Shown: one piece after another, positions 1-64,000 of the stretch
Numbering within the stretch: the stretch's first letter is position 1
Layout of the letters: the number at the start of each line of letters is the position of its first letter
Virus record (IMG/VR): IMGVR_UViG_3300027759_006101
Location: 62,001-126,000 of that record
DNA: 64,000 nucleotides
Direction: 5' to 3' (one strand)
The notes under the pieces: generated by a model
Told to the model about the DNA's origin: nothing
Databases searched by the model: none
The model's input: only the letters and a program-made list of their open reading frames with translations
Position numbers and translations under genes: made by a program

Positions 1-42
1 GACTATAATAGTCTGAAGTATTCTGTAAATAGTACATTAGGT

Positions 43-2334
43 ATGGGCTACACCACACTTAACTTACTTTTACGAAAAGGCACAAATCTAAATGAATCTT
101 TAGCTATGTTTGTTTTACGTGGAGATGATATCACGAGATTAGGATATCCATCAAGCGAACAGAGAGATTTGCTCCTTGATCAAATTATAGAGGCTAAACC
201 AGAATTACAATATTTTCAAGATCATACAAGTGTAATCAACTTAATCAGACGTGGTGAAGGAAATTTTTACTTACCGCAAATAGAAGAATATATTTATTCA
301 GGAATTGATGAAAGCAAAGTTTTAGAAGTTCTTTTTAAATTATTGTTACATGGTACTCCACAAGATAAAGTTGCATCATTATTATCTTTACTTCCTAACA
401 AATATAGACTAGCAGTTGCAATAAAAATAGATGAGTACAAAGATTTTGAAAACTTCTCTAAAATTATGGCTTCTAAACTGTATTCAAGCATATCTGAACA
501 TGATTTCAATAGTGAAACTTCTTTTCTTGCAAAATTAAAATCTTTCAAAACTTTTCTTGAACTAATTTACAGTAAAGGAGACGAATGTACTCCGCTTTTC
601 ATACAAATGGGGCTTGCAAAACCTGAAGTTATAATTAGATATTTAGAAAAAAATCCAGAAGACTTTGAAAAATTTTCTGAGGATATTTTAGATAGTCTTG
701 GTGCTGAAGTTAAAAATAAAGTTGTTAAAAATGGTGTTCAAGCAAAAACAAGAATACAAAATGATGGTTTTGCTGCTTTAGAAAAAGCACAATCAGAAAA
801 AGTTATTGAAGTTAAAAAAGCAACTGAAACTTCCCTTAACTGGGCATATGGTAAAAATCCAAATAAAGTGACTGCTCCTAATGGTATGTCTGAAAGTGAG
901 CTCAGACAGAAACAAAAAACAGATGAAGTTTTCGATAAATTTATGATTTCTTACGAAGACCGTATGAAGCAAGAATCACCTTTTGCTGGTGTCAGTGAAG
1001 AAAACATTGAAAAATATTCTGATCAAATGGTCATTATAGAGTTTAGCACTTGGGCTCTCAAAGATTTTATGAGAAGGAATAATATTCCTAAGTTGAAATT
1101 AGGTCCAGTTGATTTCACCGAAGAAAAATGGGGAGGATTATTTGTACCAAGATTTCCAACAAAGGATAGAGGTCCTGTTCCTGCAATCATTATCAAAACA
1201 GATATATGGCAACAATTAGCATATCACAAAGCATTAGCAGAAAATATAGGTATGGATGCTCAGCATTATCTTGAAGCAACAAAAAGACACGAAGTTGCTC
1301 ACGCCTTACAATATCTTCAGTCTGGTGATTTTTCATTGCAAGATTCTGTTGAATTAAATCCAGAATTAACTCCAGAAGAAGCATATATTGCAAACCCGTC
1401 AGAACTTTATGCAAGAGTTCACGGAGATATTCCTTATCTCTCTAAAATATTTGATGCTCATATTGGTAAATTAATGTCAGATCCAAAGATATATCAAGCA
1501 GCCAAAGAACAATGGATACTTGATATTCAAGACGAAATGGTTCACTTAATGTCTGGTGGCACTAACGCCAAAAGATTACTTGAGGATATGGAAACTGGCA
1601 GATTTGGTAGTTACACAACATCTACTGGTCAAACAATAAAATTATCAGATCCTCTTGAAGCAATTAATAAAATGTTGCAACGTCAAAGGAATAGATTAGA
1701 AATGATCTTCCATGAGACATTCCAAATTCAAGGAAGAAGAGATTATAGAAGAGGTTTAATAGGTAAAAAAAATCAACTTGCTAGACAAATTGAATCTTCT
1801 CCAATTGATAGTCCTGAAAGAACAAAATTAGAAAAAGAATTAAAAGAAGTGCAATCAAAATTAGTTGAATCTGGAAAAATGTTAATCTTTGACGTAAAGG
1901 ATGTTACTGAAGGAGTGATCGAAGGATACCTAGCAGATTACTTTGGTAAAATTGCAAAGGCCGTAGCAGATGGTTTGCTCACTACTGATGTTGTAAATCC
2001 AGAAGGTGAAGACAGAGTAAAAGAAAATGCTCTCTTGCGTGAAGATGCAAAAAAACAAGAGCCTCCAACAGCTAGAGATATAAAACAGCATTCAAGATTT
2101 CAAATTGAACAATCAGAACCTATCCCTAGTGGAAGAAAACTTGATGTTATATTGCCAAGGTATAAGGGTGAAGGAATGCCACCTGGAAATTTCCCTGGTT
2201 TTGAAAACGCTGAACAAGATGACAAGCAAGTTGATATTACTATAGAAAGAGAGCAAGAAGAAACAGAAGAAAAGACTGCTAGTGTCTACAACCATAGAAT
2301 ATCAATCAAACAAAAAGTCTTCTCCAAGTATTAA
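43..2334 (+). CDS. Large orphan protein with a zincin-like metallopeptidase motif
   Basis: 763-aa ORF. HEVAH (HExxH) at nt 1288-1302, followed by EEAYIANPSELYAR, the Y..xPxExxAR pattern of phage zincin-like domains. Confidence 0.55.
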   Translation: MGYTTLNLLLRKGTNLNESLAMFVLRGDDITRLGYPSSEQRDLLLDQIIEAKPELQYFQDHTSVINLIRRGEGNFYLPQIEEYIYSGIDESKVLEVLFKLLLHGTPQDKVASLLSLLPNKYRLAVAIKIDEYKDFENFSKIMASKLYSSISEHDFNSETSFLAKLKSFKTFLELIYSKGDECTPLFIQMGLAKPEVIIRYLEKNPEDFEKFSEDILDSLGAEVKNKVVKNGVQAKTRIQNDGFAALEKAQSEKVIEVKKATETSLNWAYGKNPNKVTAPNGMSESELRQKQKTDEVFDKFMISYEDRMKQESPFAGVSEENIEKYSDQMVIIEFSTWALKDFMRRNNIPKLKLGPVDFTEEKWGGLFVPRFPTKDRGPVPAIIIKTDIWQQLAYHKALAENIGMDAQHYLEATKRHEVAHALQYLQSGDFSLQDSVELNPELTPEEAYIANPSELYARVHGDIPYLSKIFDAHIGKLMSDPKIYQAAKEQWILDIQDEMVHLMSGGTNAKRLLEDMETGRFGSYTTSTGQTIKLSDPLEAINKMLQRQRNRLEMIFHETFQIQGRRDYRRGLIGKKNQLARQIESSPIDSPERTKLEKELKEVQSKLVESGKMLIFDVKDVTEGVIEGYLADYFGKIAKAVADGLLTTDVVNPEGEDRVKENALLREDAKKQEPPTARDIKQHSRFQIEQSEPIPSGRKLDVILPRYKGEGMPPGNFPGFENAEQDDKQVDITIEREQEETEEKTASVYNHRISIKQKVFSKY

Positions 2335-2868
2335 CTTCATTTCTTCAAGAGCTTTTGAAAGTCTTTTAGAAAAAGCACCTTGAGTAATCCCTAAAGTTTG
2401 TGCGCATTCTTTTTGGTCTAACCCATCAAAGAAATAGACTTGGATTACTTCTCTATTTTTTTCGCTCAATTGTTCTAAAGCTTGATGTATACAAATTGCA
2501 TTGTCAATTTTATTGAAAGGATCTTGAGCTTCTTCTGGGAAGTAATCATCATTAGATAATTCTTCTTTTGGAAAATATTTATCAGTTGAGTATCTAAATA
2601 AATTGATGTCTATTCTTGTCGATAAGAAATAAGAAAAATAAGATAATTTAGGATCGTATTGTTCAATTAATTTTCTTAAAACAAAAATACAGTCACTTAA
2701 TATATCTTCTCTATGTAATGAAAGGCGAGATTCTTTTTGAATTATTCTTTTTACAGATGAAATAAAAAGTGGCTTATAAAATTCATATAATTCAAAAAGC
2801 GCAGAATCATTTCCAGCTTTGTACTTATATAAAAGCTTATTTATTTCATCGTAATTATTCTCGGCCAT
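2302..2868 (-). CDS. RNA polymerase sigma-70 family factor (ECF-size, regions 2 and 4)
   Basis: Region-2-like YKAGNDSALFELYEFYKP...EQYDPKLSYFSYF. Region-4 HTH ALEQLSEKNREVIQVYFFDGLDQKECAQTLGITQGAFSKRLSKA. Confidence 0.85.
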   Translation of the reverse strand: MAENNYDEINKLLYKYKAGNDSALFELYEFYKPLFISSVKRIIQKESRLSLHREDILSDCIFVLRKLIEQYDPKLSYFSYFLSTRIDINLFRYSTDKYFPKEELSNDDYFPEEAQDPFNKIDNAICIHQALEQLSEKNREVIQVYFFDGLDQKECAQTLGITQGAFSKRLSKALEEMKLILGEDFLFD

Positions 2869-2875
2869 ACAAGAA

Positions 2876-3877
2876 TTATACAGAGGCGAGTTTTGAAATT
2901 AATATTGGCACTGAATGATTGGCAGATCCACTGGTTCTTAAATCAACAATACTGTCAACAAGTAAAGTTATCATTTTTGAATACTGCTCAGAGCTATACA
3001 TATTTTCTTTGCTTGATTGTATGCGAATTCTTATAGGATTTTGAACTTTTACTACAAATGTAGGTTCCTTGTATTCATCATTTAAATACTTACCTAATAT
3101 GTCACGTAACTCAACAATTTCTTGAACTTCTGATAAAGGATGAAATTTTTTATTAGTTTCTGAAATAATAAGCATGAAATTCAGTTGGCTTAATAAAACA
3201 AGTAAGAATCCTTGTTCTCCCATAGAGTCAATAAGAAGATCTATTTTTGTTAAGCAATAATCTAAATTCTTATTCATCAGTTGTTCGATAAATTCGAATA
3301 TGTCGCATTCTTCATTGAAAGAGGCGTTTTGTATGTCACGTAAAAAAATCTTATCTGTGTAGGAAATTATTTTTTCTAATTCCTTAAAAAGAATATCAAT
3401 ATCATAGCAGATAATTTCTTTCTTGCTTCCAGATTGTTTTGATTTTATGCGTAAGACAGGGCATATTTCTAAAAGGTGATTTAAAGTTTCGCCGTTTATA
3501 TTTGCATTGTTTTTCAAAACATAATTATTTATATGACGTTTGAGAGCGTTAGTATCTCCCGCAAGAGGATAGCTACAATCGAAAATCAAGTTATTCTTTT
3601 TGGCTTTAGCTATAAGAGACAATCTTCCATCAAAGCTGTCGTCATCATATAAAATGACGTGTTTTATCCCTAGCTTTTCACTCTTTTCTTGAATAAGTTT
3701 TATGTCTTCATTTGTAATTTTTGTATGGACATATAAATTATCACTATCAAAAAATTTAGAATAGTTATTTATTATTTTATCTACATCATTGTCAAACAGA
3801 AGAACAAGATCAGGGAATTCTTCTCTAATCTTGTTCAGCGATATGGTAGTTGATCCGTAATAAATTCGTGGAAACAT
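2876..3877 (-). CDS. holA: DNA polymerase III delta subunit-like (clamp loader)
   Basis: ELEKIISY and DIFEFIEQLMNKN motifs, about 330 aa, directly after dnaN. Start moved to the ATG at 3877 (MFPRIYYG). Confidence 0.65.
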   Translation of the reverse strand: MFPRIYYGSTTISLNKIREEFPDLVLLFDNDVDKIINNYSKFFDSDNLYVHTKITNEDIKLIQEKSEKLGIKHVILYDDDSFDGRLSLIAKAKKNNLIFDCSYPLAGDTNALKRHINNYVLKNNANINGETLNHLLEICPVLRIKSKQSGSKKEIICYDIDILFKELEKIISYTDKIFLRDIQNASFNEECDIFEFIEQLMNKNLDYCLTKIDLLIDSMGEQGFLLVLLSQLNFMLIISETNKKFHPLSEVQEIVELRDILGKYLNDEYKEPTFVVKVQNPIRIRIQSSKENMYSSEQYSKMITLLVDSIVDLRTSGSANHSVPILISKLASV

Positions 3878-3878
3878 T

Positions 3879-4976
3879 TTAGTCCATTGGAAAAAGGATA
3901 TGCTTGAAATTTTCAGCTTCAAGCATTAACAAAATAAAATCATTATGTTTAATAAAATTGAGTCTTAACTTTTTACCATCTAACAATTCTAAAACTCTGA
4001 TTAGATGAGAAGACACATATGATACGGATAAAACTTCATAATTTTCAACTTCTATGGTATCAACGACAGCATTTTTTTCATTACTTGTTGCTGAAACTAT
4101 AAGCTTATTGATGTCTAAGGTCAAGTTTATCATATGAGAATTGGCAATACTTGATACGAACTTGACACTCTTAACTAATGCATCTTTTTCCAAATCCAGA
4201 GATAAAAAGAAACTATCACTAAAAAACTGATTGAAATTAGAAAATATTTTTTCGTAATTATTCTTCTCAAGACTACAAGAAAGTTCTCCGCCATCCCAAG
4301 TTAAATAAAGTTTATTATTAAAGAGTGAAAAAACGACTCCTGGTATTTTGTCAATATAGTAAAGAATTACATCTGAGATAGTTTTAGAAATCAAGTAAGA
4401 TGACTGCAATTCGTACTTTTTACCAAATACACTTATTCTATGTTTATCAGAAGATTGAGTGTTAATTTTACCATCTTCAAAAAACCAAAGTATAGAAGTA
4501 TAAGGATGTTCATCAAAATCAGGAGCGCATGAAAAAGAAGTCATTTTAATGCTGTGAACAAAATCTTCTACTGTAATTTCCAAAGTTTCTTCATTATTTG
4601 AAAAACTAATTACAAAATTATCTACAGGAACAGTTGCTAAAGATACTCTGGTTTTCTTGTTACCAAATATAAGCAAATTGTCTTCAGGATTGTAAATAAA
4701 TTGAACTTCTTCTGTTGGAAAGTTACTAAGTGCATTAAAAAATGAAGAGATGTCCAATCCAAAAGTACCATTTTCTGTAGATTGAACATTCTTAAGTAAA
4801 AATTTTGAACTGCAGAAATTATTCTCTGACTGGACATAAAGTTTTCCATCAATTGCGTGAAAAATAAGACTACTTGACGCAGCTTTATTCTCACGCATTG
4901 AAAGCTTTGATTTTTCAACTTTATTCAGTAATGCAAAACATACAAGATGCTGTGCCTTATTCAACTTAAATTTCAA
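3879..4976 (-). CDS. dnaN: DNA polymerase III beta sliding clamp
   Basis: About 365 aa with three-domain beta-clamp pattern and SSDKHRIS (=TDGHRLA). TTG start at 4976 overlaps the purA stop (TTGA). Confidence 0.75.
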   Translation of the reverse strand: MKFKLNKAQHLVCFALLNKVEKSKLSMRENKAASSSLIFHAIDGKLYVQSENNFCSSKFLLKNVQSTENGTFGLDISSFFNALSNFPTEEVQFIYNPEDNLLIFGNKKTRVSLATVPVDNFVISFSNNEETLEITVEDFVHSIKMTSFSCAPDFDEHPYTSILWFFEDGKINTQSSDKHRISVFGKKYELQSSYLISKTISDVILYYIDKIPGVVFSLFNNKLYLTWDGGELSCSLEKNNYEKIFSNFNQFFSDSFFLSLDLEKDALVKSVKFVSSIANSHMINLTLDINKLIVSATSNEKNAVVDTIEVENYEVLSVSYVSSHLIRVLELLDGKKLRLNFIKHNDFILLMLEAENFKHILFPMD

Positions 4977-5968
4977 TGTAGTTGTCCTTGGAATTGGATA
5001 AATATACCAGGAAGTACCATACCAACTTCTTTCCAAATATTAGAAACAAATGTATCTTCATTTGCACAAGAAATCAACATATTGTTTTCGTAATAATTCC
5101 AAGCACTGTCAACTTGTCGAAGAACATCCATTTTGTTGACAACAAGCTTAGTGACACCATTCATTTGACAAGCAGTTATAACTTCTTGGATGTTTAGCCA
5201 GTCAATTTGTCTTGGTCGTCCTGTCGTGGCTCCATACTCTTGCCCAATTTCTCTGAGCTGCTCAAATCGCTCGTCATCTTTTTGGTATCCTTTAGCTCCA
5301 ACATAGGTAGAATAACACTTGATAACCCCGATAACATCCCGTACTTGCTTATAATTGAAACCATTATTTAATACTGCTCCTACTCCGGTGTTTGAAGAAG
5401 TGACATAAGGATAATCACCAAAATCAATGTCAAGCCAATATCCTTGAGCACCTTCAGCTAAAAATTTTTTTGGGGAAGAATGAATTAGACTGTACATATC
5501 AACGAGATATGGTGCTAATTCTGGAACATCTTTAGCACGAAGACCTGTACGACCAACTTTGTCTTTATAACAAGGGCCATTTCCAGTTCGAGTTGTTCCA
5601 ATAGTTGTATCTTTGGAATCTTCGTCAATATGTTCTTGAGTAATTATATGGGCGTTTTCTGCAATCTTCAGAAGCGTTGTGTCAAATCCAAATCCTTCAA
5701 GATACGCAAGTTCGTCAAATAATTTTTGCGTATTGATAACACAACCATTACCGATGACACTAGGAATGCCATGCAGAATACCACAAGGAACCAAATGTGT
5801 AACAATTTTCTCTCCATTGAGGTAAATTGTATGACCGGCATTTCCTCCACCGTTAAAACGGACAACGTAGTCATACTCACCTGATGCAGCCATTTGATTG
5901 GCTATTTTGCCTTTTCCTTCATCGCCATACTGCATACCGATAACTACATCAACAATTGAAGTTTCCAT
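4973..5968 (-). CDS. purA: Adenylosuccinate synthetase, compact 331-aa form
   Basis: GMQYGDEGKGK, GGNAGHT, IGTTRTGNGPCYKDK, EGAQG..LDIDFGDYPYVTSS, GATTGRPR. Confidence 0.95.
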   Translation of the reverse strand: METSIVDVVIGMQYGDEGKGKIANQMAASGEYDYVVRFNGGGNAGHTIYLNGEKIVTHLVPCGILHGIPSVIGNGCVINTQKLFDELAYLEGFGFDTTLLKIAENAHIITQEHIDEDSKDTTIGTTRTGNGPCYKDKVGRTGLRAKDVPELAPYLVDMYSLIHSSPKKFLAEGAQGYWLDIDFGDYPYVTSSNTGVGAVLNNGFNYKQVRDVIGVIKCYSTYVGAKGYQKDDERFEQLREIGQEYGATTGRPRQIDWLNIQEVITACQMNGVTKLVVNKMDVLRQVDSAWNYYENNMLISCANEDTFVSNIWKEVGMVLPGIFIQFQGQLH

Positions 5969-6006
5969 ATGCGTATCTTACTACATTGCAAGATTAATGG
6001 CAAGAG

Positions 6007-6630
6007 TTACAATTCTATATCTTTTTCTTCGTCAAAAAACTCTCTATCATCCACACCATTGAATTGAACATCAACGTGGGCATCAGGGAATTTAAGTCTT
6101 ATTTTGCTTATTGCTGCTTCTGTGTCGTAATCTTCTAATGGTAAATTAGTGGTGAAAACAACATCGTGAGAAATTTCTTCAGCATCTTCTTCCTCACTAT
6201 ACATATTCTCTAACCCAGGAATTGAAAGTTGGTCTGTTAGCAATTTGCCTTCTTTGTCAGAACCTTTTGATAGTGCTTTGAAAGATAAAGGGTCCATAAA
6301 GAAGAATTTCCAAACACCATTTTCAGGAAATAATAAAATTTGAGGATAAAGCTCAAAATGCCTTCTTGTTCCTTTGGATCTTTCAACAAGTTGTTCCATA
6401 GGATCTTTTGTTGGATCAACAGTAAACTTTTCATCACCAAGAATATCTATTGGATCTCTTCTTTCTTTTCTTGATTTAGTAAGTACAAAATCTGATAATG
6501 TTTCGGGATTTTTATATACTGTATCAAAGTCCAAATCAGATGGATCTATGGCAAGTTTAGTCAACTTATCTGCCAATTTGTGTCTTCCAATACTGTCTAA
6601 AAAAGAAGCAACTCTTAATAGTATTTGCAT
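6007..6630 (-). CDS. Hypothetical protein with N-terminal helical-hairpin tag
   Basis: 207-aa ORF beginning MQILLRVASFLDSIGRHKLADKLT. Confidence 0.6.
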   Translation of the reverse strand: MQILLRVASFLDSIGRHKLADKLTKLAIDPSDLDFDTVYKNPETLSDFVLTKSRKERRDPIDILGDEKFTVDPTKDPMEQLVERSKGTRRHFELYPQILLFPENGVWKFFFMDPLSFKALSKGSDKEGKLLTDQLSIPGLENMYSEEEDAEEISHDVVFTTNLPLEDYDTEAAISKIRLKFPDAHVDVQFNGVDDREFFDEEKDIEL

Positions 6631-6633
6631 AAT

Positions 6634-7344
6634 CTATTTTTTAGGTAGCTTGTGAGATACATCCTGTTTTTCGTCTTCTTTAAATTGAGTATAGACTTCA
6701 GAAGCTTTTTTTCTAATTCTTGTAAGTGCGTTGTCTACACATTTAGCTGGAACTTGTAGCGTTTGAGAAATTTCTTTGTATGATGAGTTTTGGCCATACT
6801 CAACAAAAATTTCCGCTTCTAATGATGTTAATTTATTTAAAAGCATTGTTGAATTGATTTCAAGTTCTTCTCTTACAATTATATCTTCAACTAGATTGAC
6901 TTCAGGAGATTCATCGAAGGGGTTTTTCTTATCAGGTATGTAATCTCCAAGTGAATGAAAATTGCCATCATCATTTAATATAAATGGAGCATCTAAAGAA
7001 ACTGAATCATTCAACGCTGAATTTTTCATTCTTTTTGCCGATGCTATGGCTGTTGCTAAATGTCTCTTGCAAACAAGATTGACACAAAAGTTTTTAAATG
7101 TAGTGTCTTTGGTGCAATCATAGGAATTTACAGCTTTAAATACACCTAATCTCAATTCTTGCATCACATCTTCTTTATCTCCGCCAACAATAAAAAAGTG
7201 AGGTGCAATTTTCTTGAGATCTGGTTCTACCATCTTGAGCAGTCTTTTAAATGCTGCTTGATTTCCCGCTTTTGCTCTATTTACTAATCTGACTATTCTA
7301 AAATCTTCGGTTGCCATCAAAACTCCCGAAGGCACTTTCTTCAC
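6634..7344 (-). CDS. sigH: SigH (Spo0H)-like RNA polymerase sigma factor
   Basis: FFIVGGDKEDVMQE, TTFKNF, RHLATAIASAKRMKNSALNDSVSLDAP, SYKEIS...KCVDNALTRIRKK. These track B. subtilis SigH (YFLIGADREDIVQE...SYQEIS...KSIDNALQRVKRK). Confidence 0.85.
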   Translation of the reverse strand: MKKVPSGVLMATEDFRIVRLVNRAKAGNQAAFKRLLKMVEPDLKKIAPHFFIVGGDKEDVMQELRLGVFKAVNSYDCTKDTTFKNFCVNLVCKRHLATAIASAKRMKNSALNDSVSLDAPFILNDDGNFHSLGDYIPDKKNPFDESPEVNLVEDIIVREELEINSTMLLNKLTSLEAEIFVEYGQNSSYKEISQTLQVPAKCVDNALTRIRKKASEVYTQFKEDEKQDVSHKLPKK

Positions 7345-7353
7345 TACATCTTT

Positions 7354-8415
7354 TTACGCATTTTCTTTTTCAGCGTATCTTTCAATTGTTTTGAGAACAC
7401 CTGTTGTTGCTACAATGTCCTCAGAAACCGTTTGCCTTATGTCTTTTGTAATGTTATACAGTTGTTCTGCAATATCAATAAGCAACAAAGTATTTACAGA
7501 TCTTGCTATATTTTCTATATCAACATCTCTTTCAACCTTTTTGGTCTTAATAACAACATACCTAAATGCTTCAATGAAATTTTGAGATGTTTCAAGCAGC
7601 AAATTACTTAGGCTTCTACCTTCAGAGTGAGATGCTTGGATAATACGGAAGGCATTAGCATAATTTTTTTGAATTATAGCGTAAGACAAATCAATAGAAA
7701 GTTGTTTGGGTGATCTGTCAAGTAACTCTCTAATATTATCTTCTGATATATCATTCATAGAAGCTTGTTCAAGAATAGAAAGAGCAGTTCTGGCACTTCC
7801 TTCGGCATCAGAAGCAATAAGATTCAATGCTTCATCATCATAAACAAGATTTTCTTTCTCGCAAACTTCACCTAATAATTCAACTAAATTTTGTTTATTC
7901 AATTTTTTCATCAAGAATGTTTGACAACGAGTATGAATAGCACGGAGAATTTTATGTGGGTCAGTTGTGCAAAAGAAAAACTTTACATAACTTGGCGGTT
8001 CTTCAGTAAGCTTGATAAGAGATGTTTGAGCTTGAGTGGTGAGCATCTGAGCTTCATCAAGAATAAAAATCTTATACTTACCTAAAGTTGGAGCAAGACG
8101 TGACAATTGAACAACATTTTCACGTATATGATCAACACCATTGTTTACTGCACAATTAATTTCATAAACATCTGGATGCTCATCGTTCAATACCATTTCT
8201 TTCAAATCAGCTTGTTCACTATTACAAAGAAGATGAGCTGAAGCAACACGAGCAAGAGTTGTCTTACCAGTACCAGGAGGGCCTGCAAAAATATAGGCGT
8301 GAGTAGTCCTATTATTCTTGATCTGTGTCTCAAGAATTTCTGCTGATTTGCTGCCCTTTATGTCTTTAAATGTTTTAGGGCGGTATTTATTGTAATAGCT
8401 TTGACTAATCATCAT
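7354..8415 (-). CDS. dnaX: DNA polymerase III gamma/tau clamp-loader ATPase (short form)
   Basis: YNKYRPKTF, GPPGTGKTT, DVYEIN, ILDEAQML, TRCQ, EGSARTALSILEQ. Confidence 0.92.
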   Translation of the reverse strand: MMISQSYYNKYRPKTFKDIKGSKSAEILETQIKNNRTTHAYIFAGPPGTGKTTLARVASAHLLCNSEQADLKEMVLNDEHPDVYEINCAVNNGVDHIRENVVQLSRLAPTLGKYKIFILDEAQMLTTQAQTSLIKLTEEPPSYVKFFFCTTDPHKILRAIHTRCQTFLMKKLNKQNLVELLGEVCEKENLVYDDEALNLIASDAEGSARTALSILEQASMNDISEDNIRELLDRSPKQLSIDLSYAIIQKNYANAFRIIQASHSEGRSLSNLLLETSQNFIEAFRYVVIKTKKVERDVDIENIARSVNTLLLIDIAEQLYNITKDIRQTVSEDIVATTGVLKTIERYAEKENA

Positions 8416-8887
8416 CTTCCATCGGTAAAATTAAAGGTAAAGCGTGAGAGCCTTCTAACAAAGAAGGCAATCCATCTTTCAGCATCCAATAAGGACCAAT
8501 TCCAGCTCTTACAAAATATTCTGTAATAAACCCATAGTCCTGAACATCGAACGAACGAATTTTACCATCTTGTGAAGGACTGATGGAGTATAAACAACGA
8601 AAAATGATCCATTCTTTTTTAGATTGTTCTAATTCTTCCCATAGATCAGACCACACACCAAGACAATAAATTTTGCCGTTACCAAGAGATTGCAAAATTC
8701 CCCTAGCCCAAGATTGAGTTAGCCCCGACATAATATATGGCGGGGCATTCTTTCCTTTATATCCATCCATTTCTACAAAGTGAACTAAATCTAAATTTAC
8801 ATATCCAATGAATGGATAGTATTTAGAAACTAGTTTTTCTGCAATATCTTTGCATTCTTCGGACTCTATAAATTCTGGTTCACTCAT
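8405..8887 (-). CDS. Phage metallopeptidase-like protein, probably inactive
   Basis: Fits the W..L...K..I.(HEL.H)...DV..F layout, but the HExxH position reads FRCLYS. Confidence 0.4.
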   Translation of the reverse strand: MSEPEFIESEECKDIAEKLVSKYYPFIGYVNLDLVHFVEMDGYKGKNAPPYIMSGLTQSWARGILQSLGNGKIYCLGVWSDLWEELEQSKKEWIIFRCLYSISPSQDGKIRSFDVQDYGFITEYFVRAGIGPYWMLKDGLPSLLEGSHALPLILPMEDDD

Positions 8888-9219
8888 AGCGATAACTGAG
8901 TAACTGCTACAACTTGATTGTTCTCATCACGAATTGCTGATGGTCCTGTATCAACACAGAATACATCTTCACGATCAAATGAAACAAAGTCCATTGTCAC
9001 TCTATTTACAATATAGTAAACTCCATCTTCAGGATCAGGTAGATTTACAATTTTTTCAAAGTGAGTTTCAACAATAGGAATCCCAGTCAAATAAGCAACA
9101 ACTCTTTGCTTTGTCTCTACGTGGCAAGGATTTTCACATCTTGGTAAAGTTGCGTGTCCTGAAATTGTAATATCATGCCCAATAAGATTTACAAACTTCT
9201 TAAATTCTGGATACATCAT
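8884..9219 (-). CDS. Conserved phage hypothetical protein
   Basis: FVNLIGHDITI...LPDPEDGVYYIV...IRDENNQV pattern, recognised from phage proteins. Confidence 0.55.
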   Translation of the reverse strand: MMYPEFKKFVNLIGHDITISGHATLPRCENPCHVETKQRVVAYLTGIPIVETHFEKIVNLPDPEDGVYYIVNRVTMDFVSFDREDVFCVDTGPSAIRDENNQVVAVTQLSL

Positions 9220-9593
9220 AAATCTAAACCTGCTATGCCTTCGTTACGTTTTGGCTGATAAACAAATGCTGATTGGTCTCCATTGGGTCTCAAATCATTA
9301 ATGAGAACTCTAGAACCACCACCAATTCCCATCACCAATTGATCATAAACAATACCAGCATAAGAAAGTTGCTTGACTGTAACATCACGCAAGCTCTCTT
9401 TGCGTCCGGTAGTAAGAATGATCTTGTAGCCTTTACTATCCCATTCACGAACTTTATCTACAGATCCGTAAATAATTTTAGGTTGATATCCGGGCTTTGC
9501 AATTTCAGTTGGGTCACCTTGTTCCCAAAGTGTTCCATCTAAATCACAAAAAATAGTGTAATTCTTTGTGGCTTGATCAATATTATGTTCCAT
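9216..9593 (-). CDS. HAD-superfamily phosphatase (capless)
   Basis: IFCDLDGT motif I, ILTTGR motif II, INDLR motif IV. Confidence 0.8.
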   Translation of the reverse strand: MEHNIDQATKNYTIFCDLDGTLWEQGDPTEIAKPGYQPKIIYGSVDKVREWDSKGYKIILTTGRKESLRDVTVKQLSYAGIVYDQLVMGIGGGSRVLINDLRPNGDQSAFVYQPKRNEGIAGLDL

Positions 9594-10123
9594 TACTTAC
9601 CTGTACTACCTAATCCACCCTTACGAGATGTCTTGTCAGTTTCACCAAATTCTTCTACTTCAACCAATTCGTGAACTGCCAGTTTAGCGACAACCATTTG
9701 GGCAATTCTGTCACCATGCTTGATTGAAAATGGAATCTTATTGTGATTAATAAGAATCACCTTGAGTTCAAAATCTTCCCCATCACCACAATAGTCACTG
9801 TCAATAGTACCTGGAGTATTAAGGACAGTAACACAAAACTTAGCAGCCAAACCAGAACGAGGGCGTATTTGAATTTCATAGCCGTTAGGAATATTTACGT
9901 TCAAACCAGTTGGAACAATCAAAGTTGAATGCGGAGCAATAAGAGTTTGCTCTTCGTATGAGTCCTTAACCCAAGCGCAAAGATCGTAACCAGCAGCACT
10001 TTCTGTTGCTTTTTTTGGAATTACTGCTCCTTCACGAAAAGCCTTAATCTCAACTGTTGCTTTAGGTCCAGTTATATTGCTGGCTCCTTTTCCTGTAACT
10101 TGTCCACTAGCTGATGTAGCCAT
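9593..10123 (-). CDS. dut: Trimeric dUTPase
   Basis: AAGYDL, RPRSGLA, GTIDSDYCG, GDRIAQ, RKGGLGSTG. Confidence 0.95.
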   Translation of the reverse strand: MATSASGQVTGKGASNITGPKATVEIKAFREGAVIPKKATESAAGYDLCAWVKDSYEEQTLIAPHSTLIVPTGLNVNIPNGYEIQIRPRSGLAAKFCVTVLNTPGTIDSDYCGDGEDFELKVILINHNKIPFSIKHGDRIAQMVVAKLAVHELVEVEEFGETDKTSRKGGLGSTGK

Positions 10124-10124
10124 T

Positions 10125-10442
10125 TTAAATACCTTCCTCGTTCTTAATCATATCTGTTGTAATTTCTTCGTCAGTTGGATTGAATACAAGAGACAAAGGC
10201 GTTTCACGATTTTTCAATGCAATCGTAAAATTGATCAATTCTCTTCCTTCTAAATATCTGTCCATTTTAGAAAGTTCTTTTATATCATCTAAACTTAAAA
10301 TAGCAGTATAAACTCTTTCGGACTTTAAATCTTGAAGTTGCAGCCAAATGTATTGAACAATTTTAGGATCGTCTTCAGTACCTTCGTCTTCCTTAAGCAC
10401 TGCATCAAGTATTTTTACTTCTCTAACTGTAGCTTTAGCCAT
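10125..10442 (-). CDS. Hypothetical protein
   Basis: ORF. Start moved to MAKATVRE (ATG at 10442) to avoid overlap with the divergent gene. Confidence 0.55.
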   Translation of the reverse strand: MAKATVREVKILDAVLKEDEGTEDDPKIVQYIWLQLQDLKSERVYTAILSLDDIKELSKMDRYLEGRELINFTIALKNRETPLSLVFNPTDEEITTDMIKNEEGI

Positions 10443-10445
10443 AAA

Positions 10446-10482
10446 AGGATTATATATTGTAAATAGTAAAATGTAAATAGTA
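10446..10482 (+). promoter_or_regulatory. Candidate phage late-type promoter: AGGA-N10-TAAATA plus tandem TGTAAATAGTA
   Basis: AGGA at 10446-49, TAAATA at 10460-65. TGTAAATAGTA occurs at 10458-68 and 10472-82, and also at 24-34 upstream of the first ORF. Confidence 0.4.
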
Positions 10483-10823
10483 TGTGGTACAAATCTGCTC
10501 AAATGACCTTTATGCAATCCCCTGAAACAAATGAGGAATGGTTAAGCAGACATAAGGTTGAAAAAGATGGCGATAAATATGTTTTTTATCACGGGTCTAG
10601 AATAAAATTTACTGAATTAAGAGCAGGCTCATTACTTGCTACATCCCCTCAAGAAGCTGCAGATTTTGGCGATACAAACTTTTTCAACGATAGAAGAAAA
10701 ACTTTAATCATCTACAAAGTTTTAGTTTCTCCCGATGAAATAATCCCAGGCTTTTGGGCAAAAGTTAAAAATAATCATCCTGTAGAAATTTACTATAAAT
10801 TATCAAGAAAAAGTACATCATAG
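10482..10823 (+). CDS. Small protein with ADP-ribosyltransferase-like motifs and an MWY tag
   Basis: Starts MWYKSAQ. YVFYHGS...F...LATSPQEAADF...IYKV resembles the H-G-[ST] / S-T-x-x-x-x-A ART pattern. Confidence 0.4.
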   Translation: MWYKSAQMTFMQSPETNEEWLSRHKVEKDGDKYVFYHGSRIKFTELRAGSLLATSPQEAADFGDTNFFNDRRKTLIIYKVLVSPDEIIPGFWAKVKNNHPVEIYYKLSRKSTS

Positions 10824-10845
10824 TTCACAATAAAGAGAAAAATAA

Positions 10846-12630
10846 ATGTGGTATTCTAAAACAATTTTAGCAGGAATTGAAGATGCGATTGAGGCCTTAA
10901 AAACAAAAGGCGTAAATGAAGAGATAATTAATTTTGTAACCAATCTTCCTGATGATAAAAAAGGTAAAGCTATTGGTGCGTTGAATCAAAATCCTTCTAT
11001 GATGATTGATGATTTGAAAAGTTTATTTCAATCCGGTTATAAGCCCTCAAGTCAAGAAAAGCAACTTGTTAAAGATTATGACCCAAGATTTCAAAGTTGG
11101 GCTTTGTATCAATATAAACTTTTGAGAGCTAATAAACTTACAGACGATCCTAATGACGACAGATGGGAATACAAGCAACCACTATCTGGCTATGCTGGAA
11201 TTAAAGACGATTTAGATGAAATTCACGACTTCTTTAGAGCACACACTTTAGACAATCCTAACTATAATCTTGGAACAAAATCATTCCAAGAAGCTTATGA
11301 TGACTCTGTTGAATGGCACAATGCTATGACAAAAAGAGGATCTGGAAAATTCTATTTACCATTTAAGAGAGATGAATCTGGAAATATAGTTGATGAAAAG
11401 ATTGTTCATAGATACGAAGATGGGTCTATGATGGTCAGAATAGACGATCCTAATGATTTAGATGTCGAAGGCAACTTTATGCATCACTGTGTAGGTTCAT
11501 ATGCAGATAGTGTAAAGTATGGAGACTGTACTATTTATTCCTTGAGAAATAAATATAATCTTCCTCAAGTCACAATTGAAGTAGACAAAAGTGGTGCAGT
11601 AAAACAAATCAAGGGACCAAGTAATAAATCTGTTGAAGATGATGAACAAGTAGAAAAAATTAAAGAATTTTTCGAAGGCAATGACAGTATCAAAAAAGAA
11701 TCTGGAGAAGGAATTGCCCATCAAAGAGCCAGAGATTGGTATCCTGCAGAAACTTATTGGGAAACAGGTCCAAAAGAAATTGGATATTCAATACACGAGT
11801 TTTCTTATGGTCCTTACTTAGCTGATTATGGTGATGGGTACGACAATACTCAATTTTCTCGTTTTGGTATTGGACCGACTGAATTTGACCAAGATGGATT
11901 TGGGAGAAAAAATCTTGAAAATGTTAATATGGATGAGTTAGTCAAAGAAACAACAGAAACGCTTGATAAGGGCTTAAGAGAGAAATACGAGTTAGATGAT
12001 TATAACTTTGAGAGATTAGCAGATATTATAGCAGAAGTTGGATATAATAAACTTGATTTAATGATTGATGATGTCTATGAATCAGAAGAAGATTTTTACA
12101 AGCAACATTCATATTATGTCCATAGATACGAAAATTACGAAGACTATAAAAAACAAAAAGCCCAACAAATACTAAGAAATAATCCATTGTTAGACTTAGT
12201 GTTTAATTTTGCAGAATCATTCAATCAGTTTTCAGAAAGTGTTAGAAATCCATATGACGATAAATATGAGCGTTTTGAAGATGAGAATGAATATGCAAAA
12301 AAAGCATTTGCGAAAATGCAAGATTCTGAATTTAGATTAAAAACAGAAATTGCTAAACAAGTTTATAATAACTATAGAGACAATCCAATAGTACAAAAAT
12401 TTCAAAATAAATTTGGAATGATATTTACTTTACCGGATACTACAGACATTCCTGAGACATACAAAGCACCAATGTCACTATTGACTAATACATACGAAGC
12501 ACCAACTCAACTAAGATTCCAAGATCTTCCAGAAGGTGGATCATTCAATTTAGCAAAGCATAGAAAAAATCAACAACAGAATCTTGAAGATGATAATTTA
12601 AAAATTCCTTTTGAAGATGATTTTGAATAA
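10846..12630 (+). CDS. PcfJ-like domain protein with MWY tag
   Basis: DLDVEGNFMHHCVGSY...IYSLRN....QVTIEV....VKQIKGPSN matches the PcfJ C-terminal pattern. Starts MWYSKTILA. Confidence 0.65.
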   Translation: MWYSKTILAGIEDAIEALKTKGVNEEIINFVTNLPDDKKGKAIGALNQNPSMMIDDLKSLFQSGYKPSSQEKQLVKDYDPRFQSWALYQYKLLRANKLTDDPNDDRWEYKQPLSGYAGIKDDLDEIHDFFRAHTLDNPNYNLGTKSFQEAYDDSVEWHNAMTKRGSGKFYLPFKRDESGNIVDEKIVHRYEDGSMMVRIDDPNDLDVEGNFMHHCVGSYADSVKYGDCTIYSLRNKYNLPQVTIEVDKSGAVKQIKGPSNKSVEDDEQVEKIKEFFEGNDSIKKESGEGIAHQRARDWYPAETYWETGPKEIGYSIHEFSYGPYLADYGDGYDNTQFSRFGIGPTEFDQDGFGRKNLENVNMDELVKETTETLDKGLREKYELDDYNFERLADIIAEVGYNKLDLMIDDVYESEEDFYKQHSYYVHRYENYEDYKKQKAQQILRNNPLLDLVFNFAESFNQFSESVRNPYDDKYERFEDENEYAKKAFAKMQDSEFRLKTEIAKQVYNNYRDNPIVQKFQNKFGMIFTLPDTTDIPETYKAPMSLLTNTYEAPTQLRFQDLPEGGSFNLAKHRKNQQQNLEDDNLKIPFEDDFE

Positions 12631-12636
12631 ATAAAA

Positions 12637-15492
12637 TTAAGTCTTTTTTCTTATCATATAGGTTAGTTTATCTGCTAACCTATATTCTTTTTTAAAATCT
12701 AGTTTTTGAGCAATTTTTAGCATAGATTTAACAGAAGCTAATACATCTTCATCATCTTCATCATCTTCATCATCATATTCATCTTCATCTTCTTCATCAT
12801 CTTCATCATCTTCATCATCTTCATCATCTTCAATGAGGTTTTGTTGATTTTGTGCTTGTGGTTGATATGGCCTGTTATATTGTTCTTGTCTATCTAATTG
12901 AAATTGTCTATATTCTTCCAATTTTTCTCTTGAAATATTTTGGAATAATTCTGGGTTTTGTTGTTTAAATTGAGGTGTAGTATTCATCAAAGGAATATAT
13001 TCTTTGAATAAATGTGGTTTTTGATTTGCAAAAATAGAAATCATACCAGGAGACAAATACTGTCGTGATGATTGTAAGATTTTGATAAAAGTTTGGTCCG
13101 AAAGTTTATTCAAAACCTCTGGATACCAAGAGATTAATGTTTCAAATTTACTCAAATCCCAAAAACTACTACTTAATTTTTCCAAAAGCTCAAATAATAA
13201 ATTTTCATCATTGTTATTACTAATTAAATTAACAATAAAAGTATTTGGCTTAAGAATTACAATACTTCTCCAAGCTTGACCAGAGTCTAAATATTCTCTT
13301 ATATTCTTAAAATATTTTTCATATTCATTAACATTTGTACGATCTAGCACAAAAGTCATCACGTCTTTACGTGCGTGTGACTTTACAATATTTACAAATT
13401 CATCAGAAGAAGATACTTCTTTTGGAAGATAATCAAAAAACATTGATAATCGTTGATATTGTTTGTCAGAATCTTCATCAACTTCATCTTCATCGTAGTT
13501 ATCATCATCTTCGTCACCTATAGGATGTAAAAGATGAATTTTTTTGAAAACACTACCAACTAATTTATCAAAATATTCGATTGATGTTTTCCAGAATTCA
13601 ATATTATTCTTATCATTAGCATTGACATCTGCATAATCATCCATCAAATAAATAATTCTTGTCAAATTATCCAAAATATTTCCAGGTTGAGATGGTGGAA
13701 GATTTTGATAATCTTTATAATCAAGATAATTTGCTTTATCTACTGCTTTGTAAACTATAAATTCAGGATCGTCCTTAAATTTATCAGGAACAATTTTCCA
13801 TAAATCCGACCATTTAGAAAGCTCATTAACATTAAAGAGCATGTCTATATTATATTTTTCATTTCTTGCTCTTTCTAATAATGGTGCTATTGCTTCTGGA
13901 ATTTGCAATAACAATCTTGTATTTTCTAAAGTTGGGTATTTTTTGTATACGCTTTCTATTCCTTTGATAATAGCTAACTTGTTTACAAATTCATCATTGA
14001 AATCTATTTCGGCATTATTATCAGTGTTTTTGAGTCCAATTTGAGGGAGAGCTATAGACCAGTTTTGAGGAAAATTTCTGAATTGCCCCCCTTTTGAAGA
14101 TCTATCTAAAATCTTTTGCTTTACTTCTTCATTATTAGTGTCAATATATTCGAGGAATGCAAAATTAGTATTTGCACCTTGTTCAACACCAGCAAGTTGT
14201 TGTTTTAAATAAGAATTTAGCAATTGTCTGTTTTTGCTAATTCTATCAGTTTGATTTTTTGGAAGAGTCAAACCAGTATTTACATATTGAACAAGAATAT
14301 TGTTTCCACCAGGAGTATCGAAAAGATAATTGAAAATTCTGTCAGGCAAAATCCAACCTGTTCCAATAAATTTAGACAAATATGTTTTTGCATCATCTGT
14401 CTCAACTATAATTTTTGAATACACTTCCTTAGAAGGATCATTGCCAAAAGGAATTTTAGAGACTATACGTTCTTCAGGTAAAATTAATGGATGATAACCA
14501 CGGACTTCATTTACAAAAGGAATAAATTTTCCTCTTTCTTGTAAAAAATATGCGTTATTTTCTTCAGGTGAAAATTTAATTTCAAATTTTCCCTTATCCC
14601 ACATTCTCAAATCTTCTTCAGTAAAGGGACTTTCACGTTTACCGTAAGCATAAGATTTTACATAATGAGATAATTCAGATATCAATCGCTCCTCTGGAGA
14701 TATGGGTTTGTTTTTTAAGATCTTTTCTTCTTTGCCAGTTTCAGGATTAATTGTTCGAGCGTCAATATTTACGCCTTTGCTCTTCAAATATTTAAGATAT
14801 GTTGGAATGTCTCTTCCGGTAATTGTTCGACCTTTGTACTCAAAAGAAATATCTTCAGTTAATTGTGGACCTGTTCTGTTAACTGTATCAGTGATTTTAA
14901 TATCTTTTGAATTATATTGCAATGCTACTTTTCTTACGTTAGATGTAGGAGGATTTTCATCCCAAACAATAAAAAATGTAGCAGCTTGATTACTTCTATA
15001 ACTTTGCCACATATTATTGGGGCCTTTGTAAGCTATACACCAAGAAGTATCAGCAGCTAAATCTTTGCTGTCCTGTGCTTTTTCTACCTTAAATATTTGT
15101 ATACCATCACCAGTCAAGACAGGAGTATGTTCCGAAATATCTGCTTCAGGTTGTACTTCTTGCTTTTTGACTATTGGGAATTTGCCGTGAACAAAATCTA
15201 TTAGCTCTTCTAAATCATTTAATTGATTATCATTTATAACAACAAAACTTTTAGATACTTTGATATTGGCTGGATTTAATTTTTTAATATTAATATATTC
15301 AGTAAGATGGCTAACAATATCATTAATAGCAAATTCATCAGAATCTCTTGCTAACATCCAAGCAGCAATAGGTTTAAAGACAGAACTATAATTATTTACA
15401 ATTTCTTTATAGCTGTTATAATCTTTTCCAACAGACTTGAAAATTGAAATAAATAATTCTTTATTTGCTATTACTATACGATTATTAAACAT
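12637..15492 (-). CDS. Large orphan protein, paralog of 15485-18511, with C-terminal acidic tract and helical-hairpin tag
   Basis: Shared block T[SR]WCI[AG]YKGPNNMWQSYR...FF.V.D.NPPT.N.RKVAL and NPETG.E.ILKNKP. Ends KIAQKLDFKKEYRLADKLT. Confidence 0.7.
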   Translation of the reverse strand: MFNNRIVIANKELFISIFKSVGKDYNSYKEIVNNYSSVFKPIAAWMLARDSDEFAINDIVSHLTEYINIKKLNPANIKVSKSFVVINDNQLNDLEELIDFVHGKFPIVKKQEVQPEADISEHTPVLTGDGIQIFKVEKAQDSKDLAADTSWCIAYKGPNNMWQSYRSNQAATFFIVWDENPPTSNVRKVALQYNSKDIKITDTVNRTGPQLTEDISFEYKGRTITGRDIPTYLKYLKSKGVNIDARTINPETGKEEKILKNKPISPEERLISELSHYVKSYAYGKRESPFTEEDLRMWDKGKFEIKFSPEENNAYFLQERGKFIPFVNEVRGYHPLILPEERIVSKIPFGNDPSKEVYSKIIVETDDAKTYLSKFIGTGWILPDRIFNYLFDTPGGNNILVQYVNTGLTLPKNQTDRISKNRQLLNSYLKQQLAGVEQGANTNFAFLEYIDTNNEEVKQKILDRSSKGGQFRNFPQNWSIALPQIGLKNTDNNAEIDFNDEFVNKLAIIKGIESVYKKYPTLENTRLLLQIPEAIAPLLERARNEKYNIDMLFNVNELSKWSDLWKIVPDKFKDDPEFIVYKAVDKANYLDYKDYQNLPPSQPGNILDNLTRIIYLMDDYADVNANDKNNIEFWKTSIEYFDKLVGSVFKKIHLLHPIGDEDDDNYDEDEVDEDSDKQYQRLSMFFDYLPKEVSSSDEFVNIVKSHARKDVMTFVLDRTNVNEYEKYFKNIREYLDSGQAWRSIVILKPNTFIVNLISNNNDENLLFELLEKLSSSFWDLSKFETLISWYPEVLNKLSDQTFIKILQSSRQYLSPGMISIFANQKPHLFKEYIPLMNTTPQFKQQNPELFQNISREKLEEYRQFQLDRQEQYNRPYQPQAQNQQNLIEDDEDDEDDEDDEEDEDEYDDEDDEDDEDVLASVKSMLKIAQKLDFKKEYRLADKLTYMIRKKT
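12746..12832 (-). repeat. Low-complexity GAT/GAA repeat encoding a poly-D/E tract
   Basis: TCATCTTCA-type iterations on the + strand. Encodes EDDEDDEDDEDDEEDEDEYDDEDDEDDED. Confidence 0.85.
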
Positions 15493-18400
15493 TGTATTTT
15501 CTCAATATATTTGTAAACTTATCTGCTAACTTGTATTGATAATTAAAATCTAATTTCTGTGCTATTTTCACCATTGATTTTACAAAGGCAGTAATAGGTT
15601 CTTCTTCTTCATCTTCTTCAGTTTCTTCTGACGCAAATGGATCAGGTAATTCTTCTTGTGTCCCAGGCGGTGTAGGTCTTTTGCCTTTCATCACTTTGCC
15701 AGTTTCTTCATCAAAATATCCAGTGCCATATTTTGATTTTCTTTCATATGCAAGAATTCTTGGAGCAAGGTTAGGATACATATGAACTAAAGCTGCCCTT
15801 ATTTCTGGCAATATATCCACATAAACATCTCTCTCTAAAATTCTCGTTTCAAAATATTTAGGATAATTTCTTAATAAATGCAATTGATGATTTAAATTTG
15901 GACGATTTCTAAAATAACTAAATATTCCTAAATTATAAAAATTTGGATCTTCTTTTACTTCTGGATAATGATGTGTATATATATCCAAAAATTCTAACAT
16001 AATATCTGGTGTAAAGTTGTTAAATGAATCAATTTCTTCATCACTAAATTTTCTTTTTTCAAGTATTTTTGAGAGGAATTCAAATGCATAACTTCTACCA
16101 CGATATAATACTCTGTAAAATTCAGATCTTACATTTCTTTCACCATCTAGAAATTGATTTATGTAGTCTTCATATAGCCAAGGTGTTTTTTCAATGTCTA
16201 TATTAGACATAAAATTCTTAGCAGAAATGCTGTTCATTCTTCTCTGCAAAAATTCTTTAATTTCAGGATCTTCTAAAAATTCTTGTGGAATAAACTTTAA
16301 AATGTTTGCAAAATCATTTTCACCAAAATTAAGTTCACTACCTATCCAATCAGCAAAATGATCTATATTCTTAAAGAAATTTTTCCAAAAATTTATATCT
16401 TGTATTGCATTTTGAAATTCTTGGATTGCATCTCTGAAATTTTCTTTTGCTTCATCACTCATCTCTAATTCTTCAAACTTCTTAAATAATTTGCCATCAT
16501 TATAAATAGCCCATAATAAAGTTTGATTTGCATTATTAGGAACAATTTCTTCTGGTCTATCTTTGTATGCGTAGTGTGCGTCTTTTAAGATTGTTTGTTC
16601 GTGTTCTTTAAGATCAAATGCAAAATTTATGGTTGGATTATCACTCCAATCAGAATGGTAACTTTCAGTAAATTCGTCATAATTATTAAAAGAAAATTCA
16701 CGCAAAACATCTACATTTTTAATTTGAGAAATTAACGAAAGATCAAATGGATCGTTAGAATTGTAATATTTAACAATTTTTTCGGAAGGTTTTGGACATA
16801 ATATTGAATACTTTACTTCTTCCAATACCCCAAGTTCTTTTGCTTTTTCAAAATCTTCTGCATTGAAACCAGTTGCCATTGCCACTTCTTTGATAAGTGA
16901 TTTATCCCCTGATTGCAATACGACATTTTTCAAATCTTGTTTTGGAAAAGCCGAAGTAAAATCTACTAAATCTTTATCTGTCAATCTATTTTTTGCATAT
17001 AATAAATATAATTCAGGAAATTTAGGATCTTCGAAAATAAAATTTCGTATACCATTTGGAACAAAAGTTTTTACAGTGCTAATATATTTTATCAACAAAT
17101 CTCTGTCGTTTAAATCCAACAATAAATCGGCATCAGCAGTTTCGGCGTATGTTGAACCTGATTGCAAATAGTCTTTTTCAATCAAAGTTTCAAGATAAAT
17201 TCTCAATAAATCTGGTTTTTTTCTTAAGTCTTGTCTAGCAACTTCATTTATACCGCCCTGTTTTTCAATTAATTGTTTAAATAAATCTTTTCTATTTAAG
17301 TTTATTAAATCAATTTGCATAAGAGGGCTAAATCTTCTACCAGCTATAATTTGACTTCTTAAGTATGAAGTAAGTAAATTTTTGTTATTTCTAAAAAATT
17401 GATATTGCGTTTCAGAAAGTTGCAAACCAGTGTTGACATATTTCATCAACAAATCTTCACCACCAACACTTCTAGATAAATATTCTAAAACTTCATCTTT
17501 TACACGTTTGCCTAAACCCATCCATCTCGAAGTATAGAATTTAGCATCAGGGTTATTAAGGATGTACGCAATACCAGATCTATCTGAAATCTCTTCTATA
17601 ATATCTAAACTATTTTTATCTATTCTTTTTATGTCACTATCTTCGCCATTGACTTTAGATTTTCCAGATTGCCATAAAAGAATATCTTCCACACCCAAAG
17701 CAGCTATATAATTGAATGTGCCATTTTGTAATCTTTCTTCTGTAGTTTTGGGTTTGTTCTTGAGAATTAATTCTTCTTGACCAGTTTCGGGATTTTGTCT
17801 TGTTGCCTGTAAATTAATTCCCTTACCAGTCAAGTATTCAGAATATTTATCCCAATCCCATCCATTTGAAAGTTGATGTCCTGTCATATTTGGAATGTCT
17901 GTTAATAAAACATTACCTGAAGCAAAATCAAGAGCAACTTTTCGTTGATTTTCTGTAGGAGGATTATTATCAAAAACTACAAAAAAAGAAGCATCGTGCG
18001 AATCTCTATAAGATTGCCACATATTATTTGGGCCTTTATAGCCGATACACCATCTTGTATCATCACCAACTAATCTTCTACCATCGTTGGCATCATTTAT
18101 CTCAAATATCTTAATGGAATTATCTTTATTTGCTACAACAGGAACATCTTCAATTTCAGTATTTTCAGCCTGTTTTTCAGCTTGCAAAATAGGAAATTGA
18201 GCGTGGATATATTCTGTTAGTTTAATTGCATCATCAAAAACTTTATCGTTTATTTTGACAGCTTTTGCGCCAACTGAATATTTAGTAATTCTTCTTGAGT
18301 CAATATATTTTTGTATAGCTTCAATATATTCATTTGGTTCAATATTACGGGCCAATAACCAAGCAGCAAATACTTGATACTTTTGATCATATTGCTTTAC

Positions 18401-18511
18401 TGTTTCTCTTAAGTCTTGATAATATTCTGCATCTTTGCCCAAATGATTACAAATACCTTGAATATCTTCTTTTATGCCAGCTGTAACAATCCTGAGACTA
18501 TACCTTTTCAT
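15485..18511 (-). CDS. Large orphan protein, paralog of 12637-15492, with C-terminal helical-hairpin tag
   Basis: 1008 aa. N-terminal ~270 aa aligns by eye with its neighbour. Ends KIAQKLDFNYQYKLADKFT. Confidence 0.7.
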   Translation of the reverse strand: MKRYSLRIVTAGIKEDIQGICNHLGKDAEYYQDLRETVKQYDQKYQVFAAWLLARNIEPNEYIEAIQKYIDSRRITKYSVGAKAVKINDKVFDDAIKLTEYIHAQFPILQAEKQAENTEIEDVPVVANKDNSIKIFEINDANDGRRLVGDDTRWCIGYKGPNNMWQSYRDSHDASFFVVFDNNPPTENQRKVALDFASGNVLLTDIPNMTGHQLSNGWDWDKYSEYLTGKGINLQATRQNPETGQEELILKNKPKTTEERLQNGTFNYIAALGVEDILLWQSGKSKVNGEDSDIKRIDKNSLDIIEEISDRSGIAYILNNPDAKFYTSRWMGLGKRVKDEVLEYLSRSVGGEDLLMKYVNTGLQLSETQYQFFRNNKNLLTSYLRSQIIAGRRFSPLMQIDLINLNRKDLFKQLIEKQGGINEVARQDLRKKPDLLRIYLETLIEKDYLQSGSTYAETADADLLLDLNDRDLLIKYISTVKTFVPNGIRNFIFEDPKFPELYLLYAKNRLTDKDLVDFTSAFPKQDLKNVVLQSGDKSLIKEVAMATGFNAEDFEKAKELGVLEEVKYSILCPKPSEKIVKYYNSNDPFDLSLISQIKNVDVLREFSFNNYDEFTESYHSDWSDNPTINFAFDLKEHEQTILKDAHYAYKDRPEEIVPNNANQTLLWAIYNDGKLFKKFEELEMSDEAKENFRDAIQEFQNAIQDINFWKNFFKNIDHFADWIGSELNFGENDFANILKFIPQEFLEDPEIKEFLQRRMNSISAKNFMSNIDIEKTPWLYEDYINQFLDGERNVRSEFYRVLYRGRSYAFEFLSKILEKRKFSDEEIDSFNNFTPDIMLEFLDIYTHHYPEVKEDPNFYNLGIFSYFRNRPNLNHQLHLLRNYPKYFETRILERDVYVDILPEIRAALVHMYPNLAPRILAYERKSKYGTGYFDEETGKVMKGKRPTPPGTQEELPDPFASEETEEDEEEEPITAFVKSMVKIAQKLDFNYQYKLADKFTNILRKYNV

Positions 18512-18598
18512 AACATTTTTATTCCATTATTTAGTATACAGTTTCCTATTTTTAGCTTATCAGAAGGAACAAATAATTCTTGAATCAAATGAATTAGT

Positions 18599-19075
18599 AT
18601 GTGGTACAGAACAGCGCAATCAACTTACGAAATTCATCCAAAGGAAGATCAAGCCAGAAAATACTATGGTATTACTACAAATGCATACAAAGCTGGCTAT
18701 ATATTAAGAGATGGAAAATTTCTTGATTATTCTGAAGGGCAACCTGAAAGAACTTTAGACCATAGAGATATACAAAATATTATGGATGATCCTGAAGAAT
18801 CTAAAGGTGATAGATATTCTGATTATGTTGAACCATTTCTCAATCTAACAGGTGCAATTAGAGCTTCTTATCAAAATGGTGAATGGAGTGTTGACTTTAA
18901 TACAATTCCCACAAGCAATCAAATCAGTGAAATACTAAAATGGGTCATTCCAGGCAAATATTTCCATTATGATATAGAACCGCTTGGAATTAAAAGTTCT
19001 ATAGAAAATGCTAATAAAAGAAAAGTTGAGAATAAGCTTGAGGAAATAAGAAATCTTTTATCAGGTGTAATGTAA
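18599..19075 (+). CDS. Hypothetical protein with MWY tag and a GYILxDG...DHRxI domain
   Basis: Starts MWYRTAQ. YGITT....AGYILRDGKFLDYS......DHRDI...GAIR. Confidence 0.55.
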   Translation: MWYRTAQSTYEIHPKEDQARKYYGITTNAYKAGYILRDGKFLDYSEGQPERTLDHRDIQNIMDDPEESKGDRYSDYVEPFLNLTGAIRASYQNGEWSVDFNTIPTSNQISEILKWVIPGKYFHYDIEPLGIKSSIENANKRKVENKLEEIRNLLSGVM

Positions 19076-19092
19076 TTTCTTAAGTATACAAT

Positions 19093-19125
19093 AAAAAAAA
19101 GAGGGGATTTCTCCCCTCTTTTTTT
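19093..19125. terminator. Bidirectional intrinsic terminator
   Basis: A8-GAGGGGA-TTTC-TCCCCTC-T7 between the convergent 18599 gene and nrdA. Confidence 0.9.
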
Positions 19126-21568
19126 ATGCTCCGCAGCTTTCGCAGTCTGGGTTATCTAGAGAACATACCTTTGCAGTAAAATCGGTAGAATCAAAATCCT
19201 TCATTTGTTCTACTTCTTTGGGTTTTTCTACTTCTTGGATTGATGCACTTGAAAGATCAATTCCAAGCCCCTTTAATGCTTGGGCTTTAGGCTTGACACG
19301 GAGATAATACATTCCAGTCTTCAATCCTAATTTCCAACCAAACATATGAGCAGAAGAAAGCTTGGATGCAGTAGGTTCAGCCATAAACATATTCAATGAT
19401 TGTGACTGATCGATAAAGAATGAACGATCACGAGCCATTTCAAGAATAGACTTTCCCTTCATCTCCCAGACTGTCTTGTAAACTTCTTTAATATCAGTTG
19501 GAATTTCAGGAATGTTTTGTACTGAACCATTCTCATTGAATAACTTTAATCTAACATTGTCACTCCAGATACCAAGGTTGACAAGATCTTCTACAAGATG
19601 CTTGTTGATTACAGCGTATTCACCACTCAAAGTATTACGCTTGTAGAGATTGGTAGTGAAAGGCTCAAAACACTCGTTATTTCCAAGAATTTGAGCTGTT
19701 GAAGCTGTAGGCATTGGGGCAACTAACAAAGAGTTTCTCAAGCCAAATTGCTTGATTTCTTCTTTGAGCGCTGAAAAATCCCACATACCGGAGAGATCAT
19801 TTTCAGTAAGTCCCCAGAGGTCATATTGTAATAAGCCTTGAGATGCTGGAGATCCTTCAAAAGACGAATAAGAGCCATACTTCTTTGCTAAATCCTTAGA
19901 TGCAGTAAGAGCAGCAAAATAAATTGTTTCAAAAATATCTTTGTTCAATTTCTTTGCTTCATCTGATTCAAACGGCAAGCCCATCATAACAAAGGTGTCA
20001 GCTAATCCCTGGACACCTAAGCCAATAGGACGATGCTTGTTATTTGAATTCTTTGTTTCAGGTGTAGGGTAGAAATTTACATCAATAACTTGATTCAAAT
20101 TGACTGTTGCTTGGTAAACAACTTCGTATAAGAATTTGAAATCATATCTGCGTAATTTTTTATCCTTCTCACGAACTTTGCCAGATGGAATGACAACATA
20201 CTTAGGAAGAGCAACAGAAGCAAGATTACATACAGCAATTTCACTCTTGTCCGTATATTCTAGGATTTCTGTGCACAAATTTGAAGATTTGATTGTTCCA
20301 AGATTCTTCTGATTGCTCTTGTAATTACATGCATCCTTGTAAAGCATATAAGGAGTGCCAGTTTCAACTTGTGAATCTAAAATCTTTTCCCACAATTCAC
20401 GAGCCTTGATAGTCTTAAGCGCTTTACCTTCAGCTTCATACTTCTCAAAAAGCTCAGTAAAAGATTTCTTGTCTGGAGAATCGTATGCATCAATTAAACC
20501 TGGAACTTGATCAGGAGAGAATAATGACCAATTACCATCAGCTTCTACTCGCTTCATAAATAAGTCAGGAATCCACATAGCTAAGAATAAATCCCTTGCA
20601 CGTAATTCTTCTTTACCTTGGTTCTTACGAAGTTCAAGAAAATCAAAGATATCTCCGTGCCAAGGCTCAAGATAGACAGCAATTGAACCCTTACGCTTAC
20701 CACCACCTTGATCAACGTAACGAGCAGTTTCATTGAATACCTTGAGCATTGGGATAATGCCATTAGAATATCCATTAGTACCCTTGATGTAACTACCCTT
20801 TGCACGAATCTTGTGGATGTTAATACCAATTCCGCCAGCAGACTGAGAAATTAATGCACAATCTGAAAGTGTCTTGTAAATGCCTGGAATACTGTCATCG
20901 TCAATATCGAGCAAGAAGCAAGATGAAAGTTGAGGACGATTCGTTGAAGCATTGAAAAGAGTTGGTGTAGCGTGTGTGAAAAGGCCTTGTGAAAGCATAT
21001 CGTATGTCTTTTGAACCATTTCCAAATTGTCACGCCAGATACCAACAGCAACTCTCATATAGAGATGTTGTGGAGTTTCTGCTGAGACATTGTCGATTTT
21101 AAGTAAGTAAGATTTGCGTAAAGTCATAAATCCAAAATAATCAAAATTAAAATCTCTATCATGAACAATCATTGCATCAAGTTCTTGAGAGTATTTCTGG
21201 ATGACAGCATAAACTTCATCAGAAATCATTCCAGCACTATCACCAGTCTTTGGATTGATGTACTCGTAGAGCTTCTTAGCAATTACAGAGAAATCTTTTT
21301 CGACATCTTTGTAAAGTGCCGTAATAGCAATACGAGCAGCAAGTTTGCCAAAGTCAGGGTGTACAGTAACCATAGAAGCTGCTGTCTCTGCACTAAGCTG
21401 GTCAAGCTCAGTGCTAGAAACGCCATCATAAAGCCCAGAAACAACTTTGGTGCTTACAATATCGGGATCTACACGCTCATTCAAGCCATATGTCAGCTTC
21501 TTGATACGTGAGGAAATCTTTTCTAATTTTACTGGCTCTTTAGAACCATTACGCTTAAGGATATCCAT
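19124..21568 (-). CDS. nrdA: Ribonucleotide reductase class Ia alpha subunit with ATP cone
   Basis: N-terminal ATP cone, HATPTLFN, QLSSCF, SNLCTE, VCNLAS, PMPTAST, KTGMYYLR, C-terminal CESC. Confidence 0.97.
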   Translation of the reverse strand: MDILKRNGSKEPVKLEKISSRIKKLTYGLNERVDPDIVSTKVVSGLYDGVSSTELDQLSAETAASMVTVHPDFGKLAARIAITALYKDVEKDFSVIAKKLYEYINPKTGDSAGMISDEVYAVIQKYSQELDAMIVHDRDFNFDYFGFMTLRKSYLLKIDNVSAETPQHLYMRVAVGIWRDNLEMVQKTYDMLSQGLFTHATPTLFNASTNRPQLSSCFLLDIDDDSIPGIYKTLSDCALISQSAGGIGINIHKIRAKGSYIKGTNGYSNGIIPMLKVFNETARYVDQGGGKRKGSIAVYLEPWHGDIFDFLELRKNQGKEELRARDLFLAMWIPDLFMKRVEADGNWSLFSPDQVPGLIDAYDSPDKKSFTELFEKYEAEGKALKTIKARELWEKILDSQVETGTPYMLYKDACNYKSNQKNLGTIKSSNLCTEILEYTDKSEIAVCNLASVALPKYVVIPSGKVREKDKKLRRYDFKFLYEVVYQATVNLNQVIDVNFYPTPETKNSNNKHRPIGLGVQGLADTFVMMGLPFESDEAKKLNKDIFETIYFAALTASKDLAKKYGSYSSFEGSPASQGLLQYDLWGLTENDLSGMWDFSALKEEIKQFGLRNSLLVAPMPTASTAQILGNNECFEPFTTNLYKRNTLSGEYAVINKHLVEDLVNLGIWSDNVRLKLFNENGSVQNIPEIPTDIKEVYKTVWEMKGKSILEMARDRSFFIDQSQSLNMFMAEPTASKLSSAHMFGWKLGLKTGMYYLRVKPKAQALKGLGIDLSSASIQEVEKPKEVEQMKDFDSTDFTAKVCSLDNPDCESCGA

Positions 21569-21570
21569 AA

Positions 21571-22527
21571 CTAAAAGTCCTCATCAAATGAAATCTGTTC
21601 TTGAGCTTCGCCAACACCACTCTTTACATAGTCAGCAACACGTTTCTCAAAGAAGTTAGTTTTATTCTGCAGTGCAATGTTAGCCATAAAGTCAAAAGGA
21701 TTCTCAGTATTATAGACCTTTCCTACACCTAAGTCCATAAGGAGGCGATCAGAAACATATTCTAGATACTGCTTCATCAATTCAGAATTCATACCAATCA
21801 AAGAAACAGGCAGTGCTTCAGTGATAAATTCTTTCTCAATTGTAAGAGCCGAATCAATAATTTCAAGAATACGCTCACGAGAAAGCTTGTTCTCAATATG
21901 ATGCTTGTAAAGATGAACTGCGAAGTCTGTATGCAATCCTTCATCACGAGAGATTAATTCGTTTGAGAAAGAAAGACCAGGCATCAAACCACGCTTCTTC
22001 AACCAGAAAATAGAGCAGAAGGAACCGGAAAAGAAAATTCCCTCAACAGCAGCAAAAGCGATAAGACGCTCTACAAAAGACTCTGAACCAATCCATTTGA
22101 GAGCCCATTCTGCTTTCTTTTGAACAGCAGGAACAGTATCAATTGCGTTAAAAAGATGGTTTTGCTCTTCTTTGTCTTTGATATATGTGTCAATAAGAAG
22201 GGAGTATGTCTCGGAGTGGATATTCTCCATCATAATTTGGAAGCCGTAGAAAAATTTAGCTTCTGTGTACTGTACTTCGGCAACAAAATTTTCTGCTAAG
22301 TTTTCATTGACAATTCCATCAGATGCAGCAAAGAATGCCAGAACGTGCTTAACAAAATGTTGCTCTCCTTCATTTAGCTTTTCCCAATCAGTTAGATCTT
22401 GAGCTAGATCAATTTCTTCAGCAGTCCAAAAAACCTGCTGAGCCTTTTTGTAATAATCCCAAATGTCGTGATGTTCGATTGGGAATAAAACGAACCGATT
22501 CTTGTTCTCTTGTAATATCTTTTCCAT
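21571..22527 (-). CDS. nrdB: Ribonucleotide reductase class Ia beta subunit
   Basis: [44 protein letters not shown]. Confidence 0.97.
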
Positions 22528-22541
22528 AATGTTTCGACAAT

Positions 22542-22577
22542 AAAAAATATCTGAAAGTAAACTATCAGATATTTTTT
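22542..22577. terminator. Terminator-like hairpin directly upstream of nrdB
   Basis: AAAAAATATCTGA-N10-TCAGATATTTTTT. Confidence 0.6.
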
Positions 22578-22604
22578 ATCCCTTCCTTTTATTAGTATGA
22601 GGCT

Positions 22605-23042
22605 TTAAGTAAAATTTTGCAACTCTTCTGAGTCTATATTTTTGAGTTTTTGTATTATTACATCTAAATTCTTTTTATATAATCTATTTGCAATCATATA
22701 GTCTAAGAGAGTCTCTCTAATAATTTCAACATCTTCTTCCATACTACCGTCATAAATTTCACTGACTTTTTTATTAAAAGCAGTGTCTATCAAATGTTGA
22801 GCGTCTAGATTATCTGTCTTAAATCCACTTGGGTTCACATCTAATGAGGACAGCACAAAGAAACAATGAATTCCTTTAGCTTGTTCAATCAGAGTTTGCC
22901 AAGACTGGTTAACTGCACTATTTATATTCTGTTTTTTAGAAGAATTTTCCTGAAGATCAACCTTAATATTTCCGTCATTTCTTTTAGAAAAATAATCGGA
23001 TAAGAATTGTTTTTTCTGCTGAAGCCAAGTATATTTGTTCAT
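22605..23042 (-). CDS. Hypothetical protein
   Basis: 145-aa ORF in operon context. Confidence 0.55.
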   Translation of the reverse strand: MNKYTWLQQKKQFLSDYFSKRNDGNIKVDLQENSSKKQNINSAVNQSWQTLIEQAKGIHCFFVLSSLDVNPSGFKTDNLDAQHLIDTAFNKKVSEIYDGSMEEDVEIIRETLLDYMIANRLYKKNLDVIIQKLKNIDSEELQNFT

Positions 23043-23044
23043 AT

Positions 23045-23431
23045 CTATAGGGCAAATTTTATATCAATTGCAAAGATTCTTGTAGATATTCCCTTAGTTT
23101 TTTTTCCAGCAACTTCTGCATGATATTCTGACTGTCTGCACACTAATACAGATCCATTTGTAAGGCTTTCAACTTCTCTACTTGCAAGCCTAAAAGCAGA
23201 CATTACAGAATTGAGAGCAGTAGGACCAACACTTAAAATTCTGACATATTCATGATCTTTCAAAACGTGCAAAATGCTTCTACTTAAACCTACAGGATCG
23301 GTTGGCCTTCTACTAGGGTCTTCACTGTTAGGATCTCCTCCTCGGGCCTTTAAGATTCTAGGGTCGTTAATTTTATTCTTTGATTTATCATTTGTTGCAA
23401 TAGTGCTAACAGGATCTTCTAACTTTTCCAT
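23045..23431 (-). CDS. spoVS: SpoVS-like protein (Alba-like fold)
   Basis: ILK...DPVGLSRSILHVLKDHEYVRILSVGPTALNSVMSAFRLA...LVC...EVAGKKTKGI parallels SpoVS ILKV...PNSVAGALAGVLRERGAAEIQAIGAGALNQAVKAVAIA...LIC...IDGEERTAI. Confidence 0.7.
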   Translation of the reverse strand: MEKLEDPVSTIATNDKSKNKINDPRILKARGGDPNSEDPSRRPTDPVGLSRSILHVLKDHEYVRILSVGPTALNSVMSAFRLASREVESLTNGSVLVCRQSEYHAEVAGKKTKGISTRIFAIDIKFAL

Positions 23432-23433
23432 TT

Positions 23434-24408
23434 TTAATTTTCCTCTAAGCCAATAATTGATAATTTTGACTTAATATTTTCTACAGCGTTATTGAACTCT
23501 ATAGCAGTGCAATTGTATAATTTTGAATCAAACTTCAATTTAGACGAACCGTTCAAAATATTGTTAATAATTTTTGTTTCGACATCAGACATTGTCAAGT
23601 TTAATAAATCATTTACTTTATTTGAATCTTTGATATTGTCGTAATAACAAACATCTTCATTTTCATCTTCCTCGGACATATAAACACTTAAAGCCCTTGG
23701 AGAAACTGTCTGATGGTTAGGATGCAACTCATTGAACTTTTGAAATAACATACTCGAGTGCTTTGAAAGAATATGTTTTTTAATTACGGCAGTTCTTTTT
23801 TCAATCATACATTTTTCACAAGCGCCATCAACTTTATCTTTACAATCATCTGAACAATCATATGATCTTGGCATTTTGTGATTTTTACAAAAAGGACATC
23901 TTTCTAAATCTTCTAAAATAATCCCTGTGTTCTTTAAGTGATCCCAAAGAATATGATGATGATGATTGAGGATATGAGTGGAAAGTGGATTTACCCATTT
24001 TTCACAAATTGGGCATTTTTGAGTTGGATTTCTTTTACCAGCATTGTCAGCTTTTACTAAGTTGATATAGTTATGCTGAAGCGCTCCAATAAAATAATTT
24101 TTGAATTCACCACTACCGCCATATCTAGAAATTTTTCTAGTATTGCGTGGTTTCCAATTTGATAAAACATTGCAGAATATTTTAATATAATCTGAGGCAA
24201 AATCTTCTTGAGAGTCGTACAAATAATGATACTGACTCCACCACTCTTGCATGTGTAAATAAGGAGGATAGAGCTTACAAACTTCTTTGTATCCTCTATC
24301 TATCTTCCATTTATTTCCGGTTAATAAAGAATCTTGATAACGAAGTATTGCCTTTTCTAAGTTTTCTTGATTTTTCAACTTAATTTGTTTTGTAATATCC
24401 TGTTCCAC
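23434..24408 (-). CDS. Sigma-factor-like protein with inserted Cys/His zinc-finger region
   Basis: Region-2-like DFASDYIKIFCNVLSNW...EFKNYF...YINLVK...KR, then CPICEKWVNPLSTHILNHH, CPFC..H, C..C, HILSKH, then a degenerate region-4-like end. Confidence 0.45.
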   Translation of the reverse strand: MEQDITKQIKLKNQENLEKAILRYQDSLLTGNKWKIDRGYKEVCKLYPPYLHMQEWWSQYHYLYDSQEDFASDYIKIFCNVLSNWKPRNTRKISRYGGSGEFKNYFIGALQHNYINLVKADNAGKRNPTQKCPICEKWVNPLSTHILNHHHHILWDHLKNTGIILEDLERCPFCKNHKMPRSYDCSDDCKDKVDGACEKCMIEKRTAVIKKHILSKHSSMLFQKFNELHPNHQTVSPRALSVYMSEEDENEDVCYYDNIKDSNKVNDLLNLTMSDVETKIINNILNGSSKLKFDSKLYNCTAIEFNNAVENIKSKLSIIGLEEN

Positions 24409-24459
24409 AGTAGAACTCCTGAATATTACAATTATACTTTAATAACTTTAAAAGTAAAC

Positions 24460-26250
24460 TTATGCTGATTTTATATCTTCTATTATCATCACCAGATTAT
24501 TATTACCAGACCAGTTATCAAGTTCAAGGGTGTAAACTACGTCAACTTTATCGCCTGGTTTGAATTCGTTACAAATATATCCACGTCTCCAAGCATTAGC
24601 AGAAACCCAAGTCTTTTCACCATTTGACAACTTAAGCTTAGCGTGTTTGCCTTGTGTAAGAGATTTAGCTTCAACAAGAGTCATATTCTTAGTGATGAAT
24701 ATTGGATTATGGTTTCCACTTCCAAAAGGAGATATTTTCGATAGATGAACATATGTTTTTATATTCAAATCACTAAAAGGCATACGAGCATCAATATCAA
24801 TAATTTTCTCACTACTTGGTTCACCTAATTTATCTTGAGCATAATTATTTAATGCTTTTCTCATTGCTGGAATATTGTCTATCGGAAGTTCAAAACCAGC
24901 AGCAAAAGCATGACCTCCACAAACAGTACTACCATCTGCTCTTTTCTTAAATAATTTCCAAGCTTCTTCTGACTTAAGAGCATCCAAGATATTAAAATCT
25001 CGAGTAGAACGACAAGAGCCTTTAGCATATCCATCTTTTTTAAATGAACAAACCAGAGTAGGCTTATTGTACATTTCTGCAATTTTGCCAGCAATAAGAC
25101 CAATCAATCCTGGGTGCCAATCTTCTTCACCCAAAATCAATATATGCTCTTTCTCTAAATCAAAATTTCTCTCAACAAAATCAATTGCCTGTTGAGTAGC
25201 TTTTTCTTGCTGTTCTTGGCGGCGAGTGTTAGCGTTGTTCATCTGCTTGGCTAGATTAGCTGCTGTAATGTCATCTTTTGAAAGCATCAAGCTCAAAGCA
25301 GTGCCAGCATCAGCAAGTCTACCTATGGCATTGATTCTTGGGCCAATTTGAAAGCCAATAGTCGTGGGAGTAACATCTTTTACTCCAGCTATACGAAGAA
25401 GTTCTTTGATTCCAGGTTTGTTACTGTTTGAAAGAATTGAACAGCCATAATTTACAATAACTCTGTTCTCATCAATCATTGGGGCAACGTCAGCAACAGT
25501 GCCTAATGCTGCAAATTCAATAAGTTCATCAACAAATTCATAAACATTAAGTTTACGATAACGGGCTAATCCGAGCATCAATTTAAAAGCAATTCCACAA
25601 CCAGCCAAATAATCAAATGGATAGCGCTCAAAACTATCTTTCTTATGTGACTTAAAATGCTCTCCTGGATAGAAAGGATCGTCTCTGTTAGGATTGACTA
25701 CTGCCATTGCTTCAGGCAACGATCCATCTTCACTAGGATGATGGTGATCAGTAATAATCAAGTCAAGATTTTTCTCTTTTGCATATGCCCCAGTTTCAAA
25801 AGCAACAATTCCACAGTCAACACTCATAAGAAGAGTTGCACCAGAAGCCAAAGCCTGATCGACAGAATGAATCTTGATATCGTATCCATCTTCCATCCTA
25901 TGAGGGACTTTGTATTCTATATTTGCTCCCATTTTTTCAAGAGCAGTAACAACAATAGCCGTAGAAGTAATTCCATCTACGTCATAATCTCCCCAGACAA
26001 ATATTTTCTCTCCAGAGTCAATTGCTTTACTTATGCGTTTTATAGCTATGTCAGCATCAGGCAAAGACATTGGGTTGTGAAGTTTTTTGATTTTCAAGTC
26101 AAGGAATTGCTCAGCTTTTTTCACTGAATCAATACCACGAGTCATCATAACTTGAGCAATTGACAATGGCACTTCAAGTTCACAGGCAAGTTCTTTGACT
26201 GAACTCATATCACAACTACGCATTTTCCAAACTGTTTCTATTTTATCCAT
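24460..26250 (-). CDS. recJ: Single-stranded DNA exonuclease RecJ
   Basis: GDYDVDGITS, RMEDGY, VDCG, ITDHH (DHH), GTVADV, GPRINAIGR, GSCRS, GGHAFAAG, PFGSGNHNP. Confidence 0.95.
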   Translation of the reverse strand: MDKIETVWKMRSCDMSSVKELACELEVPLSIAQVMMTRGIDSVKKAEQFLDLKIKKLHNPMSLPDADIAIKRISKAIDSGEKIFVWGDYDVDGITSTAIVVTALEKMGANIEYKVPHRMEDGYDIKIHSVDQALASGATLLMSVDCGIVAFETGAYAKEKNLDLIITDHHHPSEDGSLPEAMAVVNPNRDDPFYPGEHFKSHKKDSFERYPFDYLAGCGIAFKLMLGLARYRKLNVYEFVDELIEFAALGTVADVAPMIDENRVIVNYGCSILSNSNKPGIKELLRIAGVKDVTPTTIGFQIGPRINAIGRLADAGTALSLMLSKDDITAANLAKQMNNANTRRQEQQEKATQQAIDFVERNFDLEKEHILILGEEDWHPGLIGLIAGKIAEMYNKPTLVCSFKKDGYAKGSCRSTRDFNILDALKSEEAWKLFKKRADGSTVCGGHAFAAGFELPIDNIPAMRKALNNYAQDKLGEPSSEKIIDIDARMPFSDLNIKTYVHLSKISPFGSGNHNPIFITKNMTLVEAKSLTQGKHAKLKLSNGEKTWVSANAWRRGYICNEFKPGDKVDVVYTLELDNWSGNNNLVMIIEDIKSA

Positions 26251-27007
26251 TGTTTTTTCTTATGATTATCTTATCTCTGCCCAATTCAATAGTTTCTAAA
26301 ATTACTTCATCTAATTTTGATAATGAGTTGTTTCTAGCAAGATCGTCTGGGTCCATACCATCACACAAATAAATACTAATTACATTTATTTGAAGATTTT
26401 TTATTGTTTCAATTGCTTTCTCTGTAGCTATTCTTCCAGGGTAATCACCATCCATCAATAAACAGATATTATCGCAATACCTTGAGGCTAGTGCTACTTG
26501 ACATTCATGTAGAGATGTGCCACATATAGCAGCAACATTTTCTATGCCTTTATCATACAATGAATAGACATCAAAATATCCTTCGGTTAATATGATGTAA
26601 TTTTTTTCTCTAGCTTTGTCTTTTGCTACATCAAGAAAAAATAAATTTCTATTTTTTTGATAAGGTTCATTAATCCATTTTCCTCTTTTCCACTTATCAA
26701 TTCTATCTTGGCATTTAGCAGGTTCATTGCCAAAGCTATTCCACATTGCTTCGATAGTTATCTCTTCTAATTCTGGAATTTGTCTACCAGCTAAAGCAAT
26801 AATTTCTCCGTATACATTTTTTATAGGAACAATTAATCTACCTTTTAGATAAGGAAAACTATATCTAGAGAACGGAGGACAAAAAGCTACCAATTTGTTT
26901 TCAGTAATCTTTTCTGAAAGATGTCTAGTTTTAAAATATTCTTGAACAACTTTATTTTCATCATAGTTGCGCAAAAATTGATTGTAGTTCAATTCAAAGC
27001 TGTTCAT
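26243..27007 (-). CDS. dnaG: DnaG primase catalytic core (TOPRIM) without its zinc-binding domain
   Basis: RLIVPI...IIALAGR, TEGYFDV, AAICGTSL, LMDGDYPGRIA, GMDPDD. Start moved to the ATG at 27007. Confidence 0.85.
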   Translation of the reverse strand: MNSFELNYNQFLRNYDENKVVQEYFKTRHLSEKITENKLVAFCPPFSRYSFPYLKGRLIVPIKNVYGEIIALAGRQIPELEEITIEAMWNSFGNEPAKCQDRIDKWKRGKWINEPYQKNRNLFFLDVAKDKAREKNYIILTEGYFDVYSLYDKGIENVAAICGTSLHECQVALASRYCDNICLLMDGDYPGRIATEKAIETIKNLQINVISIYLCDGMDPDDLARNNSLSKLDEVILETIELGRDKIIIRKNNG

Positions 27008-27085
27008 CAAACAAATTGTATCATTAAAGGTAAGAATAATCATCTACAAAGAAATAAAGAATATCATTTTATTCAAGGTTTAAGA

Positions 27086-28456
27086 ATGGATAAATTTCAG
27101 AAACTTTCACAATTATCAAAAGAAATACAAATTTTAGAGACTGCAGGTAAAATTAAGGCAGCAGAAGTCCTTCATAAAAAATTCATCAAGGAATCACAAT
27201 ATATGATGCCACAAATGATGCCTATGATGATGATGCCTCAAATGATGCCTCAAATGATGCCTCAAATGATGCCTCAAATGATGATGGCAAGACCAACAGC
27301 TACTGTCGCTCCAGCTGCAGTAGCTAGACCAGTTGTCAATCAAACTCCAACTTCGGCACCTACACCAGTAGTTGCTCCAACTCCAGTACAGCAAGGGCAG
27401 ACAGGGCAAACTGGGCAAGTTACGCCTCCTGCTCAATCTACGACACCTCCTACTACACAGCCACCTGTAGTAAACCCACCTGTGACAACTCCTCCTCCTA
27501 TGCCTATTGATAAAGTTAAGAGACAATACGGTGATGGTCAATCAAAAAATGAAGAGTTGCAATATCTTGATAAAGAGAAAAGAAGACTAGAAGAATTAGG
27601 TTACAATGATCCCAAAAGCCCCTTTTATCAACAGTATCTGACTATTATTGGTATGATAAATAGAAATAAAGGCGGCTCAATAATCAAAAAGAGTGAAAAT
27701 ATGAACAAATTACAAAAGTTAGCACAATTAAATAAAGATATTGAATTATTAGAAAACGCTGGAAAGTTCAAAGCAGCTGAAATTTTACAAAAGAAATTAC
27801 TTAAAGAAGCACAAACTTTTGGTTATGGTGACACAAGTAGTAATTTTGATGCTCCTGGATATTCTGGACCAAGACAAGATATGCCTGACACATATGCAAA
27901 CGTAGAACTTAATGAACAAATAAGACAGAATTTAAGAAATAATAAACAACAAAATCCTTCAACTCAAACATCAAATCCTACTGAGTCTGATACAGCTAAT
28001 GTAAATGCTTTCAATGAAGGTATGTATGGTCAAATAAACCCTTTATCTTCAACTTCACAGCTTGATTACAAGACATTAATCAACCAAGCAAAAAATTACA
28101 TTGCGAGTGGTGATATGAATACAGCTGCTCAAATTAAGCAGCAAGCATTAAATTCTAGTATGACTCCTCAACAAAAAGCAGCGTTTCAACAGCAATACAA
28201 CACTATAGTTCAAAATTATTCCAATACAGCTAATAACCCTGAAGCATTTCAGTCGCAAGAAAATGCTCAGAATGCAATCGCTAAAGCTGCTCAATCACTG
28301 GGCATAAACACAAATGATCCACAAGCAATAAGAAAGAATGAATTAAAACTGAGAAGCAAATTACAGCAAATGGGATTACTAAAAGATAAAAATGTCCAAA
28401 GTTTACTAAGACAAATTTCTTTAAGAGGTTACTATATACAGAACCCTAATAAGTAA
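27086..28456 (+). CDS. Low-complexity orphan protein made of two tagged modules
   Basis: MDKFQKLSQLSKEIQILETAGKIKAAE (27086) is repeated as MNKLQKLAQLNKDIELLENAGKFKAAE (27701). M/P/Q/T-rich. Start moved to the ATG at 27086. Confidence 0.65.
   Translation: MDKFQKLSQLSKEIQILETAGKIKAAEVLHKKFIKESQYMMPQMMPMMMMPQMMPQMMPQMMPQMMMARPTATVAPAAVARPVVNQTPTSAPTPVVAPTPVQQGQTGQTGQVTPPAQSTTPPTTQPPVVNPPVTTPPPMPIDKVKRQYGDGQSKNEELQYLDKEKRRLEELGYNDPKSPFYQQYLTIIGMINRNKGGSIIKKSENMNKLQKLAQLNKDIELLENAGKFKAAEILQKKLLKEAQTFGYGDTSSNFDAPGYSGPRQDMPDTYANVELNEQIRQNLRNNKQQNPSTQTSNPTESDTANVNAFNEGMYGQINPLSSTSQLDYKTLINQAKNYIASGDMNTAAQIKQQALNSSMTPQQKAAFQQQYNTIVQNYSNTANNPEAFQSQENAQNAIAKAAQSLGINTNDPQAIRKNELKLRSKLQQMGLLKDKNVQSLLRQISLRGYYIQNPNK
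27203..27286 (+). repeat. 12-bp tandem repeat ATGATGCCTCAA encoding (MMPQ)n
   Basis: Four near-perfect consecutive units plus degenerate flanking units. Confidence 0.9.
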
Positions 28457-28457
28457 T

Positions 28458-28485
28458 AAAAAACCCCTCTTTCGAGGGGTTTTTT
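28458..28485. terminator. Bidirectional intrinsic terminator
   Basis: A6-CCCCTC-TTTC-GAGGGG-T6 between convergent genes. Confidence 0.9.
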
Positions 28486-28487
28486 AT

Positions 28488-29705
28488 TTAGTCTAACATT
28501 TCTTTTGCTGCAATATCAAAAGTAATTCCACCATCATCGTCATCGTCATCGATATCAATGTCGTCAGAAGATGGGCCTTTACTAATTGCTTCAACAAGAT
28601 CGGTAAGTGGTTTTCCAACTACTTTCAAGCGACCACAGATAAATTCAAATGCTGTAGTAGAATTATCATTACGAGTGCGCTTTTCAGGAGCTGGTTGAGT
28701 CATCAAAAGTTTACAGAATTCATATGCATCTTTAGATTCAATTACTTCTCCAGTGTCAATGTTCGTGTAAATAAACTTCTTACGAACCTCTTTGACGTAT
28801 TCAAATCCCTTAGCCTTAGCCTTATAGAGAAATTCATCAACAGGATTAGTAGTTTCATCATCAGTGAACATAATCTTGAATTCACCAGTGACACCAGGCT
28901 GACCATATCGAGTCTTCATAACAAGAACTTTGCTCTTGCCACCAATTACGACATCTTTACCTTCTGCATCTTTCTTGGTAACTTGTCCAGCAGCCCCATT
29001 AATCTTATTGATCCACAGACGCATATGAGTAAAGTAGTTCATAGCATTACCGCCAGAAGCAGTTTTTGCCATTGTCCCAGGCATTACTCCAGCACCCATA
29101 TAGAGCTGATTGATAAGTACAACAATAGTGCCCGATGCAGCAGTTTTAGCAGTTAAATCTTTGGTTAATCTTTTTACAAATCGTGCATGTAGTCCAATAG
29201 TCTGAACTTGCTCCATAGATTTTACTAATTCGTCATTTGGTATCATTGCTGAAATAGAGTCAACAATAATGACAGAATAGTCTCCTGTCTCAACCATAAA
29301 TTTGAGCAATTCACCATATTTTTCTGCGGATCCAACATTTTCAACAAGCAAAAGTTGAGCAGTGTTGACACCACAAGATAAAGCACGTAAAGGATAATAT
29401 GAATTCTCAACATTGAAGAAAGCACACTTCTTACCCAATTTTTGAGCTTCAGCAATTAACTTGTAACCAAGCCAAGTTTTGCCAGATTGTGATTCACCAC
29501 AAAATTCAATCAATGTACCAGCAGGAATTCCCATACCTGCACCAAGGATTGAATCAACTTCAAAAACACCTGTAGGAATAAATTCAATATTCTCTACATC
29601 ACCAGACTTAACACACTTCTCGTCAATTCCAAGTGCTTTAAGTTTTTGCTTTAGTAAACGCTCTTGATCTTTATCAATAGCTTCGTTTAGTTCTTTTCTA
29701 GCCAT
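28488..29705 (-). CDS. recA: RecA/UvsX recombinase
   Basis: IPTG...DSILG, GESQSGKT, IIVDSISAM, VVLINQ, SGGNAMNYF. Confidence 0.93.
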   Translation of the reverse strand: MARKELNEAIDKDQERLLKQKLKALGIDEKCVKSGDVENIEFIPTGVFEVDSILGAGMGIPAGTLIEFCGESQSGKTWLGYKLIAEAQKLGKKCAFFNVENSYYPLRALSCGVNTAQLLLVENVGSAEKYGELLKFMVETGDYSVIIVDSISAMIPNDELVKSMEQVQTIGLHARFVKRLTKDLTAKTAASGTIVVLINQLYMGAGVMPGTMAKTASGGNAMNYFTHMRLWINKINGAAGQVTKKDAEGKDVVIGGKSKVLVMKTRYGQPGVTGEFKIMFTDDETTNPVDEFLYKAKAKGFEYVKEVRKKFIYTNIDTGEVIESKDAYEFCKLLMTQPAPEKRTRNDNSTTAFEFICGRLKVVGKPLTDLVEAISKGPSSDDIDIDDDDDDGGITFDIAAKEMLD

Positions 29706-29716
29706 GATTTATCCTC

Positions 29717-29745
29717 AAAAAGGGATGGAATAAATCCATCCCTTT
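29717..29745. terminator. Hairpin between the ssb-like gene and recA, abutting the recA RBS
   Basis: AAAAGGGATGGA-N5-TCCATCCCTTTT. On the minus strand it is followed immediately by GAGGATAAATC-ATG. Confidence 0.7.
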
Positions 29746-29751
29746 TATCAA

Positions 29752-30735
29752 TTACTTAGTGCCCATCCAACCTAATGACAATTCATCATCAGAATCATCA
29801 TCATTTTCATCCTCATCAAAGACAGGTTTTGACACAGGCTTTTTCTTAGGCTCAGGAGCAGGAACTGACACTTCATCTTGATCTTCATCCACAGCAACAG
29901 GTGGTTTTACAGAGTAAGAAGATTTTACTGGAGCTTCAGGAACTTCAATATTTTCACCACGAGGAGGTGTAAATTTGAAAATCCTATCTAATGGATAACC
30001 ATAAGCAAAGAAATCTTCCCACTTTGGCATATTAGAATCATTCTTCCTATCTGCCTCGTAACCAAGACGCTCACGCTCTAAATCAGCAACTGAAGGTTCG
30101 CCTGCTTTACGTAAAAGCTCAACCATCTCATCAGTGATATAAGTTGGTTTACCCTCAAAATATAGAGTGTAATCAACAGAAAGAGGAGGCTCTTTGCCAG
30201 TAGCAGCAGCAGTAATCTTTACACAAGGAGAATTTCGGGTGCCATAATGACGGCCATCACCATCTTCATTTTCCTGATCTTCGTAATTCTGAATGGTTTG
30301 TTCAGCAACACGATTGAAGATGCTCTTACCTTTCTTGAGAATCTTAACTTCCCAGGTACCATCTTCTTGCTTTTCAAGAACATTCTGAGCATATTGAACA
30401 TTTCCAATATAACCCATTTTCTTCCAAGGACATTGAGAAACGTCATCGTTGCCAATTCGATTGAATGACTTGTTAAGATGAGCATCTGGAAATGGAATCT
30501 TCATAGTCTTTCCACGAAGTGAAGGATCATTGCCTGGGTTTGGAACATACACTTTATCAGTATATTCGATGAACATATAAGGGTCGCCAATGAGCTTTAG
30601 ACGGCGAACAACCTTAGGTGAATCTTTGACTGAAAGATTTACAAGAATATCTTGCAAACGAGGAAATGAGTTGCGAGGTGCAGAGCTGGCTGCTTGTTGT
30701 GCAACCATCTGAGATGCTGAAACACGTTTAATCAT
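29752..30735 (-). CDS. Phage single-stranded DNA-binding protein (gp32-like)
   Basis: CPW...QYAQNV...VKIL..GKSIF core and acidic C-terminal tail (DEDENDDDSDDE...W), next to recA. GGAG RBS supports the start at 30735. Confidence 0.55.
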   Translation of the reverse strand: MIKRVSASQMVAQQAASSAPRNSFPRLQDILVNLSVKDSPKVVRRLKLIGDPYMFIEYTDKVYVPNPGNDPSLRGKTMKIPFPDAHLNKSFNRIGNDDVSQCPWKKMGYIGNVQYAQNVLEKQEDGTWEVKILKKGKSIFNRVAEQTIQNYEDQENEDGDGRHYGTRNSPCVKITAAATGKEPPLSVDYTLYFEGKPTYITDEMVELLRKAGEPSVADLERERLGYEADRKNDSNMPKWEDFFAYGYPLDRIFKFTPPRGENIEVPEAPVKSSYSVKPPVAVDEDQDEVSVPAPEPKKKPVSKPVFDEDENDDDSDDELSLGWMGTK

Positions 30736-30819
30736 AATTTTCTCCAATTGGGCTCTTCCGTCCCACACTTATAAGTTTACTTTGAATTTTTGGCTTTAGC
30801 AATAAGATTTTCAAAAAAA

Positions 30820-31596
30820 TTAAATTCTTGAATTTCTAGTCCGAACTGTAGCCTGATTCCTATTTATAGGAGTTTTATCTTTCGAAAAAAGATTGGACAT
30901 ACCCTCTTGATTGAAGGAATGATTGATTCTTGAAAGCGCTTGATGCTCTCGTAAAATTCTGTCCATTTGACTTGCTGCAAATTCAATATTTTTTAGATAA
31001 TGCTCCAAATATGTTAGCAGCCTTTTGGAGTTTGTCATCGGAATGACAAATGGGTGAACAGTGAAAGCAGCATTTGCTTCTTTATCTTTCGCTGTTCCTG
31101 ATGATAATCTGATAGCCATTTCTCTAAGATTTTTATGTGCTTGAGAAATCATTTCATAATGTGCATAAACTACAGAAATTATTTCTGTCAATCTGTTTCT
31201 ATATTGAACTTGTAATGCATATGAAGCAGAAAATGATTCAAAATCATAGTCATCTTTAGTAGGAATTGCAATATCCCATTTTCTAACTTCATTTCTAATC
31301 TCAAGTTCATCATAAATTGGCAAAAGACTAATAGCATCTTGCCAATTTTGCACTTCTTTAGCAAAACTTTCTTCGCTAATACCTTTGAGACGACTAACTA
31401 AATCTTTGGAAAAGTTAGGATCTTGCCAGGAAATACTTTCTGGCATAGGAGCCCAATCTAAATTAGCTACAAGGATAGAATTTTCTTCATCATATCCCTC
31501 TTCGCCCTCAGACTTAATGACAAAATCTTCATTGGCGTAGTCTGCATAATCATCAAAATCTAAATCTTCCATAGCATCCTCAATCGAATAATTCAT
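30820..31596 (-). CDS. Hypothetical helical protein, possible UvsY-like recombination mediator
   Basis: Long amphipathic helices with the SGTAKDKEANA motif. Position next to the ssb-like gene and recA. Confidence 0.35.
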   Translation of the reverse strand: MNYSIEDAMEDLDFDDYADYANEDFVIKSEGEEGYDEENSILVANLDWAPMPESISWQDPNFSKDLVSRLKGISEESFAKEVQNWQDAISLLPIYDELEIRNEVRKWDIAIPTKDDYDFESFSASYALQVQYRNRLTEIISVVYAHYEMISQAHKNLREMAIRLSSGTAKDKEANAAFTVHPFVIPMTNSKRLLTYLEHYLKNIEFAASQMDRILREHQALSRINHSFNQEGMSNLFSKDKTPINRNQATVRTRNSRI

Positions 31597-34500
31597 CGCT
31601 CAAAAGGTGATTGGAAACTCTTGCAGTGTTTAATTGTTTCTTTTCACCACTTACAATACTATCATAGGACATTGAGTTTTTTTCAGCAAGTTTTCTTAAT
31701 CTTAAGGCTTGTTTTTCCTCACGAGATCTATCTAAAACTAACTGGTCCCAATGTAAAAGAAAATCTTCTACATACTCAAATTCATCAGCATCAGGCAAAC
31801 AGCACAAAGCATTAGCTTCAGCTAGTGCAGCAACAGTGCCTCTATTAGGTCTTGCTCTGTAACAAAAATCTTTAATGTCTTCATAAGGCTGGCTTTCAAC
31901 AATTTCAACTGATCTTGTTCCAACTCCTTTGATAGTCGATAATGGAAGTAAAATTTCACCTTTTTTATTGACACTTGTCTCAACACCAGACTCATTAATG
32001 TTTGGGTTTTTGATAGGTATTCTTTCCATATCGCATTCTCTTCTTAAGACTGCAACTTTATCTTCATCAAGCCTATCAATTTGTATACAAGCAGCAAGCC
32101 ACTCAGAAGGGTAATAATTACGCAAATAAGCTGTGTAGTATGATAAAAGTGCATATGAGCAAGCGTGTGACCTATTGAAAGCATATCCTCCGAATTTTGC
32201 CATCAATGCAAGAACTTCATCAATCACTTCTTTAGATATTCCGTTTTCAGCACTTTTAGAAGCAAATAAACTACAAACCTCATCAAAATCCTTGCCAGAT
32301 TTTTTAGAAATAGCTTTGCGTAATTTGTCTACTTGCTGCCAAGTAAAGCCTGCCATATCACGAGCCAAAAACATTGCTTGCTCCTGATACACCATAATTC
32401 CGTATGTCACTGAAAGATGTTTTTCAATAATGGGATGAGCATATTGAATTGTTTCAGGATGCCTTTTACCTTCAGCATACTGTGGAATATAATCCATAGG
32501 ACCTGGACGATAAAGTGCTGCAACAGCAATTAAATCTTCAACACTAGAGGCATTGACATCTCGTAAAGCTTGTTGCATTCCTTTAGAAGCAAATTGAAAA
32601 ACTGAAGCTGTTTTACCTTTCGCATAAATATTCTTGAAAATCTTCTGGTCATCAAGATTTATTTTTTTGAAATCGATTTCTTTATTGTGAAGTCGTTTGA
32701 TATGTTGCAAACACAAAGAAACTTGCTGGAATGCTGCTAAGCCCAAAAAGTCATATTTTACAAGGCCTACACGTTCTACATTCTTCATATCGTATGCAGA
32801 ACACAAGTTGCCTTTTGAGTTTTCGATAGGTGCGTGATAAGAAATTGGTTCTGAAGATACAAGCACTCCAGAAGCGTGGACACCAAAGTTAGAAATAGTT
32901 CCAACTAAATGAATTGCATTATCAATTTCAGGTTTCCATTTCCTGTAGTACATCTTGAAATCTTCATTTTCAATAAGAGTATCTTCAATAGTAGAGCCTG
33001 GTTTTTTAGAAATCAATGCAGAGATATTTAGTGCCTGGTTATGAAAATCATCAGGATATTTTGCCTGAAATCTTTCGGATGATTTTAGACAACCAACAAC
33101 AGCGGCTTTTGCACCATATCTTCCCCAAGTACCAATTTGCGCAACGTGGTCATCACCAAAACGGTCTTTGGTCCAATCAATAACTTCTGAACGCCTAGAA
33201 TCGTCAATATCTGTATCAACGTCAGGAAGAGCAGCAACTTTAGAGACAATTAAACCAGACTCAGGCTTTTCATCAGTTATTCCTAATATATGAGCGGTCC
33301 AAAGTTGTGATTCATTCGTTTGGGTTTTTATGCCTAATTTAGCTAAACCATAAATATACGAAGACAAGCCTTGATTCTCTAATACCCACAATTCTTTTTC
33401 GATATCAGGTTCATACTTTTGATATTGCGGAAAATGCTCAAGCCACTTTTGAGTGTACTTCTTGAGTTTTTTAGTGTATGGAATTTGTTCTTGATCACCA
33501 TATTCAGAAAGAAATTGTGAATGTGGGAACTCAGAAATATCAATCTTGTATTGAGTGCCTCTTCCAGGATTCAAAAAACGTTCAAACATCAAGTTCCAGC
33601 GAACAGGATCTACATTGCAAACTTCAAGACAAAAGTTCACTAAAGAACCTACCCCAGAACCACGAATTCCAAAGTGAATATTCTTTTGTTTTAAGAATTC
33701 AACCATTTCTCTTTGAATTAAAAAATAGTCTGTAACACCCATATACCAAATTTGTTTAAGTTCATAATTCAAACGTTCAAGATATGTTCTATTAAATAGA
33801 CCGGCAGCTTTCAAACCATTCAAGCACAAGTAAGCAAGATACGCCTCATTATCTTTATGATAAGGAAGCTTTGAATTCTTAAATGCAGCAAATTCTGGAT
33901 TAGTGACTGGTACTTTTGCCGATGGTAATAAGTGAGGTACATCAAGCTTGAAAAAATCTTCCACCATCTCTGATATAAGTACAGAATTCTTCAAAGCTTC
34001 AGGAACTTGAGCACCAAATATTTTATGCATTTCATCATAAGACTTCAGATAAAATTGATGGCTGCCGTAAGCTTCTTTCTTACCGCCACCTTTTCTGTCA
34101 GTCCTAGAGTCACGTTGATCCCTCATTTGAATTAAGACATCGTGAATAGTCCAGTCTAATTTATCTAAATAATGAACATCATTTGAAGCGACCAATGGCA
34201 CATCAAACTTTTTAGCAACATTAAGTAAATGCTGCATATTGTGTTTTTGTTCTTCTATTCCATGATATTGAAGTTCAACAAAATATCTATTGCCAAAAAC
34301 ATTCTTGAAACGTGACGCAATTTTATTTGACTGTTCTAAATCTTCCTTGATTATAGATTGATTAAGTTCAGATGCTAAGCAGCCAGATAAAGCAATCACA
34401 CCTTCACTATGCTTTTCGATGCATCCCCAGTCTACACGAGGAGAGTAATGAAAAGCATCAGGATCATTACCAATAGCAGATAACGCTAATAAATTTTTAT

Positions 34501-34819
34501 ATCCTGTTTCATTTTGAGCAAGAAGGGTTAGGTGATTGAGTTTCTTTCGACGACCATCTTCTGTCTTGCTTTTATCAAAACGATCTTCACAAGTGTAAAC
34601 CTCAATTCCAACAATTGGTTTGATAGTTTCGTAGTCACATTTAACACGGCAAGCTTCAACAAATTCTACTGCTCCACCAAGTTTTCCGTGGTCAGTAATT
34701 GCAGTAGCTCTAAAGCCCATTTCTCGTGCTTTAAGGGCGTATTTAGCAGGAGTAGGAAGTGCGTCTTGTATTGAAAAATGTGTGTGTGCGTGAAGATGCA
34801 CAAAATCTTTATTACTCAT
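31580..34819 (-). CDS. dnaE: DNA polymerase III alpha subunit
   Basis: PHP domain (HLHAHTHFS, TDHG, SNDVHY), FERFLNP, LPDVDTD, HASGV, KYDFLGL, YQEQ, YAFNRSHA, HhH IKGVG. Start moved to MSNKDF (34819). Confidence 0.95.
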   Translation of the reverse strand: MSNKDFVHLHAHTHFSIQDALPTPAKYALKAREMGFRATAITDHGKLGGAVEFVEACRVKCDYETIKPIVGIEVYTCEDRFDKSKTEDGRRKKLNHLTLLAQNETGYKNLLALSAIGNDPDAFHYSPRVDWGCIEKHSEGVIALSGCLASELNQSIIKEDLEQSNKIASRFKNVFGNRYFVELQYHGIEEQKHNMQHLLNVAKKFDVPLVASNDVHYLDKLDWTIHDVLIQMRDQRDSRTDRKGGGKKEAYGSHQFYLKSYDEMHKIFGAQVPEALKNSVLISEMVEDFFKLDVPHLLPSAKVPVTNPEFAAFKNSKLPYHKDNEAYLAYLCLNGLKAAGLFNRTYLERLNYELKQIWYMGVTDYFLIQREMVEFLKQKNIHFGIRGSGVGSLVNFCLEVCNVDPVRWNLMFERFLNPGRGTQYKIDISEFPHSQFLSEYGDQEQIPYTKKLKKYTQKWLEHFPQYQKYEPDIEKELWVLENQGLSSYIYGLAKLGIKTQTNESQLWTAHILGITDEKPESGLIVSKVAALPDVDTDIDDSRRSEVIDWTKDRFGDDHVAQIGTWGRYGAKAAVVGCLKSSERFQAKYPDDFHNQALNISALISKKPGSTIEDTLIENEDFKMYYRKWKPEIDNAIHLVGTISNFGVHASGVLVSSEPISYHAPIENSKGNLCSAYDMKNVERVGLVKYDFLGLAAFQQVSLCLQHIKRLHNKEIDFKKINLDDQKIFKNIYAKGKTASVFQFASKGMQQALRDVNASSVEDLIAVAALYRPGPMDYIPQYAEGKRHPETIQYAHPIIEKHLSVTYGIMVYQEQAMFLARDMAGFTWQQVDKLRKAISKKSGKDFDEVCSLFASKSAENGISKEVIDEVLALMAKFGGYAFNRSHACSYALLSYYTAYLRNYYPSEWLAACIQIDRLDEDKVAVLRRECDMERIPIKNPNINESGVETSVNKKGEILLPLSTIKGVGTRSVEIVESQPYEDIKDFCYRARPNRGTVAALAEANALCCLPDADEFEYVEDFLLHWDQLVLDRSREEKQALRLRKLAEKNSMSYDSIVSGEKKQLNTARVSNHLLSDELFD

Positions 34820-34860
34820 AACAATCCATTCTATAAGCGCCGTCAAAGACAGTCATTCAC

Positions 34861-35679
34861 TTATACGTAAGAGGACATCGTTTTATTATTATCAGATGTC
34901 AAACATCCATTTTTTGTATCATACTTCTTCTTGCTTAAATTGGCAAGAATACACTTATCAATTTCCCTCAGACATTTAGGCCTATACTTAAAAGGCAATC
35001 TATCCAGTCCATACAAATGGTAAGAATTGGGTATTTGCTTTATCAGTAAAAAACCATCTTCTTTTTTTATAATGCGAAGATTATACGGATGATTGTCATT
35101 AATAATTATTTTTGTAAGATTTTCTCTTTTTTGATCAAAAGACAATATTTCATAATTTTTCTTAGTCTTTACTAAGTTGCAATTATTCAAAGCATTCCTG
35201 ATTGAAGATTCACTAATATATAAAAATTTTTCTAATGAACTAATACTAATGGGAGAATCATTTTCATATCTAGCGGCAAAAATTGAAATGTAAAGCTCTT
35301 TGACATTTTTGGTACTAAAACCATCAATTACCGACAATGGGATTGCTACAGGTTTAGACCTAGTTACATTCGGATTTAGTCTGGATACTATTTTAGAAAT
35401 AGAAAAAAGACAAATCTTTTTATTTCTGATTTGTCCGTGAGGTTTTGTCCAATATAAATCTATTCCTAGTTTAAGTTTTTCATAAACAAACTTTGACTTA
35501 TAATTGAAAAGTTTTGTGCAGATATTAAGTAATTCCTTAACTTCAATTATGCCAGAACCATTGATATCAACTAATTTTGCAACATTCCAAATAGTAAAAA
35601 TATCGCACTCATTCTGTTTGATAATTTCTGGCAATAACTCAGGATTTACTATAAATGTTTTCTTAATCATCTTCTGCAA
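34861..35679 (-). CDS. Hypothetical protein, possibly winged-helix DNA-binding
   Basis: 272 aa, basic. SPISISSLEKFLYISESSIRNAL is HTH-like. Confidence 0.45.
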   Translation of the reverse strand: MQKMIKKTFIVNPELLPEIIKQNECDIFTIWNVAKLVDINGSGIIEVKELLNICTKLFNYKSKFVYEKLKLGIDLYWTKPHGQIRNKKICLFSISKIVSRLNPNVTRSKPVAIPLSVIDGFSTKNVKELYISIFAARYENDSPISISSLEKFLYISESSIRNALNNCNLVKTKKNYEILSFDQKRENLTKIIINDNHPYNLRIIKKEDGFLLIKQIPNSYHLYGLDRLPFKYRPKCLREIDKCILANLSKKKYDTKNGCLTSDNNKTMSSYV

Positions 35680-35890
35680 ATTTTTCTAATTCTCGATTTA
35701 TACCAGAAGTTAATATATATTTATAAATTGATTCTTCAGTTAAATCTGGGAATGCTGTTATCATTATTTGCCTTAATAGTAACATTTTTTTAGCAGCAGA
35801 ACCAGTCAAAATTAAATTGACCGCAACTTCATCAGAAATATCTTTTAGTGATTCTTTAATTTGATTAAGATTGAAATTTGGTTTTAGCAT
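35663..35890 (-). CDS. Hypothetical protein
   Basis: 75-aa ORF overlapping both neighbours. Confidence 0.5.
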   Translation of the reverse strand: MLKPNFNLNQIKESLKDISDEVAVNLILTGSAAKKMLLLRQIMITAFPDLTEESIYKYILTSGINRELEKFAEDD

Positions 35891-36522
35891 AATTTTAACT
35901 CTTTCGCTTTTTCAGATGACAAATTATTAAACTTCTTCCATTCATTACGAATTTTAGTATAATTTTTTTCAATGATTAGTTTATCCATCATTTTATAATA
36001 ATCTTCTGTCCAAGATAATATATCAGAATTAAAATTAAACTTTCTTTCAAACAGTTTTATCTTTTCAGCCATCAAAACTAAAAAATTACCTTCATCCATA
36101 CCACCAGGAAAATTATCAGAATTTTCGTTTCTTACTAAATAAGTTTTTATGGAATCTGAAAGTTCATTGACTAAAGACTTGAGCTCTAAATCAGAAGTTT
36201 CTACATCTAATTTAGCAAAGACAGAAATCTTTTGTATTGCCTCAATGAAGTTAAGATTCTCAACTTCTTGAACTAAACTTATTAAGTCACCCTTAGCATT
36301 ACATCCAAAGCAGTTGTAATTGTTGTCTTTTATGTTAACACCAAAAGATGGGCTTGAATCTTCGTGATTTGGCAAAGGGCAATTAGTATTAGCCCAGTCA
36401 CTACCATTTGAAAAGCTAAATTCACTCCCATAACAATCTTCCATAAACTCAACAATATTTGTGTTTTTGTTGAGTTTATCAATAAAAGAGCGAGTAATTT
36501 TTTCTTTCAAGACAGCATCCAA
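35884..36522 (-). CDS. Stand-alone CHC2 zinc-binding domain of primase plus helical C-terminus
   Basis: CPLPNHEDSSPSF....YNCFGC...GDLISLVQEVENLNFIEAIQKI. Confidence 0.85.
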   Translation of the reverse strand: MDAVLKEKITRSFIDKLNKNTNIVEFMEDCYGSEFSFSNGSDWANTNCPLPNHEDSSPSFGVNIKDNNYNCFGCNAKGDLISLVQEVENLNFIEAIQKISVFAKLDVETSDLELKSLVNELSDSIKTYLVRNENSDNFPGGMDEGNFLVLMAEKIKLFERKFNFNSDILSWTEDYYKMMDKLIIEKNYTKIRNEWKKFNNLSSEKAKELKLC

Positions 36523-38078
36523 TCTGAAACATCTAATTCTTCATCATTAGACATATCTATCTTCGCAATTTCTTCTTCGTCTATTTCTTTATTGTCAAAC
36601 ATTTCTTCAGAGTTGAAAGCATTAGTTTTGTCTTTGATTGGTGTTTTATCACTTGTTTCCTTGACTATTTTATTGCCTGTAGCTACTCCGTGAAGTCCCA
36701 TAATCTGCTGTTGTTCTTCTTCGTCAATTTCTTCAACTTTGTTGAATATACTATTGAGTCTGACAGGAAATGGATGAAACCAAGCATCACGCATTTTTAC
36801 AGGATGTAATACACAATAGCCTAAATCACGATTAGGCTCCATAGCGATAGCATAAGTACAAAGGTGCATCAAATTTTGACCACCTGAAGCTGCTGCTTGA
36901 TCATAACTCATAAACTTATTTGCGTCTTTAGATTTTCTAGAGTCACGAATAGTTTCTCTGTTAATCTGCTGTGCTGTAATTACTGGAATGTTATATCTTT
37001 TAGCAAGCAAGAATAATCCCTGAACAGCTTTTGATTGATTTTCCCAATCTTTTGAGCCATTAGGTGCATTTCTTACAGTCATATTTCCAATATAGTCAAC
37101 CACTAAAAGATCTGGTTTACCTTTTGTAGCAATAAGTTCTCGAATTTTTGAATCAATATAATCTGGAGTAGGATCTTCCATATTGACATCATATTCAAAA
37201 TATGGTCCTTGCTCTTGTTTTTTCAAGCCTTCTATAATTGTTTTAAGCTCGTCTTTTGATAAATTTGTACCTTTGATTTGATCATAAGGAATTTCAAAAC
37301 TCAATGCTATATGGCGTAACATACAAAGCCAAGCATTCATTTCAAAGGACATATATAGAACTTTTTTCCCACAAATCTTATTAGCGTGTAAAGCTGAATT
37401 AAGCATCATCACGGATTTACCTCCAGATGATGGCGCAAGAAAAACTACAATCTGTCCAGGCATCCATCCAAAAGTTTTATTGTCTATATTGGAAATGCCA
37501 CAATTGATACCCTTAAATAATTCAGGACTGTTAAGTCTCTTATTGTATTCATTTTCAAAGAATGTACTAGATTCAGTAACGTCAAAACTTTGCTTTTCGT
37601 TTACATAATCTAACAATTCATTATTGATCGATGCTAAACTGTTTTCGATAACATTAATAGCTTCTTTGATAGTATTGGTTTTAAGTTTACTAGCACTCTC
37701 TTGCAGTGAGCTTGAAAATATTTTTAAAGCTTGTCTATTTTTAAGTTGACTAGTAATTTCATAAAAATTATTTTCGTCTACATCGCAATCTTCTAGCAAT
37801 GACCACAAAGAAAAAAACTTCTTCCTATGACCAGACGGAATTTTCTTAGAATCAAGTGTGGACTCTAAGACTAAATCAGTAAATAAAGAATTGCTTACTT
37901 TCCAATAATCCATAATAAATGTGAATAATTGCTTAGAGTAAGAAATTATGTCACCATCTGCTTGAAATTCAAAATGCTCATCAGTTATATTTTTTGAAAG
38001 CAAACTTTCCATACACTTGAAGCTTTTAGTAATAGAGGCTAAGCAGTAAATTTCTAAATTTTTATTATCTAATTTCAT
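36507..38078 (-). CDS. dnaB: Replicative helicase DnaB-like
   Basis: GISNID..TFG, APSSGGKS Walker A, LYMSFEM, LLVVDYI, ITAQQINR. Confidence 0.88.
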   Translation of the reverse strand: MKLDNKNLEIYCLASITKSFKCMESLLSKNITDEHFEFQADGDIISYSKQLFTFIMDYWKVSNSLFTDLVLESTLDSKKIPSGHRKKFFSLWSLLEDCDVDENNFYEITSQLKNRQALKIFSSSLQESASKLKTNTIKEAINVIENSLASINNELLDYVNEKQSFDVTESSTFFENEYNKRLNSPELFKGINCGISNIDNKTFGWMPGQIVVFLAPSSGGKSVMMLNSALHANKICGKKVLYMSFEMNAWLCMLRHIALSFEIPYDQIKGTNLSKDELKTIIEGLKKQEQGPYFEYDVNMEDPTPDYIDSKIRELIATKGKPDLLVVDYIGNMTVRNAPNGSKDWENQSKAVQGLFLLAKRYNIPVITAQQINRETIRDSRKSKDANKFMSYDQAAASGGQNLMHLCTYAIAMEPNRDLGYCVLHPVKMRDAWFHPFPVRLNSIFNKVEEIDEEEQQQIMGLHGVATGNKIVKETSDKTPIKDKTNAFNSEEMFDNKEIDEEEIAKIDMSNDEELDVSDWMLS

Positions 38079-38875
38079 CTTATATGCGGCAATCTAATTG
38101 ACAAACAATTGGTGACTAAAGAATTCCATCCAGAGCCAGAACTAATATTTGAAGTGCTTCCTAATACCATTAAAAAAATGGGTTTGCCAGAATTGAGTCT
38201 TGATTTGGCAAGTCTGTCCAAATTTTGAACAAAGTGAGGATGCGTGTAGCTATATTGTTCGATGCCATCTATAACAATAAAATCTAAGTTTTTGAATTCA
38301 TCATTGATAATTTCAAATTGTTCTTTTTTATCAAAGTCAGTAATGATGCTTATAAGGTCTGACCACTCGTAATATTTAGCAGTAAGATTTTTTCTAATTG
38401 CAGCCTGGACTAAGACAGAAGCAATAAATGTTTTTCCACTGCCACTTTTTCCATCAAAAAGTATAGAATGCAGCTTTGAAACAAGATTGCCAGAGTGTCT
38501 AATTTTGGGACATTCGTTATCTGCAATTAACTGCAATTTCTTTTCGTAAAACTTAAGAATTGTAAAAACTCTTTCACTTACTTGTTCTTCAGCTCCCAAA
38601 TCTTTACCAGCAGAATCAGTTCTCGTGTTCCAATCATCTAAAGTTTTGCCTATGTATAGCAATGGAACATTAGATTTACGATAGACGCTTTTGTAAAATC
38701 TTTCTTTTTCACAAGAACATAATACAGCTTTATCATTCTCAGATTTTGTATATCCTGTGTAGTTACAAAGAACGCAGCCTTTGCCTTCACTCATACGACG
38801 TAGTTTGTCTTTTTCGTTTAAGTTTTTAGTTGTGCGTTCTAAACCAAGTATTTCATCAAATGACACATCAGACAC
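38075..38875 (-). CDS. dnaC: DnaC/DnaI-like helicase loader ATPase
   Basis: N-terminal C..C...G....CSC zinc motif, GKSGSGKTF, FIVIDGI. Adjacent to dnaB. Confidence 0.7.
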   Translation of the reverse strand: MSDVSFDEILGLERTTKNLNEKDKLRRMSEGKGCVLCNYTGYTKSENDKAVLCSCEKERFYKSVYRKSNVPLLYIGKTLDDWNTRTDSAGKDLGAEEQVSERVFTILKFYEKKLQLIADNECPKIRHSGNLVSKLHSILFDGKSGSGKTFIASVLVQAAIRKNLTAKYYEWSDLISIITDFDKKEQFEIINDEFKNLDFIVIDGIEQYSYTHPHFVQNLDRLAKSRLNSGKPIFLMVLGSTSNISSGSGWNSLVTNCLSIRLPHIR

Positions 38876-40479
38876 TATAAATCATCCTCATCATTATTAT
38901 ATCTTCTTAAATCAGAATTACCATTACTAGCATTTCTAGCTCTTTCAGAAGCCCAAGCTCTCAGCAATTCAATTTCTTCTTTCATAAGTTTGGATATAGG
39001 TACAGATTCTTTCAAGGACTGAAGTATATCATAGGTTGTAATGTCTCTTTTATTATCACTAAAAGCTTCATACAATGCACTTTCTATAGCAGCTTCGATT
39101 TCAGCTCCAGTGTATGATTCGGATACATCTGACAATTTATCTAAGTCATAATGTTTTGGATTTCTAGCTCTTTTTTGAAGATGTATTTCAAAAATTATTC
39201 TTCTCTCAGAAAACTTAGGCAAATCAACAAAAAATATTTCATCAAATCTGCCTTTTCTTAAGAGCTCTGGAGGAAGTGTTGTTACATCATTGGCAGTAGC
39301 AACAACAAATACAGGCTCTTTTCTGTCTTGCATCCAAGTAAGCCAAGAGCCTAAAACTCTACTAGTAGTTCCGCCATCAGTTGAAGAAGATGCTCTACTT
39401 CCTGACATACCTTTATCAATTTCATCGCACCACAATATGCAGGGAGCAACACTTTCGGCAACCTTAAACACCTGACGCATATTTTGTTCAGAGCTTCCTA
39501 CAAGCCCTGAAAAAACTTTGCCCATATCCAGTCTTAGCAATGGGAAATTCCAAAATGAAGAAATTCCCTTAGCAAATAGAGACTTTCCAGCTCCTTGAAT
39601 TCCTACAAGTAAAATGCCCTTAGGATTACTAGGTAAGCCATATTCGACTGCTTCTCTTGAAAAAGCATCTTTACGCTTACTTAACCATATTTTCAAGCCT
39701 TCAAGACCACCAATACTATCCATATTGATACTCTCATCAATCCAGTCTAGAAGACCTGATTTCTTGATGATGTCTCTTTTTTGTTGAGATATAGTTTCAG
39801 GCAATAGAGAGGAATGCTTAATCATACAATATGTGCAAACTTGTTCACACTCAGACAAAGTAAGACCACGAAATGAATTTATAATATTGTCCTTCTCTTC
39901 ATTACTATAAGTTGTTTTGAATTTAGCAGACAAATCAGCTCGTTTACTTGCTCTTTCAAGCAAATTATTGATTTTTGTATTTATCTCAAACTTGGTTGGC
40001 AATGGGAAATCAATTAATGGCACAATCTTTTCAAGGTCATTAGGTAATTCTAAGACTGACGAAAGAATAATGATTGCTTTATTTTGGACAGTGAATTCAT
40101 TCGTAAGATTTTTGAGATGTCTTATGATTTTAATTTCTACTTGTCCCTTATAATTTCCAGACCCAAAAAATTTATTAAAGTCTTTAAGAACTAAAATACA
40201 AAATTTGTTTTTAGGAACAATTAAGTTTTGAAACCAAGAAAGAACTTCAGATTGGTCTAATTGTTTTTCAACTTCTTTTGTAGGCAAAAATTCAGGAAAA
40301 GTAGATTCTAATCCTGAAACAACGTCCCACTTTATAAGATCCCACGAAGTATCAGCTTTAGAACACATTTGCTCTAAAGCTGACAATACTCTGTTTTCCT
40401 CTTGAGAAACGATATAAATAACGGTTCTTTTGGACCTTACAAGAAGTTCAATTTCTTCTAACGTACTTATGCTATCCAT
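38875..40479 (-). CDS. Ycf46-like AAA+ ATPase
   Basis: IGGLEGLK.WL, GILLVGIQGAGKS, PLLRLDMG, LVGSSE, WCDEIDK, ATAN...LPPELLRKGRFDE. Confidence 0.85.
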   Translation of the reverse strand: MDSISTLEEIELLVRSKRTVIYIVSQEENRVLSALEQMCSKADTSWDLIKWDVVSGLESTFPEFLPTKEVEKQLDQSEVLSWFQNLIVPKNKFCILVLKDFNKFFGSGNYKGQVEIKIIRHLKNLTNEFTVQNKAIIILSSVLELPNDLEKIVPLIDFPLPTKFEINTKINNLLERASKRADLSAKFKTTYSNEEKDNIINSFRGLTLSECEQVCTYCMIKHSSLLPETISQQKRDIIKKSGLLDWIDESINMDSIGGLEGLKIWLSKRKDAFSREAVEYGLPSNPKGILLVGIQGAGKSLFAKGISSFWNFPLLRLDMGKVFSGLVGSSEQNMRQVFKVAESVAPCILWCDEIDKGMSGSRASSSTDGGTTSRVLGSWLTWMQDRKEPVFVVATANDVTTLPPELLRKGRFDEIFFVDLPKFSERRIIFEIHLQKRARNPKHYDLDKLSDVSESYTGAEIEAAIESALYEAFSDNKRDITTYDILQSLKESVPISKLMKEEIELLRAWASERARNASNGNSDLRRYNNDEDDL

Positions 40480-41296
40480 TTAGGAACATTTCAATTTTAA
40501 ATCTTGGTTGTCCTGGGTAATCATCAGAGCGCCACCAAATTTCATTCTTAAATTTTGCTATATCTTGTTGAAATAAATTGCGCCAATCAAGAAGTTTGAA
40601 ATCTGAAGGGTAAGGTGAACGTGAAATAGATTTTTGGATAATGTCACTGAGTAGTTTTTTCTCTTGTGCGTTTCCCTTAGACATTTGAATAAATAAATTC
40701 TTCAATCCATTAGTTAAGTCTTGATCGTTAACTTTTTTGTATTTAGCATAATATGTGCTTGCTATTGGAATGCCATACTTGCTAAATAATTCCTTAGACT
40801 TACCCTCGGATGCTAATAGATGAACTTCTGGGAAAATATCTATAAGTGAAACAGAAGAATTTGACTTGATGACATCTTGAAAAAATCTATTTAAAAGATT
40901 AGGAAATTCAGCAAGTAAAAAATGGCCTGCTCTTTGCAAAACAATATTTTTATTTAAGAAACACCAATCAATAAATTTCTTGGTCCACTCATTCTTATCA
41001 AGATTATTTTCGGCCATAAAGTCCATAATGATATTGATTATTTTGTTGTCAGAAGTGTAAGTAATTTTGTATGCACCATCAAAAACTCTTTTATATTCTT
41101 GAGCAAAATAATCAGAGAAATGCTTAGGTGTCCAAAGTGCAACATCTTCTGGAATGTCTTTTGTTTTTACGGGTACAGTCTTTTTTCTTTGCCTTTTGTT
41201 AGCATTGAAAGGATTTGACAATTCACTTTGAAGAGGAACGTGTTGCATATAAATCGCCTTTACAAACTCAAATGTCGGATCGCTAACTGGTTTCAA
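40472..41296 (-). CDS. Hypothetical protein in the replication cluster
   Basis: 274-aa ORF overlapping both neighbours. Confidence 0.55.
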   Translation of the reverse strand: MKPVSDPTFEFVKAIYMQHVPLQSELSNPFNANKRQRKKTVPVKTKDIPEDVALWTPKHFSDYFAQEYKRVFDGAYKITYTSDNKIINIIMDFMAENNLDKNEWTKKFIDWCFLNKNIVLQRAGHFLLAEFPNLLNRFFQDVIKSNSSVSLIDIFPEVHLLASEGKSKELFSKYGIPIASTYYAKYKKVNDQDLTNGLKNLFIQMSKGNAQEKKLLSDIIQKSISRSPYPSDFKLLDWRNLFQQDIAKFKNEIWWRSDDYPGQPRFKIEMFLNG

Positions 41297-42018
41297 GGTA
41301 TACCCACCGTTTCATCTTCAAGCCCAAAATTTTGCATTTCTAAAATTTCTTCATGAGAAACTGATTTAATTTTTGCTATTCCATCTTCTTTGAAAGTCAA
41401 ATAGTTGACACTTGAAATCAATGAAAATTTGTCCGCAGAGTGTGATATCAATATAACTTGCAAATCCAATTCATCTATGTATGATTTCAAAAAAGCAAGC
41501 ATATTTGCCATTACAACATCTTTTGAAACAGCTGCTAAAGCTTCATCAAATATATAAATGCCTTTGTAGTCATTGTAAGTACCAAAAGCTATACGCAAAA
41601 GTACACTAATAATTTCCTGAAGACCACCACCATTAGAGCCCTTAATAGGTCTCATTACTCTTTTGCCATTGATGGTTTTTTCAATACAAGGCAAGATTGA
41701 AAATTGGCCAGAAAAGTCATCATCTTTAGAGTGAATTTCTTTTATCTCAAAAGAAAAGACATAATCATCACCATAAATTTTTTGGATAGCGCTTGTTAAT
41801 ATCTCTTCAATTGATGCAAGAGCTTTGAGACGAGTATCAGAAGCTCTTTGCCTTAAGAAAATTTGAGCTTTTTTTGTATTGCCCTTTTTATTCTCAAGAT
41901 TTTTTAAGTTATTTTCTTGCTCAGTTAATATGTTCTGTAAAGTATTACGTTCCGATTCCTGACCAATCAAATGTCTTTCAATCTTATTAATTTCTTTTTT
42001 TATTTCAGAAAATTCCAA
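41293..42018 (-). CDS. sbcC: SbcC/Rad50 C-terminal half (coiled coil, signature, Walker B)
   Basis: GSNGGG signature, IFDEA Walker B, ILISH switch. Confidence 0.8.
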   Translation of the reverse strand: MEFSEIKKEINKIERHLIGQESERNTLQNILTEQENNLKNLENKKGNTKKAQIFLRQRASDTRLKALASIEEILTSAIQKIYGDDYVFSFEIKEIHSKDDDFSGQFSILPCIEKTINGKRVMRPIKGSNGGGLQEIISVLLRIAFGTYNDYKGIYIFDEALAAVSKDVVMANMLAFLKSYIDELDLQVILISHSADKFSLISSVNYLTFKEDGIAKIKSVSHEEILEMQNFGLEDETVGIP

Positions 42019-42019
42019 G

Positions 42020-42274
42020 CTAATCTCCTTGCAATTCTTCTAATTTAACTTCTATTTCTGATAATTTAGATTCTAAGTCAGTTTGCTTTCTGACAATAAG
42101 AGACTTTAATTCTTTTGGCTGGCAGTTATAATCAGTTTCACATTTTTGCACCAATTTATCGTGCTCAATCTTATACTTATTCAATTGCTCAGTAAGCAAT
42201 TGAACTCTTCCCTCAGCAGCTGATTTTTTTGATTTAAGTGCTTCAATTTGATCTAAAATTTCTTGTGCCGTCAT
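42020..42274 (-). CDS. Small coiled-coil protein
   Basis: 84-aa heptad pattern, between sbcD and the sbcC C-half. Confidence 0.6.
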   Translation of the reverse strand: MTAQEILDQIEALKSKKSAAEGRVQLLTEQLNKYKIEHDKLVQKCETDYNCQPKELKSLIVRKQTDLESKLSEIEVKLEELQGD

Positions 42275-43257
42275 TGTGTATTTACCTTTCTGACTGCTTC
42301 AACTGCTATTTCTGCAATATCATCAGAAACATCAGCTTTTTTAGCCATATCCTTAAGAGCCACCAGTTTATCATCAAGAGAAGTAAATTGCCAAGAGTGA
42401 GTTCTCATACTAGCAACTTTGAACTTAAATTCTTGAGTGTCTGATTTTTGTTCTTTAGCGATTTGAATTTCTTCCAATTTAAATACCTGATCGTAAGGCA
42501 ATGCAGATTTGAGTTTATAATATTCTTCGGAAATAATATCCCCATCCAAAGAATATTCTAATAATAATATTTGAATGTCTTTTTTCAAATTATCTTTAGA
42601 GGCTGAATATCTACTAATTGCACCAGGATTTATGAAGCGTTTTCCGTCACTTCTAACTTGCTCCATTGCGTGATGTATGTGACCTGAAATAACTAAGTTA
42701 GTATTTGGATGTAATGGAGTATTTTCAAATAAGAAAGTAAATTCTTCAAATCTATCTAAAGCTGTTGATATAGAAGCATGACAAACCCATATGATAGCCG
42801 AGGATGATGTCAAATAGCCCTCTTTTATATCCTTATCTAAGCTTGCGGTGTAATGAGCAAAAGATATACCTAGAGATGGTTCATAGCCTGTTTTGATTAG
42901 ATATCCAGCGTTTATTAGAGTACCTAAAGTTGTTTTTTCTAAATTACAAGAACTATCTAAATCGTGATTGCCTACACACACATAAATTGGAAATGACCAA
43001 GAGATATTTCCATTAGGCACACCCTTGAGAATGTCTAATGTTTGATTGCGTAATAATGGACCTACTTCATATGATTCGAATAAATCCCCGAGCAAAACAA
43101 CAGCATCAAGTTTTCGTTCTTCAGCTAACAATAAACACTCAGTCAGCTTTTTTTTGATTGCTTCACAATAATTATCAAGTCTGTTTTTTGGCTGTCTATC
43201 TGATAAATGAATATCGCCAATAAACATAACTCTCTTTGTTTTTATTTCGTTTTTCAT
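42271..43257 (-). CDS. sbcD: SbcD/Mre11 metallophosphoesterase nuclease
   Basis: GDIHL, LGDLF, VGNHD, SGHIH, NPG. Start at 43257 forms an ATGA overlap. Confidence 0.88.
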   Translation of the reverse strand: MKNEIKTKRVMFIGDIHLSDRQPKNRLDNYCEAIKKKLTECLLLAEERKLDAVVLLGDLFESYEVGPLLRNQTLDILKGVPNGNISWSFPIYVCVGNHDLDSSCNLEKTTLGTLINAGYLIKTGYEPSLGISFAHYTASLDKDIKEGYLTSSSAIIWVCHASISTALDRFEEFTFLFENTPLHPNTNLVISGHIHHAMEQVRSDGKRFINPGAISRYSASKDNLKKDIQILLLEYSLDGDIISEEYYKLKSALPYDQVFKLEEIQIAKEQKSDTQEFKFKVASMRTHSWQFTSLDDKLVALKDMAKKADVSDDIAEIAVEAVRKVNTQ

Positions 43258-44381
43258 ACAGGTTTTCCACAAGTATCACATAAGTCAAAATTTTCAGAAA
43301 GATATTTTTTCAAACGCTCAATCTCTTTGTTGCTTTCTAAAATAATTTTGTTTTCATCAGACGTGTTTTTTTCAGTTTCGCTAATACTATCAGATACTTC
43401 TTGCAAACATTCTTTAAGTTCATTAGCTAGAGTGTATTCTAATTGAAGTTTCACAGATTCTGAAATTAAGTTACCAATGGTTCCTTCAGAAATTTCAAAA
43501 TATTTTTCGTATTGCTTTTTGGACTTGAAAAAATTATCTCTTGCTTTAGAAATTTCTTCAATCATTTTCAATCCATCTTCTATATCACTGAATGAGTCTT
43601 CCAAAAGTGGTATAGATTCTGAGAAAAAATTAATTAGTACGCTCGTATGATTTATTTCATTTTTGCAGTCTCTAACTCTATTGATTAAGGTTGCAATATC
43701 ATTGAAAAAAGATTTGGCATCGTGTATGTATGTTTCACAATCTTGATATTTATTTATCAAATCATTTAGTTTTTCTAAACTTTCTAGCTTTTCATCAAGT
43801 CCTTCAAAAGGTTCTAATTTCTTTTTTGTATTTTCGATTTCAGTATTTGCTCTTTTAATATCACCAGAAATTTTATTTATATCAGAACCTAAATTTGATG
43901 CAGCTTCTTCTAAATCGTGAATGCCTAATAATCTGGAAATTTCCTTTGGTAGAGCTTCGTCGCTTAGATTGATAAGGAAAAGTTTATCTTCTTGATTGGC
44001 AAAAGAAAGAGCGCCAGTTGAAGTTTTAGGAATGTGACCGAGAAAGTCTAATGCTTCTTGTGGAAATTGTTTAGAGAATCTTGAATGTTTTTGTAATTCT
44101 TTACCAGCATATTGGAATTCAAGCTCATTAGTATCGCCCTTGATTCTTTTGTAGTAATCACCATTTTTAAAATTTATAGTGATTTGAGCGTTCTTTTGTC
44201 CATCTCTTACATCTTGTTTTCTAAAGATATCAAGAAATGCTGTTGAGAGGGATCTGAATAATCCAGATTTGCCACTATCGGAGCTTCCTGTTATCAAATT
44301 CAAACCTGGATATAGTTTGATGTGAGTATCTTGGTGATTTTGAAAATCCTGTATGCGTATTGATTCTATATGCCTATTCAT
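43254..44381 (-). CDS. sbcC: SbcC/Rad50 N-terminal half ending in a zinc hook
   Basis: IQDFQNH, NLITGSSDSGKS Walker A, FANQ Q-loop, coiled coil, terminal CDTCGKPV. Confidence 0.82.
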   Translation of the reverse strand: MNRHIESIRIQDFQNHQDTHIKLYPGLNLITGSSDSGKSGLFRSLSTAFLDIFRKQDVRDGQKNAQITINFKNGDYYKRIKGDTNELEFQYAGKELQKHSRFSKQFPQEALDFLGHIPKTSTGALSFANQEDKLFLINLSDEALPKEISRLLGIHDLEEAASNLGSDINKISGDIKRANTEIENTKKKLEPFEGLDEKLESLEKLNDLINKYQDCETYIHDAKSFFNDIATLINRVRDCKNEINHTSVLINFFSESIPLLEDSFSDIEDGLKMIEEISKARDNFFKSKKQYEKYFEISEGTIGNLISESVKLQLEYTLANELKECLQEVSDSISETEKNTSDENKIILESNKEIERLKKYLSENFDLCDTCGKPV

Positions 44382-44746
44382 CGCAAAATTATTGTAGACA
44401 AAATATCTGGAAAATGCAAGTCAACAAAGTTAGATCTTGCCCTTAATATGCTAGAATTAACTTGAGTAACATCTGGAATTTCGATTTTGTACAGCTCTGC
44501 TTTATTAATCTTTATGGGAGAATTTTCTAAAGAGCAGCATTTAGATGATTTGCCATTGTGTATTTTATTGCAAGACATACAAGTAAAGTCATTGCTTCTA
44601 AAATGTGGAATGAAATATTGGACACTATAATTAATTTCTATCTTCTTAAATCGAATATAAGAACTGCCAGAAAAATCTTTATTAGTGCTGCAAATCTTAC
44701 GAAAGCTTGTTCCACTACATTCTACCAATATCGTTGCTGGAACCAT
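44378..44746 (-). CDS. Cys-rich hypothetical protein (start uncertain)
   Basis: CMSC..H....KCC motif. The long ORF overlaps a divergent gene, so a conservative ATG was chosen. Confidence 0.35.
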   Translation of the reverse strand: MVPATILVECSGTSFRKICSTNKDFSGSSYIRFKKIEINYSVQYFIPHFRSNDFTCMSCNKIHNGKSSKCCSLENSPIKINKAELYKIEIPDVTQVNSSILRARSNFVDLHFPDILSTIILR

Positions 44747-44864
44747 TATAGAATAATCTTTTGTAAAAACAAGTTTAGTATCTGACAAAATTCCTGGGCT
44801 GGCTAAGCATCCTAAAATTTCGTTATTTGATATTATGAATCTGTGCAGAGATGGCAAAAGCATT

Positions 44865-45062
44865 ATGAAAATAAATATAGACAGGGATATGTTGTTAACT
44901 GAATTATACGATTTACGGTCAGTTTTGGCTGAAGCATCATTAATTTCGGATGAGGCTAGAGTTGGCAAAGAAAAATTAGACAAAATTATAAATCTAATTA
45001 CAAATTGTCCTCAAGCTGAAGGCAACTCATCATATCCTAAGCCAAAGTTAAGGAGAGGGTAA
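44865..45062 (+). CDS. Hypothetical protein
   Basis: MKINIDRD... start. Stop overlaps the next ATG (TAATG). Confidence 0.5.
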   Translation: MKINIDRDMLLTELYDLRSVLAEASLISDEARVGKEKLDKIINLITNCPQAEGNSSYPKPKLRRG

Positions 45063-45301
45063 TGACACAGAATAGACTTAATGATTTGAATGAAAAAATA
45101 GAGAAAGAAACTATTTCTCTAAATGAAGTAGCTGAAATTTGTAGCGCTGCTTTAGAATCTTCCAGCAAGCATTCTAAAGATATCAAGAATATGCTTAAGA
45201 GTTTCGAAGAAAAATTATGTTCTTTAGAACAAAAAATCCAAGAATTAGAAGATAAATCTAATCTTGGATTTAGTGTAATTTTAGAAGATGAGGAAGACTA
45301 A
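45062..45301 (+). CDS. Small coiled-coil protein
   Basis: 79 aa with heptad pattern. Confidence 0.5.
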   Translation: MTQNRLNDLNEKIEKETISLNEVAEICSAALESSSKHSKDIKNMLKSFEEKLCSLEQKIQELEDKSNLGFSVILEDEED

Positions 45302-45765
45302 ACTTCCTCATCTCTAGTTTTAATTCTGACTACAAAAGGCTGGTCTGTTTCATAACTCGCCCAAGTATTAGAATCCAATTGATATACATCTGAGGATCCT
45401 GTATATGGACAAACAATATTGATATCGTCATCCATACTTTCGATAACTAAGTTTACAACTGCAATCCTATCTCTAATTTTTCTGTCAGTTGCTTCATTTG
45501 ATGTTGAGTCATAATCACTATCAATAAGCCCCAAAGAACGCTCACCTTCTTCTGTAAGGTCTTCATCATCAAAGTCATCTAATAAATCAATGTCATCAAT
45601 AGGCACTTCTATTTCTAACATTTGACCATCTTTCTCTACTAAAACAGTGTGAGTTTTCATATTGTGATAAGTATTATCAACATCCATCAATTCTGCTAAA
45701 GCTTCTTCTGATTGACGCTTAGCAGTAAGTTCATCTACTATAATGCCTTCTGTTTTTCTTTCCAT
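45298..45765 (-). CDS. Acidic hypothetical protein
   Basis: 155-aa ORF with CPYTGSSDVYQ near the C-terminus. Confidence 0.55.
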   Translation of the reverse strand: MERKTEGIIVDELTAKRQSEEALAELMDVDNTYHNMKTHTVLVEKDGQMLEIEVPIDDIDLLDDFDDEDLTEEGERSLGLIDSDYDSTSNEATDRKIRDRIAVVNLVIESMDDDINIVCPYTGSSDVYQLDSNTWASYETDQPFVVRIKTRDEEV

Positions 45766-45772
45766 AATATTC

Positions 45773-46618
45773 CTATGCCATATTATCAGTAAAATAATTT
45801 TTTAGTTGAAAATCTAATCTTATTGGGTAGTTCAATCCACCTAAAGGAATGAACGTAAATGTTTCAGCTTTGTTTTTTTCAACATAGACTGACAACACTT
45901 CATAAGTTTTTTTAGCTGGTAATAGTTTTGTCGTATGTATTATACCTCTATGAGAAAAAACAAGTATACCTTTTCCACCCCTTGGGGAAAATGAAAGTTT
46001 CAAAATTCCAGTCTGTTTTGGATATACTTGAATATTTATATTAGAGCCATACTGTCCATCAACTTTACCATCAATAATTTCACCAATATTAAAACTATTT
46101 TTTTGATCTAATGATAATGCAAAATTTTTATTTATTTCATAGTCAAGCTGATAAACATCTAGGCTATTTATTTTATTATTTTCATTACCGATTTTGCATA
46201 TGACATTTGTTCCCTTTTCAATTTCTCCTTCAAAAATTCCAGAAATAGTTTCTTCTGGTTCTAAGACAGAATATATATTAAGAAATGTGAATATGACAGG
46301 ATTTGTAAAAAAATTTTTTACCGCAAAAGCTCCTGCATATTCTGGGCTATTATGAGAACTAAATGATTTTTTCAGATTCTTTATTTTTTTATCTGATGTC
46401 ATATAAAATTTCTGATTTTTGTCAGTCCCATTTTTGTAATGGACAAAGTATCGAACTTTAGAATTACTTGTATATTTTTTTTGATGAAGTATTCCAGAGA
46501 TTTTAACTGTTTCGGGGTTATTCAAGTATAATAAATAATTATTATCCAAAGAATATAAAGATAATAGCAATACGACTATCGCCTTTACAGATAAGAAAAG
46601 TTTGTGAGTTAACGCCAT
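45773..46618 (-). CDS. Hypothetical protein with N-terminal hydrophobic signal or anchor
   Basis: MALTHKLFLSVKAIVVLLLSLYSL, then beta-rich sequence. Confidence 0.5.
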   Translation of the reverse strand: MALTHKLFLSVKAIVVLLLSLYSLDNNYLLYLNNPETVKISGILHQKKYTSNSKVRYFVHYKNGTDKNQKFYMTSDKKIKNLKKSFSSHNSPEYAGAFAVKNFFTNPVIFTFLNIYSVLEPEETISGIFEGEIEKGTNVICKIGNENNKINSLDVYQLDYEINKNFALSLDQKNSFNIGEIIDGKVDGQYGSNINIQVYPKQTGILKLSFSPRGGKGILVFSHRGIIHTTKLLPAKKTYEVLSVYVEKNKAETFTFIPLGGLNYPIRLDFQLKNYFTDNMA

Positions 46619-46724
46619 TGTTTCCTCCCTTAAGAATAACCTAACACACAATTATTTATTCTATATTGTAGGAGCAGAAACTTAGGGAGAAGAAAAAATA
46701 GATATATCACTTTCGAGTTCAACT

Positions 46725-49271
46725 ATGTTTAATTTCAAAAATTTCAAAACTGCCGCTGATTTAACAAAGAAAATCAATCCTCAAGACATTCCAGGAGCCA
46801 CTATTGAACAAAAGGCTGCCTATATTTCTGAGTACTTAGATAAAGAAATTGGCGAAAGATTAAAGTCTGGTGAAATAGACATTGATACCGCTTACAAACT
46901 TTTATCAGAGACTAAAGTTACTGGTGTTGCTGCAGACTTAGATTTTCTTGAAAAATATCGTTTCAACATTGCTCAATTACTTCAACAAGCAAGTTTTATA
47001 AAATCTGAAATGAGTGACACAGGATTAAATGTTGAACAAATTTCACAGTTGATTCTTAAGAAACTTCTGGAAAGAGTAAATCAAGTTTTTATTCCTGAAC
47101 TAGTTGAGCTTAACAGAACTGCTAAAAGGTCATCTGAAGAAGTTTTAAGACTGCTTTCAAACCTTACAACATACGAAGAGCCTGAACAAATCTCATCTAT
47201 CAAATTGTTTATTTCAAGAGAAATTGAACGTGAAATAAATGAAATAGTAAATGAATTCAAAGATATTAGAGAAAGAGCATTGAAGATTCGAGACTTCAAT
47301 GATTCCGATCTTTTGATTATGCTCACTCACACTCCCGTTGAATCTTTAAAAGTAATTTTTCCAGATAGAAGAAAAACAGGCGATACTCCATTACCGTCCA
47401 AATTTAATGATCCTGAAGTAGTAAGACAAGTAGAATTTGCCAACGATGAAGTTCAAAAGTTAGCAAGAAAAGTTACTTTAAAAGGCGATGCAGGATGGGC
47501 TAAAGTATTGGGTCTTTCTGAAAAATTACCTCAGGAAGAACTTGAAAAATGGAAGCGTTTGATTGAACATCCAATAAAGTTTAATCTTTATGAGATTGTA
47601 AAGAATGCTGGTTTGATGAGTGCTGGTTTAAGTGAAGACAGAACAGAAAAACCAGAAGCTGTAAGAAATGCAGGATTCAGAAATCCTGTGTTGAGAGAGA
47701 GATACTATTCTGTGTTTAGACCACAGTTAGATCCATCTACGGGTAGACCATTCTTATCAGAATCCGAAATGAGATATATGGATGAAAAATTTGGTGGTAA
47801 ATCTCCAAGTGAATTACCATTTGATATAGACGATAGATTAAACTTCATCAAAAGATCGCAGTCTGGTCTCAGAAATAAATATACCCTAGACAGACTGTAC
47901 GAATTTATTTCAGAAGGTTATGATGGGCAACAACTTAAGACCTTAGTCTTATCTAACAATATACCATTAGATCAAGCAGGATTGGCTATTCAGTTTTATT
48001 TTAGAGTAATTTGCAAAAGCGACAGAGACTTGTTCTTGAGAGACTTACGAACTTTGGGCCTTGAAGAACATTATGGCGCTTTGTCTGAAGTTGGATTAGA
48101 AGTAGACGAAAGTTATGAAGCTGTGAGATTAACTGTCAACTCCAATCAAGAATACAAAATAATCAAAGTTTTAAGAAATGAATTTGGCATTGATGCAGTA
48201 CCTTTTCCTGTTTTGATTCCTGTTCCTACTGACTGTCCAACAAATACTGAAAATTTTGACATCGACTTTATGATATTTGTAGATGTATTAGATTACATTG
48301 ACCCAGAAACATTTCAGCCAAAGATTACTCAAAAGGCAGTTTTTGTCGGAGAATATTTTGGCTTTAACAGTGACAAAGAAAAAGAGATAGTAGATAGGGG
48401 GCGTCCTTGGGTCACTCCTGAAGGAAAAGTTTTCACACCGGCACCTAAGATTAGTACAGTCACAGGAGAAGTCTTAAAAAGATATTCTCCATTAGAGCCT
48501 GGTAAAAAATCTAGAGAAGGCCATATTTACGACTTGAAGACTATGTGGAAAAAGTTTACTTATAACACAGTCTCTCACATAATGGGCGCAGATGCATTAT
48601 ATTTTGATGATGCTGACTTAAAAATTCCTTATAAGTCAATTGCTCAAAAGTTAGATGATAAGGACATTATTTACAATTATTCTGGCTGTTCAAATGCTAA
48701 TGACTTATGTAAGGCTAAAAAGATGATTGAAAACAGCACTGCATTTGAATTAAAAGAAAACTTAAATAATCCAGAATATCATCAAAGAAATGTTTATAAT
48801 GAAAAAAATAAATGTATTAGGCTTGTTGACAGTATTGTTATAAACTTCAAATTTCAAAAAGTATTGCGCAGAGTAAAAAAAGAATTTATTGGAAAAAGTG
48901 GATTTGATAGACAAACAATGTTCTTTCACAGAGAGTATATGGACTCTCTACGTAATAATGTTCAGAATGCGCTTAGAATATTAAGCAGTAATAAAGCTAG
49001 TATGCAAGAAAAACTTTCAGCTCAACAAGCCATAGAAAGAAATCAAGCTGAAATGAGAAGCTTAGAATATTCACCTCTTTATGCATTCAAACAAAGATAC
49101 GAAGAATTGCTAAAACAACCTGAAATTGCTGGAACTCTGAATCAATTAAATCAATTAAGAGAAGCAATTTTAAGTGAAGATGTAGAGCCAACTCTTAGCA
49201 ATGTTAGAGGATTGATGTTGCAAATTGATGAGGGAATTTTTGGTTTTGTGCCTAATCCTGAACAATCATAA
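46725..49271 (+). CDS. Large tagged orphan protein with a central PD-(D/E)XK-like nuclease pattern
   Basis: Starts MFNFKNFKTA. Internal NSNQEYKIIKVL....GI...IDFMI...VGEYFG...Y..K..WK..Y. Confidence 0.5.
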   Translation: MFNFKNFKTAADLTKKINPQDIPGATIEQKAAYISEYLDKEIGERLKSGEIDIDTAYKLLSETKVTGVAADLDFLEKYRFNIAQLLQQASFIKSEMSDTGLNVEQISQLILKKLLERVNQVFIPELVELNRTAKRSSEEVLRLLSNLTTYEEPEQISSIKLFISREIEREINEIVNEFKDIRERALKIRDFNDSDLLIMLTHTPVESLKVIFPDRRKTGDTPLPSKFNDPEVVRQVEFANDEVQKLARKVTLKGDAGWAKVLGLSEKLPQEELEKWKRLIEHPIKFNLYEIVKNAGLMSAGLSEDRTEKPEAVRNAGFRNPVLRERYYSVFRPQLDPSTGRPFLSESEMRYMDEKFGGKSPSELPFDIDDRLNFIKRSQSGLRNKYTLDRLYEFISEGYDGQQLKTLVLSNNIPLDQAGLAIQFYFRVICKSDRDLFLRDLRTLGLEEHYGALSEVGLEVDESYEAVRLTVNSNQEYKIIKVLRNEFGIDAVPFPVLIPVPTDCPTNTENFDIDFMIFVDVLDYIDPETFQPKITQKAVFVGEYFGFNSDKEKEIVDRGRPWVTPEGKVFTPAPKISTVTGEVLKRYSPLEPGKKSREGHIYDLKTMWKKFTYNTVSHIMGADALYFDDADLKIPYKSIAQKLDDKDIIYNYSGCSNANDLCKAKKMIENSTAFELKENLNNPEYHQRNVYNEKNKCIRLVDSIVINFKFQKVLRRVKKEFIGKSGFDRQTMFFHREYMDSLRNNVQNALRILSSNKASMQEKLSAQQAIERNQAEMRSLEYSPLYAFKQRYEELLKQPEIAGTLNQLNQLREAILSEDVEPTLSNVRGLMLQIDEGIFGFVPNPEQS

Positions 49272-49273
49272 AA

Positions 49274-50197
49274 ATGGGAATTTATACTTCTACTCATATT
49301 GGTAAATGGCATTGGCTAAAATATGACGGCTATGCAATATTGACAGAGCAATTTTCTAGTCAAATTCAAAGAGCAATTCAGCCAAAGAAATTACTTATGG
49401 GTGATGGTGGAACTCACGTAATATCTCATAATGGAATTGAAAATACTGTATCTCTTCAGTCCAGCGTATTACTTAGAAATAGCCTTAGAGATTCTTTTAA
49501 GGGGCCAAACAATAATGATGGGCAATTGCATATTGTTGAAGCTCCTATGCAATCATCTTATTTATATAGAGATGTCTTTGATTTACTGATATCTGATTTT
49601 GAAAGAATCAGAGCATTTATAATTACATTTAATCCATACAATAATAGAACTTATGGCACTGGAATAGGTTCAAGAAATTTATTAACTTCTGCTTCTATCA
49701 ATATTTCTAATGGCGTTACTTGTTCACTAAATTACAATTGTTTGTTTGATCAGTTTGTTGAAATACAATTTGCAGATGTTTTCCCAACCAATTATGATTT
49801 TTTAGCCAGAACTGCTAAGAACTACGACTGTAAATTCTTTGTAACTGATGATCCAACAACATCATATAAAATTCTTTCTGCAGACATAAATATTAGTGTG
49901 AATTACAGCAAGATTTATCTAATAAATCAAGAATCAGAGTATCCATTATATGGACCAGAGACATATGATGTTTCTGGAACATTAAAAATACCTGCGCAAA
50001 ACTGGTACACAATTAGAAACTTTTTCAACGCAACCAACAATCGGCAAATGATAGCTAAAAAGGTTAACTTCTCTATTTTAGTAGGCACAAGATATTTAAG
50101 ATTAGGGCAAGTATTAGTTGAAGATAAAGTGGAATTCTCAATGTCTGATGGATTGATGACAGCTACAATTTCTTTCAAGGGTTTTGCGAGATTATAA
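49274..50197 (+). CDS. Beta-rich structural protein, possible tail-tube-like; paralog of 50197-51141
   Basis: Two-repeat beta-rich layout, similar to its neighbour at the N-terminus and C-terminus (ISFKGFAR / VSFQAFVR). Confidence 0.35.
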   Translation: MGIYTSTHIGKWHWLKYDGYAILTEQFSSQIQRAIQPKKLLMGDGGTHVISHNGIENTVSLQSSVLLRNSLRDSFKGPNNNDGQLHIVEAPMQSSYLYRDVFDLLISDFERIRAFIITFNPYNNRTYGTGIGSRNLLTSASINISNGVTCSLNYNCLFDQFVEIQFADVFPTNYDFLARTAKNYDCKFFVTDDPTTSYKILSADINISVNYSKIYLINQESEYPLYGPETYDVSGTLKIPAQNWYTIRNFFNATNNRQMIAKKVNFSILVGTRYLRLGQVLVEDKVEFSMSDGLMTATISFKGFARL

Positions 50198-51141
50198 TGC
50201 CAATTTTATCAACAGAATTATTAGCGAATTACTACACTCTTCTTTTGAATGGCAAAAGATATATTCTTGATTCTTGGAATGAGAATATGCAACAAGATGT
50301 TTCCGAAAAATCTTTTATTCAAGGAGACATTGGATCAAGAATAGTTGAGTTTTCTAATCCATTTCATCAAGCAACAATGAATGGGCCAATATTGATTCTT
50401 AAAGATTTAGATGCTGAATTAGATTATGCAGGAAATCAAAATCAAACTCTTAGAGATCAACCTACTGGTCTTTACGATATATACGACTTGATCATAGACA
50501 ACTTAAATACTATTTCAAGACCACTTGTAAATAATAGCAATGAATATATTGCACCAGAACTGCTACCCTTTTTTTTAGACAGTGCAACCATTTCCCTTAA
50601 TTCATCCGAAGTTAGTACTACTGCGACTATGACAAGTATCTATCCTAGAGGATTTATGGCAGATGACTTCTCGCTTACAACTCCTTCAACTGGCTATAAA
50701 CTCTACGGAGAAACTAGAATTATGGGAAGATTTGTAAAATTTTGGGATTTTAGATTAAGATTGTTTGGTGATCATTACGCTATGACTCAAGCAACAATTA
50801 ATGTAAAAGTAGTTTCTGAAAAAGTTACAAATATTGGAAATAATTTTACTAATGGAAACGTCACTCCTGATTTCATAATTACTGGATATTCTATATCAGG
50901 GGATGCAATGATTTCTATTTCCACACAACAATTACAAAGTTTAAGGTTATATCAAGGCCCAGGATATTTTAGTGTTTTTCAAAATTCAATAGGCTTGGGT
51001 TTGATTGACAATTATCGAGGCAATAGAGTTTTTGATTTTGGTAGTTTCTTAGTTCCTCCAAGAGTTGAATTTGATATGCGTTCAGGTCAATTAAATCAAG
51101 CACGAGTTTCATTTCAAGCATTTGTACGTCGGTCTTATTAA
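50197..51141 (+). CDS. Beta-rich structural protein, possible tail-tube-like; paralog of 49274-50197
   Basis: TAATG coupling with the upstream gene. FIQGDIG vs LLMGDGG, ATINVKV vs ADINISV, SISGDA vs DVSGTL. Confidence 0.35.
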   Translation: MPILSTELLANYYTLLLNGKRYILDSWNENMQQDVSEKSFIQGDIGSRIVEFSNPFHQATMNGPILILKDLDAELDYAGNQNQTLRDQPTGLYDIYDLIIDNLNTISRPLVNNSNEYIAPELLPFFLDSATISLNSSEVSTTATMTSIYPRGFMADDFSLTTPSTGYKLYGETRIMGRFVKFWDFRLRLFGDHYAMTQATINVKVVSEKVTNIGNNFTNGNVTPDFIITGYSISGDAMISISTQQLQSLRLYQGPGYFSVFQNSIGLGLIDNYRGNRVFDFGSFLVPPRVEFDMRSGQLNQARVSFQAFVRRSY

Positions 51142-51156
51142 TGTACAAGTCTTGAT

Positions 51157-51657
51157 ATGGACGAAATATTAAGATTTACAATTCCTGGCAATCCTGTTAC
51201 TAAAAAAACCCATCAAAGAATTATGCGTGTTGGTGGATATCCTCGCATTTTTCCCTCAAAACAATACGAAGAGTATGAGAAATATTGTAGATCTTATTGT
51301 TTGGATGTTTGGAAAAATCAAGGCAAAGAACCTATTAAATATGGTGTTGCAATTCAAATTAAAGTTTGGCTTTCTCGATGGATTCTTCCAGATCACGTTG
51401 GTATTTTGCAGTCTATTGGTGACATTCTAGAAAAATGGAGTGTTATTGATAATGATAAATATATTCATTGGACTGACACTGATGCAAATAATGTCCGTGA
51501 GCATTGGTTCCAAGGTATAGATAAGGAAAATCCAAGAATAGAAATAACAATCTTTCGCTTTAAACATCTTTACGAAGACTACACCCAGGAAAAAGATGAA
51601 AAAGAAGCTGCAAAGTTAGAAAGAAAAAAAATTAGAGAAAGCAAAAAAACTGGATAA
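51157..51657 (+). CDS. rusA: RusA-like Holliday junction resolvase
   Basis: FTIPGNPVTKK, PD......IGDIL....IDND..I, DKENPRIEITI. Confidence 0.75.
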   Translation: MDEILRFTIPGNPVTKKTHQRIMRVGGYPRIFPSKQYEEYEKYCRSYCLDVWKNQGKEPIKYGVAIQIKVWLSRWILPDHVGILQSIGDILEKWSVIDNDKYIHWTDTDANNVREHWFQGIDKENPRIEITIFRFKHLYEDYTQEKDEKEAAKLERKKIRESKKTG

Positions 51658-51662
51658 TAAAA

Positions 51663-51935
51663 ATGATTATTATAGTAAATTTCGGAGTCAATGAAGACTT
51701 TTCCGAAACACCTCTATTAGATAATTTGTGGCAAACACTTTCAGTATGTAAATATTTTGAATCTTTGCCTGAACTTTGGAAATTAAATGATTTATATTCT
51801 GATAGTGTCTGTAAATATTTAGATATTAGAAAAACTCAATTAATTTACACAAGGCTTTGGGGAATTGATATCGATCAATCTAATAATGTTGGTCTAATTG
51901 CAAAAGAAAAATTCTATCCATTAATTAAGACATAA
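51663..51935 (+). CDS. Hypothetical protein
   Basis: 90-aa ORF followed by a terminator. Confidence 0.5.
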   Translation: MIIIVNFGVNEDFSETPLLDNLWQTLSVCKYFESLPELWKLNDLYSDSVCKYLDIRKTQLIYTRLWGIDIDQSNNVGLIAKEKFYPLIKT

Positions 51936-51964
51936 AAAAAAGCAGACAAAAGTCTGCTTTTTTT
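51934..51964. terminator. Bidirectional intrinsic terminator
   Basis: A8-GCAGAC-AAAA-GTCTGC-T7 between convergent genes. Confidence 0.9.
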
Positions 51965-51979
51965 ATTTAGAAAAGAACC

Positions 51980-52312
51980 TTATGCATTTGGAACAATGAA
52001 GTGAGGCTCAGAATCTACAATTGTAAACTCTCCGGCAATTCCAAGAGGAGTTACAATTTCTCGCATTCGCTCTTGGAGAGCTGATGAATTCTCATTCAAA
52101 GCTTCATTAAGAGCATTGAGTTGTTGCTGAGCTTGTTGCAACTGGGATGCATATTGCTGAGCAACATTGACAAATTCAAGAACATCAGCCTTCTGAGCCT
52201 TAAGCTCAAGCAATGACTGGCGCATAGAAACCAACTCTAAATACTCATCGTGAGTAATTGTAGGGCGCTCTTCGCTTACTTCGACTTCTGAGTCAACTGC
52301 ATTTTCATCCAT
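51980..52312 (-). CDS. Coiled-coil hypothetical protein
   Basis: 110 aa with a Q/L heptad run. Confidence 0.55.
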   Translation of the reverse strand: MDENAVDSEVEVSEERPTITHDEYLELVSMRQSLLELKAQKADVLEFVNVAQQYASQLQQAQQQLNALNEALNENSSALQERMREIVTPLGIAGEFTIVDSEPHFIVPNA

Positions 52313-52437
52313 TTGTTATATAACCTCGAGATCAATTGATCAAATTTATGTTACCTGATTTTTTTGTAAATGTAAACTTGTTTTTTGTATTTTTTTCAGG
52401 TATGATCGACATGTATGTTTATACAGAAAGTTGAAAT

Positions 52438-53127
52438 ATGAAAACAATTTTGCTTAGCCCGTCCGATTTAGCGTTCTTATATGAAGAAAGTCACTGGGGG
52501 TTTTATCAAAAGTACACTTCAGGTATCAAAAGACCTCCAGTCATTATACCCAAAGTTTTTACTACTATAGATGTTCTCACTAAGTTGACATTCTTGAACA
52601 AGAGTATGGTCAATTTTGACTCATCATTTCCTGATGCTTTACTTGTAGACGCTGACAAATGGGTTAAGAGCAAGTCTATTAGCAATCCAGATTATCCTGA
52701 TATCGAAATTTGTGTCAGGGGTAAAATTGATGGTTTATTGCGCTATTCTGATATGTCTCACAGTGTCATCGATTTCAAAACCTGTGAGATTAATGAGATA
52801 ACATTAGCCAAATACATCAGGCAATTGTCTTGTTATGCATACGCTTTGAGATACCCAAACTCTTCAATAGATTATTCAGTTTCTGTGAATGAAAAAATTG
52901 GATTGTTTGTTTTTCAACCCAATTCCTTTGATGTGACTCAAGAAGGAGCTGCGAATTTAAGTGGAGACTTCAAATATATCGAATACACCTGGGATGAAGA
53001 TGATTTTGTAGAATACATTAGAAATAAAATTATCCCTTTACTGGCTGGAAAAGAACCTGAGCCTAAAGAAAGTGATCCTTGTTGGGCTTATCTCAAGCAA
53101 TTTGGATTTGCTTACGAGGAAGAATAA
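52438..53127 (+). CDS. PD-(D/E)XK (RecB-like) nuclease
   Basis: RGKIDGLL...VIDFKT...QLSCYAYAL. Confidence 0.8.
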   Translation: MKTILLSPSDLAFLYEESHWGFYQKYTSGIKRPPVIIPKVFTTIDVLTKLTFLNKSMVNFDSSFPDALLVDADKWVKSKSISNPDYPDIEICVRGKIDGLLRYSDMSHSVIDFKTCEINEITLAKYIRQLSCYAYALRYPNSSIDYSVSVNEKIGLFVFQPNSFDVTQEGAANLSGDFKYIEYTWDEDDFVEYIRNKIIPLLAGKEPEPKESDPCWAYLKQFGFAYEEE

Positions 53128-53132
53128 TTTAG

Positions 53133-53166
53133 AAAAGAGAATTGAAACTATATCAATTCTCTTTTT
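53133..53166. terminator. Intrinsic terminator-like hairpin
   Basis: AAAAGAGAATTGA-N7-TCAATTCTCTTTT-T after the nuclease stop. Confidence 0.75.
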
Positions 53167-53183
53167 GTTATAATTTATTTAGT

Positions 53184-54053
53184 ATGAAAACGACAACCAA
53201 AATTACATATAACCACAAACTTGCTCAATCTAAAGAAAGTTGGGAAACAAATTTCTTAAGTAAAATCAATAACGCTAATTCACTGTTATATTTAGCAGCT
53301 ATCAAATCAAATAATTATGCTAAGATAGATGATAAATATTACACAGAAGAAAACAAGCCAAAAATTTTATCAACTTTGGATGGCATTGTTAGCGCACCTT
53401 ACAACCAAAGATTTCACAAAGTATTTGAAACATTTTTAGCAGAAGCTAAAGCTAAACTTGATAGTAAAATTGCTGGAAATGCATCTGCAACTCAGTCAAC
53501 AAAACAGCAGCCAGCTCAACAACAGCAACAACCAGGTGTCGCAGTAAGTCAAACCCCAGATGGCAAAACTAAGTTTACTTCTAGTGTTCAAACATACGAA
53601 GGCGATCAAATAAGAGATATCTTTGCTAAAGCTCAACTTATTTTAGATAACGATCCTCAGCAGTTTAGACAGCTTTGGCCAGGATTGAGGAAACAGGTTG
53701 TTGCTCTTTGGCAGTATACTGACGATAATGAAAAAATTGAGTTTAATTCACAATTAAGAAATTTTGATCTAAAAATAAACTTGATGAATAATCCTCAAGG
53801 CGGAGACACTACATCAAGAGGTACTTTCTTCGCATACAGGTTTGAAGATCTAGTCCCTCAATTATATAACGCTCTTAGAATGAATGATGTCACGCAGGCT
53901 AATGATGTTGTCTCTAAAATTCAAGTATTGCGTGATAAAGACCCTCGTTATGAGCCATATATTACTGAAAGCAGAAAGTTGAATTTAGATATTTCCAGGT
54001 ATAATGGAAGAAATATAGGCACTGATGCTGCTAAAGTTAACACTATCAGATAA
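53184..54053 (+). CDS. Hypothetical protein with tag-like N-terminus
   Basis: The track start lies inside the terminator. ATG at 53184 (TAGT-ATG context) gives MKTTTKITYNHKLAQ. Confidence 0.55.
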   Translation: MKTTTKITYNHKLAQSKESWETNFLSKINNANSLLYLAAIKSNNYAKIDDKYYTEENKPKILSTLDGIVSAPYNQRFHKVFETFLAEAKAKLDSKIAGNASATQSTKQQPAQQQQQPGVAVSQTPDGKTKFTSSVQTYEGDQIRDIFAKAQLILDNDPQQFRQLWPGLRKQVVALWQYTDDNEKIEFNSQLRNFDLKINLMNNPQGGDTTSRGTFFAYRFEDLVPQLYNALRMNDVTQANDVVSKIQVLRDKDPRYEPYITESRKLNLDISRYNGRNIGTDAAKVNTIR

Positions 54054-54241
54054 TGCCTAAGCCAGTTGACGATTTAGTCAAAACTTTATTAGACGACCCA
54101 GATTTTTACCCCAAAAAAGGTACAGATGATAGGGAATCTACCGCTTGGGCAATTGCTTATTCACAATATAATAAAAATAAGAAAAGAAAAAAGAAGTCTT
54201 TTAATATGAAAGACTATCGTACAGCACAAAAACCAGACTAA
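54053..54241 (+). CDS. Small basic protein, ChaB-like AWAIA motif
   Basis: MPKPVDDLV...RESTAWAIAYSQ. Ends SFNMKDYRTAQKPD. Confidence 0.45.
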   Translation: MPKPVDDLVKTLLDDPDFYPKKGTDDRESTAWAIAYSQYNKNKKRKKKSFNMKDYRTAQKPD

Positions 54242-54253
54242 GTCTGGTTTTTT
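54228..54253. terminator. Intrinsic terminator
   Basis: AAAAACCAGAC-TAA-GTCTGGTTTTTT, with the stop codon in the loop. Confidence 0.8.
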
Positions 54254-54268
54254 ATTTATAATACCCTT

Positions 54269-54976
54269 ATGAGTACACTTTCAATTATTATGCTTACTAA
54301 TACTGTCAATGAAGATATCTTCAAGATGACTCAATACGCTTTAGATTCCTTGAATCAATCAATTGGTTCAGAAAATTTCAACGTAGTTTTAGTAGAGTCT
54401 AACAAAGAACATAATTGGAATTATAATCACGTTAATTTTTATTTGAAGCCTACCGTTGATTTTAATTACAATACCTATCTCAATATTGCTATAGAAAACT
54501 GTGATTCAGACTATATATGTATTTCAAATAATGACGTAAATTTTCACAAAGACTGGTGGCAAAAATTAGAAAAAGCTATGATAAGCAAAAATCTTGATAC
54601 AGCTTCTCCTAGATCGCCAACCGAACAAAAAGGCATCGTCCCTCACGCAGAAATCAAACACAGATATACGCCTGATTGTGTAATTAGGGAAGGATTTGAA
54701 TTAATTGTAAATTTTTGTGGTTGGTGCTGGGTGATGAAAAGGGAAGTAAAAGACTGGCTCTTTCCTTTAGATGAACAATTCTCATTTTTCTTTCAAGATA
54801 ACGATGTTATTATGAGATTAAAACAAAAGGGCTGCAAGCACGGACTAGTAGGTGGTTCTAAAGTTAATCATTTTGGTCAATCTTCTCACGGAATTTTTAA
54901 ATCTAGGGAAGACTGGTACAAAAATACATTTGGATTGGAAAAAGCATTTATAGAAAAATGGAGGAACTATTTATAG
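54269..54976 (+). CDS. Glycosyltransferase, family 2-like (GT-A)
   Basis: LSIIMLT, FNYNTYLNIAI, ICISNNDV (DXD-like), LDEQFSFFFQDND, VNHFG. Confidence 0.8.
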   Translation: MSTLSIIMLTNTVNEDIFKMTQYALDSLNQSIGSENFNVVLVESNKEHNWNYNHVNFYLKPTVDFNYNTYLNIAIENCDSDYICISNNDVNFHKDWWQKLEKAMISKNLDTASPRSPTEQKGIVPHAEIKHRYTPDCVIREGFELIVNFCGWCWVMKREVKDWLFPLDEQFSFFFQDNDVIMRLKQKGCKHGLVGGSKVNHFGQSSHGIFKSREDWYKNTFGLEKAFIEKWRNYL

Positions 54977-54990
54977 TTCCTCCATTTTGT

Positions 54991-55920
54991 TTACTTTGTG
55001 TGCAGTTTGATTTCTTTAAGGAAATGCTCGGAATTCTTGACTGTAGTATTATATCTAAGTAAATGTTCCATCATTTCATTTTGGAAATACTCGTAATTCT
55101 TATCAAGCCACTTTGGATCGTTCTTCTCGAAAAATGCAACCTTTGTCCATAGTGCTTTTGGAGCTCGCATCATTACATATCTTGGGCAGTGTGGAATCTC
55201 CTCAAAAAGAGGAACGCATCCATTAGCCATAATTTCATAATGACGCATACAGTCCCAACCAGCCTTCTTAGTTGTACGAGCGTATTTTGAAAATTTATAA
55301 TCCTGGTAGTACTCTACTTCTGTATTGTAAACATAAGTATTTTTGTTTCTTGGATCAATATATGCAATTCTTCTCTCTTTCTTTGCACCACTAGAGACTT
55401 TTCCAGTAGGCATTGCAAATTGAATTGGAAGAACATTCTTCATATGCTCTTGCAAATGAGCTTGCTTTTGATCTGGATACAACTCTCTCTTAAAATAAAT
55501 TGTCTCATCCTTGATTCTATCGTGGAATAAGTTTGTATCTTCACCATCAACATAAATGATTTGCTTCTTGTCATAAGTATCTAAAACAAGCTGCAAATGA
55601 TCCTGACATCGCCAAATGCTTCCATAAACGACAAGATCAAAAAATTTATTTTTAATCTTTCTGATGATATCTTCTCTATCAGTATTGTCTGAGGTGAGGT
55701 TTCTGCAAATAGTAAAACCCTTACCATATTCTGTTGCAAATTGATCATCTGAATAGTCAGAATACAAATGGTGTCGTTTATTACAATCTACAACATCGTC
55801 GCCATGCAATTCCTTAAGGCCCAAAAGCAAACAGTCATCTTGATAGTCTGTAAGCCAAGGGAATTGTGGAGACCTTTGATTGCCAGAGATATATAAAATT
55901 TTCATAAAGATATTGTACAC
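54991..55920 (-). CDS. Putative glycosyltransferase (GT-B-like C-terminus)
   Basis: IIYVDGED, YFKREL, KKAGWDCMRHYEIMANGCVP. Confidence 0.6.
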   Translation of the reverse strand: MYNIFMKILYISGNQRSPQFPWLTDYQDDCLLLGLKELHGDDVVDCNKRHHLYSDYSDDQFATEYGKGFTICRNLTSDNTDREDIIRKIKNKFFDLVVYGSIWRCQDHLQLVLDTYDKKQIIYVDGEDTNLFHDRIKDETIYFKRELYPDQKQAHLQEHMKNVLPIQFAMPTGKVSSGAKKERRIAYIDPRNKNTYVYNTEVEYYQDYKFSKYARTTKKAGWDCMRHYEIMANGCVPLFEEIPHCPRYVMMRAPKALWTKVAFFEKNDPKWLDKNYEYFQNEMMEHLLRYNTTVKNSEHFLKEIKLHTK

Positions 55921-55932
55921 TCCAAAGCAAAA

Positions 55933-56487
55933 TTAAGCTCTTACTTCAATTGTACATTTTATATCAACTTCGTAATCTATGCAAACAAGAATCAATCTTT
56001 CTAAAATTTTTAAGTTGTTTATCATTACAAGATTAGTCGGATCAGGATTCGATATAGAAATTAACTCTAATGCGTTTTGTATTTTTTTACTCATCACAAA
56101 CGGATTATAAGATTTATTTTTCATCAAATCTAATATAAACATCATTGGTAAAATATATTCAGATGAGATTTCTACTTTGTTTTTGGTGCTTGATAAATCG
56201 CAAGCAAAAATTTGAAATGAATAAGAAACTAACTCACTATCTTTGATTATATATTCCTTGCAGTATTCATGATCAAAATTTAACTCATATTCAAAATTAT
56301 TATCTTTCAATATACTAAGCCATTGTTCTAAAGTTCTTCGATTGTTTAATTCAATTAAATCTCCTAAAAGAGTTATCATAATTGAATTGTAATTAGGAGG
56401 AGAACTAATTTGGCCTTTCCATAAAATAAATTTTGGATCTACTTGAGTGACAGTATAAGGTTCAAAAATAAGTGAGGTGTAACTCAT
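55933..56487 (-). CDS. Hypothetical protein
   Basis: 184-aa ORF. Confidence 0.5.
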   Translation of the reverse strand: MSYTSLIFEPYTVTQVDPKFILWKGQISSPPNYNSIMITLLGDLIELNNRRTLEQWLSILKDNNFEYELNFDHEYCKEYIIKDSELVSYSFQIFACDLSSTKNKVEISSEYILPMMFILDLMKNKSYNPFVMSKKIQNALELISISNPDPTNLVMINNLKILERLILVCIDYEVDIKCTIEVRA

Positions 56488-56502
56488 ATATTTATTTTAC
56501 AT

Positions 56503-56967
56503 TTAAGAAATTATTTTTTCATAAGTCTCAAAAAATTCTTGAGCTGCTATCCTGTAAACTTCTTGATATGAAGGAGACGGAGAAACTATATAATCCCCAG
56601 TTTTTAGGGTCATTAATCTGCCCCATTTAGCTACAAATTCTAATTCTGAGCCATAGTATCTACAAGCTATAATTTTGCCCTTAGGAATATATACTGCGCC
56701 ATTTTCATAAAAGTAGAAAAATTTGTATCTACTAAAAAGCATATCACAAGGAACAATATATTCTTCTTGACATTCAGTATGCAAATTCTTAACTACAAAA
56801 TCCCCTTCTTTTGCATAATTTGTAGTTTCCAGGCCATCAGCAGTCCAAGTCTCTATATATTGATTTAAAGTGGCAGGATAGGCATAAATTAAACAAGTCT
56901 TGTAATATTCTTGCCCATTATCTCTTATTTCAGGAAAAAAATAAGAGTATGCTTCCTGTTGTGTCAT
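56503..56967 (-). CDS. PGDYG-family-like protein (two repeats)
   Basis: AKEGDFVV...Y.V....F..RY and WG..M.LKTGDYIV...Y.I....F.ETY repeats. Confidence 0.6.
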   Translation of the reverse strand: MTQQEAYSYFFPEIRDNGQEYYKTCLIYAYPATLNQYIETWTADGLETTNYAKEGDFVVKNLHTECQEEYIVPCDMLFSRYKFFYFYENGAVYIPKGKIIACRYYGSELEFVAKWGRLMTLKTGDYIVSPSPSYQEVYRIAAQEFFETYEKIIS

Positions 56968-57056
56968 CAAAGATCGCTTATTTTTGATTCAAGAGAATAT
57001 AAACTTGTTTCAGCTTCATCTTTGGAAATTGCTAATTTTATTCTTGAGTACCACAT
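56967..57056 (-). CDS. 29-aa micro-ORF with MWY tag (not in the ORF track)
   Basis: Hand translation MWYSRIKLAISKDEAETSLYSLESKISDL*. The TGA overlaps the ATG of the downstream gene. Confidence 0.55.
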   Translation of the reverse strand: MWYSRIKLAISKDEAETSLYSLESKISDL

Positions 57057-57154
57057 AACTTTTATATACTAGTTTGTTTCTTAATAACCCTAACAGAAGG
57101 AAAAAGGATTTGTTATTTTATAATAAATACTATATCTCTGTTTAGGATTTGTGT

Positions 57155-58252
57155 ATGTACAATAATCGAAACTATAAATTTTCTCAAAAATCAGTTGATG
57201 AAGGATTAGCTAATTTAAAAGATTACTTTCAGGGCGCAGGTGCAAAAACTGTTGAATCAACTGAAGCGCTTGCAATTTTGAGCAAAAATGGATTTAATGA
57301 TTTCCCTTCATTTACCAAAGGTCTACAAAACGGAGAAGCTAATGCTATAACTGCTGCAAAAGAACTATCAGAAAAAGTCTATGGAATAGCAAGTTATTTA
57401 TTGCCGTTCTACGCTGGAGATAGAGCTGTATCAACCATATTAAATAAAACAAATCCAAGAATAAATCCAACTACCAAAGTAAAGCTTCCATTTGAGCCAC
57501 CAACAAAAGGTGGTCCAGGATTACTTAAGAATATTGGCCTTGGAATGGCCGGAACTTTAGGCGCAGAAGGCGTTATGAGTGTTGCTGAAAATCTTAAAGG
57601 GGATTTGGCAATTTATAAAGACTATTTAGGTGATTATAATAAGGATTTAAATGCAATTCTTGAACAATATCCAAAAAATGAAGACATCAGCATACTTGTA
57701 GATTTGTTGAAAACTAAAGGACAAAAAGGTCTAAAAATTATTGAAGATGCAAAAAATCAAGTTGTTTCTAATAGAAAACGATATAAAATTGCAATCAAAG
57801 GCGAAGCTAATATTGGATCATACTTACATCAATTCTTATCTGGTGCAGCTGGTGGTGCAGCTGCTACAAAAACCTGGCAAGGCGCTCTTATAAGTGGCTT
57901 AGGAGATATGGCTTACGATATTGGCAAAGACGTTTATCATAATTTGCAAGACACTGATTATAAAGCTACAGCATATGCAGCAGAAGTTGTTGAAAAAGTA
58001 GAAAGTATGGCAAACCAAGTAGAAAAATATGACAGAGAGTTTGCTAATGATTTGAGAAATACTGCAATGCAATTTGAAGCCTGGTTTAGAAAAAATATTT
58101 ATAAAGTTTCAGAAAATAAATTAAACCCAGATTCCTGGAGAAATTATTTAGAAAAAAATGTATTTAATAAAAAAGACGAGTTAGAAGAAGTAGCAGATAC
58201 TTATCAAATGGATGAATATTTGAGATTAAAAAAAATGAATAAGGATATATAG
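57155..58252 (+). CDS. Hypothetical protein with Gly/Ala-rich membrane-like helices
   Basis: AGGA RBS before the ATG at 57155 (MYNNRNYKFSQ). GLGMAGTLGAEG and SGAAGGAAAT...GALISGLG glycine-zipper-like segments. Confidence 0.55.
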   Translation: MYNNRNYKFSQKSVDEGLANLKDYFQGAGAKTVESTEALAILSKNGFNDFPSFTKGLQNGEANAITAAKELSEKVYGIASYLLPFYAGDRAVSTILNKTNPRINPTTKVKLPFEPPTKGGPGLLKNIGLGMAGTLGAEGVMSVAENLKGDLAIYKDYLGDYNKDLNAILEQYPKNEDISILVDLLKTKGQKGLKIIEDAKNQVVSNRKRYKIAIKGEANIGSYLHQFLSGAAGGAAATKTWQGALISGLGDMAYDIGKDVYHNLQDTDYKATAYAAEVVEKVESMANQVEKYDREFANDLRNTAMQFEAWFRKNIYKVSENKLNPDSWRNYLEKNVFNKKDELEEVADTYQMDEYLRLKKMNKDI

Positions 58253-58254
58253 AT

Positions 58255-59652
58255 ATGTCATTTACTGGATTAATAAAACAAGCACAACTAGCAGATAAAG
58301 TTGGAAATTATAAGTTAGCAGATATTTTGACTAACAGATTGATCAAAATCGCTAAAACTTCTCCTGTAAAAGTTTTTTTAGATGCACTGGACTTAAAAAA
58401 AGTAGTTGTTGATGCTGTAGGTGGTGCTAAAAAAACTATTGCACAAGTAGCTCAAAAATCAACATCAGACTTAATTTTATTATATTCAAAGCCTGCTGGC
58501 AAAGCTGAAGCCTTAAAAATCATAGATGAACTTGCCCTTCCAGTTAGAACTAAAGCTTCATTGATTAGAAAATTAGATTCAGGCGATGACAAAGCAATTG
58601 AACAGCTGAATAAAATTTTTACTGCTAAATATCAAGCGATGGCTGATGCTGGTTACAAAGTTGAAACCAAACTAGATCCTAAACTAGAACCTAAACCAGA
58701 AACCAAACTAGAGCCTAAGCCTGATGAATCAACTATTATAACAAGGTTAGACGAAATCACAAAGACTTTCAAGGGTAATAAAGAAGAATTAGTGGCAGAG
58801 CTCAAAAAGTTAGGGTTTACAGATGATGAAATAAAGGCAGCTGGAATTATTAAAGCTGATGGAGGACTAAACATTGTTAATGTCAACAAGCTTATCAACA
58901 ATGCATCTCCTGAAAGAGTTGTAGAATTAGAATTAAATGCTAGTACAATAAATATTGGCGGAAGAGCAACATCTTTAAGCGGTATGGTTTACGCTCAGTT
59001 AGCAGACTTACTAAGAAGAACTGATTTAAATCCTGCGGACCAAACGAAGATTATTAATAAAATTAAAATTCAATTGAGAAAAGATCCTAATTTGGTTGTT
59101 GACGAAGATTTAAGAAGATATTTCTCAGTTGAATTCCATTCACCGAGACCTCCAAAGCCTGACGCTCCAAAACCTGACGCTTCAAAACCTGACGCTCCAA
59201 CTACTCCAGGTTCTACTGCTGATGAGATAGCTGAAGGTGCATCCAATACTGGTAAAAAACCAAAAGACTGGAAAGCTTGGGCAATGCTTTTAGGAATTCC
59301 GGCACTATTAGCATTAGGATGGACCGTGTATAATGGTAAAATCGTCAATAAAGATACAGGTAAACCTATATCTGATGAGGAAGGAAACGGAGCTATGAAT
59401 AGGGCGGGTGCGGGAACAGGAGCAGGGACTGGAAAGTTCGACTCTAAAATGTACGATGATCGTATGAAAACAACTCCCAATCAACAAATGATGAAAGGTA
59501 ATAAACCTCAAGAGTTTGTTAATGCAAATAAAGACAAATACAAAACACAAAGAGAATTTTATAATGCAGCTCTAGCAGCTGGAGATGAAAACTTCGCAAA
59601 TAGTGTTATTGCTCTTGTTAAAAAAGATATGTCTTTGGACATTGAAAAGTAA
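58255..59652 (+). CDS. Hypothetical membrane protein with N-terminal helical-hairpin tag
   Basis: LIKQAQLADKVGNYKLADILT, PKPE and KPDA repeats, transmembrane segment WAMLLGIPALLALGW. Confidence 0.6.
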   Translation: MSFTGLIKQAQLADKVGNYKLADILTNRLIKIAKTSPVKVFLDALDLKKVVVDAVGGAKKTIAQVAQKSTSDLILLYSKPAGKAEALKIIDELALPVRTKASLIRKLDSGDDKAIEQLNKIFTAKYQAMADAGYKVETKLDPKLEPKPETKLEPKPDESTIITRLDEITKTFKGNKEELVAELKKLGFTDDEIKAAGIIKADGGLNIVNVNKLINNASPERVVELELNASTINIGGRATSLSGMVYAQLADLLRRTDLNPADQTKIINKIKIQLRKDPNLVVDEDLRRYFSVEFHSPRPPKPDAPKPDASKPDAPTTPGSTADEIAEGASNTGKKPKDWKAWAMLLGIPALLALGWTVYNGKIVNKDTGKPISDEEGNGAMNRAGAGTGAGTGKFDSKMYDDRMKTTPNQQMMKGNKPQEFVNANKDKYKTQREFYNAALAAGDENFANSVIALVKKDMSLDIEK

Positions 59653-59665
59653 GATTCAAATTAAC

Positions 59666-59698
59666 AAAAAAAAGACCCTGATTACTCAGGGTCTTTTT
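59666..59698. terminator. Bidirectional intrinsic terminator
   Basis: A8-GACCCTGA-TTAC-TCAGGGTC-T5 between convergent genes. Confidence 0.9.
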
Positions 59699-60257
59699 CG
59701 TTAAAATCAAATTTCTGCTGTCCAGTAATTATTTCATCTAAAGTTTTACTATTATCAATTCCGTAGAGAAAAATACGCTTCAAAGAATCTAATTCTTTTT
59801 TTGACAAATCAAGCTTTAAATGAATAACAAGATTATTGAAATTTTCTTCAATTTCATCAGGAGTAAATATAGCATTATGAAGAGCAAACATTCCGCTTGA
59901 ATATCCTAAACCATATACCTCAGGACCAAAATCAAATTTATCATATAATAAGCCTCTGTATGAGCCTTTATGATTAAAATAATTTTCATATATGGTGTTA
60001 GTTATATGATAGAACAAAAGATGCTTAGTATCTGTATCTAATGTTTCAAAATATTCTTTAGCTTTTTTCTTATAATCTAATTCTGCGTTTACTTCAGCCT
60101 CAAGAAATTGTTGATACTCTTCTGATTTTAAATATTCAGAATATGATTTATAAGTTTTGCCATTCTTTTCAACTGGATTAGGATTCTTCACCATTGGATT
60201 ACCTGTACTTTCTCTTATTGAATCTTCTTTACGTTGTCTAATTTCTTCCCAAGTCAT
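59682..60257 (-). CDS. Hypothetical protein
   Basis: 191-aa ORF. Confidence 0.55.
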   Translation of the reverse strand: MTWEEIRQRKEDSIRESTGNPMVKNPNPVEKNGKTYKSYSEYLKSEEYQQFLEAEVNAELDYKKKAKEYFETLDTDTKHLLFYHITNTIYENYFNHKGSYRGLLYDKFDFGPEVYGLGYSSGMFALHNAIFTPDEIEENFNNLVIHLKLDLSKKELDSLKRIFLYGIDNSKTLDEIITGQQKFDFNEKDPE

Positions 60258-60258
60258 A

Positions 60259-60480
60259 TTAATCTTTTACAGGAGTAATATGAATGCACTGAGCTTCTTC
60301 TTTCCTCAATGCAATGTGACTTTCTCTACAGTTTACAACCATCATATCTGTGTGTTGTTTGTTCAAAATTTTAATCTCACAGCCAGGATTGAAACCTAAT
60401 TCAGAAAGTCTTAATCTGACAGTTCCGCAAATTGATTCAATCCTATAAGTTTCACCAGCAGAACCATCAAATAATGTCAT
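60259..60480 (-). CDS. feoA: FeoA-domain protein
   Basis: L....GE..RI..I....RLRLSELGFNPG.EI.IL......VV......IALRKEEA..I.I. Confidence 0.8.
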   Translation of the reverse strand: MTLFDGSAGETYRIESICGTVRLRLSELGFNPGCEIKILNKQHTDMMVVNCRESHIALRKEEAQCIHITPVKD

Positions 60481-60481
60481 C

Positions 60482-60937
60482 TCACCACCACAATTCAAAC
60501 CAAAGTTTAGAAAGATATTCTACCGCTAACTTCACATCATCAGTAAGTTTTTTTCTTTCTTCAATATCTACTGAATTGAAATATTTATCAGAAACATAAT
60601 AATTTTCAAAAGCTTGAATGATAAATCTCAATTTTTCATCATAAGATTCTTCAGTCTCGCCAATAGGAATACCATTATTTACTTCAATAAATCTTTTTAA
60701 TCTAGGAATTATGAATAATGCCATAGTGCGATCCATATGCCAAGTTTCAGTGTCGTCAAATCCTCTTTCAAATCTTTGTTGACGATACTGCTCTTTTTTC
60801 ACAAGATCTTTTTCATAAACATCATCAGATACACTAAAACAAATATTATTTAGTCCCTCTGGCTTTATAGATAATTGCAAGTAGTCTTTTGATTTCTTCT
60901 GGGTCGATTTTGATTCTTTTTGGCTCATCTTTATCAC
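60482..60937 (-). CDS. Conserved phage hypothetical protein
   Basis: QRFERGFDDTETW..D.T.A.FI.PRLKRF pattern, recognised from phage proteins. Confidence 0.55.
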   Translation of the reverse strand: MIKMSQKESKSTQKKSKDYLQLSIKPEGLNNICFSVSDDVYEKDLVKKEQYRQQRFERGFDDTETWHMDRTMALFIIPRLKRFIEVNNGIPIGETEESYDEKLRFIIQAFENYYVSDKYFNSVDIEERKKLTDDVKLAVEYLSKLWFELWW

Positions 60938-60960
60938 TCATTTCAATTCCATTATAACAT

Positions 60961-60989
60961 AAAAAAGAAGGCTTTGCAGCCTTCTTTTT
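60961..60989. terminator. Intrinsic terminator
   Basis: A6-GAAGGCT-TTGC-AGCCTTC-T5. Confidence 0.85.
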
Positions 60990-61230
60990 ATTTACTGAAT
61001 TCTTGAAAATATGGACAAGTTTGAAATCCAGCACCATCTCTCACCCAGCCATTGCCTTTACACTTTTCTTTACCTTTTCCCAAGCACTCACAAACTCCAA
61101 TAGGCTTGCCATTTCTGATAATCATATAATCAATTTTAGCTTGCTCTTCTGGCGTAAGGTCAAGAAATTCAGCAATTGATCCAACACGAAATCCAGCTTC
61201 TTCTAAATGCTTCTTCTTATCATCAGTCAT
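60988..61230 (-). CDS. Small protein: XRE/antitoxin-like N-terminal peptide plus Cys-rich C-terminus
   Basis: KKKHLEEAGFRVGSIAEFLDLTPEE, then CEC......C......CP. Confidence 0.45.
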   Translation of the reverse strand: MTDDKKKHLEEAGFRVGSIAEFLDLTPEEQAKIDYMIIRNGKPIGVCECLGKGKEKCKGNGWVRDGAGFQTCPYFQEFSK

Positions 61231-61642
61231 CAATATCTTCTTCTTCATCCTCTAGTTCATCTGCCATCAAAACAGCAGATAAATCTTCAGGGACATTATC
61301 TACAGTATAGCCTTTTTCATCAATTGATTCTGTATCATAAGAGTCTAATTGATCAAGCCAATCTCGATAATCATCATAAGTGTCATCAAATGCTTCTTGT
61401 AAAGTATCAAAATCGAGTGTGTATTCTTTTTTGTAGAACTTCATTGCTTTATCAAAAATTCCACAGTCTGAATCAATCTCAAGATAAGCATAACCATCTT
61501 CATTAAGTGGTTCTTTGCCATTGCCTAAATAAGAATATTCTGAAATTGCATCAAAAATATTCAAACTATCAAGTAAATCTAAACTTACTTTCCAGTAGTC
61601 ATGTCGATAACAGTCAATTGCTTGAACAATAATTTTTTCCAT
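61223..61642 (-). CDS. Acidic hypothetical protein
   Basis: 139-aa ORF containing YLEIDSDC. Confidence 0.5.
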   Translation of the reverse strand: MEKIIVQAIDCYRHDYWKVSLDLLDSLNIFDAISEYSYLGNGKEPLNEDGYAYLEIDSDCGIFDKAMKFYKKEYTLDFDTLQEAFDDTYDDYRDWLDQLDSYDTESIDEKGYTVDNVPEDLSAVLMADELEDEEEDIDD

Positions 61643-61648
61643 AATTAT

Positions 61649-61810
61649 TTATTTCCCTTTTTGGCTATTTTTAATGAGCTTGCTTATAATCTTAACTAGC
61701 AAGGCTATAATTACGCCAGGTATTGCAACTAAAACAACTAAAATAAAAGGTCCGAAAGGAATCAAAAGCATAGCAGCTGTGTTGAGAAAATCTTCATCAA
61801 ATGCATTCAT
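61649..61810 (-). CDS. 53-aa membrane peptide (not in the ORF track)
   Basis: AAGGAGG RBS, then MNAFDEDFLNTAAMLLIPFGPFILVVLVAIPGVIIALLVKIISKLIKNSQKGK*. Confidence 0.6.
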   Translation of the reverse strand: MNAFDEDFLNTAAMLLIPFGPFILVVLVAIPGVIIALLVKIISKLIKNSQKGK

Positions 61811-61812
61811 AA

Positions 61813-62055
61813 TTATTCCTCCTTATCTTCTTCAGTATCCCAATAATCAATGTCCCAATCATCAGCAATTAGATCACTGGGGTATAAATCAAGAGTCAAA
61901 GACCATAATTCATACCTGCTTTCAATGTCATCCGGAAAACGTACAAGCACAAAACAAATTTCATCTTTGTCGTAATACATATATTTTTGTTCCCAGGAAG
62001 TTCTTGTGATTGGCTTGCCTTCCATTAAAGAATCTAATACTTCAGTGAATTTCAT
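61813..62055 (-). CDS. DUF2829/Tad2-like protein
   Basis: MKFTEVLDSLMEGKPITRTSW...DLIADDW. Confidence 0.65.
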   Translation of the reverse strand: MKFTEVLDSLMEGKPITRTSWEQKYMYYDKDEICFVLVRFPDDIESRYELWSLTLDLYPSDLIADDWDIDYWDTEEDKEE

Positions 62056-62266
62056 CTACTATCTCCCAATCATCTTCAAGAAAATCACCACTATCAAGAG
62101 CATCAAAAATACTAACATAGCTCTCAAATTTAGGATCATTTGGAACATATTCTGGGACTTCTTTGACATCAGAAAAATAAGCCCTGCACTTTATATCAGG
62201 CTCCCAAGATTTTCGCCTTAATGTAAAGCCATCTTCTAATTTATCTAATGCTTCTTTACCAGTCAT
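62042..62266 (-). CDS. DUF2829/Tad2-like protein
   Basis: MTGKEALDKLEDGFTLRRKSW...DFLEDDWEIV. Confidence 0.6.
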   Translation of the reverse strand: MTGKEALDKLEDGFTLRRKSWEPDIKCRAYFSDVKEVPEYVPNDPKFESYVSIFDALDSGDFLEDDWEIVDEIH

Positions 62267-62481
62267 TCTTCAATAACTTTCTTAAAAATATATTTTGCTT
62301 TCATTGGCAAAATAAGATATTGAACTGTAAGCCATTCTGTGACGCCTGATTTATGTTTTACTTTATTTTGAATTTCGTTATCTTTAACACGCCAAGCTGT
62401 AACGTTTGTACCGTCATCAATAGCTAAATAATATCCATCATTTAGTTTTTCAACAACATCAATAGGGATAGGTAGGCTCAT
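62263..62481 (-). CDS. Hypothetical protein, possibly a degenerate DUF2829-like copy
   Basis: DVVEKLNDG resembles the family N-terminus, but the C-terminal DW motif is missing. Confidence 0.4.
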   Translation of the reverse strand: MSLPIPIDVVEKLNDGYYLAIDDGTNVTAWRVKDNEIQNKVKHKSGVTEWLTVQYLILPMKAKYIFKKVIEE

Positions 62482-62737
62482 TTTGTTTCCTGAAAGTTTC
62501 TCTTACATTTTTATCCCAAAGTAATTCAGACGCAAAACCAATAGTACCAGAATCAAAATGAACCCAGACAGTTTTACCATCATCAGATAGACTTACTTCA
62601 ATAATATCATCTTTATCGTATTGAAATTCTTCACAAAAAATAGATGCTATTTCGTGTAAATATTTTCTGAATCTGACAAAACTATAGATACGACCCTTAA
62701 CATATTCTTCACTATAAATTCTTTGATCAGTTTGCAT
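62459..62737 (-). CDS. Hypothetical protein
   Basis: 92-aa ORF in a coupled gene run. Confidence 0.5.
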   Translation of the reverse strand: MQTDQRIYSEEYVKGRIYSFVRFRKYLHEIASIFCEEFQYDKDDIIEVSLSDDGKTVWVHFDSGTIGFASELLWDKNVRETFRKQNEPTYPY

Positions 62738-62915
62738 AAGTGTACCTAACCAGTAAACTAACGATAAATAATAACAAAGATATAATAATTAAGAGCTTAG
62801 TATTCATTTCAATAAAAGATTTGTCTTTTTCGAAAATAATTTTCCACACTCCAGCCATAAAGTAACCAACTAAAATAAAACATATAAAAGATAATGCTAA
62901 TAAAAGAATAGTCAT
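62727..62915 (-). CDS. Small two-helix membrane protein
   Basis: Two hydrophobic stretches. First gene after the sigma70-type promoter. Confidence 0.55.
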   Translation of the reverse strand: MTILLLALSFICFILVGYFMAGVWKIIFEKDKSFIEMNTKLLIIISLLLFIVSLLVRYTYAN

Positions 62916-62918
62916 AAA

Positions 62919-62961
62919 AAAATCCCTATAAACAGTATACTGCCTATAAGGATTTTGTCAA
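62919..62961 (-). promoter_or_regulatory. Sigma70-type promoter overlapped by an imperfect palindrome
   Basis: Minus strand TTGACA (62961-56), N16, TATACT (62939-34). Palindrome AAAATCC.TATA..CAGTATACTG..TATA.GGATTTT at 62919-62956. Confidence 0.75.
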
Positions 62962-62972
62962 GAAAATATATT

Positions 62973-63161
62973 TTAGACAAGTTGCCAAGTGTCTACTTTT
63001 ACATCTTCATCATTTAGATTTTTCTGCACCCAATTTGAGTTGCTGTCAAATTTCTTCATAATCTTGTTATCTTCAAACTTTATATAAACAAAATCAGAAT
63101 TTACAGGTCTTTTTGCAACAGAGCCATTCTTCACAGAAACCCACACATCATAAAAAGTCAT
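62973..63161 (-). CDS. Divergent DUF2829/Tad2-like protein
   Basis: MTFYDVWVSVKNGSVAKRP...EDVKVDTWQLV. Confidence 0.5.
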   Translation of the reverse strand: MTFYDVWVSVKNGSVAKRPVNSDFVYIKFEDNKIMKKFDSNSNWVQKNLNDEDVKVDTWQLV

Positions 63162-63202
63162 TTGTATCCACCTCTATTAGTATATTTTCAGAACAACACC
63201 TA

Positions 63203-63970
63203 CTAACCTTTCCTGTGTTCTTCTTGTATTTTATTTACTTCAGCTACAACATCCACAACTTCCCAATCATCAGCAATTAAATCTAAATAAATAATTTTAC
63301 CATATCTAGAATATTTACCGACACCCCAATCAGGATGCCAACTTTTACGTCTAATTGTTTTTCCCGCATTTAAATCGTCCAAAACATCTTTGAATGATTT
63401 ACTCTGCACCACCACCCAATCCTCAGCAAAAAGATCTACTGTGGTTATTGTAGATTCAGCATGGTCATATTTTTTAGGAAATAATGTAAGACTAGGATTG
63501 CCTTCTCTTGACATCATTTTGCCGTGCTCCAACATTTTTACAGCCCAATTAATATCTCTTTTAAGTTCTATATTATTTGTCTTAAGAAAACTATCAAAGC
63601 TACTTCCTATATGTTTATTCTCAACAGCATAAGGTAAATAATCTTCACCTAGATCTAAAGTATATGGGAAATTAGTCTTATCCAACTTAGCAGCTTTCCA
63701 AGTTTTGTCTTTATTTTGATGATGTGTAAAGTCTTTAACTTCAGCACCCCATTGTTTGGTTTCATAATAATATTTGTATGTCTTACCATTTACATAAGCA
63801 AAACCATACATTTGCCAGTTTGTACCATTTGAACGAGGATCTTCTTCTGCTAATAAACCATGGTAAATGTAGCATTCATGTTTTTGCATCATATCCATAG
63901 CAGCTGGAGTGTTATATTCACAATTTTCAATATTGCAATCGTAAATTTTACTCACACCCTTGACATTCAT
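63203..63970 (-). CDS. Multi-domain protein with two tandem DUF2829/Tad2-like domains
   Basis: INWAVKMLEHGKMMSR...DLFAEDW (63404-63559) and SFKDVLDDLNAGKTIRRKSW...DLIADDW (63251-63403), preceded by KHIGSSFDSFL. Confidence 0.6.
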   Translation of the reverse strand: MNVKGVSKIYDCNIENCEYNTPAAMDMMQKHECYIYHGLLAEEDPRSNGTNWQMYGFAYVNGKTYKYYYETKQWGAEVKDFTHHQNKDKTWKAAKLDKTNFPYTLDLGEDYLPYAVENKHIGSSFDSFLKTNNIELKRDINWAVKMLEHGKMMSREGNPSLTLFPKKYDHAESTITTVDLFAEDWVVVQSKSFKDVLDDLNAGKTIRRKSWHPDWGVGKYSRYGKIIYLDLIADDWEVVDVVAEVNKIQEEHRKG

Positions 63971-64000
63971 ACTTTTACCTGTACGCTTCTCAAACTCACG

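What the first reader, a model, noticed from the sequence alone, without database searches (positions are those of the whole stretch)
2876..34819. Streamlined phage-encoded Pol III holoenzyme with matching deletions
Seen: dnaE, dnaN, dnaX and holA are all present, with no holB, dnaQ or chi/psi in the window. DnaX is only 353 aa, without the tau C-terminal domains and without the usual CxxC zinc module after Walker A. DnaE ends shortly after the HhH motif, with no apparent OB-fold or tau-binding tail. Its PHP domain keeps HxH, TDHG and DxH ligands. Known: tau binds the DnaE C-terminus, and intact PHP domains proofread in Mycobacterium and Thermus DnaE. Inference: both halves of the tau-alpha interface were lost together, giving an untethered replisome with intrinsic proofreading and possibly a DnaX/HolA-only loader.
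Basis: partly seen in the sequence, partly recalled or inferred. Interest (0 to 1): 0.6.

Follow-up and report, generated by a model that had tools for sequence, protein, structure and literature searches.

The report
Phage Pol III replicase without tau
A 358-kb tailed phage carries its own pared-down bacterial-type DNA replicase (polymerase, sliding clamp, a short clamp-loader ATPase and a very divergent delta subunit), a reduced variant of machinery already known in other phages rather than a new kind of system.

Summary
The window lies in a 358,269-bp tailed-phage record. It encodes a DnaE-type polymerase, a beta clamp, a 353-aa DnaX (domains I-III only, no zinc module) and a very divergent delta (HolA) that only NCBIfam below its cut-off and a fold search recognise.

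DnaE has all nine PHP metal ligands. It ends after the HhH domain with one long helix and a disordered tail, so there is no OB fold or tau-binding domain. No delta-prime, tau domain V, chi, psi, PolA or PolB was found in the record. Delta-prime is also missing from a second, ~88%-complete relative, and positive controls show the search would have found it.

Two corrections:
- A DEDDh (DnaQ-superfamily, KapD/PolC-exo-like) exonuclease sits about 4 kb beyond the window. It is not conserved in all relatives.
- "Matching deletions" is not shown. Short DnaX and OB-less DnaE each occur independently in other phages.

New here: DnaE ends in a clade-invariant tail, LLSD(D/E)LFD-COOH, after a variable linker. 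This is most likely the clamp-binding motif, so the protein stops right after it.

Closest precedent is Bacillus phage Flasso (PolA, beta, gamma-delta'-delta). Verdict: a real, reduced variant of a known kind, of moderate interest.

The parts
31580..34819 (-). DnaE-type Pol III alpha. The longest ORF starts at TTG 34846 (1088 aa, P0001, the numbering used in this report). The likely ATG start at 34819 gives 1079 aa. Architecture: PHP, palm/thumb/fingers, (HhH)2, long helix, disordered tail.
   Evidence: Pfam and NCBIfam; PDB phmmer Taq alpha 2.5e-138; AF2 pLDDT 81.5 with Foldseek top hits Taq, E. coli and Mtb alpha; the only DNA polymerase found in the record.
31583..31606 (-). Terminal peptide LLSDELFD-COOH of DnaE (residues 1081-1088), a putative clamp-binding motif.
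   Evidence: Near-invariant in about 25 homologues after a variable linker (a few conservative substitutions such as IFD, ILND, LISD); replaced by DLFPDDLL-COOH in a distant subclade. Disordered in the model. It sits where DnaE carries its CBM, after the (HhH)2 motif (PMC3919608).
33233..33559 (-). Clade-specific helical insertion of about 108 aa (residues 430-538) between FLNPGR and the catalytic PDVD motif of the palm.
   Evidence: Gap against Taq alpha. Present in all clade members and absent from P0140-P0142. Five helices with block-mean pLDDT mostly 83-94, dipping to about 70 at both edges.
7354..8415 (-). DnaX, gamma-length (353 aa). Walker A GPPGTGKT, Walker B DEAQ, TRC arginine finger, sensor-2 GSART. 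No zinc module and no domains IV-V.
   Evidence: Relatives measure 346-375 aa.
3879..4976 (-). Beta sliding clamp (DnaN-like, 365 aa, pI 5.6).
2876..3877 (-). Divergent delta (HolA-like) clamp-loader subunit, 333 aa.
2302..2868 (-). Sigma-70-family (region 4, ECF-like) factor directly downstream of dnaN-holA. It ends in ...ILGEDFLFD-COOH, which resembles the DnaE tail.
29752..30768 (-). Probable gp32-like SSB with an acidic tail ending ...SLGWMGTK.
   Evidence: Atlas feature search 0.91 to gp32 clusters, a lead only. Tail conserved in relatives.
36507..38078 (-). DnaB-type replicative helicase with an acidic tail ending ...ELDVSDWMLS.
   Evidence: Pfam DnaB_C 5e-24; tail conservation.
35884..36522 (-). 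DnaG zinc-ribbon protein. The primase appears split: the Toprim part is at 26243-27043.
26243..27043 (-). DnaG catalytic (DNAG_N + Toprim) protein.
38075..38875 (-). IstB/DnaC-like AAA+ protein, probably a helicase loader.

Best explanation
A jumbo tailed phage encodes a self-contained, reduced bacterial-type replicase.

Shown:
- DnaE is the only DNA polymerase in the record.
- Its PHP metal site and polymerase catalytic aspartates are intact.
- It ends in a helix plus a disordered tail instead of OB + CTD.
- DnaX is a complete AAA+ motor (domains I-III) without the tau extension.
- A beta clamp and a structurally delta-like subunit are encoded in a conserved cassette.
- No delta-prime, tau C-terminus, chi or psi is detectable.

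Inferred:
1. The invariant terminal LLSD(D/E)LFD peptide is the clamp-binding motif. The polymerase stops exactly after the motif that lies between HhH and OB in cellular DnaE, and it hangs on the phage clamp by this tail, as T4 gp43 does on gp45.
2. The loader is DnaX plus delta. The most economical form is four DnaX and one delta, the 4+1 layout of T4 gp44/62 and archaeal RFC, with a fourth DnaX taking the place of delta-prime.
3. Proofreading comes mainly from the PHP exonuclease, as in Thermus and Mycobacterium DnaE1. The nearby DEDDh exonuclease is an accessory.
4. Without tau, polymerase-helicase coupling is either absent or made by other short-peptide contacts.
For: Gene identities.
Only polymerase.
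Phage identity: portal 1.4e-28 and large terminase 9.6e-29 just upstream of the window; IMG/VR record with CheckV completeness 89%.
Absences in the 358-kb record: PF13177 and TIGR00678 hit only DnaX; PF06144, PF12170, PF01336, chi and psi gave nothing; phmmer, hmmsearch and hhalign with DnaX find only RuvB, PhoH, DnaC-like and Clp-like ATPases.
Positive controls for delta-prime.
Same single hit in relatives G001 (316 kb, 88% complete) and G008 (261 kb, 73% complete).
Cassette mpep-dnaX-sigma-purA-dnaN-holA-sigma in 51 loci.
DnaE tail conservation.
PHP and catalytic residues invariant.
Exonuclease absent from G001.
Clamp pI 5.6, typical of loader-dependent ring clamps by the criterion of PMC3201878.
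Against: - The record is about 89% complete and linear, so a delta-prime could lie in the missing part or be too divergent to see. Delta itself escaped Pfam and PHROGs.
- A host delta-prime could complete a 3:1:1 loader.
- The tail matches the QL[S/D]LF consensus only at positions 3-5.
- The complex prediction for clamp dimer + tail gave no verdict and is not evidence either way.
- An active-looking DEDDh exonuclease (phrog_192 'DNA polymerase exonuclease subunit') is encoded 4 kb away in this genome and in G003.
- PHP activity is inferred from ligands only.
Confidence: 0.6

Rival explanations
1. Hybrid loader: phage DnaX and delta assemble with the host's delta-prime (and perhaps other host subunits) into a canonical 3:1:1 complex. 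The phage set is then incomplete rather than streamlined.
For: No phage delta-prime was found. This option was already raised for gamma-only phages in PMC3201878. Another phage, Flasso, keeps its own delta-prime, which suggests the position matters.
Against: Phage DnaX is only about 30-35% identical to cellular and other-phage DnaX, and delta is barely recognisable. Collar contacts with a host subunit would have to survive that divergence. The host is unknown. T4 and archaeal loaders show that a 4+1 layout works.
Confidence: 0.2
2. A phage-encoded fifth subunit exists but is unrecognisable. It would be a gp62-like or very divergent delta-prime analogue among the conserved unknown ORFs (e.g. 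34861-35679, 40472-41296) or in the unassembled ~11%.
For: Delta itself was invisible to Pfam and PHROGs. The hhalign control could not even link delta to DnaX. Several conserved ORFs of unknown function sit in the replication cluster.
Against: None of these ORFs has a P-loop or SRC-like signature or any clamp-loader hit. Two were pointed elsewhere: gp32-like, and a weak UvsY-like lead. ORF 23434-24408 is Cys/His-rich and looks like a zinc-finger protein.
Confidence: 0.15
3. Proofreading is supplied in trans by the DEDDh exonuclease, acting as an epsilon analogue. The PHP site would then be structural or have another role.
For: RNase_T domain 5.7e-14; best families are KapD and the PolC exonuclease; phrog_192 'DNA polymerase exonuclease subunit' 1.9e-12. 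DEDDh motifs are present in the sequence. An intact PHP site does not exclude epsilon binding (PMC3919608), and mycobacteria use both (PMC11348249).
Against: At 186 aa it is only the catalytic domain. It has no C-terminal segment like the one that ties epsilon to alpha, and no clamp-type tail. It was not found in relative G001 at 88% completeness, whereas the nine PHP ligands are invariant.
Confidence: 0.25

Closest known systems
Bacillus phage Flasso (MZ357961): beta clamp plus a gamma(368 aa)-delta'(261 aa)-delta(299 aa) operon
   Same: A phage-encoded bacterial-type clamp with a short, tau-less DnaX and a delta subunit (annotation). DnaX is mutually recognisable at 1e-38.
   Different: Flasso keeps a delta-prime and uses a PolA polymerase. 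The present phage has DnaE, no delta-prime, and a delta with no tblastn match in 50,697 phage records.
E. coli / Thermus Pol III holoenzyme (alpha, beta, tau/gamma3-delta-delta', epsilon)
   Same: Homologous alpha core, beta, DnaX domains I-III and delta fold. All nine PHP ligands are kept, as in Taq alpha.
   Different: No OB or CTD in alpha. No tau domains IV-V, zinc module, delta-prime, chi or psi. No epsilon with an alpha-binding tail. An extra 108-aa palm insertion.
T4 replicase (gp43, gp45, gp44/62) and archaeal RFC
   Same: Proposed 4+1 loader layout, a polymerase held on the clamp by an acidic-hydrophobic extreme C-terminal peptide behind a variable linker (PMC2988020), and a gp32-like SSB and UvsX-like recombinase next to the polymerase gene.
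   Different: The proteins belong to the bacterial lineage (C-family polymerase, three-domain beta, DnaX, delta), not PolB/PCNA-like/RFC-like. The stoichiometry is untested.
Jumbo phages with Pol III alpha (group 3.2: Bacillus phage G, Clostridium phage c-st; PMC7824862) and phage C-family polymerases surveyed in PMC3201878
   Same: A PHP-bearing DnaE as the phage replicase. Lack of similarity to cellular alpha after the fingers/HhH region is already described as the rule for phage enzymes.
   Different: Those surveys report no phage genome combining alpha, beta, gamma and delta. In the 2011 survey the only phage with both a C-family polymerase and a beta homologue (Bacillus phage 0305phi8-36) had no clamp-loader subunit.
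Cellular DnaE3/DnaE2 variants lacking OB and CTD (PMC3919608)
   Same: The PHP-Pol3-(HhH)2 core-only architecture exists in cells: about 4% of DnaE3, Thermotogae, and some DnaE2.
   Different: Those enzymes mostly have disrupted PHP sites and weak clamp motifs, and they work beside another replicase. Here the PHP site is intact and DnaE is the sole polymerase.

Membership tests
DnaE-type C-family polymerase (Pol III alpha) | PHP domain, Pol3 core with the catalytic Asp triad, (HhH)2 | tested here: met
   Pfam and TIGR00594 above cut-off; D542, D544 and D699 invariant; fold match to the alpha chains of 2hpi, 2hnh and 7pu7.
DnaE-type C-family polymerase (Pol III alpha) | OB domain C-terminal to the clamp motif (present in at least 97% of family members, PMC3919608) | tested here: not met
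   No PF01336 in the protein, the record or clade homologues. The model is helical then disordered after residue 1018.
DnaE1 subgroup | C-terminal tau-binding domain (CTD) | tested here: not met
   The protein ends 71 residues after the HHH_6 match. NF004226 scores 771 bits, below its cut-off of 1002, and the alignment stops at profile position 884 of 1146.
DnaE1 subgroup | Beta-clamp binding motif QL[S/D]LF after (HhH)2 | tested here: inconclusive
   The conserved terminal SD(D/E)LF keeps positions 3-5 only. The binding prediction gave no verdict.
PHP-proofreading DnaE (Thermus / Mycobacterium type) | All nine metal ligands of the PHP site | tested here: met
   Alignment to Taq alpha; invariant in the clade. 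Activity itself cannot be tested with these tools.
DnaX (gamma/tau) | AAA+ domains I-III with Walker A, Walker B, the SRC arginine finger and sensor 2 | tested here: met
   TIGR02397 265 bits, above its cut-off of 250; motifs read in the sequence; alignment to E. coli gamma.
DnaX (gamma/tau) | Four-Cys zinc module after Walker A | tested here: not met
   7-residue deletion with one Cys left.
DnaX (gamma/tau) | Tau domains IV-V (DnaB and alpha binding) | tested here: not met
   The protein ends with domain III. A sigma gene starts 10 nt downstream. No PF12170 in the record, though that model is narrow: it rings in only 4 of 14 control genomes.
HolA (delta) | Three-domain delta fold | tested here: met
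   Foldseek top hits are 3zh9 delta at 2e-9 and E. coli delta chains 8giy_A and 1jqj_D (ranks 2 and 4), with a gamma chain at rank 3. Profile A1's only PDB hit is 3zh9_B. Two of the 90 listed homologues carry PF21694, which a BFVD entry describes as a 'DNA polymerase III delta subunit-like C-terminal domain'.
HolA (delta) | Family HMM score above the curated cut-off | tested here: not met
   TIGR01128 scores 43 bits against a cut-off of 80; no PF06144.
Bacterial gamma complex (DnaX3-delta-delta') | A delta-prime subunit | tested here: not met
   with positive controls. A host-supplied or unassembled copy is not excluded.
4+1 clamp loaders (T4 gp44/62, archaeal RFC) | Four identical ATPase subunits plus one unique subunit | not testable with these tools
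Epsilon (DnaQ) proofreading subunit | DEDDh domain plus a C-terminal segment binding alpha and a clamp motif | tested here: not met
   The 186-aa protein is the catalytic domain only. Its best families are KapD and PolC-exo, and the epsilon models score 4e-4 and 2e-3. It is absent from G001.

The most novel reading that the evidence does not exclude
The phage's beta-type clamp is a hub read by short C-terminal peptides. The polymerase and the sigma-70-family factor encoded immediately after dnaN-holA carry look-alike acidic-hydrophobic ends (...LLSDELFD and ...ILGEDFLFD). The loaded clamp would then both hold a tau-less polymerase and activate replication-coupled (late) transcription. This is the T4 gp45-gp55/gp33 logic rebuilt with bacterial-lineage parts. 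In parallel, the DnaB helicase and the gp32-like SSB share a second conserved tail (acidic run + ...W-M...), which could tether them to one partner in a T7-like way and replace tau.
Probability: 0.3. Interest if true: 0.75.

Novelty: new variant of a known kind. Interest (0 to 1): 0.5.

Why it matters
If the reading is right, this clade offers the smallest natural bacterial-lineage replicase: one polymerase with built-in proofreading, a clamp, and a two-protein loader. Three questions become directly testable with four small proteins:
- Can a DnaX/delta loader work without delta-prime?
- What do the OB and tau-binding domains of alpha really add?
- How are leading- and lagging-strand synthesis coordinated without tau?

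The clade is abundant in metagenomes, with thousands of near-identical DnaX clusters, so many natural variants are available. The shared tails also suggest that clamp-coupled transcription, known from T4 and recently from Mu (PMC12867686), may extend to phage-encoded beta clamps and sigma-70-type factors.

Tried and rejected
- Complex prediction of the clamp dimer with DnaE residues 1040-1088: first attempt unanswered, second returned 'no answer' (score 0.19, mark 0.34). It is no evidence either way.
- hhalign of 179 ORFs (180-700 aa) against a clade DnaX profile found only generic P-loop ATPases. Its control failed: delta against DnaX gave probability 0.2-0.3. It therefore cannot exclude a very divergent fifth subunit (timed out, 57, 58).
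- ORF 213891-214973, a weak DnaX hit, is RuvB. ORFs 290952-292319 and 286277-287632 are PhoH/PIN and Clp-like AAA proteins.
- The ORF overlapping the 3' end of dnaE (30820-31596) is not a split-off OB/CTD. It has no PHROG, Pfam or NCBIfam hit, and the atlas gives only a weak UvsY-like lead.
- Terminase_6C, Terminase_6N and Gp23 Pfam models found nothing. PHROG models later found portal and large terminase.
- The third word search (DnaX) returned only near relatives and gave no broad profile.
- tblastn of delta against GenBank phages found nothing.
- Co-variation of sigma and DnaE tails in distant subclades is suggestive but too loose to count.
- No reads tools, no alternative genetic code and no big representative search were used. 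Table 11 gives dense ORFs, and stop codons among ORFs of 200 aa or more are TAA 121, TGA 33, TAG 33.

Full report
**Where the window lies.** The window is bases 62,001-126,000 of a 358,269-bp IMG/VR virus record, linear, with a CheckV completeness of 89%. It is a tailed phage. A portal protein (phrog_16240, 1.4e-28) and a large terminase (phrog_2, 9.6e-29) lie just upstream of the window, and tail-fibre and tail proteins lie elsewhere. GC content is 29-36%. Table 11 gives densely packed ORFs with normal stop usage, so no other code was considered.

**Checking the observation.** All four genes are real and on the minus strand.
It matches PHP, DNA_pol3_alpha, finger and HHH_6 and TIGR00594 above its cut-off. 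It aligns with Thermus alpha residues 5-972 at 2.5e-138.
- *DnaX.* 7354-8415, 353 aa. It passes the dnaX_nterm equivalog cut-off over the whole profile and has Walker A, Walker B (DEAQ), a TRC arginine finger and sensor 2. Against E. coli gamma there is a 7-residue deletion where the zinc module sits, and only the first of the four cysteines remains. A sigma gene starts 10 nt after its stop, so no extension by frameshift is plausible.
- *DnaN.* 3879-4976. Its TTG start overlaps the purA stop as TTGA. It matches the full dnaN profile at 7e-18, below the cut-off, and phrog_947. Its pI is 5.6.
- *holA.* 2876-3877, 333 aa. This was the weakest call, with no Pfam or PHROG hit at all. It is nevertheless delta. 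TIGR01128 gives 3e-11. Two of the 90 listed homologues carry PF21694, which a BFVD entry describes as a 'DNA polymerase III delta subunit-like C-terminal domain'. A 23-sequence profile has B. subtilis delta as its only PDB hit. An AlphaFold2 model (pLDDT 82) has B. subtilis delta 3zh9 on top (2e-9), with E. coli delta chains at ranks 2 and 4 and a gamma chain at rank 3.

**The C-terminus of DnaE.** Family alignments stop near profile position 884 of 1146. PF01336 is absent from the protein, from the whole record and from all clade homologues; the nearest OB-bearing homologue is only 33% identical over the searched C-terminal region. In a full-length model (pLDDT 81.5, pTM 0.74) there is no beta strand after about residue 966. 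Residues 1018-1065 are helical, including one 31-residue helix, and residues 1066-1088 are disordered. The best fold matches by target coverage are the E. coli alpha 1-917 constructs (TMt 0.73).

An alignment of 43 homologues shows what the end is. After a conserved helix comes a linker of variable length and sequence, then a near-invariant terminal peptide, LLSD(D/E)LFD-COOH. A subclade at about 53% identity has DLFPDDLL-COOH instead. In DnaE the clamp-binding motif follows the (HhH)2 motif and precedes the OB domain, and its last two positions (LF) are the best conserved (PMC3919608). The phage enzyme therefore seems to stop right after that motif. The result is a C-terminal clamp tail like that of T4 gp43 (PMC2988020).

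**PHP and proofreading.** The nine ligands (H19, H21, D28, H53, E82, H105, C156, D223, H225 in P0001 numbering) align with those of Thermus alpha. They are invariant wherever the N-terminus is present. PHP-based proofreading is established in bacteria that keep this site (PMC11348249).

The record also encodes a 186-aa DEDDh exonuclease at 129,879-130,439, about 4 kb past the window. It matches RNase_T at 5.7e-14. Its best families are KapD and the PolC exonuclease, while the epsilon models reach only 4e-4 and 2e-3. It also hits phrog_192 'DNA polymerase exonuclease subunit'. It is the catalytic domain only. It is present in relative G003 and was not found in the 88%-complete G001. I rate it an accessory rather than an epsilon equivalent, but it weakens the claim that there is no dnaQ.

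**Missing subunits.**
- In the 358-kb record the delta-prime/gamma Pfam model and the holB model hit only DnaX.
- Tau domain V, chi and psi models find nothing. Those models are narrow, however.
- phmmer, a clade HMM and hhalign with DnaX recover only RuvB, PhoH, DnaC-like and Clp-like ATPases.
- The positive controls matter here. The same DnaX query finds E. coli delta-prime at 2.5e-12 and the delta-prime of Bacillus phage Flasso at 8e-13. Flasso delta-prime finds only DnaX in this genome.
- Relatives G001 (316 kb, 88% complete) and G008 (261 kb, 73% complete) also have a single clamp-loader ATPase.
- A delta-prime of ordinary divergence is therefore absent. A very divergent one, a host one, or one in unassembled DNA is not excluded, and the hhalign control could not even link delta to DnaX.
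- No PolA or PolB is present, so DnaE is the replicase.

**Clade and conservation.** Fifty-one IMG/VR loci keep the cassette metallopeptidase-dnaX-sigma-(ORF)-purA-dnaN-holA-sigma. DnaX measures 346-366 aa, delta about 330-350 aa and DnaN 365-391 aa. Delta and DnaN diverge fastest, down to 36-40% identity. G000 and G001 are syntenic across the whole replication region. DnaE is 1076-1118 aa throughout. The reduced state is therefore old and fixed, not an assembly artefact.

**How it probably works.** The polymerase rides the phage clamp by its terminal peptide. The clamp is loaded by DnaX plus delta. The most economical loader has four DnaX and one delta, the layout of T4 gp44/62 and archaeal RFC, an idea already floated for gamma-only phages (PMC3201878). 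From my own knowledge of the field, free E. coli DnaX is a tetramer in which delta-prime replaces one protomer, which makes a DnaX4-delta state plausible. I rate 4+1 at about 0.45, host delta-prime at about 0.2 and a hidden fifth subunit at about 0.15. Proofreading is most likely intrinsic (about 0.55). The canonical tau bridge cannot exist.

**Why 'matching deletions' is not shown.**
- Short DnaX occurs in phages that use PolA and have no DnaE: Flasso at 368 aa and the Nodularia phages.
- Phage DnaEs generally lose similarity after the fingers domain, whatever else the genome encodes (PMC3201878).
- Some cellular DnaE2 and DnaE3 lack OB and CTD (PMC3919608).
- No intermediate was found in this clade.

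Both halves are missing, but nothing indicates a coupled loss.

**Comparison with what is known.** Jumbo phages with Pol III alpha are described (PMC7824862). Phage beta and gamma homologues are described (PMC3201878, PMC4889955). Flasso carries annotated beta, gamma, delta-prime and delta, and BFVD holds phage proteins named Pol III delta. What differs here is the combination in one genome of alpha, beta, gamma and delta without delta-prime, a DnaE cut exactly after its clamp motif with an intact PHP site, and a clade-specific palm insertion. I call this a new variant of a known kind.

**Noticed beside the finding.**
- Only two of the 761 ORFs of at least 60 aa end in LFD: DnaE, and the sigma factor encoded directly after dnaN-holA (expected 0.2; post hoc P about 0.03). 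The sigma tail ILG(E/K/D)DFL(F/L/Y)D lies beyond region 4.2. It is kept, sometimes modified, across relatives of 52-90% identity, and it drifts further in the two distant subclades.
- DnaB and the gp32-like SSB are the only two ORFs with an acidic run followed by ...W-M... at the C-terminus. The motif is kept in most of 10-12 relatives while the neighbouring linkers vary, and in the most distant pair both tails change to ...S-W-S.

Both patterns recall the peptide-tail logic of T4 (clamp-polymerase-sigma) and T7 (helicase and SSB tails). They may explain how this replisome does without tau. Neither was tested.

**Limits.** The genomes are incomplete, the host is unknown, and all functions are inferred from sequence and predicted structure. 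Residue numbers refer to the 1088-aa ORF from TTG; the true start is probably nine codons later.

Noticed in passing
window 2302-2868 (-): The sigma-70-family factor (region 4, ECF-like) immediately downstream of dnaN-holA in all 51 related loci ends in ILG(E/K/D)DFL(F/L/Y)D-COOH, beyond region 4.2. This closely resembles the DnaE terminal peptide. Only these two of 761 ORFs end in LFD (expected 0.2). It may be a clamp-binding tail that couples transcription to replication, as in T4 gp55/gp33 and Mu MuC.
   Followed up: partly
window 36507-38078 (-) and 29752-30768 (-): The DnaB helicase and the gp32-like SSB both end in an acidic run followed by a conserved (L/I)-x-x-W-M motif (ELDVSDWMLS and ELSLGWMGTK). 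They are the only two such ORFs in the genome. The motif is kept in most of 10-12 relatives, and both change to S-W-S in the most distant pair (L076/L077). This suggests a shared docking partner, T7-like.
   Followed up: partly
window 33233-33559 (-), DnaE residues 430-538: Clade-specific helical insertion of about 108 aa between FLNPGR and the catalytic PDVD motif. Block-mean pLDDT is mostly 83-94, dipping to about 70 at both edges. It is absent from Taq and E. coli alpha and from the nearest outgroup homologues. One relative (P0138, 1573 aa) additionally carries intein/LAGLIDADG domains.
   Followed up: partly
G000:C1:129879-130439 (-), about 4 kb beyond the window end (locus L003:3879-4439): A 186-aa DEDDh exonuclease (RNase_T; KapD/PolC-exo-like; phrog_192). 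It is present in relative G003 (where the match contains one in-frame TAA) and was not found in G001.
   Followed up: yes
window 35884-36522 (-) and 26243-27043 (-): The DnaG primase appears split into a zinc-ribbon protein (212 aa) next to dnaB and a separate DNAG_N+Toprim protein (266 aa) about 9 kb away. Both are conserved in G001.
   Followed up: no
window 28488-31596 (-): A T4-style recombination module sits directly downstream of dnaE: a possible UvsY-like ORF (weak lead), a gp32-like SSB and a UvsX/RecA-like recombinase with an acidic tail. The replisome is thus a mosaic of bacterial-type and T4-type parts.
   Followed up: partly
window 4973-5968 (-): An adenylosuccinate synthetase (purA-like, Pfam 1.6e-84, only 331 aa) is embedded between dnaX and dnaN. 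It is the best-conserved gene of the cassette, 82-97% identical in full-length copies where delta is 36-48%.
   Followed up: no
window 23434-24408 (-): A conserved 324-aa Cys/His-rich ORF (CPIC, HHHH, CPFC, CxxC clusters) between recJ and the RNR genes, 74% identical in G001. No family hit; it looks like a multi-zinc-finger protein.
   Followed up: no
window 26921-28456 (+): A 511-aa low-complexity ORF with PQMM and proline/threonine repeats on the opposite strand, overlapping the start of the Toprim gene. It has no family hit and no homologue in G001, so it may not be a real gene.
   Followed up: no
window 12637-18511 (-): Two very large ORFs (951 and 1008 aa) with no Pfam or PHROG hit. They are absent from the syntenic position in G001, so this is a variable island inside the replication region.
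   Followed up: no
window 41293-44381 (-): An SbcCD/Rad50-Mre11-like set: a metallophosphoesterase (333 aa) between an AAA_23/SMC_N head (375 aa) upstream and a short SMC C-terminal-like ORF (241 aa) downstream. The ATPase seems split into two genes flanking the nuclease gene.
   Followed up: no

What the first reader, a model, noticed from the sequence alone, without database searches (positions are those of the whole stretch)
6547..58356. Shared ~25-aa helical-hairpin tag (K.A..LD..G.YKLAD.LT) on six modules of otherwise unrelated proteins
Seen, hand-aligned: 6630(-) N-terminal LLRVASFLDSIGRHKLADKLT; 15492(-) C-terminal MLKIAQKLDFKKEYRLADKLT; 18511(-) C-terminal MVKIAQKLDFNYQYKLADKFT; 58255(+) N-terminal LIKQAQLADKVGNYKLADILT. 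Looser copies are at 27086 (LSKEIQILETAGKIKAAEVLH) and 27701 (LNKDIELLENAGKFKAAEILQ). It sits only at termini of orphan modules, never on replication enzymes, and at C-termini it follows an acidic linker. Known analogy: the T4 capsid-targeting sequence directs internal proteins into the prohead. Inference: a portable docking tag that loads a diverse cargo set (PcfJ-like giants, membrane and low-complexity proteins) into the head or onto a shared scaffold. I do not recognise this as a named family. It is the strongest candidate for an undescribed system here.
Basis: partly seen in the sequence, partly recalled or inferred. Interest (0 to 1): 0.85.

Follow-up and report, generated by a model that had tools for sequence, protein, structure and literature searches.

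The report
Shared terminal helical-hairpin tag in jumbo phage
An uncultured 358-kb freshwater phage and its relatives attach the same ~33-residue helix-turn-helix "tag" to the very start or very end of dozens of otherwise unrelated, mostly unannotated proteins, which looks like a shared docking address whose partner is still unknown.

Summary
These are A (6007-6630, N-terminal), the paralogous ~1000-aa proteins B and C (C-terminal) and E (58255-59652, N-terminal). The two "looser" copies in 27083-28456 score about 0 with every family profile.

- 95 distinct copies in about 40 protein families with no detectable similarity outside the tag.
- 101 of 105 copies lie at an extreme terminus.
- Tandem arrays of up to six tagged genes occur, one of them elsewhere in this same genome.
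- It is absent from Pfam, PDB sequences, GenBank phages and 185,579 cellular genomes.

The tag is a helix-turn-helix hairpin with consensus hh.L.[KR]IA..LD..G.[YF]K.A[DN].hT.hh. Both helices have wide hydrophobic faces. It has the length and signature spacing of one TPR unit, but TPR membership fails by sequence.

Only one cargo family has a known domain, a glucosaminidase. Most of the rest are acidic orphan proteins joined to the tag by acidic linkers.

Best reading: a portable docking hairpin for a common phage-encoded partner, most likely a virion assembly. The capsid-loading idea is plausible by analogy but untested. A second tag, N-terminal MWY[RK]xA, turned up on many other proteins of this clade.

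The parts
6532..6630 (-). Hairpin tag, N-terminus of protein A (MQILLRVASFLDSIGRHKLADKLTKLAIDPSDL)
   Evidence: 38-59 bits. Conserved in the A orthologues fetched. AF2 predicts H2-13, turn, H17-27 at low confidence.
6007..6630 (-). Carrier A, 207 aa, orphan. Its start lies 3 nt after the stop of a sigma-factor gene.
   Evidence: No Pfam or PHROG hit. Sigma factor and PurA-like gene flank A in all 17 loci, clamp loader also where the locus reaches it.
12640..12738 (-). Hairpin tag, C-terminus of giant B (ASVKSMLKIAQKLDFKKEYRLADKLTYMIRKKT)
   Evidence: 42-49 bits.
12745..12831 (-). 29-residue D/E linker directly before the B tag
   Evidence: Translation. Clade-wide 47% D/E before C-terminal tags.
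12637..15492 (-). Carrier B, 951 aa, orphan, paralogue of C
   Evidence: blastp B against C 1.8e-68. No Pfam or PHROG hit.
15488..15586 (-). Hairpin tag, C-terminus of giant C (FVKSMVKIAQKLDFNYQYKLADKFTNILRKYNV)
   Evidence: 53-59 bits. It is the conserved island of the B/C alignment: 19/40 identities against about 6/40 in neighbouring blocks.
15599..15631 (-). Acidic linker SEETEEDEEEE before the C tag
   Evidence: Translation.
15485..18511 (-). Carrier C, 1008 aa, orphan. A giant of this family lies next to a PcfJ-like gene in every giant-bearing locus examined.
58255..58362 (+). Hairpin tag, N-terminus of protein E (MSFTGLIKQAQLADKVGNYKLADILTNRLIKIAKTS)
   Evidence: 36-51 bits. 88-100% conserved in seven orthologue clusters.
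58255..59652 (+). Carrier E, 465 aa, orphan
   Evidence: No Pfam or PHROG hit. No match in GenBank phages.
27095..27199 (+). Looser copy 1 in the low-complexity protein 27083-28456. Membership in the family is not supported.
   Evidence: Not recovered by any family HMM.
27710..27814 (+). Looser copy 2, internal, an internal repeat of copy 1. Membership in the family is not supported.
   Evidence: Family HMM score -0.9 to 0.5. It matches copy 1 strongly.

Best explanation
The motif is a lineage-specific, portable helix-turn-helix hairpin of about 33 residues. It has the length and signature spacing of one TPR unit. It serves as a terminal docking tag.

How it is built: the tag sits at the extreme N- or C-terminus. 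An acidic or low-complexity linker joins it to a cargo that differs from family to family. Each helix has a wide hydrophobic face, with three positions per heptad. An isolated two-helix hairpin cannot bury these faces.

How it probably works: I infer that the hairpin completes a helical bundle with one common partner encoded by the phage. This tethers dozens of different orphan proteins to the same assembly. The assembly I consider most likely is the virion, either the prohead interior as co-injected proteins or the capsid surface. This parallels the shared targeting sequence of T-even internal proteins and the coat-binding helix-turn-helix of the P22 scaffolding protein.

Shown: the module exists, is terminal, is under protein-level selection, is carried by families with no other detectable similarity, and is unknown to the domain libraries.
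Inferred: that it docks to a partner.
Further inferred and untested: that the partner is a virion component.

My probability for 'docking tag for a common partner' is about 0.7. For 'the partner is the virion' it is about 0.35. The confidence given is for the full statement.
For: - Position profile: 95 distinct copies give the profile. A10, L13 and D14 are 97-100% conserved. G17 (60%), Y/F19 (88%), A/S22 (99%), D/N23 (87%) and T26 (85%) are also kept. Hydrophobic positions are 2, 3, 6, 9, 10, 13 and 18, 19, 22, 25, 28, 29, 32.
- Terminal position: 79 of 105 copies lie within 30 residues after an in-frame stop and 22 within 8 residues of the stop codon. Only 28% would be terminal if placement were uniform.
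- Unrelated carriers: 45 blastp clusters once the tag is masked, about 40 after discounting mis-split fragments of the giants.
- Cargo: of 36 family representatives only one has a Pfam or PHROG domain, a glucosaminidase / endolysin-like domain.
- Arrays: tandem runs of five or six tagged genes occur, including L159 from the window's own contig.
- Selection: the tag is the conserved island of B against C, and synonymous codons differ.
- Specificity: no full copy in 185,579 cellular genomes. All 97 matches to the core YKLADK[LF]T lack helix 1.
- Structure: AF2 predicts helix-turn-helix in A. It predicts four helices in the 71-aa two-tag protein P0071, whose Foldseek hits are almost all TPR proteins.
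- Charge: cargo is acidic (median pI 5.0) and linkers are D/E-rich. C-terminal tags carry about +5.
- Neighbours: conflict-type genes lie nearby (PcfJ-like, ART-PolyVal, Tad2-like). This fits the injected-effector theme of PMC5512222.
Against: - No virion, scaffold, portal or capsid gene was found near any carrier. None was seen to carry the tag.
- The window is a replication and nucleotide-metabolism region. A lies in a conserved clamp-loader / sigma / A / PurA-like block, which suggests a non-virion role for at least that carrier.
- No shared protease site follows the N-terminal tags.
- Acidic cargo is not typical of DNA-associated internal proteins.
- Structure models are low to medium confidence (pLDDT 52.6 and 69.6). 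Foldseek E-values are 0.13 or worse.
- No partner has been identified.
Confidence: 0.35

Rival explanations
1. Self-association module. The hairpins pair or stack with one another, as four-helix bundles or TPR-like stacks. Carriers would then form homo- or hetero-oligomers or a network, and no separate receptor is needed.
For: Some proteins carry two copies, one at each end. These are P0071 (71 aa, nothing but two hairpins), L158 4022-4963 and L169 6420-7355. AF2 folds P0071 into four helices and its nearest structures are tandem TPRs. The wide hydrophobic faces fit this reading.
Against: Polar positions (K/R8, N/Q11, D/N23, T26, K/R31) are conserved across about 40 families. That fits one common partner better than many private dimers. 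Indiscriminate cross-association of dozens of proteins would need a purpose. The models are low confidence.
Confidence: 0.2
2. Recruitment tag for an intracellular hub of replication or transcription. Candidates are the phage sliding clamp, a sigma factor / RNA polymerase, or a AAA+ machine. T4 clamp-binding terminal tails are the precedent.
For: All window carriers lie among replication genes. A is translationally adjacent to a sigma factor and close to clamp-loader and clamp genes in all 17 loci. The window encodes a classic-clade AAA+ ATPase. One copy gives a weak MIT-like hit.
Against: Cargoes include a peptidoglycan hydrolase, zinc-ribbon mini-proteins and P/T-rich low-complexity proteins. 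These have no obvious place at a replisome. The tag does not resemble the bacterial clamp-binding motif QL[SD]LF (from general knowledge; not tested here). No replication enzyme in the window carries the tag.
Confidence: 0.12
3. Membrane-targeting amphipathic element, like the terminal helices of MinD or FtsA.
For: Extreme terminal position at either end, a flexible linker, and strongly basic C-terminal copies.
Against: Membrane-targeting helices keep amphipathicity, not sequence. Here specific residues are kept in 85-100% of copies (A10, L13, D14, Y/F19, T26), including an acidic turn. N-terminal copies carry no net charge.
Confidence: 0.05
4. Leader-peptide-like recognition sequence, as in RiPP precursors: a conserved leader with variable Cys-rich cores in tandem arrays.
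For: Arrays of small genes have a conserved N-terminal 35-40 residues and variable CxxC-rich C-terminal parts.
Against: Carriers range up to 1008 aa. Twenty-two copies are C-terminal. No radical-SAM, LanM-like or peptidase gene was seen next to the arrays.
Confidence: 0.03
5. Chance resemblance or mere paralogy, with no shared function.
For: Pairwise BLAST between the A, B/C and E tags is only E 0.002-0.16. B and C are paralogues.
Against: 64 database hits at E<=1e-3 are almost all terminal. There are 95 distinct copies in about 40 families. Chance matches to the core in cellular genomes never carry helix 1.
Confidence: 0.01

Closest known systems
T4 capsid targeting sequence (CTS) of internal proteins IPI-III and Alt
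   Same: A short shared terminal sequence sits on otherwise unrelated, fast-evolving small proteins that are encoded in variable tandem loci. It addresses them to one assembly. (T4 facts are from general knowledge and PMC3012670 / PMC5512222.)
   Different: The CTS is about 10 residues, N-terminal only and cleaved off by the prohead protease. Here the tag is a hairpin of about 33 residues at either end, with no shared cleavage site and no sequence similarity. Virion location is unknown.
Coat-binding C-terminal helix-turn-helix of the P22 scaffolding protein gp8
   Same: A basic helix-turn-helix at the extreme C-terminus with a G-D turn. It docks by electrostatics to the coat protein and can carry foreign cargo into procapsids (general knowledge).
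   Different: No detectable sequence relationship: hhalign does not align the gp8 C-terminus. gp8 is a single protein, not a tag shared by dozens of families.
Tetratricopeptide repeat (TPR) / MIT helical hairpins
   Same: A unit of 33-36 residues, helix-turn-helix, with signature spacing A-x3-D-x2-G-x-Y-x2-A. Foldseek hits of the two-tag protein are nearly all TPR proteins. One copy gives a weak MIT hit.
   Different: No TPR Pfam model matches any of 34 copies. The copies are solitary and terminal instead of tandem arrays of three or more. The profile does not align with a TPR protein from a clade contig (IMGVR_UViG_3300027193_000501).
Encapsulation peptides of bacterial microcompartments and cargo-loading peptides of encapsulins
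   Same: Short terminal elements at either end, joined by a poorly conserved linker, that load varied cargo into a protein shell (general knowledge).
   Different: Those are single helices or extended peptides of 10-20 residues recognised by shell proteins. No shell or encapsulin gene was seen here and there is no sequence similarity.

Membership tests
T4-type capsid targeting sequence | N-terminal position only | tested here: not met
   22 of 105 copies are C-terminal, including B and C in the window.
T4-type capsid targeting sequence | Followed by a prohead-protease site (L/I-x-E) and removed on maturation | tested here: inconclusive
   By eye, sequences after the N-terminal tags are acidic but share no fixed site. 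Cleavage itself cannot be tested with these tools.
T4-type capsid targeting sequence | Carriers are present in virions | not testable with these tools
   No cultured relative exists. There are no matches in GenBank phages.
TPR repeat (Pfam clan CL0020) | Match to a TPR profile | tested here: not met
   0 of 34 copies hit any TPR model at E<=10. hhalign against a TPR protein from a clade contig gives probability 0.2%.
TPR repeat (Pfam clan CL0020) | 34-residue helix-turn-helix unit | tested here: met
   The profile spans 33-36 positions. AF2 gives H2-13/H17-27 in A and H2-14/H18-34/H39-51/H55-69 in P0071.
TPR repeat (Pfam clan CL0020) | Tandem arrays of three or more units forming a superhelix | tested here: not met
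   One copy per protein in nearly all carriers, two at most.
TPR repeat (Pfam clan CL0020) | Fold similarity to solved TPRs | tested here: inconclusive
   The top 50 Foldseek hits are nearly all TPR proteins, but E is 0.13-0.7 and TM about 0.5, from a model with pLDDT 69.6.
MIT domain (PF04212) | Profile match above the gathering score | tested here: not met
   One of 34 copies matches, at E 0.0058. The full-length P0041 scores 16.2 bits against a cut-off of 30.
UVR domain (PF02151) | Profile match | tested here: not met
   No hit for any copy, nor for protein 27083-28456.
P22-type scaffolding coat-binding domain | Sequence homology to the gp8 C-terminal helix-turn-helix | tested here: not met
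   hhalign of the profile against gp8 aligns only 8 columns elsewhere in the protein, probability 0.2%.
PcfJ-like (PF14284), for giants B and C | Profile match to the PcfJ domain | tested here: not met
   No Pfam hit at E<=0.01. hhalign against the neighbouring true PcfJ family gives E 0.024, probability 2%.

The most novel reading that the evidence does not exclude
This clade of uncultured jumbo phages runs a protein-addressing system with at least two distinct terminal tags: the hairpin and the N-terminal MWY[RK]xA motif. Together they would sort dozens of orphan proteins per genome into particular assemblies. One example would be a large, fast-evolving arsenal of co-injected anti-defence proteins loaded into the capsid by a hairpin receptor. 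That would be a new cargo-loading mechanism for tailed phages, and a ready-made tag for packaging foreign proteins.
Probability: 0.25. Interest if true: 0.85.

Novelty: new variant of a known kind. Interest (0 to 1): 0.62.

Why it matters
If the hairpin is an address tag, one short profile labels a functional class among the dark-matter genes of a whole group of huge phages. At least 11 genes in this genome and about 40 families in the clade would be covered. It would also point to an unknown receptor. It would give a testable handle on how jumbo phages recruit large, rapidly changing sets of accessory proteins. It could also serve as a natural fusion tag for loading proteins into a phage assembly. 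If the hairpin is only an oligomerisation unit, its solitary terminal use across dozens of families in one genome is still unusual for a TPR-like element.

Tried and rejected
- Sequence libraries. Pfam and PHROGs on the carriers gave nothing. Pfam on 34 isolated tag copies at E<=10 gave no consistent family. PDB sequences searched with the tag profile and with P0071 gave nothing significant. A TYW1 C-terminal match at E about 0.5 is chance level.
- P22 scaffolding protein. I recalled a resemblance to its C-terminal helix-turn-helix, fetched gp8 and tested it. hhalign does not align it, so it stays an analogy only.
- GenBank phages. No match for a 24-kb window slice, B, E or an array protein.
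- ESM Atlas. Only unnamed viral clusters came back.
- Word-indexed search on the E tag. Only E orthologues were found.
I used a narrower alignment and DNA patterns instead.
- AF2 of A gave pLDDT 52.6, too poor for a fold search.
- Shared promoter. Reading about 90 nt upstream of carriers and non-carriers showed nothing obvious.
- RiPP-leader, membrane-helix, DksA-like and T7SS YxxxD ideas were considered and set aside, the first two for the reasons given under rivals. I judged the YxxxD match and the zinc-ribbon cargo too generic to pursue; neither was tested.
- I could not reach the structural module of the 358-kb contig, so I could not check whether capsid, portal or scaffold proteins carry the tag.


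Full report
**Source and setting.** The window is bases 62,001-126,000 of IMG/VR contig IMGVR_UViG_3300027759_006101. This is a 358,269-bp uncultured phage contig with about 32% G+C. The window encodes:
- replication proteins: DNA polymerase III alpha, a beta-clamp, a clamp loader, a DnaB-like helicase and a DnaG primase;
- recombination proteins: RecA, RecJ and RusA;
- nucleotide-metabolism enzymes: both ribonucleotide reductase subunits, dUTPase and a PurA-like enzyme;
- two sigma factors, a AAA+ ATPase, a PcfJ-like protein and many orphan genes.

No structural gene was recognised. Nothing close exists among 50,697 GenBank phage records.

**The observation.** The four strong copies are in the sequence as quoted.
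- Protein A (6007-6630, minus strand) and protein E (58255-59652, plus strand) carry the motif at residues 1-33 and 1-36.
- The two ~1000-aa proteins B (12637-15492) and C (15485-18511) carry it as their last 33 residues, after D/E-rich linkers.
The motifs lie at 12640-12738 and 15488-15586.

A regex and a profile HMM over all six frames find no further copy in 64 kb. The next best score is 7 bits against 43-54.

B and C are paralogues (1.8e-68). A, B/C and E share nothing else. Models built without the target still rank the left-out copies first: B+C finds A and E, and A+E finds C and B, at E 0.01-0.1.

The two looser copies lie in the low-complexity protein 27083-28456. They are an internal repeat of that protein and have the same helix-G-helix spacing. 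No family profile recovers them, whether built from 4, 32 or 105 copies, and the second is internal. I count four confirmed copies in three independent families.

**Evidence from outside the window.**
- A has orthologues in 17 viral loci (16 of them on other contigs). The tag is conserved in all of them. The order clamp loader / sigma factor / A / PurA-like gene is kept: sigma and the PurA-like gene flank A in all 17 loci, and the clamp loader is present wherever the locus reaches it.
- A nine-sequence tag profile was searched against 1.84 billion representative proteins. It gave 64 hits at E<=1e-3. Three are repeat-protein artefacts. In nearly all the others the tag starts within about 7 residues of residue 1 or ends within 2 residues of the last residue; the exceptions (P0057, P0061) are listed.
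- DNA-pattern and profile scans of IMG/VR brought in more loci. Look-ups of carrier proteins brought in further contigs.
- Among these loci there are 105 distinct tag instances, with 95 distinct tag sequences.
- Start-codon choice does not affect the next result. 79 instances lie within 30 residues after an in-frame stop and 22 within 8 residues of the stop codon. Four do neither, and two of those are at 35 and 38 residues. About 28% would be terminal if placement were uniform.
- With the tag masked, blastp at 1e-4 gives 45 clusters. A few are mis-split fragments of the giants, so about 40 families have no similarity detectable by BLAST.
- Tagged genes form tandem arrays of five or six (L159, L171, L173).
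- L159 is another part of the window's own contig. It holds six tagged genes in a row plus a truncated P0041-type carrier. This genome therefore has at least 11 carriers.
- The core YKLADK[LF]T occurs 97 times in one genome each of 185,579 bacterial and archaeal species. None of those sites has helix 1 (best 16.7 bits), so the full tag is absent there.

**Anatomy.** The consensus is hh.L.[KR]IA..LD..G.[YF]K.A[DN].hT.hh.[KR]hA.
- A10, L13 and D14 are 97-100% conserved.
- Y/F19, A/S22, D/N23 and T26 are each kept in 85-99% of copies. G17 is kept in 60%.
- Hydrophobic positions follow an a/d/e-type pattern in both helices. The faces are wider than a lone two-helix hairpin can bury.
- AlphaFold2 predicts helix 2-13, a turn, then helix 17-27 in A, but overall confidence is low (pLDDT 52.6).
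- P0071 is a 71-residue protein made only of an N-type and a C-type tag. It is predicted as four helices (pLDDT 69.6).
- Its Foldseek hits in the PDB are almost all TPR proteins, but none is significant (E 0.13-0.7, TM about 0.5).
- The spacing A-x3-D-x2-G-x-Y-x2-A is that of TPR and MIT hairpins. This comparison rests on my knowledge of those consensus sequences.
- No TPR, MIT or UVR model matches the copies consistently. The profile does not align with a TPR protein from a clade contig, IMGVR_UViG_3300027193_000501.
- Selection is on the protein. Residues identical between the window copies often use different codons. The tag is the conserved island of the B/C alignment.

**Cargo and context.**
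- Of 36 family representatives only one has a recognised domain. It is a glucosaminidase that matches endolysin PHROGs.
- 51 further carriers of 204-404 aa from the 5.8-billion-protein set have no Pfam domain or informative name.
- Array members include CxxC...CxxC zinc-ribbon mini-proteins and P/S/T-rich low-complexity proteins.
- Cargo is mostly acidic, with median pI 5.0. C-terminal tags are basic (about +5) and follow linkers that are 47% D/E. N-terminal tags have no net charge.
- Neighbours include PcfJ-like genes, an ART-PolyVal ADP-ribosyltransferase domain, J-domain proteins, PhoH, AAA+ ATPases, sugar-nucleotide enzymes and prepilin-like DUF1559 proteins. No head or tail genes appear.

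**Interpretation.** Three things are shown. The element is a conserved, portable, terminal protein module. It is restricted to one lineage of uncultured jumbo phages. The domain libraries searched do not know it.

That it is a docking element is inferred from four features: the terminal position at either end, the flexible linkers, the unburied hydrophobic faces, and the conservation of polar surface positions across many cargo families with no other detectable similarity. I put that inference at about 0.7.

Which assembly it docks to is not shown. I rank a virion assembly first, at about 0.35, for these reasons:
- The closest precedent for 'tandem, fast-evolving small genes that share only a terminal address' is the T-even internal-protein locus.
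- A lysin, ~1000-aa proteins and conflict-type neighbours fit the injected-effector theme described in PMC5512222.
- The P22 scaffolding protein shows that a terminal basic helix-turn-helix can be a coat-binding device.

Against it:
- Every carrier context I could see is non-structural.
- A is embedded in a conserved block of clamp-loader, sigma-factor and PurA-like genes.
- There is no common protease site.

The rivals are hairpin-hairpin self-association (0.2), recruitment to an intracellular hub (0.12), membrane targeting (0.05), a leader-peptide role (0.03) and chance (0.01).

**Comparison with known families.** Membership in the T4 CTS, TPR, MIT, UVR and P22 scaffolding families was tested and fails on at least one defining feature each (see the membership table). 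The resemblance is functional or architectural only. The label 'PcfJ-like giants' is not supported. B and C merely sit next to a true PcfJ gene.

**Verdict.** It is new as a sequence family. In kind it is a new variant of terminal docking or targeting tags. Its mechanism remains an inference. The decisive work is a whole-genome scan for carriers and a receptor, multimer modelling, and particle proteomics.

Noticed in passing
window 10482(+), 10846(+), 18599(+), 57056(-); many loci, e.g. L159 5484-6509(-), L044 16130-17935(-): A second terminal tag. Many otherwise unrelated ORFs of this clade begin M-W-Y-[RKS]-x-A-[QK]. All four ATGTGGTAY sites in the window are ORF starts 0-4 codons after an in-frame stop. 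In clade loci there are 66 distinct sites, 54 of them within 15 codons of an upstream stop. By eye they fall into roughly 25 protein families, including PcfJ-like, NUDIX-like, J-domain and 904-914-aa proteins.
   Followed up: partly
window 56967-57056(-) and 56503-56970(-): The MWY ORF at 57056 is only 29 codons long. It ends in a TGA that overlaps the ATG of the next ORF in another frame (TGATG). This could be a coupled mini-ORF, a frameshifted gene or an assembly indel.
   Followed up: no
window 4973-5968(-): A short (331 aa) adenylosuccinate-synthetase-like gene, 84-97% conserved in all related loci. Its phage matches include the Vibrio and Arthrobacter phage groups I know (general knowledge; the hit rows carried no PurZ annotation) to carry PurZ (2-aminoadenine genomes), and a 735-kb uncultured phage. 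PurA versus PurZ was not resolved.
   Followed up: partly
window 2302-2868(-) and 6634-7344(-): Two phage-encoded sigma-70-family factors lie within 5 kb. One is ECF-like.
   Followed up: no
L033 4509-5408(+), L169 3818-4783(-), L171 3083-4048(-): Prepilin-type N-terminal methylation motif plus DUF1559 proteins are encoded next to the tag arrays in at least 8 loci, beside a Laminin_G_3 protein. DUF1559 is typical of Planctomycetota and relatives, which is a possible host clue.
   Followed up: no
one of the 36 window ORFs in alignment A9 (not mapped to a coordinate): A Tad2-like (Thoeris anti-defence 2) domain and a PhageMetallopep domain are present in the window. An ART-PolyVal ADP-ribosyltransferase domain is present in one neighbour of the tag arrays in related loci.
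   Followed up: no
L048 2225-3394(-), L044 13234-14193(-), L039 101-691(+): More divergent N-terminal hairpins, e.g. MMKQVLSQLHNIINELQDNNLVKEAKVLDQVF and IAARIYDDIGDFQTADNLDQLIKLA. They fall below the HMM threshold, so the family is probably larger than counted.
   Followed up: no

Follow-up and report, generated by a model that had tools for sequence, protein, structure and literature searches.

Encapsulins and bacterial microcompartments recruit unrelated enzymes through cargo-loading and encapsulation peptides, respectively. These are short peptides or amphipathic helices at the N or C terminus, tethered to the enzyme by a flexible linker, and they dock on the inner face of the shell; the encapsulin shell is of the HK97 fold. 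Among phages, the capsid targeting sequence of T4, 10 residues long, is sufficient to load foreign proteins into heads (PMC9026906), and the 36-residue helix-turn-helix of the P22 scaffold (residues 268-303, the C-terminal coat-binding part) has been used to encapsulate fused cargo (PMC9962691). The domains of polyvalent proteins have been predicted to be packaged and injected with the DNA (Iyer et al. 2017, PMC5512222).

In the window analysed here, 64,000 nucleotides of a 358-kb contig from an uncultured freshwater phage, a terminal tag is present on at least 13 of the roughly 71 genes, and the N-terminal copies comprise four MWY starts and four of an FN type. An earlier note on this DNA had listed nine N-terminal strings and two terminal echoes, SFNMKDYRTAQ and SFNLAKHRK; all nine were found at or next to the positions it gave and both echoes are present. 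The motif is a genuine tag, modular in use, at the ends of many orphan proteins that have no other relationship.

The first group of tagged genes opens on the plus strand with MWYKSAQ (10482-10502), which heads a 113-aa protein (10482-10823); a feature search classes this protein as ART-like, and it has orthologues in L035 and L076. It is followed by MWYSKTILAG (10846-10875, plus strand), which starts a 594-aa PcfJ-domain protein (10846-12630) with a degenerate FN-type tag, SFNLAKHRKNQ (12541-12573), near its C terminus; clearer versions of this motif sit at the C-terminal end of PcfJ relatives from L084 and of one from L035. Two large paralogues lie on the minus strand, and both carry the short tag together with the hairpin, as the earlier note had reported. 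The 951-aa paralogue (12637-15492) begins with the FN-type MFNNRIVIAN (15463-15492), kept in the family representatives P0034, P0040 and P0057, and ends, past a poly-Asp/Glu linker, in a long hairpin tag (12640-12744). The 1008-aa paralogue (15485-18511) has a variant short tag, MKRYSLRIVTAG (18476-18511), and a C-terminal hairpin (15488-15595) past a disordered acidic linker. The group closes with MWYRTAQ (18599-18619, plus strand) at the start of a 158-aa protein (18599-19075).

In the second group, the plus strand carries the FN-type MFNFKNFKTAA (46725-46757) at the N terminus of an 848-aa protein (46725-49271), a possible short tag, YNHKLAQ (53208-53228), at residues 9-15 of a 289-aa protein (53184-54053), and SFNMKDYRTAQ (54197-54229, FN-type) four residues from the C terminus of a 62-aa protein (54053-54241). 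A minus-strand mini-ORF of 29 aa (56967-57056) is hardly more than its tag, MWYSRIKLAI (57027-57056); in the sequence TGATG its stop codon shares bases with the start codon of the following gene, and the mini-ORF is free of indels across three independent lake metagenomes. The plus strand continues with the FN-type MYNNRNYKFSQ (57155-57187), which starts a 365-aa protein (57155-58252), and with a hairpin (58255-58356) at the N terminus of a 465-aa protein (58255-59652). YNHKLAQ and MYNNRNYKFSQ, for which there is no orthologue to compare, are, with the degenerate SFNLAKHRK, the weakest items in the window. Apart from these groups, a hairpin (6538-6630, minus strand) begins a 207-aa protein (6007-6630) with an orthologue in L081, and the plus-strand gene cut by the window start (1-2334) is probably tagged too, because its 904-aa orthologue (L081:1000-3714) begins MWYSRIIESA.

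Chance is excluded by the statistics of these starts. The sequence ATGTGGTAY occurs at exactly four sites on the two strands of the 64 kb, and all four are ORF starts. Because Trp makes up 1.14% and Tyr 4.37% of the residues encoded in the window, only 0.035 MWY starts are expected among its 71 proteins, against four observed (P(>=4) = 6e-8), which bears out the earlier suspicion that four such starts are improbable. The proposed count of the motif within the first 15 residues was run against internal 15-mers of the same proteins and gave a clear enrichment: aromatic-[KR]-x-[AS]-[QA] is found in four window proteins against a background mean of 0.04, none of 3000 background draws reaching four, and a regular expression close to the motif as first described gave 7 against 0.31 (0 of 3000 draws). 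Unrelated phage loci with PcfJ genes served as a negative control: their 228 kb yielded only two ATGTGGTAY sites, both from one gene occurring twice and 58 codons inside its ORF. The remark that replication enzymes lack the motif also held, since none of the identifiable replication, nucleotide-metabolism or transcription genes of the window starts with it.

The tag is retained in relatives over considerable divergence. MWY-x-R-T-[IV]-[LI]-A-A is retained in eleven PcfJ orthologues that share about 60% identity, and a paralogous PcfJ clade starts MWYKLAQ; in the family of the 158-aa protein, M1, W2 and Y3 are invariant down to 36% identity and the linker past Q7 is rich in indels; and family members at 26-49% identity preserve the N termini of both large paralogues. 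A scan of IMG/VR returned about 45 true ORF starts for MWYKxAQ and about 18 for MWYRxAQ, every one of them in a contig with a GC content of 27-44%, and many in contigs 250-480 kb long; the other IMG/VR matches to these two patterns are due to chance. Among related AT-rich contigs, the tag heads no fewer than 54 non-redundant protein contexts, which fall into about 30 BLAST clusters, families that are unrelated apart from the tag. No cultured relative of the phage clade was found in a search for one.

Could the conserved element be DNA or RNA, such as a promoter, a translation start context or a recombination box of gene cassettes, or an artefact of common descent? The tagged genes are clustered, and TAGT lies directly 5' of the ATG in three window genes. 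However, the codons of the tag vary synonymously (TAT 32 and TAC 22; GCT 24, GCA 15 and GCC 3; CAA 25 and CAG 5; AAA, AAG, AGA and CGA), and the 40 nt upstream hold less than 0.6 bit per position, which together show that selection acts on the peptide and effectively refute this explanation. The same peptide also occurs at C termini, and the roughly 30 families are unrelated beyond it. The tag is evidently selected as a peptide throughout the clade.

The minimal unit is a two-turn amphipathic helix of two hydrophobic or aromatic residues followed by [KR], x, A and Q, which at protein starts reads M-W-Y-[KR]-x-A-Q; its FN-type variant, [FY]N-x-[KR]-x-[FY]-[KR]-x-[AS]-[QN], can stand at either terminus. 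In the long form, about 33 residues make up a helix-turn-helix with the unit in helix 1, often repeated at the end of helix 2; its alignment is near-invariant at an Ala and at L-D in the first helix and at A-D where the second begins. In AlphaFold models, residues 1-9 of the 158-aa protein have pLDDT below 50 and the remainder above 90, residues 1-11 of the 1008-aa paralogue are likewise below 50 in a model of good confidence elsewhere, and the C-terminal hairpin of that paralogue (helices 973-989 and 993-1005) follows a disordered stretch (948-973). As modelled, the tag is an appendage on a flexible linker at the extreme N or C terminus, outside the fold.

The earlier note had taken the short motif for a second tag working alongside the hairpin, a view that the orthologues do not uphold. 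The 131/154-aa orthologues start either with MWYR-x-AQ-DMSVP or with a hairpin ending [KR]-[FI]-AQ-DMS[IV]P, and the C terminus of the 62-aa protein is FNMKDYRTAQ in the window versus a full hairpin ending KISQ in L029. Because orthologues exchange them at both termini, the short tag is the short form of the hairpin, and the two are forms of one tag. This exchange also bears on whether the tag might be a degron that times the removal of proteins by an AAA+ protease. Degrons share with the short tag a small size, a position at either terminus and attachment through flexible linkers; however, exchange of the short tag for a folded hairpin of 33 residues is unlike a degron, the islands have no linked protease gene and Met-Trp is not known to be processed by methionine aminopeptidase to an N-degron. 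We regard a degron as highly improbable.

The position of the motif likewise weighs on the proposal that it is a leader recognised and cut by a prohead protease after Ala (or Gln), as in the substrates of T4 gp21 and phiKZ gp175. The conserved unit stops sharply at A-Q, with the folded or variable part directly after it, and the capsid targeting sequences of T4 are both targeting signals and gp21 substrates (PMC9026906). Cleavage after Ala, as first suggested, finds no support: the variable region begins only past Q, and the positions after Q show no residue preference; nor does the motif resemble the known [LI]xE and [SAG]xE sites (PMC9026906). N-terminal copies precede the rest of the protein, but C-terminal copies (FNMKDYRTAQ-KPD, and hairpins ending KISQ or KLAQ) end 0-3 residues before the stop, so that a cut there would free 0-3 residues and remove almost nothing. 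Moreover, neither a prohead protease nor a head gene was found in the window or in the examined parts of its contig, and the sole peptidase-related family match in the window (PF18894 PhageMetallopep, 8405-8887) is an untagged gene. A simple cleaved leader is thus disfavoured by the use of the tag at C termini, and we consider it quite unlikely.

A profile search of 1.84 billion proteins with the hairpin returned 134 cluster representatives; the 158 hairpins comprise 81 at the N terminus, 39 at the C terminus and 38 in internal positions, these last mostly in multi-hairpin proteins. Their net charge is not consistent, being mixed or acidic. A DNA-binding domain of the SAP, HeH or Rho_N type was considered and rejected, as none of 13 hairpins matches those Pfam families at E up to 10; the hairpin is also not consistently basic. 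Comparison with PDB sequences gave no match. A two-helix hairpin on its own generally requires a partner, and many proteins bear two to five hairpins or one at each end, which would allow cross-linking. The tag could then serve assembly inside the cell, with hairpins pairing (for example in four-helix bundles) and short tags, which resemble helix 1 of the hairpin, docking on them to build a non-covalent "polyvalent" complex or condensate that is not packaged. The metabolic and DNA-binding proteins in the tagged set would suit such an assembly. It leaves unexplained, however, why the tagged repertoire matches packaged polyvalent domains and why hairpin genes adjoin a major head protein in the contig described below, and we think it unlikely; it is only partly a rival to packaging, because packaging of the whole assembly would be compatible with it.

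The tagged proteins are mostly single-domain and 100-650 aa long, with Pfam matches to PcfJ, ART-PolyVal, InPase, NUDIX+HAD_SAK_2, Peptidase_M23, an AAA_33 kinase and, weakly, GNAT; a 2-hydroxyacid dehydrogenase and HTH and AP2 DNA-binding proteins are less obvious as cargo. Tagged proteins that stand alone align with inner parts of giant PHROG profiles (1664-3925 positions), and a 158-aa domain matches a piece of phage proteins of more than 1000 aa at TM 0.70. Their genes form islands, in the window at 10482-19075 and 46725-59652, within a replication region, and in L084, where eight tagged genes (three MWY, five hairpin) fall within a run of nine; L077 lies on the same contig. The window islands also contain RusA, a glycosyltransferase and an exonuclease-like gene. 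In L085, a 28.7-kb contig, four hairpin genes form one co-directional block that ends in the major head protein (phrog_2522, E 1e-71); this placement directly upstream of the major head protein is a single case, from a smaller phage, to which the context in L086 adds no information. No virion protein, scaffold or portal of the phage clade itself was identified.

The abundance of modifying enzymes (ART, GNAT, kinase, NUDIX) could suggest that the tag docks its carriers on one host machine, be it RNA polymerase, the ribosome, the nucleoid or the membrane. Peptides that bind such hubs are typically short terminal motifs at either end of a protein, as in clamp- or SSB-binding tails. Against this, the phages that carry the tag range from 27 to 44% GC and probably have different hosts, and acidic or neutral hairpins speak against membrane or DNA binding; we rate a host target as improbable.

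The explanation that we favour, tentatively and at somewhat less than even confidence, is by analogy with the capsid targeting sequence of T4: the terminal tag may be a docking tag for virion cargo. The tags would bind one common receptor inside the assembling head, for which a scaffold or core, the inner capsid surface or a portal-associated protein are candidates, and a large array of enzymes for host takeover and anti-defence would in this way be loaded into the virion and delivered along with the DNA, the same enzyme domains being fused in one giant polyvalent protein in other phages. In favour of the docking tag, the tagged domains match those found fused, in other phages, within polyvalent proteins that are presumably packaged, the hairpin genes of L085 lead up to the major head protein, and the T4 sequence and the P22 scaffold helix-turn-helix provide precedents. 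Against it stand the non-obvious cargo, the presence of RusA, glycosyltransferase and exonuclease-like genes in the islands and the position of these within a replication region, and a hairpin without consistent charge and without similarity to the P22 scaffold hairpin or to solved structures. A further step, which we put forward with more reserve, is that uncultured giant phages possess a portable address system in which a helix unit of 6-7 residues and its bivalent hairpin form alone send dozens of separate enzymes per genome into the capsid for co-injection, a tag-and-receptor logic of the encapsulin kind taking the place of covalent polyvalent proteins.

Proteins injected with phage DNA decide the first minutes of infection, through anti-restriction, host shut-off and passage of the cell wall, and in uncultured phages this set is hidden from view. 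If the docking tag is real, the list of tagged genes would be the injected "first-strike" proteome of uncultured phages, readable from metagenomes alone, and the tag would provide a natural peptide of minimal length by which cargo could be loaded into phage heads, useful in phage-based delivery. The proportion of tagged genes in the window would make a many-protein cargo plausible, as is known for phiKZ-like phages. The address system, if true, would be previously undescribed. The unity of the short and long forms is the main new result: two observations of the earlier note merge into one system, a 33-residue docking hairpin becomes reducible to seven residues, and the polyvalent domain repertoire is linked to a non-covalent alternative. 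Even if the receptor is not the capsid, a tag on about 30 families gives a handle on a central hub of giant-phage biology.

How far do the described systems resemble this one? Encapsulin and microcompartment shells are cellular compartments and their motifs differ from the tag (for example the Gly/Leu-rich encapsulin peptides). With the P22 scaffold the tag has in common a hairpin at the protein end, two helices and a short turn in about 36 residues on a flexible tether, which in P22 holds fused cargo inside the procapsid (PMC9962691); yet hhalign against the gp8 C terminus detected no homology (probability 0.1%), the P22 hairpin is strongly basic, and it is part of one scaffold protein, whereas the hairpins here are found on many candidate cargo proteins. 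The T4 capsid targeting sequence (IPI, IPII, IPIII and Alt) is likewise a short N-terminal peptide on unrelated, fast-evolving proteins (PMC9026906), and T4 cargo likewise includes an ADP-ribosyltransferase (PMC5512222). The consensus of the tag, however, lacks Glu and is unrelated to MKTYQEFIAE or to the gp21 site [LI]-x-E; the T4 signal is N-terminal only, is cut by gp21 after Glu and occurs on about four proteins, whereas the tag occurs at both termini, has a 33-residue hairpin form and marks dozens of families per genome. Judged by its residues, it is at most an analogue of the T4 sequence and no homologue. The giant phages phiKZ, SPN3US and 201phi2-1 also load tens of different proteins into the head, many in paralogue families (PMC5694885, PMC7411985). 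The propeptides of their head and ejection proteins are long, family-specific and set by the protease site [SAG]-x-E, in contrast to a shared tag that is portable. Finally, the polyvalent proteins have ART-PolyVal, InPase, NUDIX, GNAT and peptidase domains in common with the tagged proteins, and PcfJ in related contexts, but join 2-15 domains in one polypeptide, often with MuF or portal, where this phage has separate genes with a common tag; the tagged proteins are their unbundled counterpart and not members of the group.

The proteins considered here carry a modular terminal peptide tag that is flexibly linked, strongly selected, borne by effector-type proteins and found in a short form (MWY[KR]xAQ or an FN-type variant) and a long form (a helical hairpin of about 33 residues). 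All the strings that an earlier note had quoted for an N-terminal MWY/MFN leader were located in the sequence. The window contains four copies of ATGTGGTAY, all of them at the first ATG of an ORF; its own amino-acid frequencies predict 0.035 MWY starts (P of four or more about 6e-8). Within the first 15 residues, aromatic-[KR]-x-[AS]-[QA] is found in four proteins, against a mean of 0.04 when 15-mers are drawn at random from the interior of these proteins (3000 draws, none reaching four), and a looser expression near that of the note gives seven occurrences against a background of 0.31. The window edge probably conceals a fifth MWY gene, ORF 43-2334, which lacks its start; its orthologue on a related locus (L081:1000-3714) starts MWYSRIIESA.

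The window (GC 32%) corresponds to positions 62001-126000 of IMGVR_UViG_3300027759_006101, a contig of 358,269 bp from an uncultured virus, and near-identical DNA occurs in many lake-water metagenomes from 2017-2025. No cultured relative of the DNA or of the tagged proteins was found among 50,697 phage records (blastn and tblastn), and the PcfJ domain alone matches Bacillus and Listeria phages, at less than 45% identity. The 365-aa protein at 57155 has no close relative in IMG/VR. Window genes include a beta sliding clamp (3879-5036, -), a clamp-loader subunit (7354-8415, -), ribonucleotide reductase, two sigma-70-family factors (2302-2868 and 6634-7344, -), adenylosuccinate synthetase (purA; 4973-5968, -), RusA, a glycosyltransferase and a putative DNA polymerase III alpha subunit, so called from ORF size and translation start. 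The motif is absent from all of these, polymerase, clamp, clamp-loader, reductase, sigma, purA, RusA and glycosyltransferase genes alike, and the statement that replication enzymes lack it holds for every one identified in the window. An import signal for a phage nucleus is unlikely, since the replication enzymes are untagged; the window, moreover, encodes sigma factors and not its own multi-subunit polymerase.

Other features of these loci were observed in passing. A hairpin-tagged 207-aa gene (6007-6630, -; hairpin 6538-6630, -) sits between purA and a sigma factor. A strong terminator-like hairpin with a 14-bp stem (19094-19125) separates the convergent 158-aa tagged gene and ribonucleotide reductase gene. 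A putative 511-aa ORF (26921-28456, +), with an N terminus that looks hydrophobic and of low complexity, occupies a 1.4-kb gap between genes of the minus strand, and overlaps the start of 26243-27043; it may be genuine or an antisense artefact. A prepilin-type N terminus (FTLIELLVVIAIIAIL...) marks phage-borne genes at L077:6402-7298 (-), on the same contig as the window at about 142 kb, and at L084:1-590 (-), a related locus whose copy matches Pfam N_methyl and SBP_bac_10 (DUF1559). The DUF1559-type family is abundant in Planctomycetota and Verrucomicrobiota, and these genes may be a clue to the host.

Orthologues of the PcfJ protein (594 aa; 10846-12630, +), at about 60% identity, all start MWY-x-RT[IV][LI]AA, and each ATGTGGTAY in the DNA flanking them likewise opens an ORF. 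A codon scan of 2.9 million viral contigs returned 55 MWYKxAQ and 26 MWYRxAQ stretches, about 45 and 18 of them, respectively, being true ORF starts, on contigs all of 27-44% GC and many of 250-480 kb; the remainder are short or internal and lie mostly on GC-rich contigs, as chance predicts. Over all loci, ATGTGGTAY is an ORF start at 131 of 146 sites, yielding 95 unique proteins in 30 BLAST clusters and, once near-duplicates were dropped, 54 tagged contexts, while 228 kb of unrelated PcfJ-carrying phages taken as a control contain it only twice, inside an ORF. The consensus of the 54 contexts is M, W, Y, K/R (83%), a residue that is hydrophobic in most cases, A (80%) and Q (56%). Across the same contexts the tag codons vary freely between synonymous forms and the upstream DNA holds less than 0.6 bit per position over 40 nt, which implies that selection acts on the peptide and excludes a nucleic-acid element. 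No conserved upstream motif was found across the 54 tagged genes, and a promoter scan around the tagged islands gave sites no commoner than in shuffles. In three tagged genes, TAGT stands directly 5' of the ATG (10478-10481, 18595-18598 and 53180-53183), with no Shine-Dalgarno-like purine run.

The earlier note had treated the motif as a second tag alongside the hairpin; the tag is real, but comparison of orthologues, which carry one or the other at the same end, shows that the hairpin tag and this motif are the long and the short form of a single tag. The evidence is threefold. In a 131/154-residue family, some members start with MWYR-x-AQ followed by DMSVPFYRY, and others with a hairpin whose helix 2 ends in [KR]-[FI]-AQ before the same DMS[IV]P. 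The 62-aa protein at 54053-54241 has the C end SFNMKDYRTAQ-KPD, and its orthologue on the related locus L029 ends in a 33-residue hairpin that begins SLNELNK and finishes FLKISQ. Finally, hairpin helix 1 is commonly M-[FLI]-N-x-L-[KR]-x-A-[QSN], which is the FN-type pattern, and swapping W-Y for its two hydrophobic residues gives MWY[KR]xAQ. Six matches to the FN-type pattern occur among 259,813 ORF residues from AT-rich loci, five at the very end of a protein (two N, three C) and the sixth where orthologues end; the PcfJ family therefore bears a MWY tag at its N end and an FN-type tag at its C end, and SFNLAKHRK, which the note had listed as a terminal echo, is a decayed copy of the latter.

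A hairpin profile built from 13 hairpins and searched against 1.84 billion representative proteins (E<=1e-3) gave 134 matches with 158 hairpin domains, 81 N-terminal, 39 C-terminal and 38 internal, the internal ones mostly in proteins with two to five hairpins that resemble fused tagged modules. The generic consensus is L-h-K-h-A-N-x-L-D-x-x-G-x-Y-K-E-A-D-x-h-D-x-h-h-x-K-h-A-Q (h, hydrophobic). The members sampled are all unnamed metagenomic proteins, and the hairpin has neither a Pfam match nor a sequence match in PDB. The best-scoring match (4827 aa; 170 bits) has no single passing stretch; it looks like a long protein rich in weak ...LADKF...-like repeats and probably has no connection with the phage tag. 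Two hairpins are also present in a widespread family of about 300-360 aa (P0055, P0072, P0078, P0082 and L086:10001-11017), which has a conserved C-terminal block ...VPGGSVAAQTP... and one member of which is encoded on a 452-kb contig; the family is a candidate hub or scaffold. The gene of the L086 member lies 9 kb upstream of one for a terminase large subunit, in a context for which PHROG annotation was uninformative.

Both forms are appendages. Members of the 158-aa family as distant as 36% identity all keep M1, W2 and Y3, while residues past Q7 vary with indels, and AlphaFold gives its domain pLDDT above 90 with residues 1-9 below 50. That domain has no match among solved structures and is similar to a segment of uncharacterised phage proteins of more than 1000 residues (TM 0.70, E 1e-7). 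In the AlphaFold model of the 1008-aa paralogue (15485-18511, -), a free N-terminal tag (1-11) is followed by an alpha/beta domain and a long alpha-solenoid, after which a disordered acidic linker (948-973) leads to the terminal helix-turn-helix (973-1005; hairpin 15488-15595, -). In the 951-aa paralogue (12637-15492, -), about 45 almost pure Asp/Glu residues (12745-12880, -), a stretch longer than the disordered linker of its partner, directly precede the hairpin (12640-12744, -). Resemblances of the two to alpha-solenoids are weak, and an apparent similarity to PcfJ was not confirmed. A further hairpin, the fourth of the window, lies at 58255-58356 (+).

The 29-aa ORF at 57056-56967 (-) consists of the MWY tag and about 20 residues, its stop overlapping the next gene's ATG (TGATG). 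An assembly frameshift of that gene was rejected, as contigs of three independent lake metagenomes show no indel; in one variant the stop becomes Arg, but a second stop follows one codon later, and the orthologous neighbour on L029 lacks such a mini-ORF. Possible readings are a peptide consisting of the tag alone, as competitor or adaptor, or a remnant.

Tagged proteins match PcfJ, ART-PolyVal, InPase, NUDIX with HAD_SAK_2, Peptidase_M23, AAA_33 kinase, HTH_58, 2-hydroxyacid dehydrogenase and, weakly, GNAT in Pfam; one hairpin protein has an AP2 domain. That the 113-aa MWYKSAQ protein is a small ADP-ribosyltransferase-like protein is no more than a lead. Several of the stand-alone tagged proteins match internal segments of giant PHROG profiles (1664, 2564 and 3925 positions). 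The genes form islands, at 10482-19075 (five consecutive tagged genes) and 46725-59652, with a third on the same contig 10 kb beyond the window (L077). On L084 eight of nine consecutive genes are tagged (three MWY, five hairpin), and the 28.7-kb contig L085 has four hairpin genes in one co-directional block with a major head protein at its end. A guess that a 631-aa protein of L085 is the portal was not confirmed, with weak ART-like leads only.

Cleavage after Ala, which the earlier note had proposed, is unsupported, since the unit closes with A-Q and serves at C termini too; N-terminal copies may possibly be cleaved. The tag would dock on one common receptor. As the most likely option, we tentatively propose that this receptor is a component of the assembling head, the enzymes being thereby loaded as cargo, on the grounds of the polyvalent repertoire, the T4 and P22 analogies and the L085 context. 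Against it stand some tagged proteins unexpected as cargo, the lack of homology between the hairpin and that of P22, and the lack of any head gene or protease of the clade among the sequence reached; rival readings are a cytoplasmic assembly hub made of hairpin-hairpin contacts, docking on a host machine, and a degron.

No paper on the hairpin came up in literature searches; those on cargo, targeting and propeptides turned up only T4, P22, SPN3US and encapsulin systems, and a full-text search for "MWYK" gave irrelevant matches only. As analogues of a head-loading tag we invoke the T4 capsid targeting sequence (PMC9026906) and the P22 scaffold hairpin (PMC9962691), the latter as analogy without homology, its sequence having no similarity to the phage-tag hairpin. 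The polyvalent proteins of Iyer et al. 2017, with T4 Alt as prototype, fuse such domains and are predicted to be packaged and injected (PMC5512222), whereas here the same domains occur as tagged stand-alone proteins.
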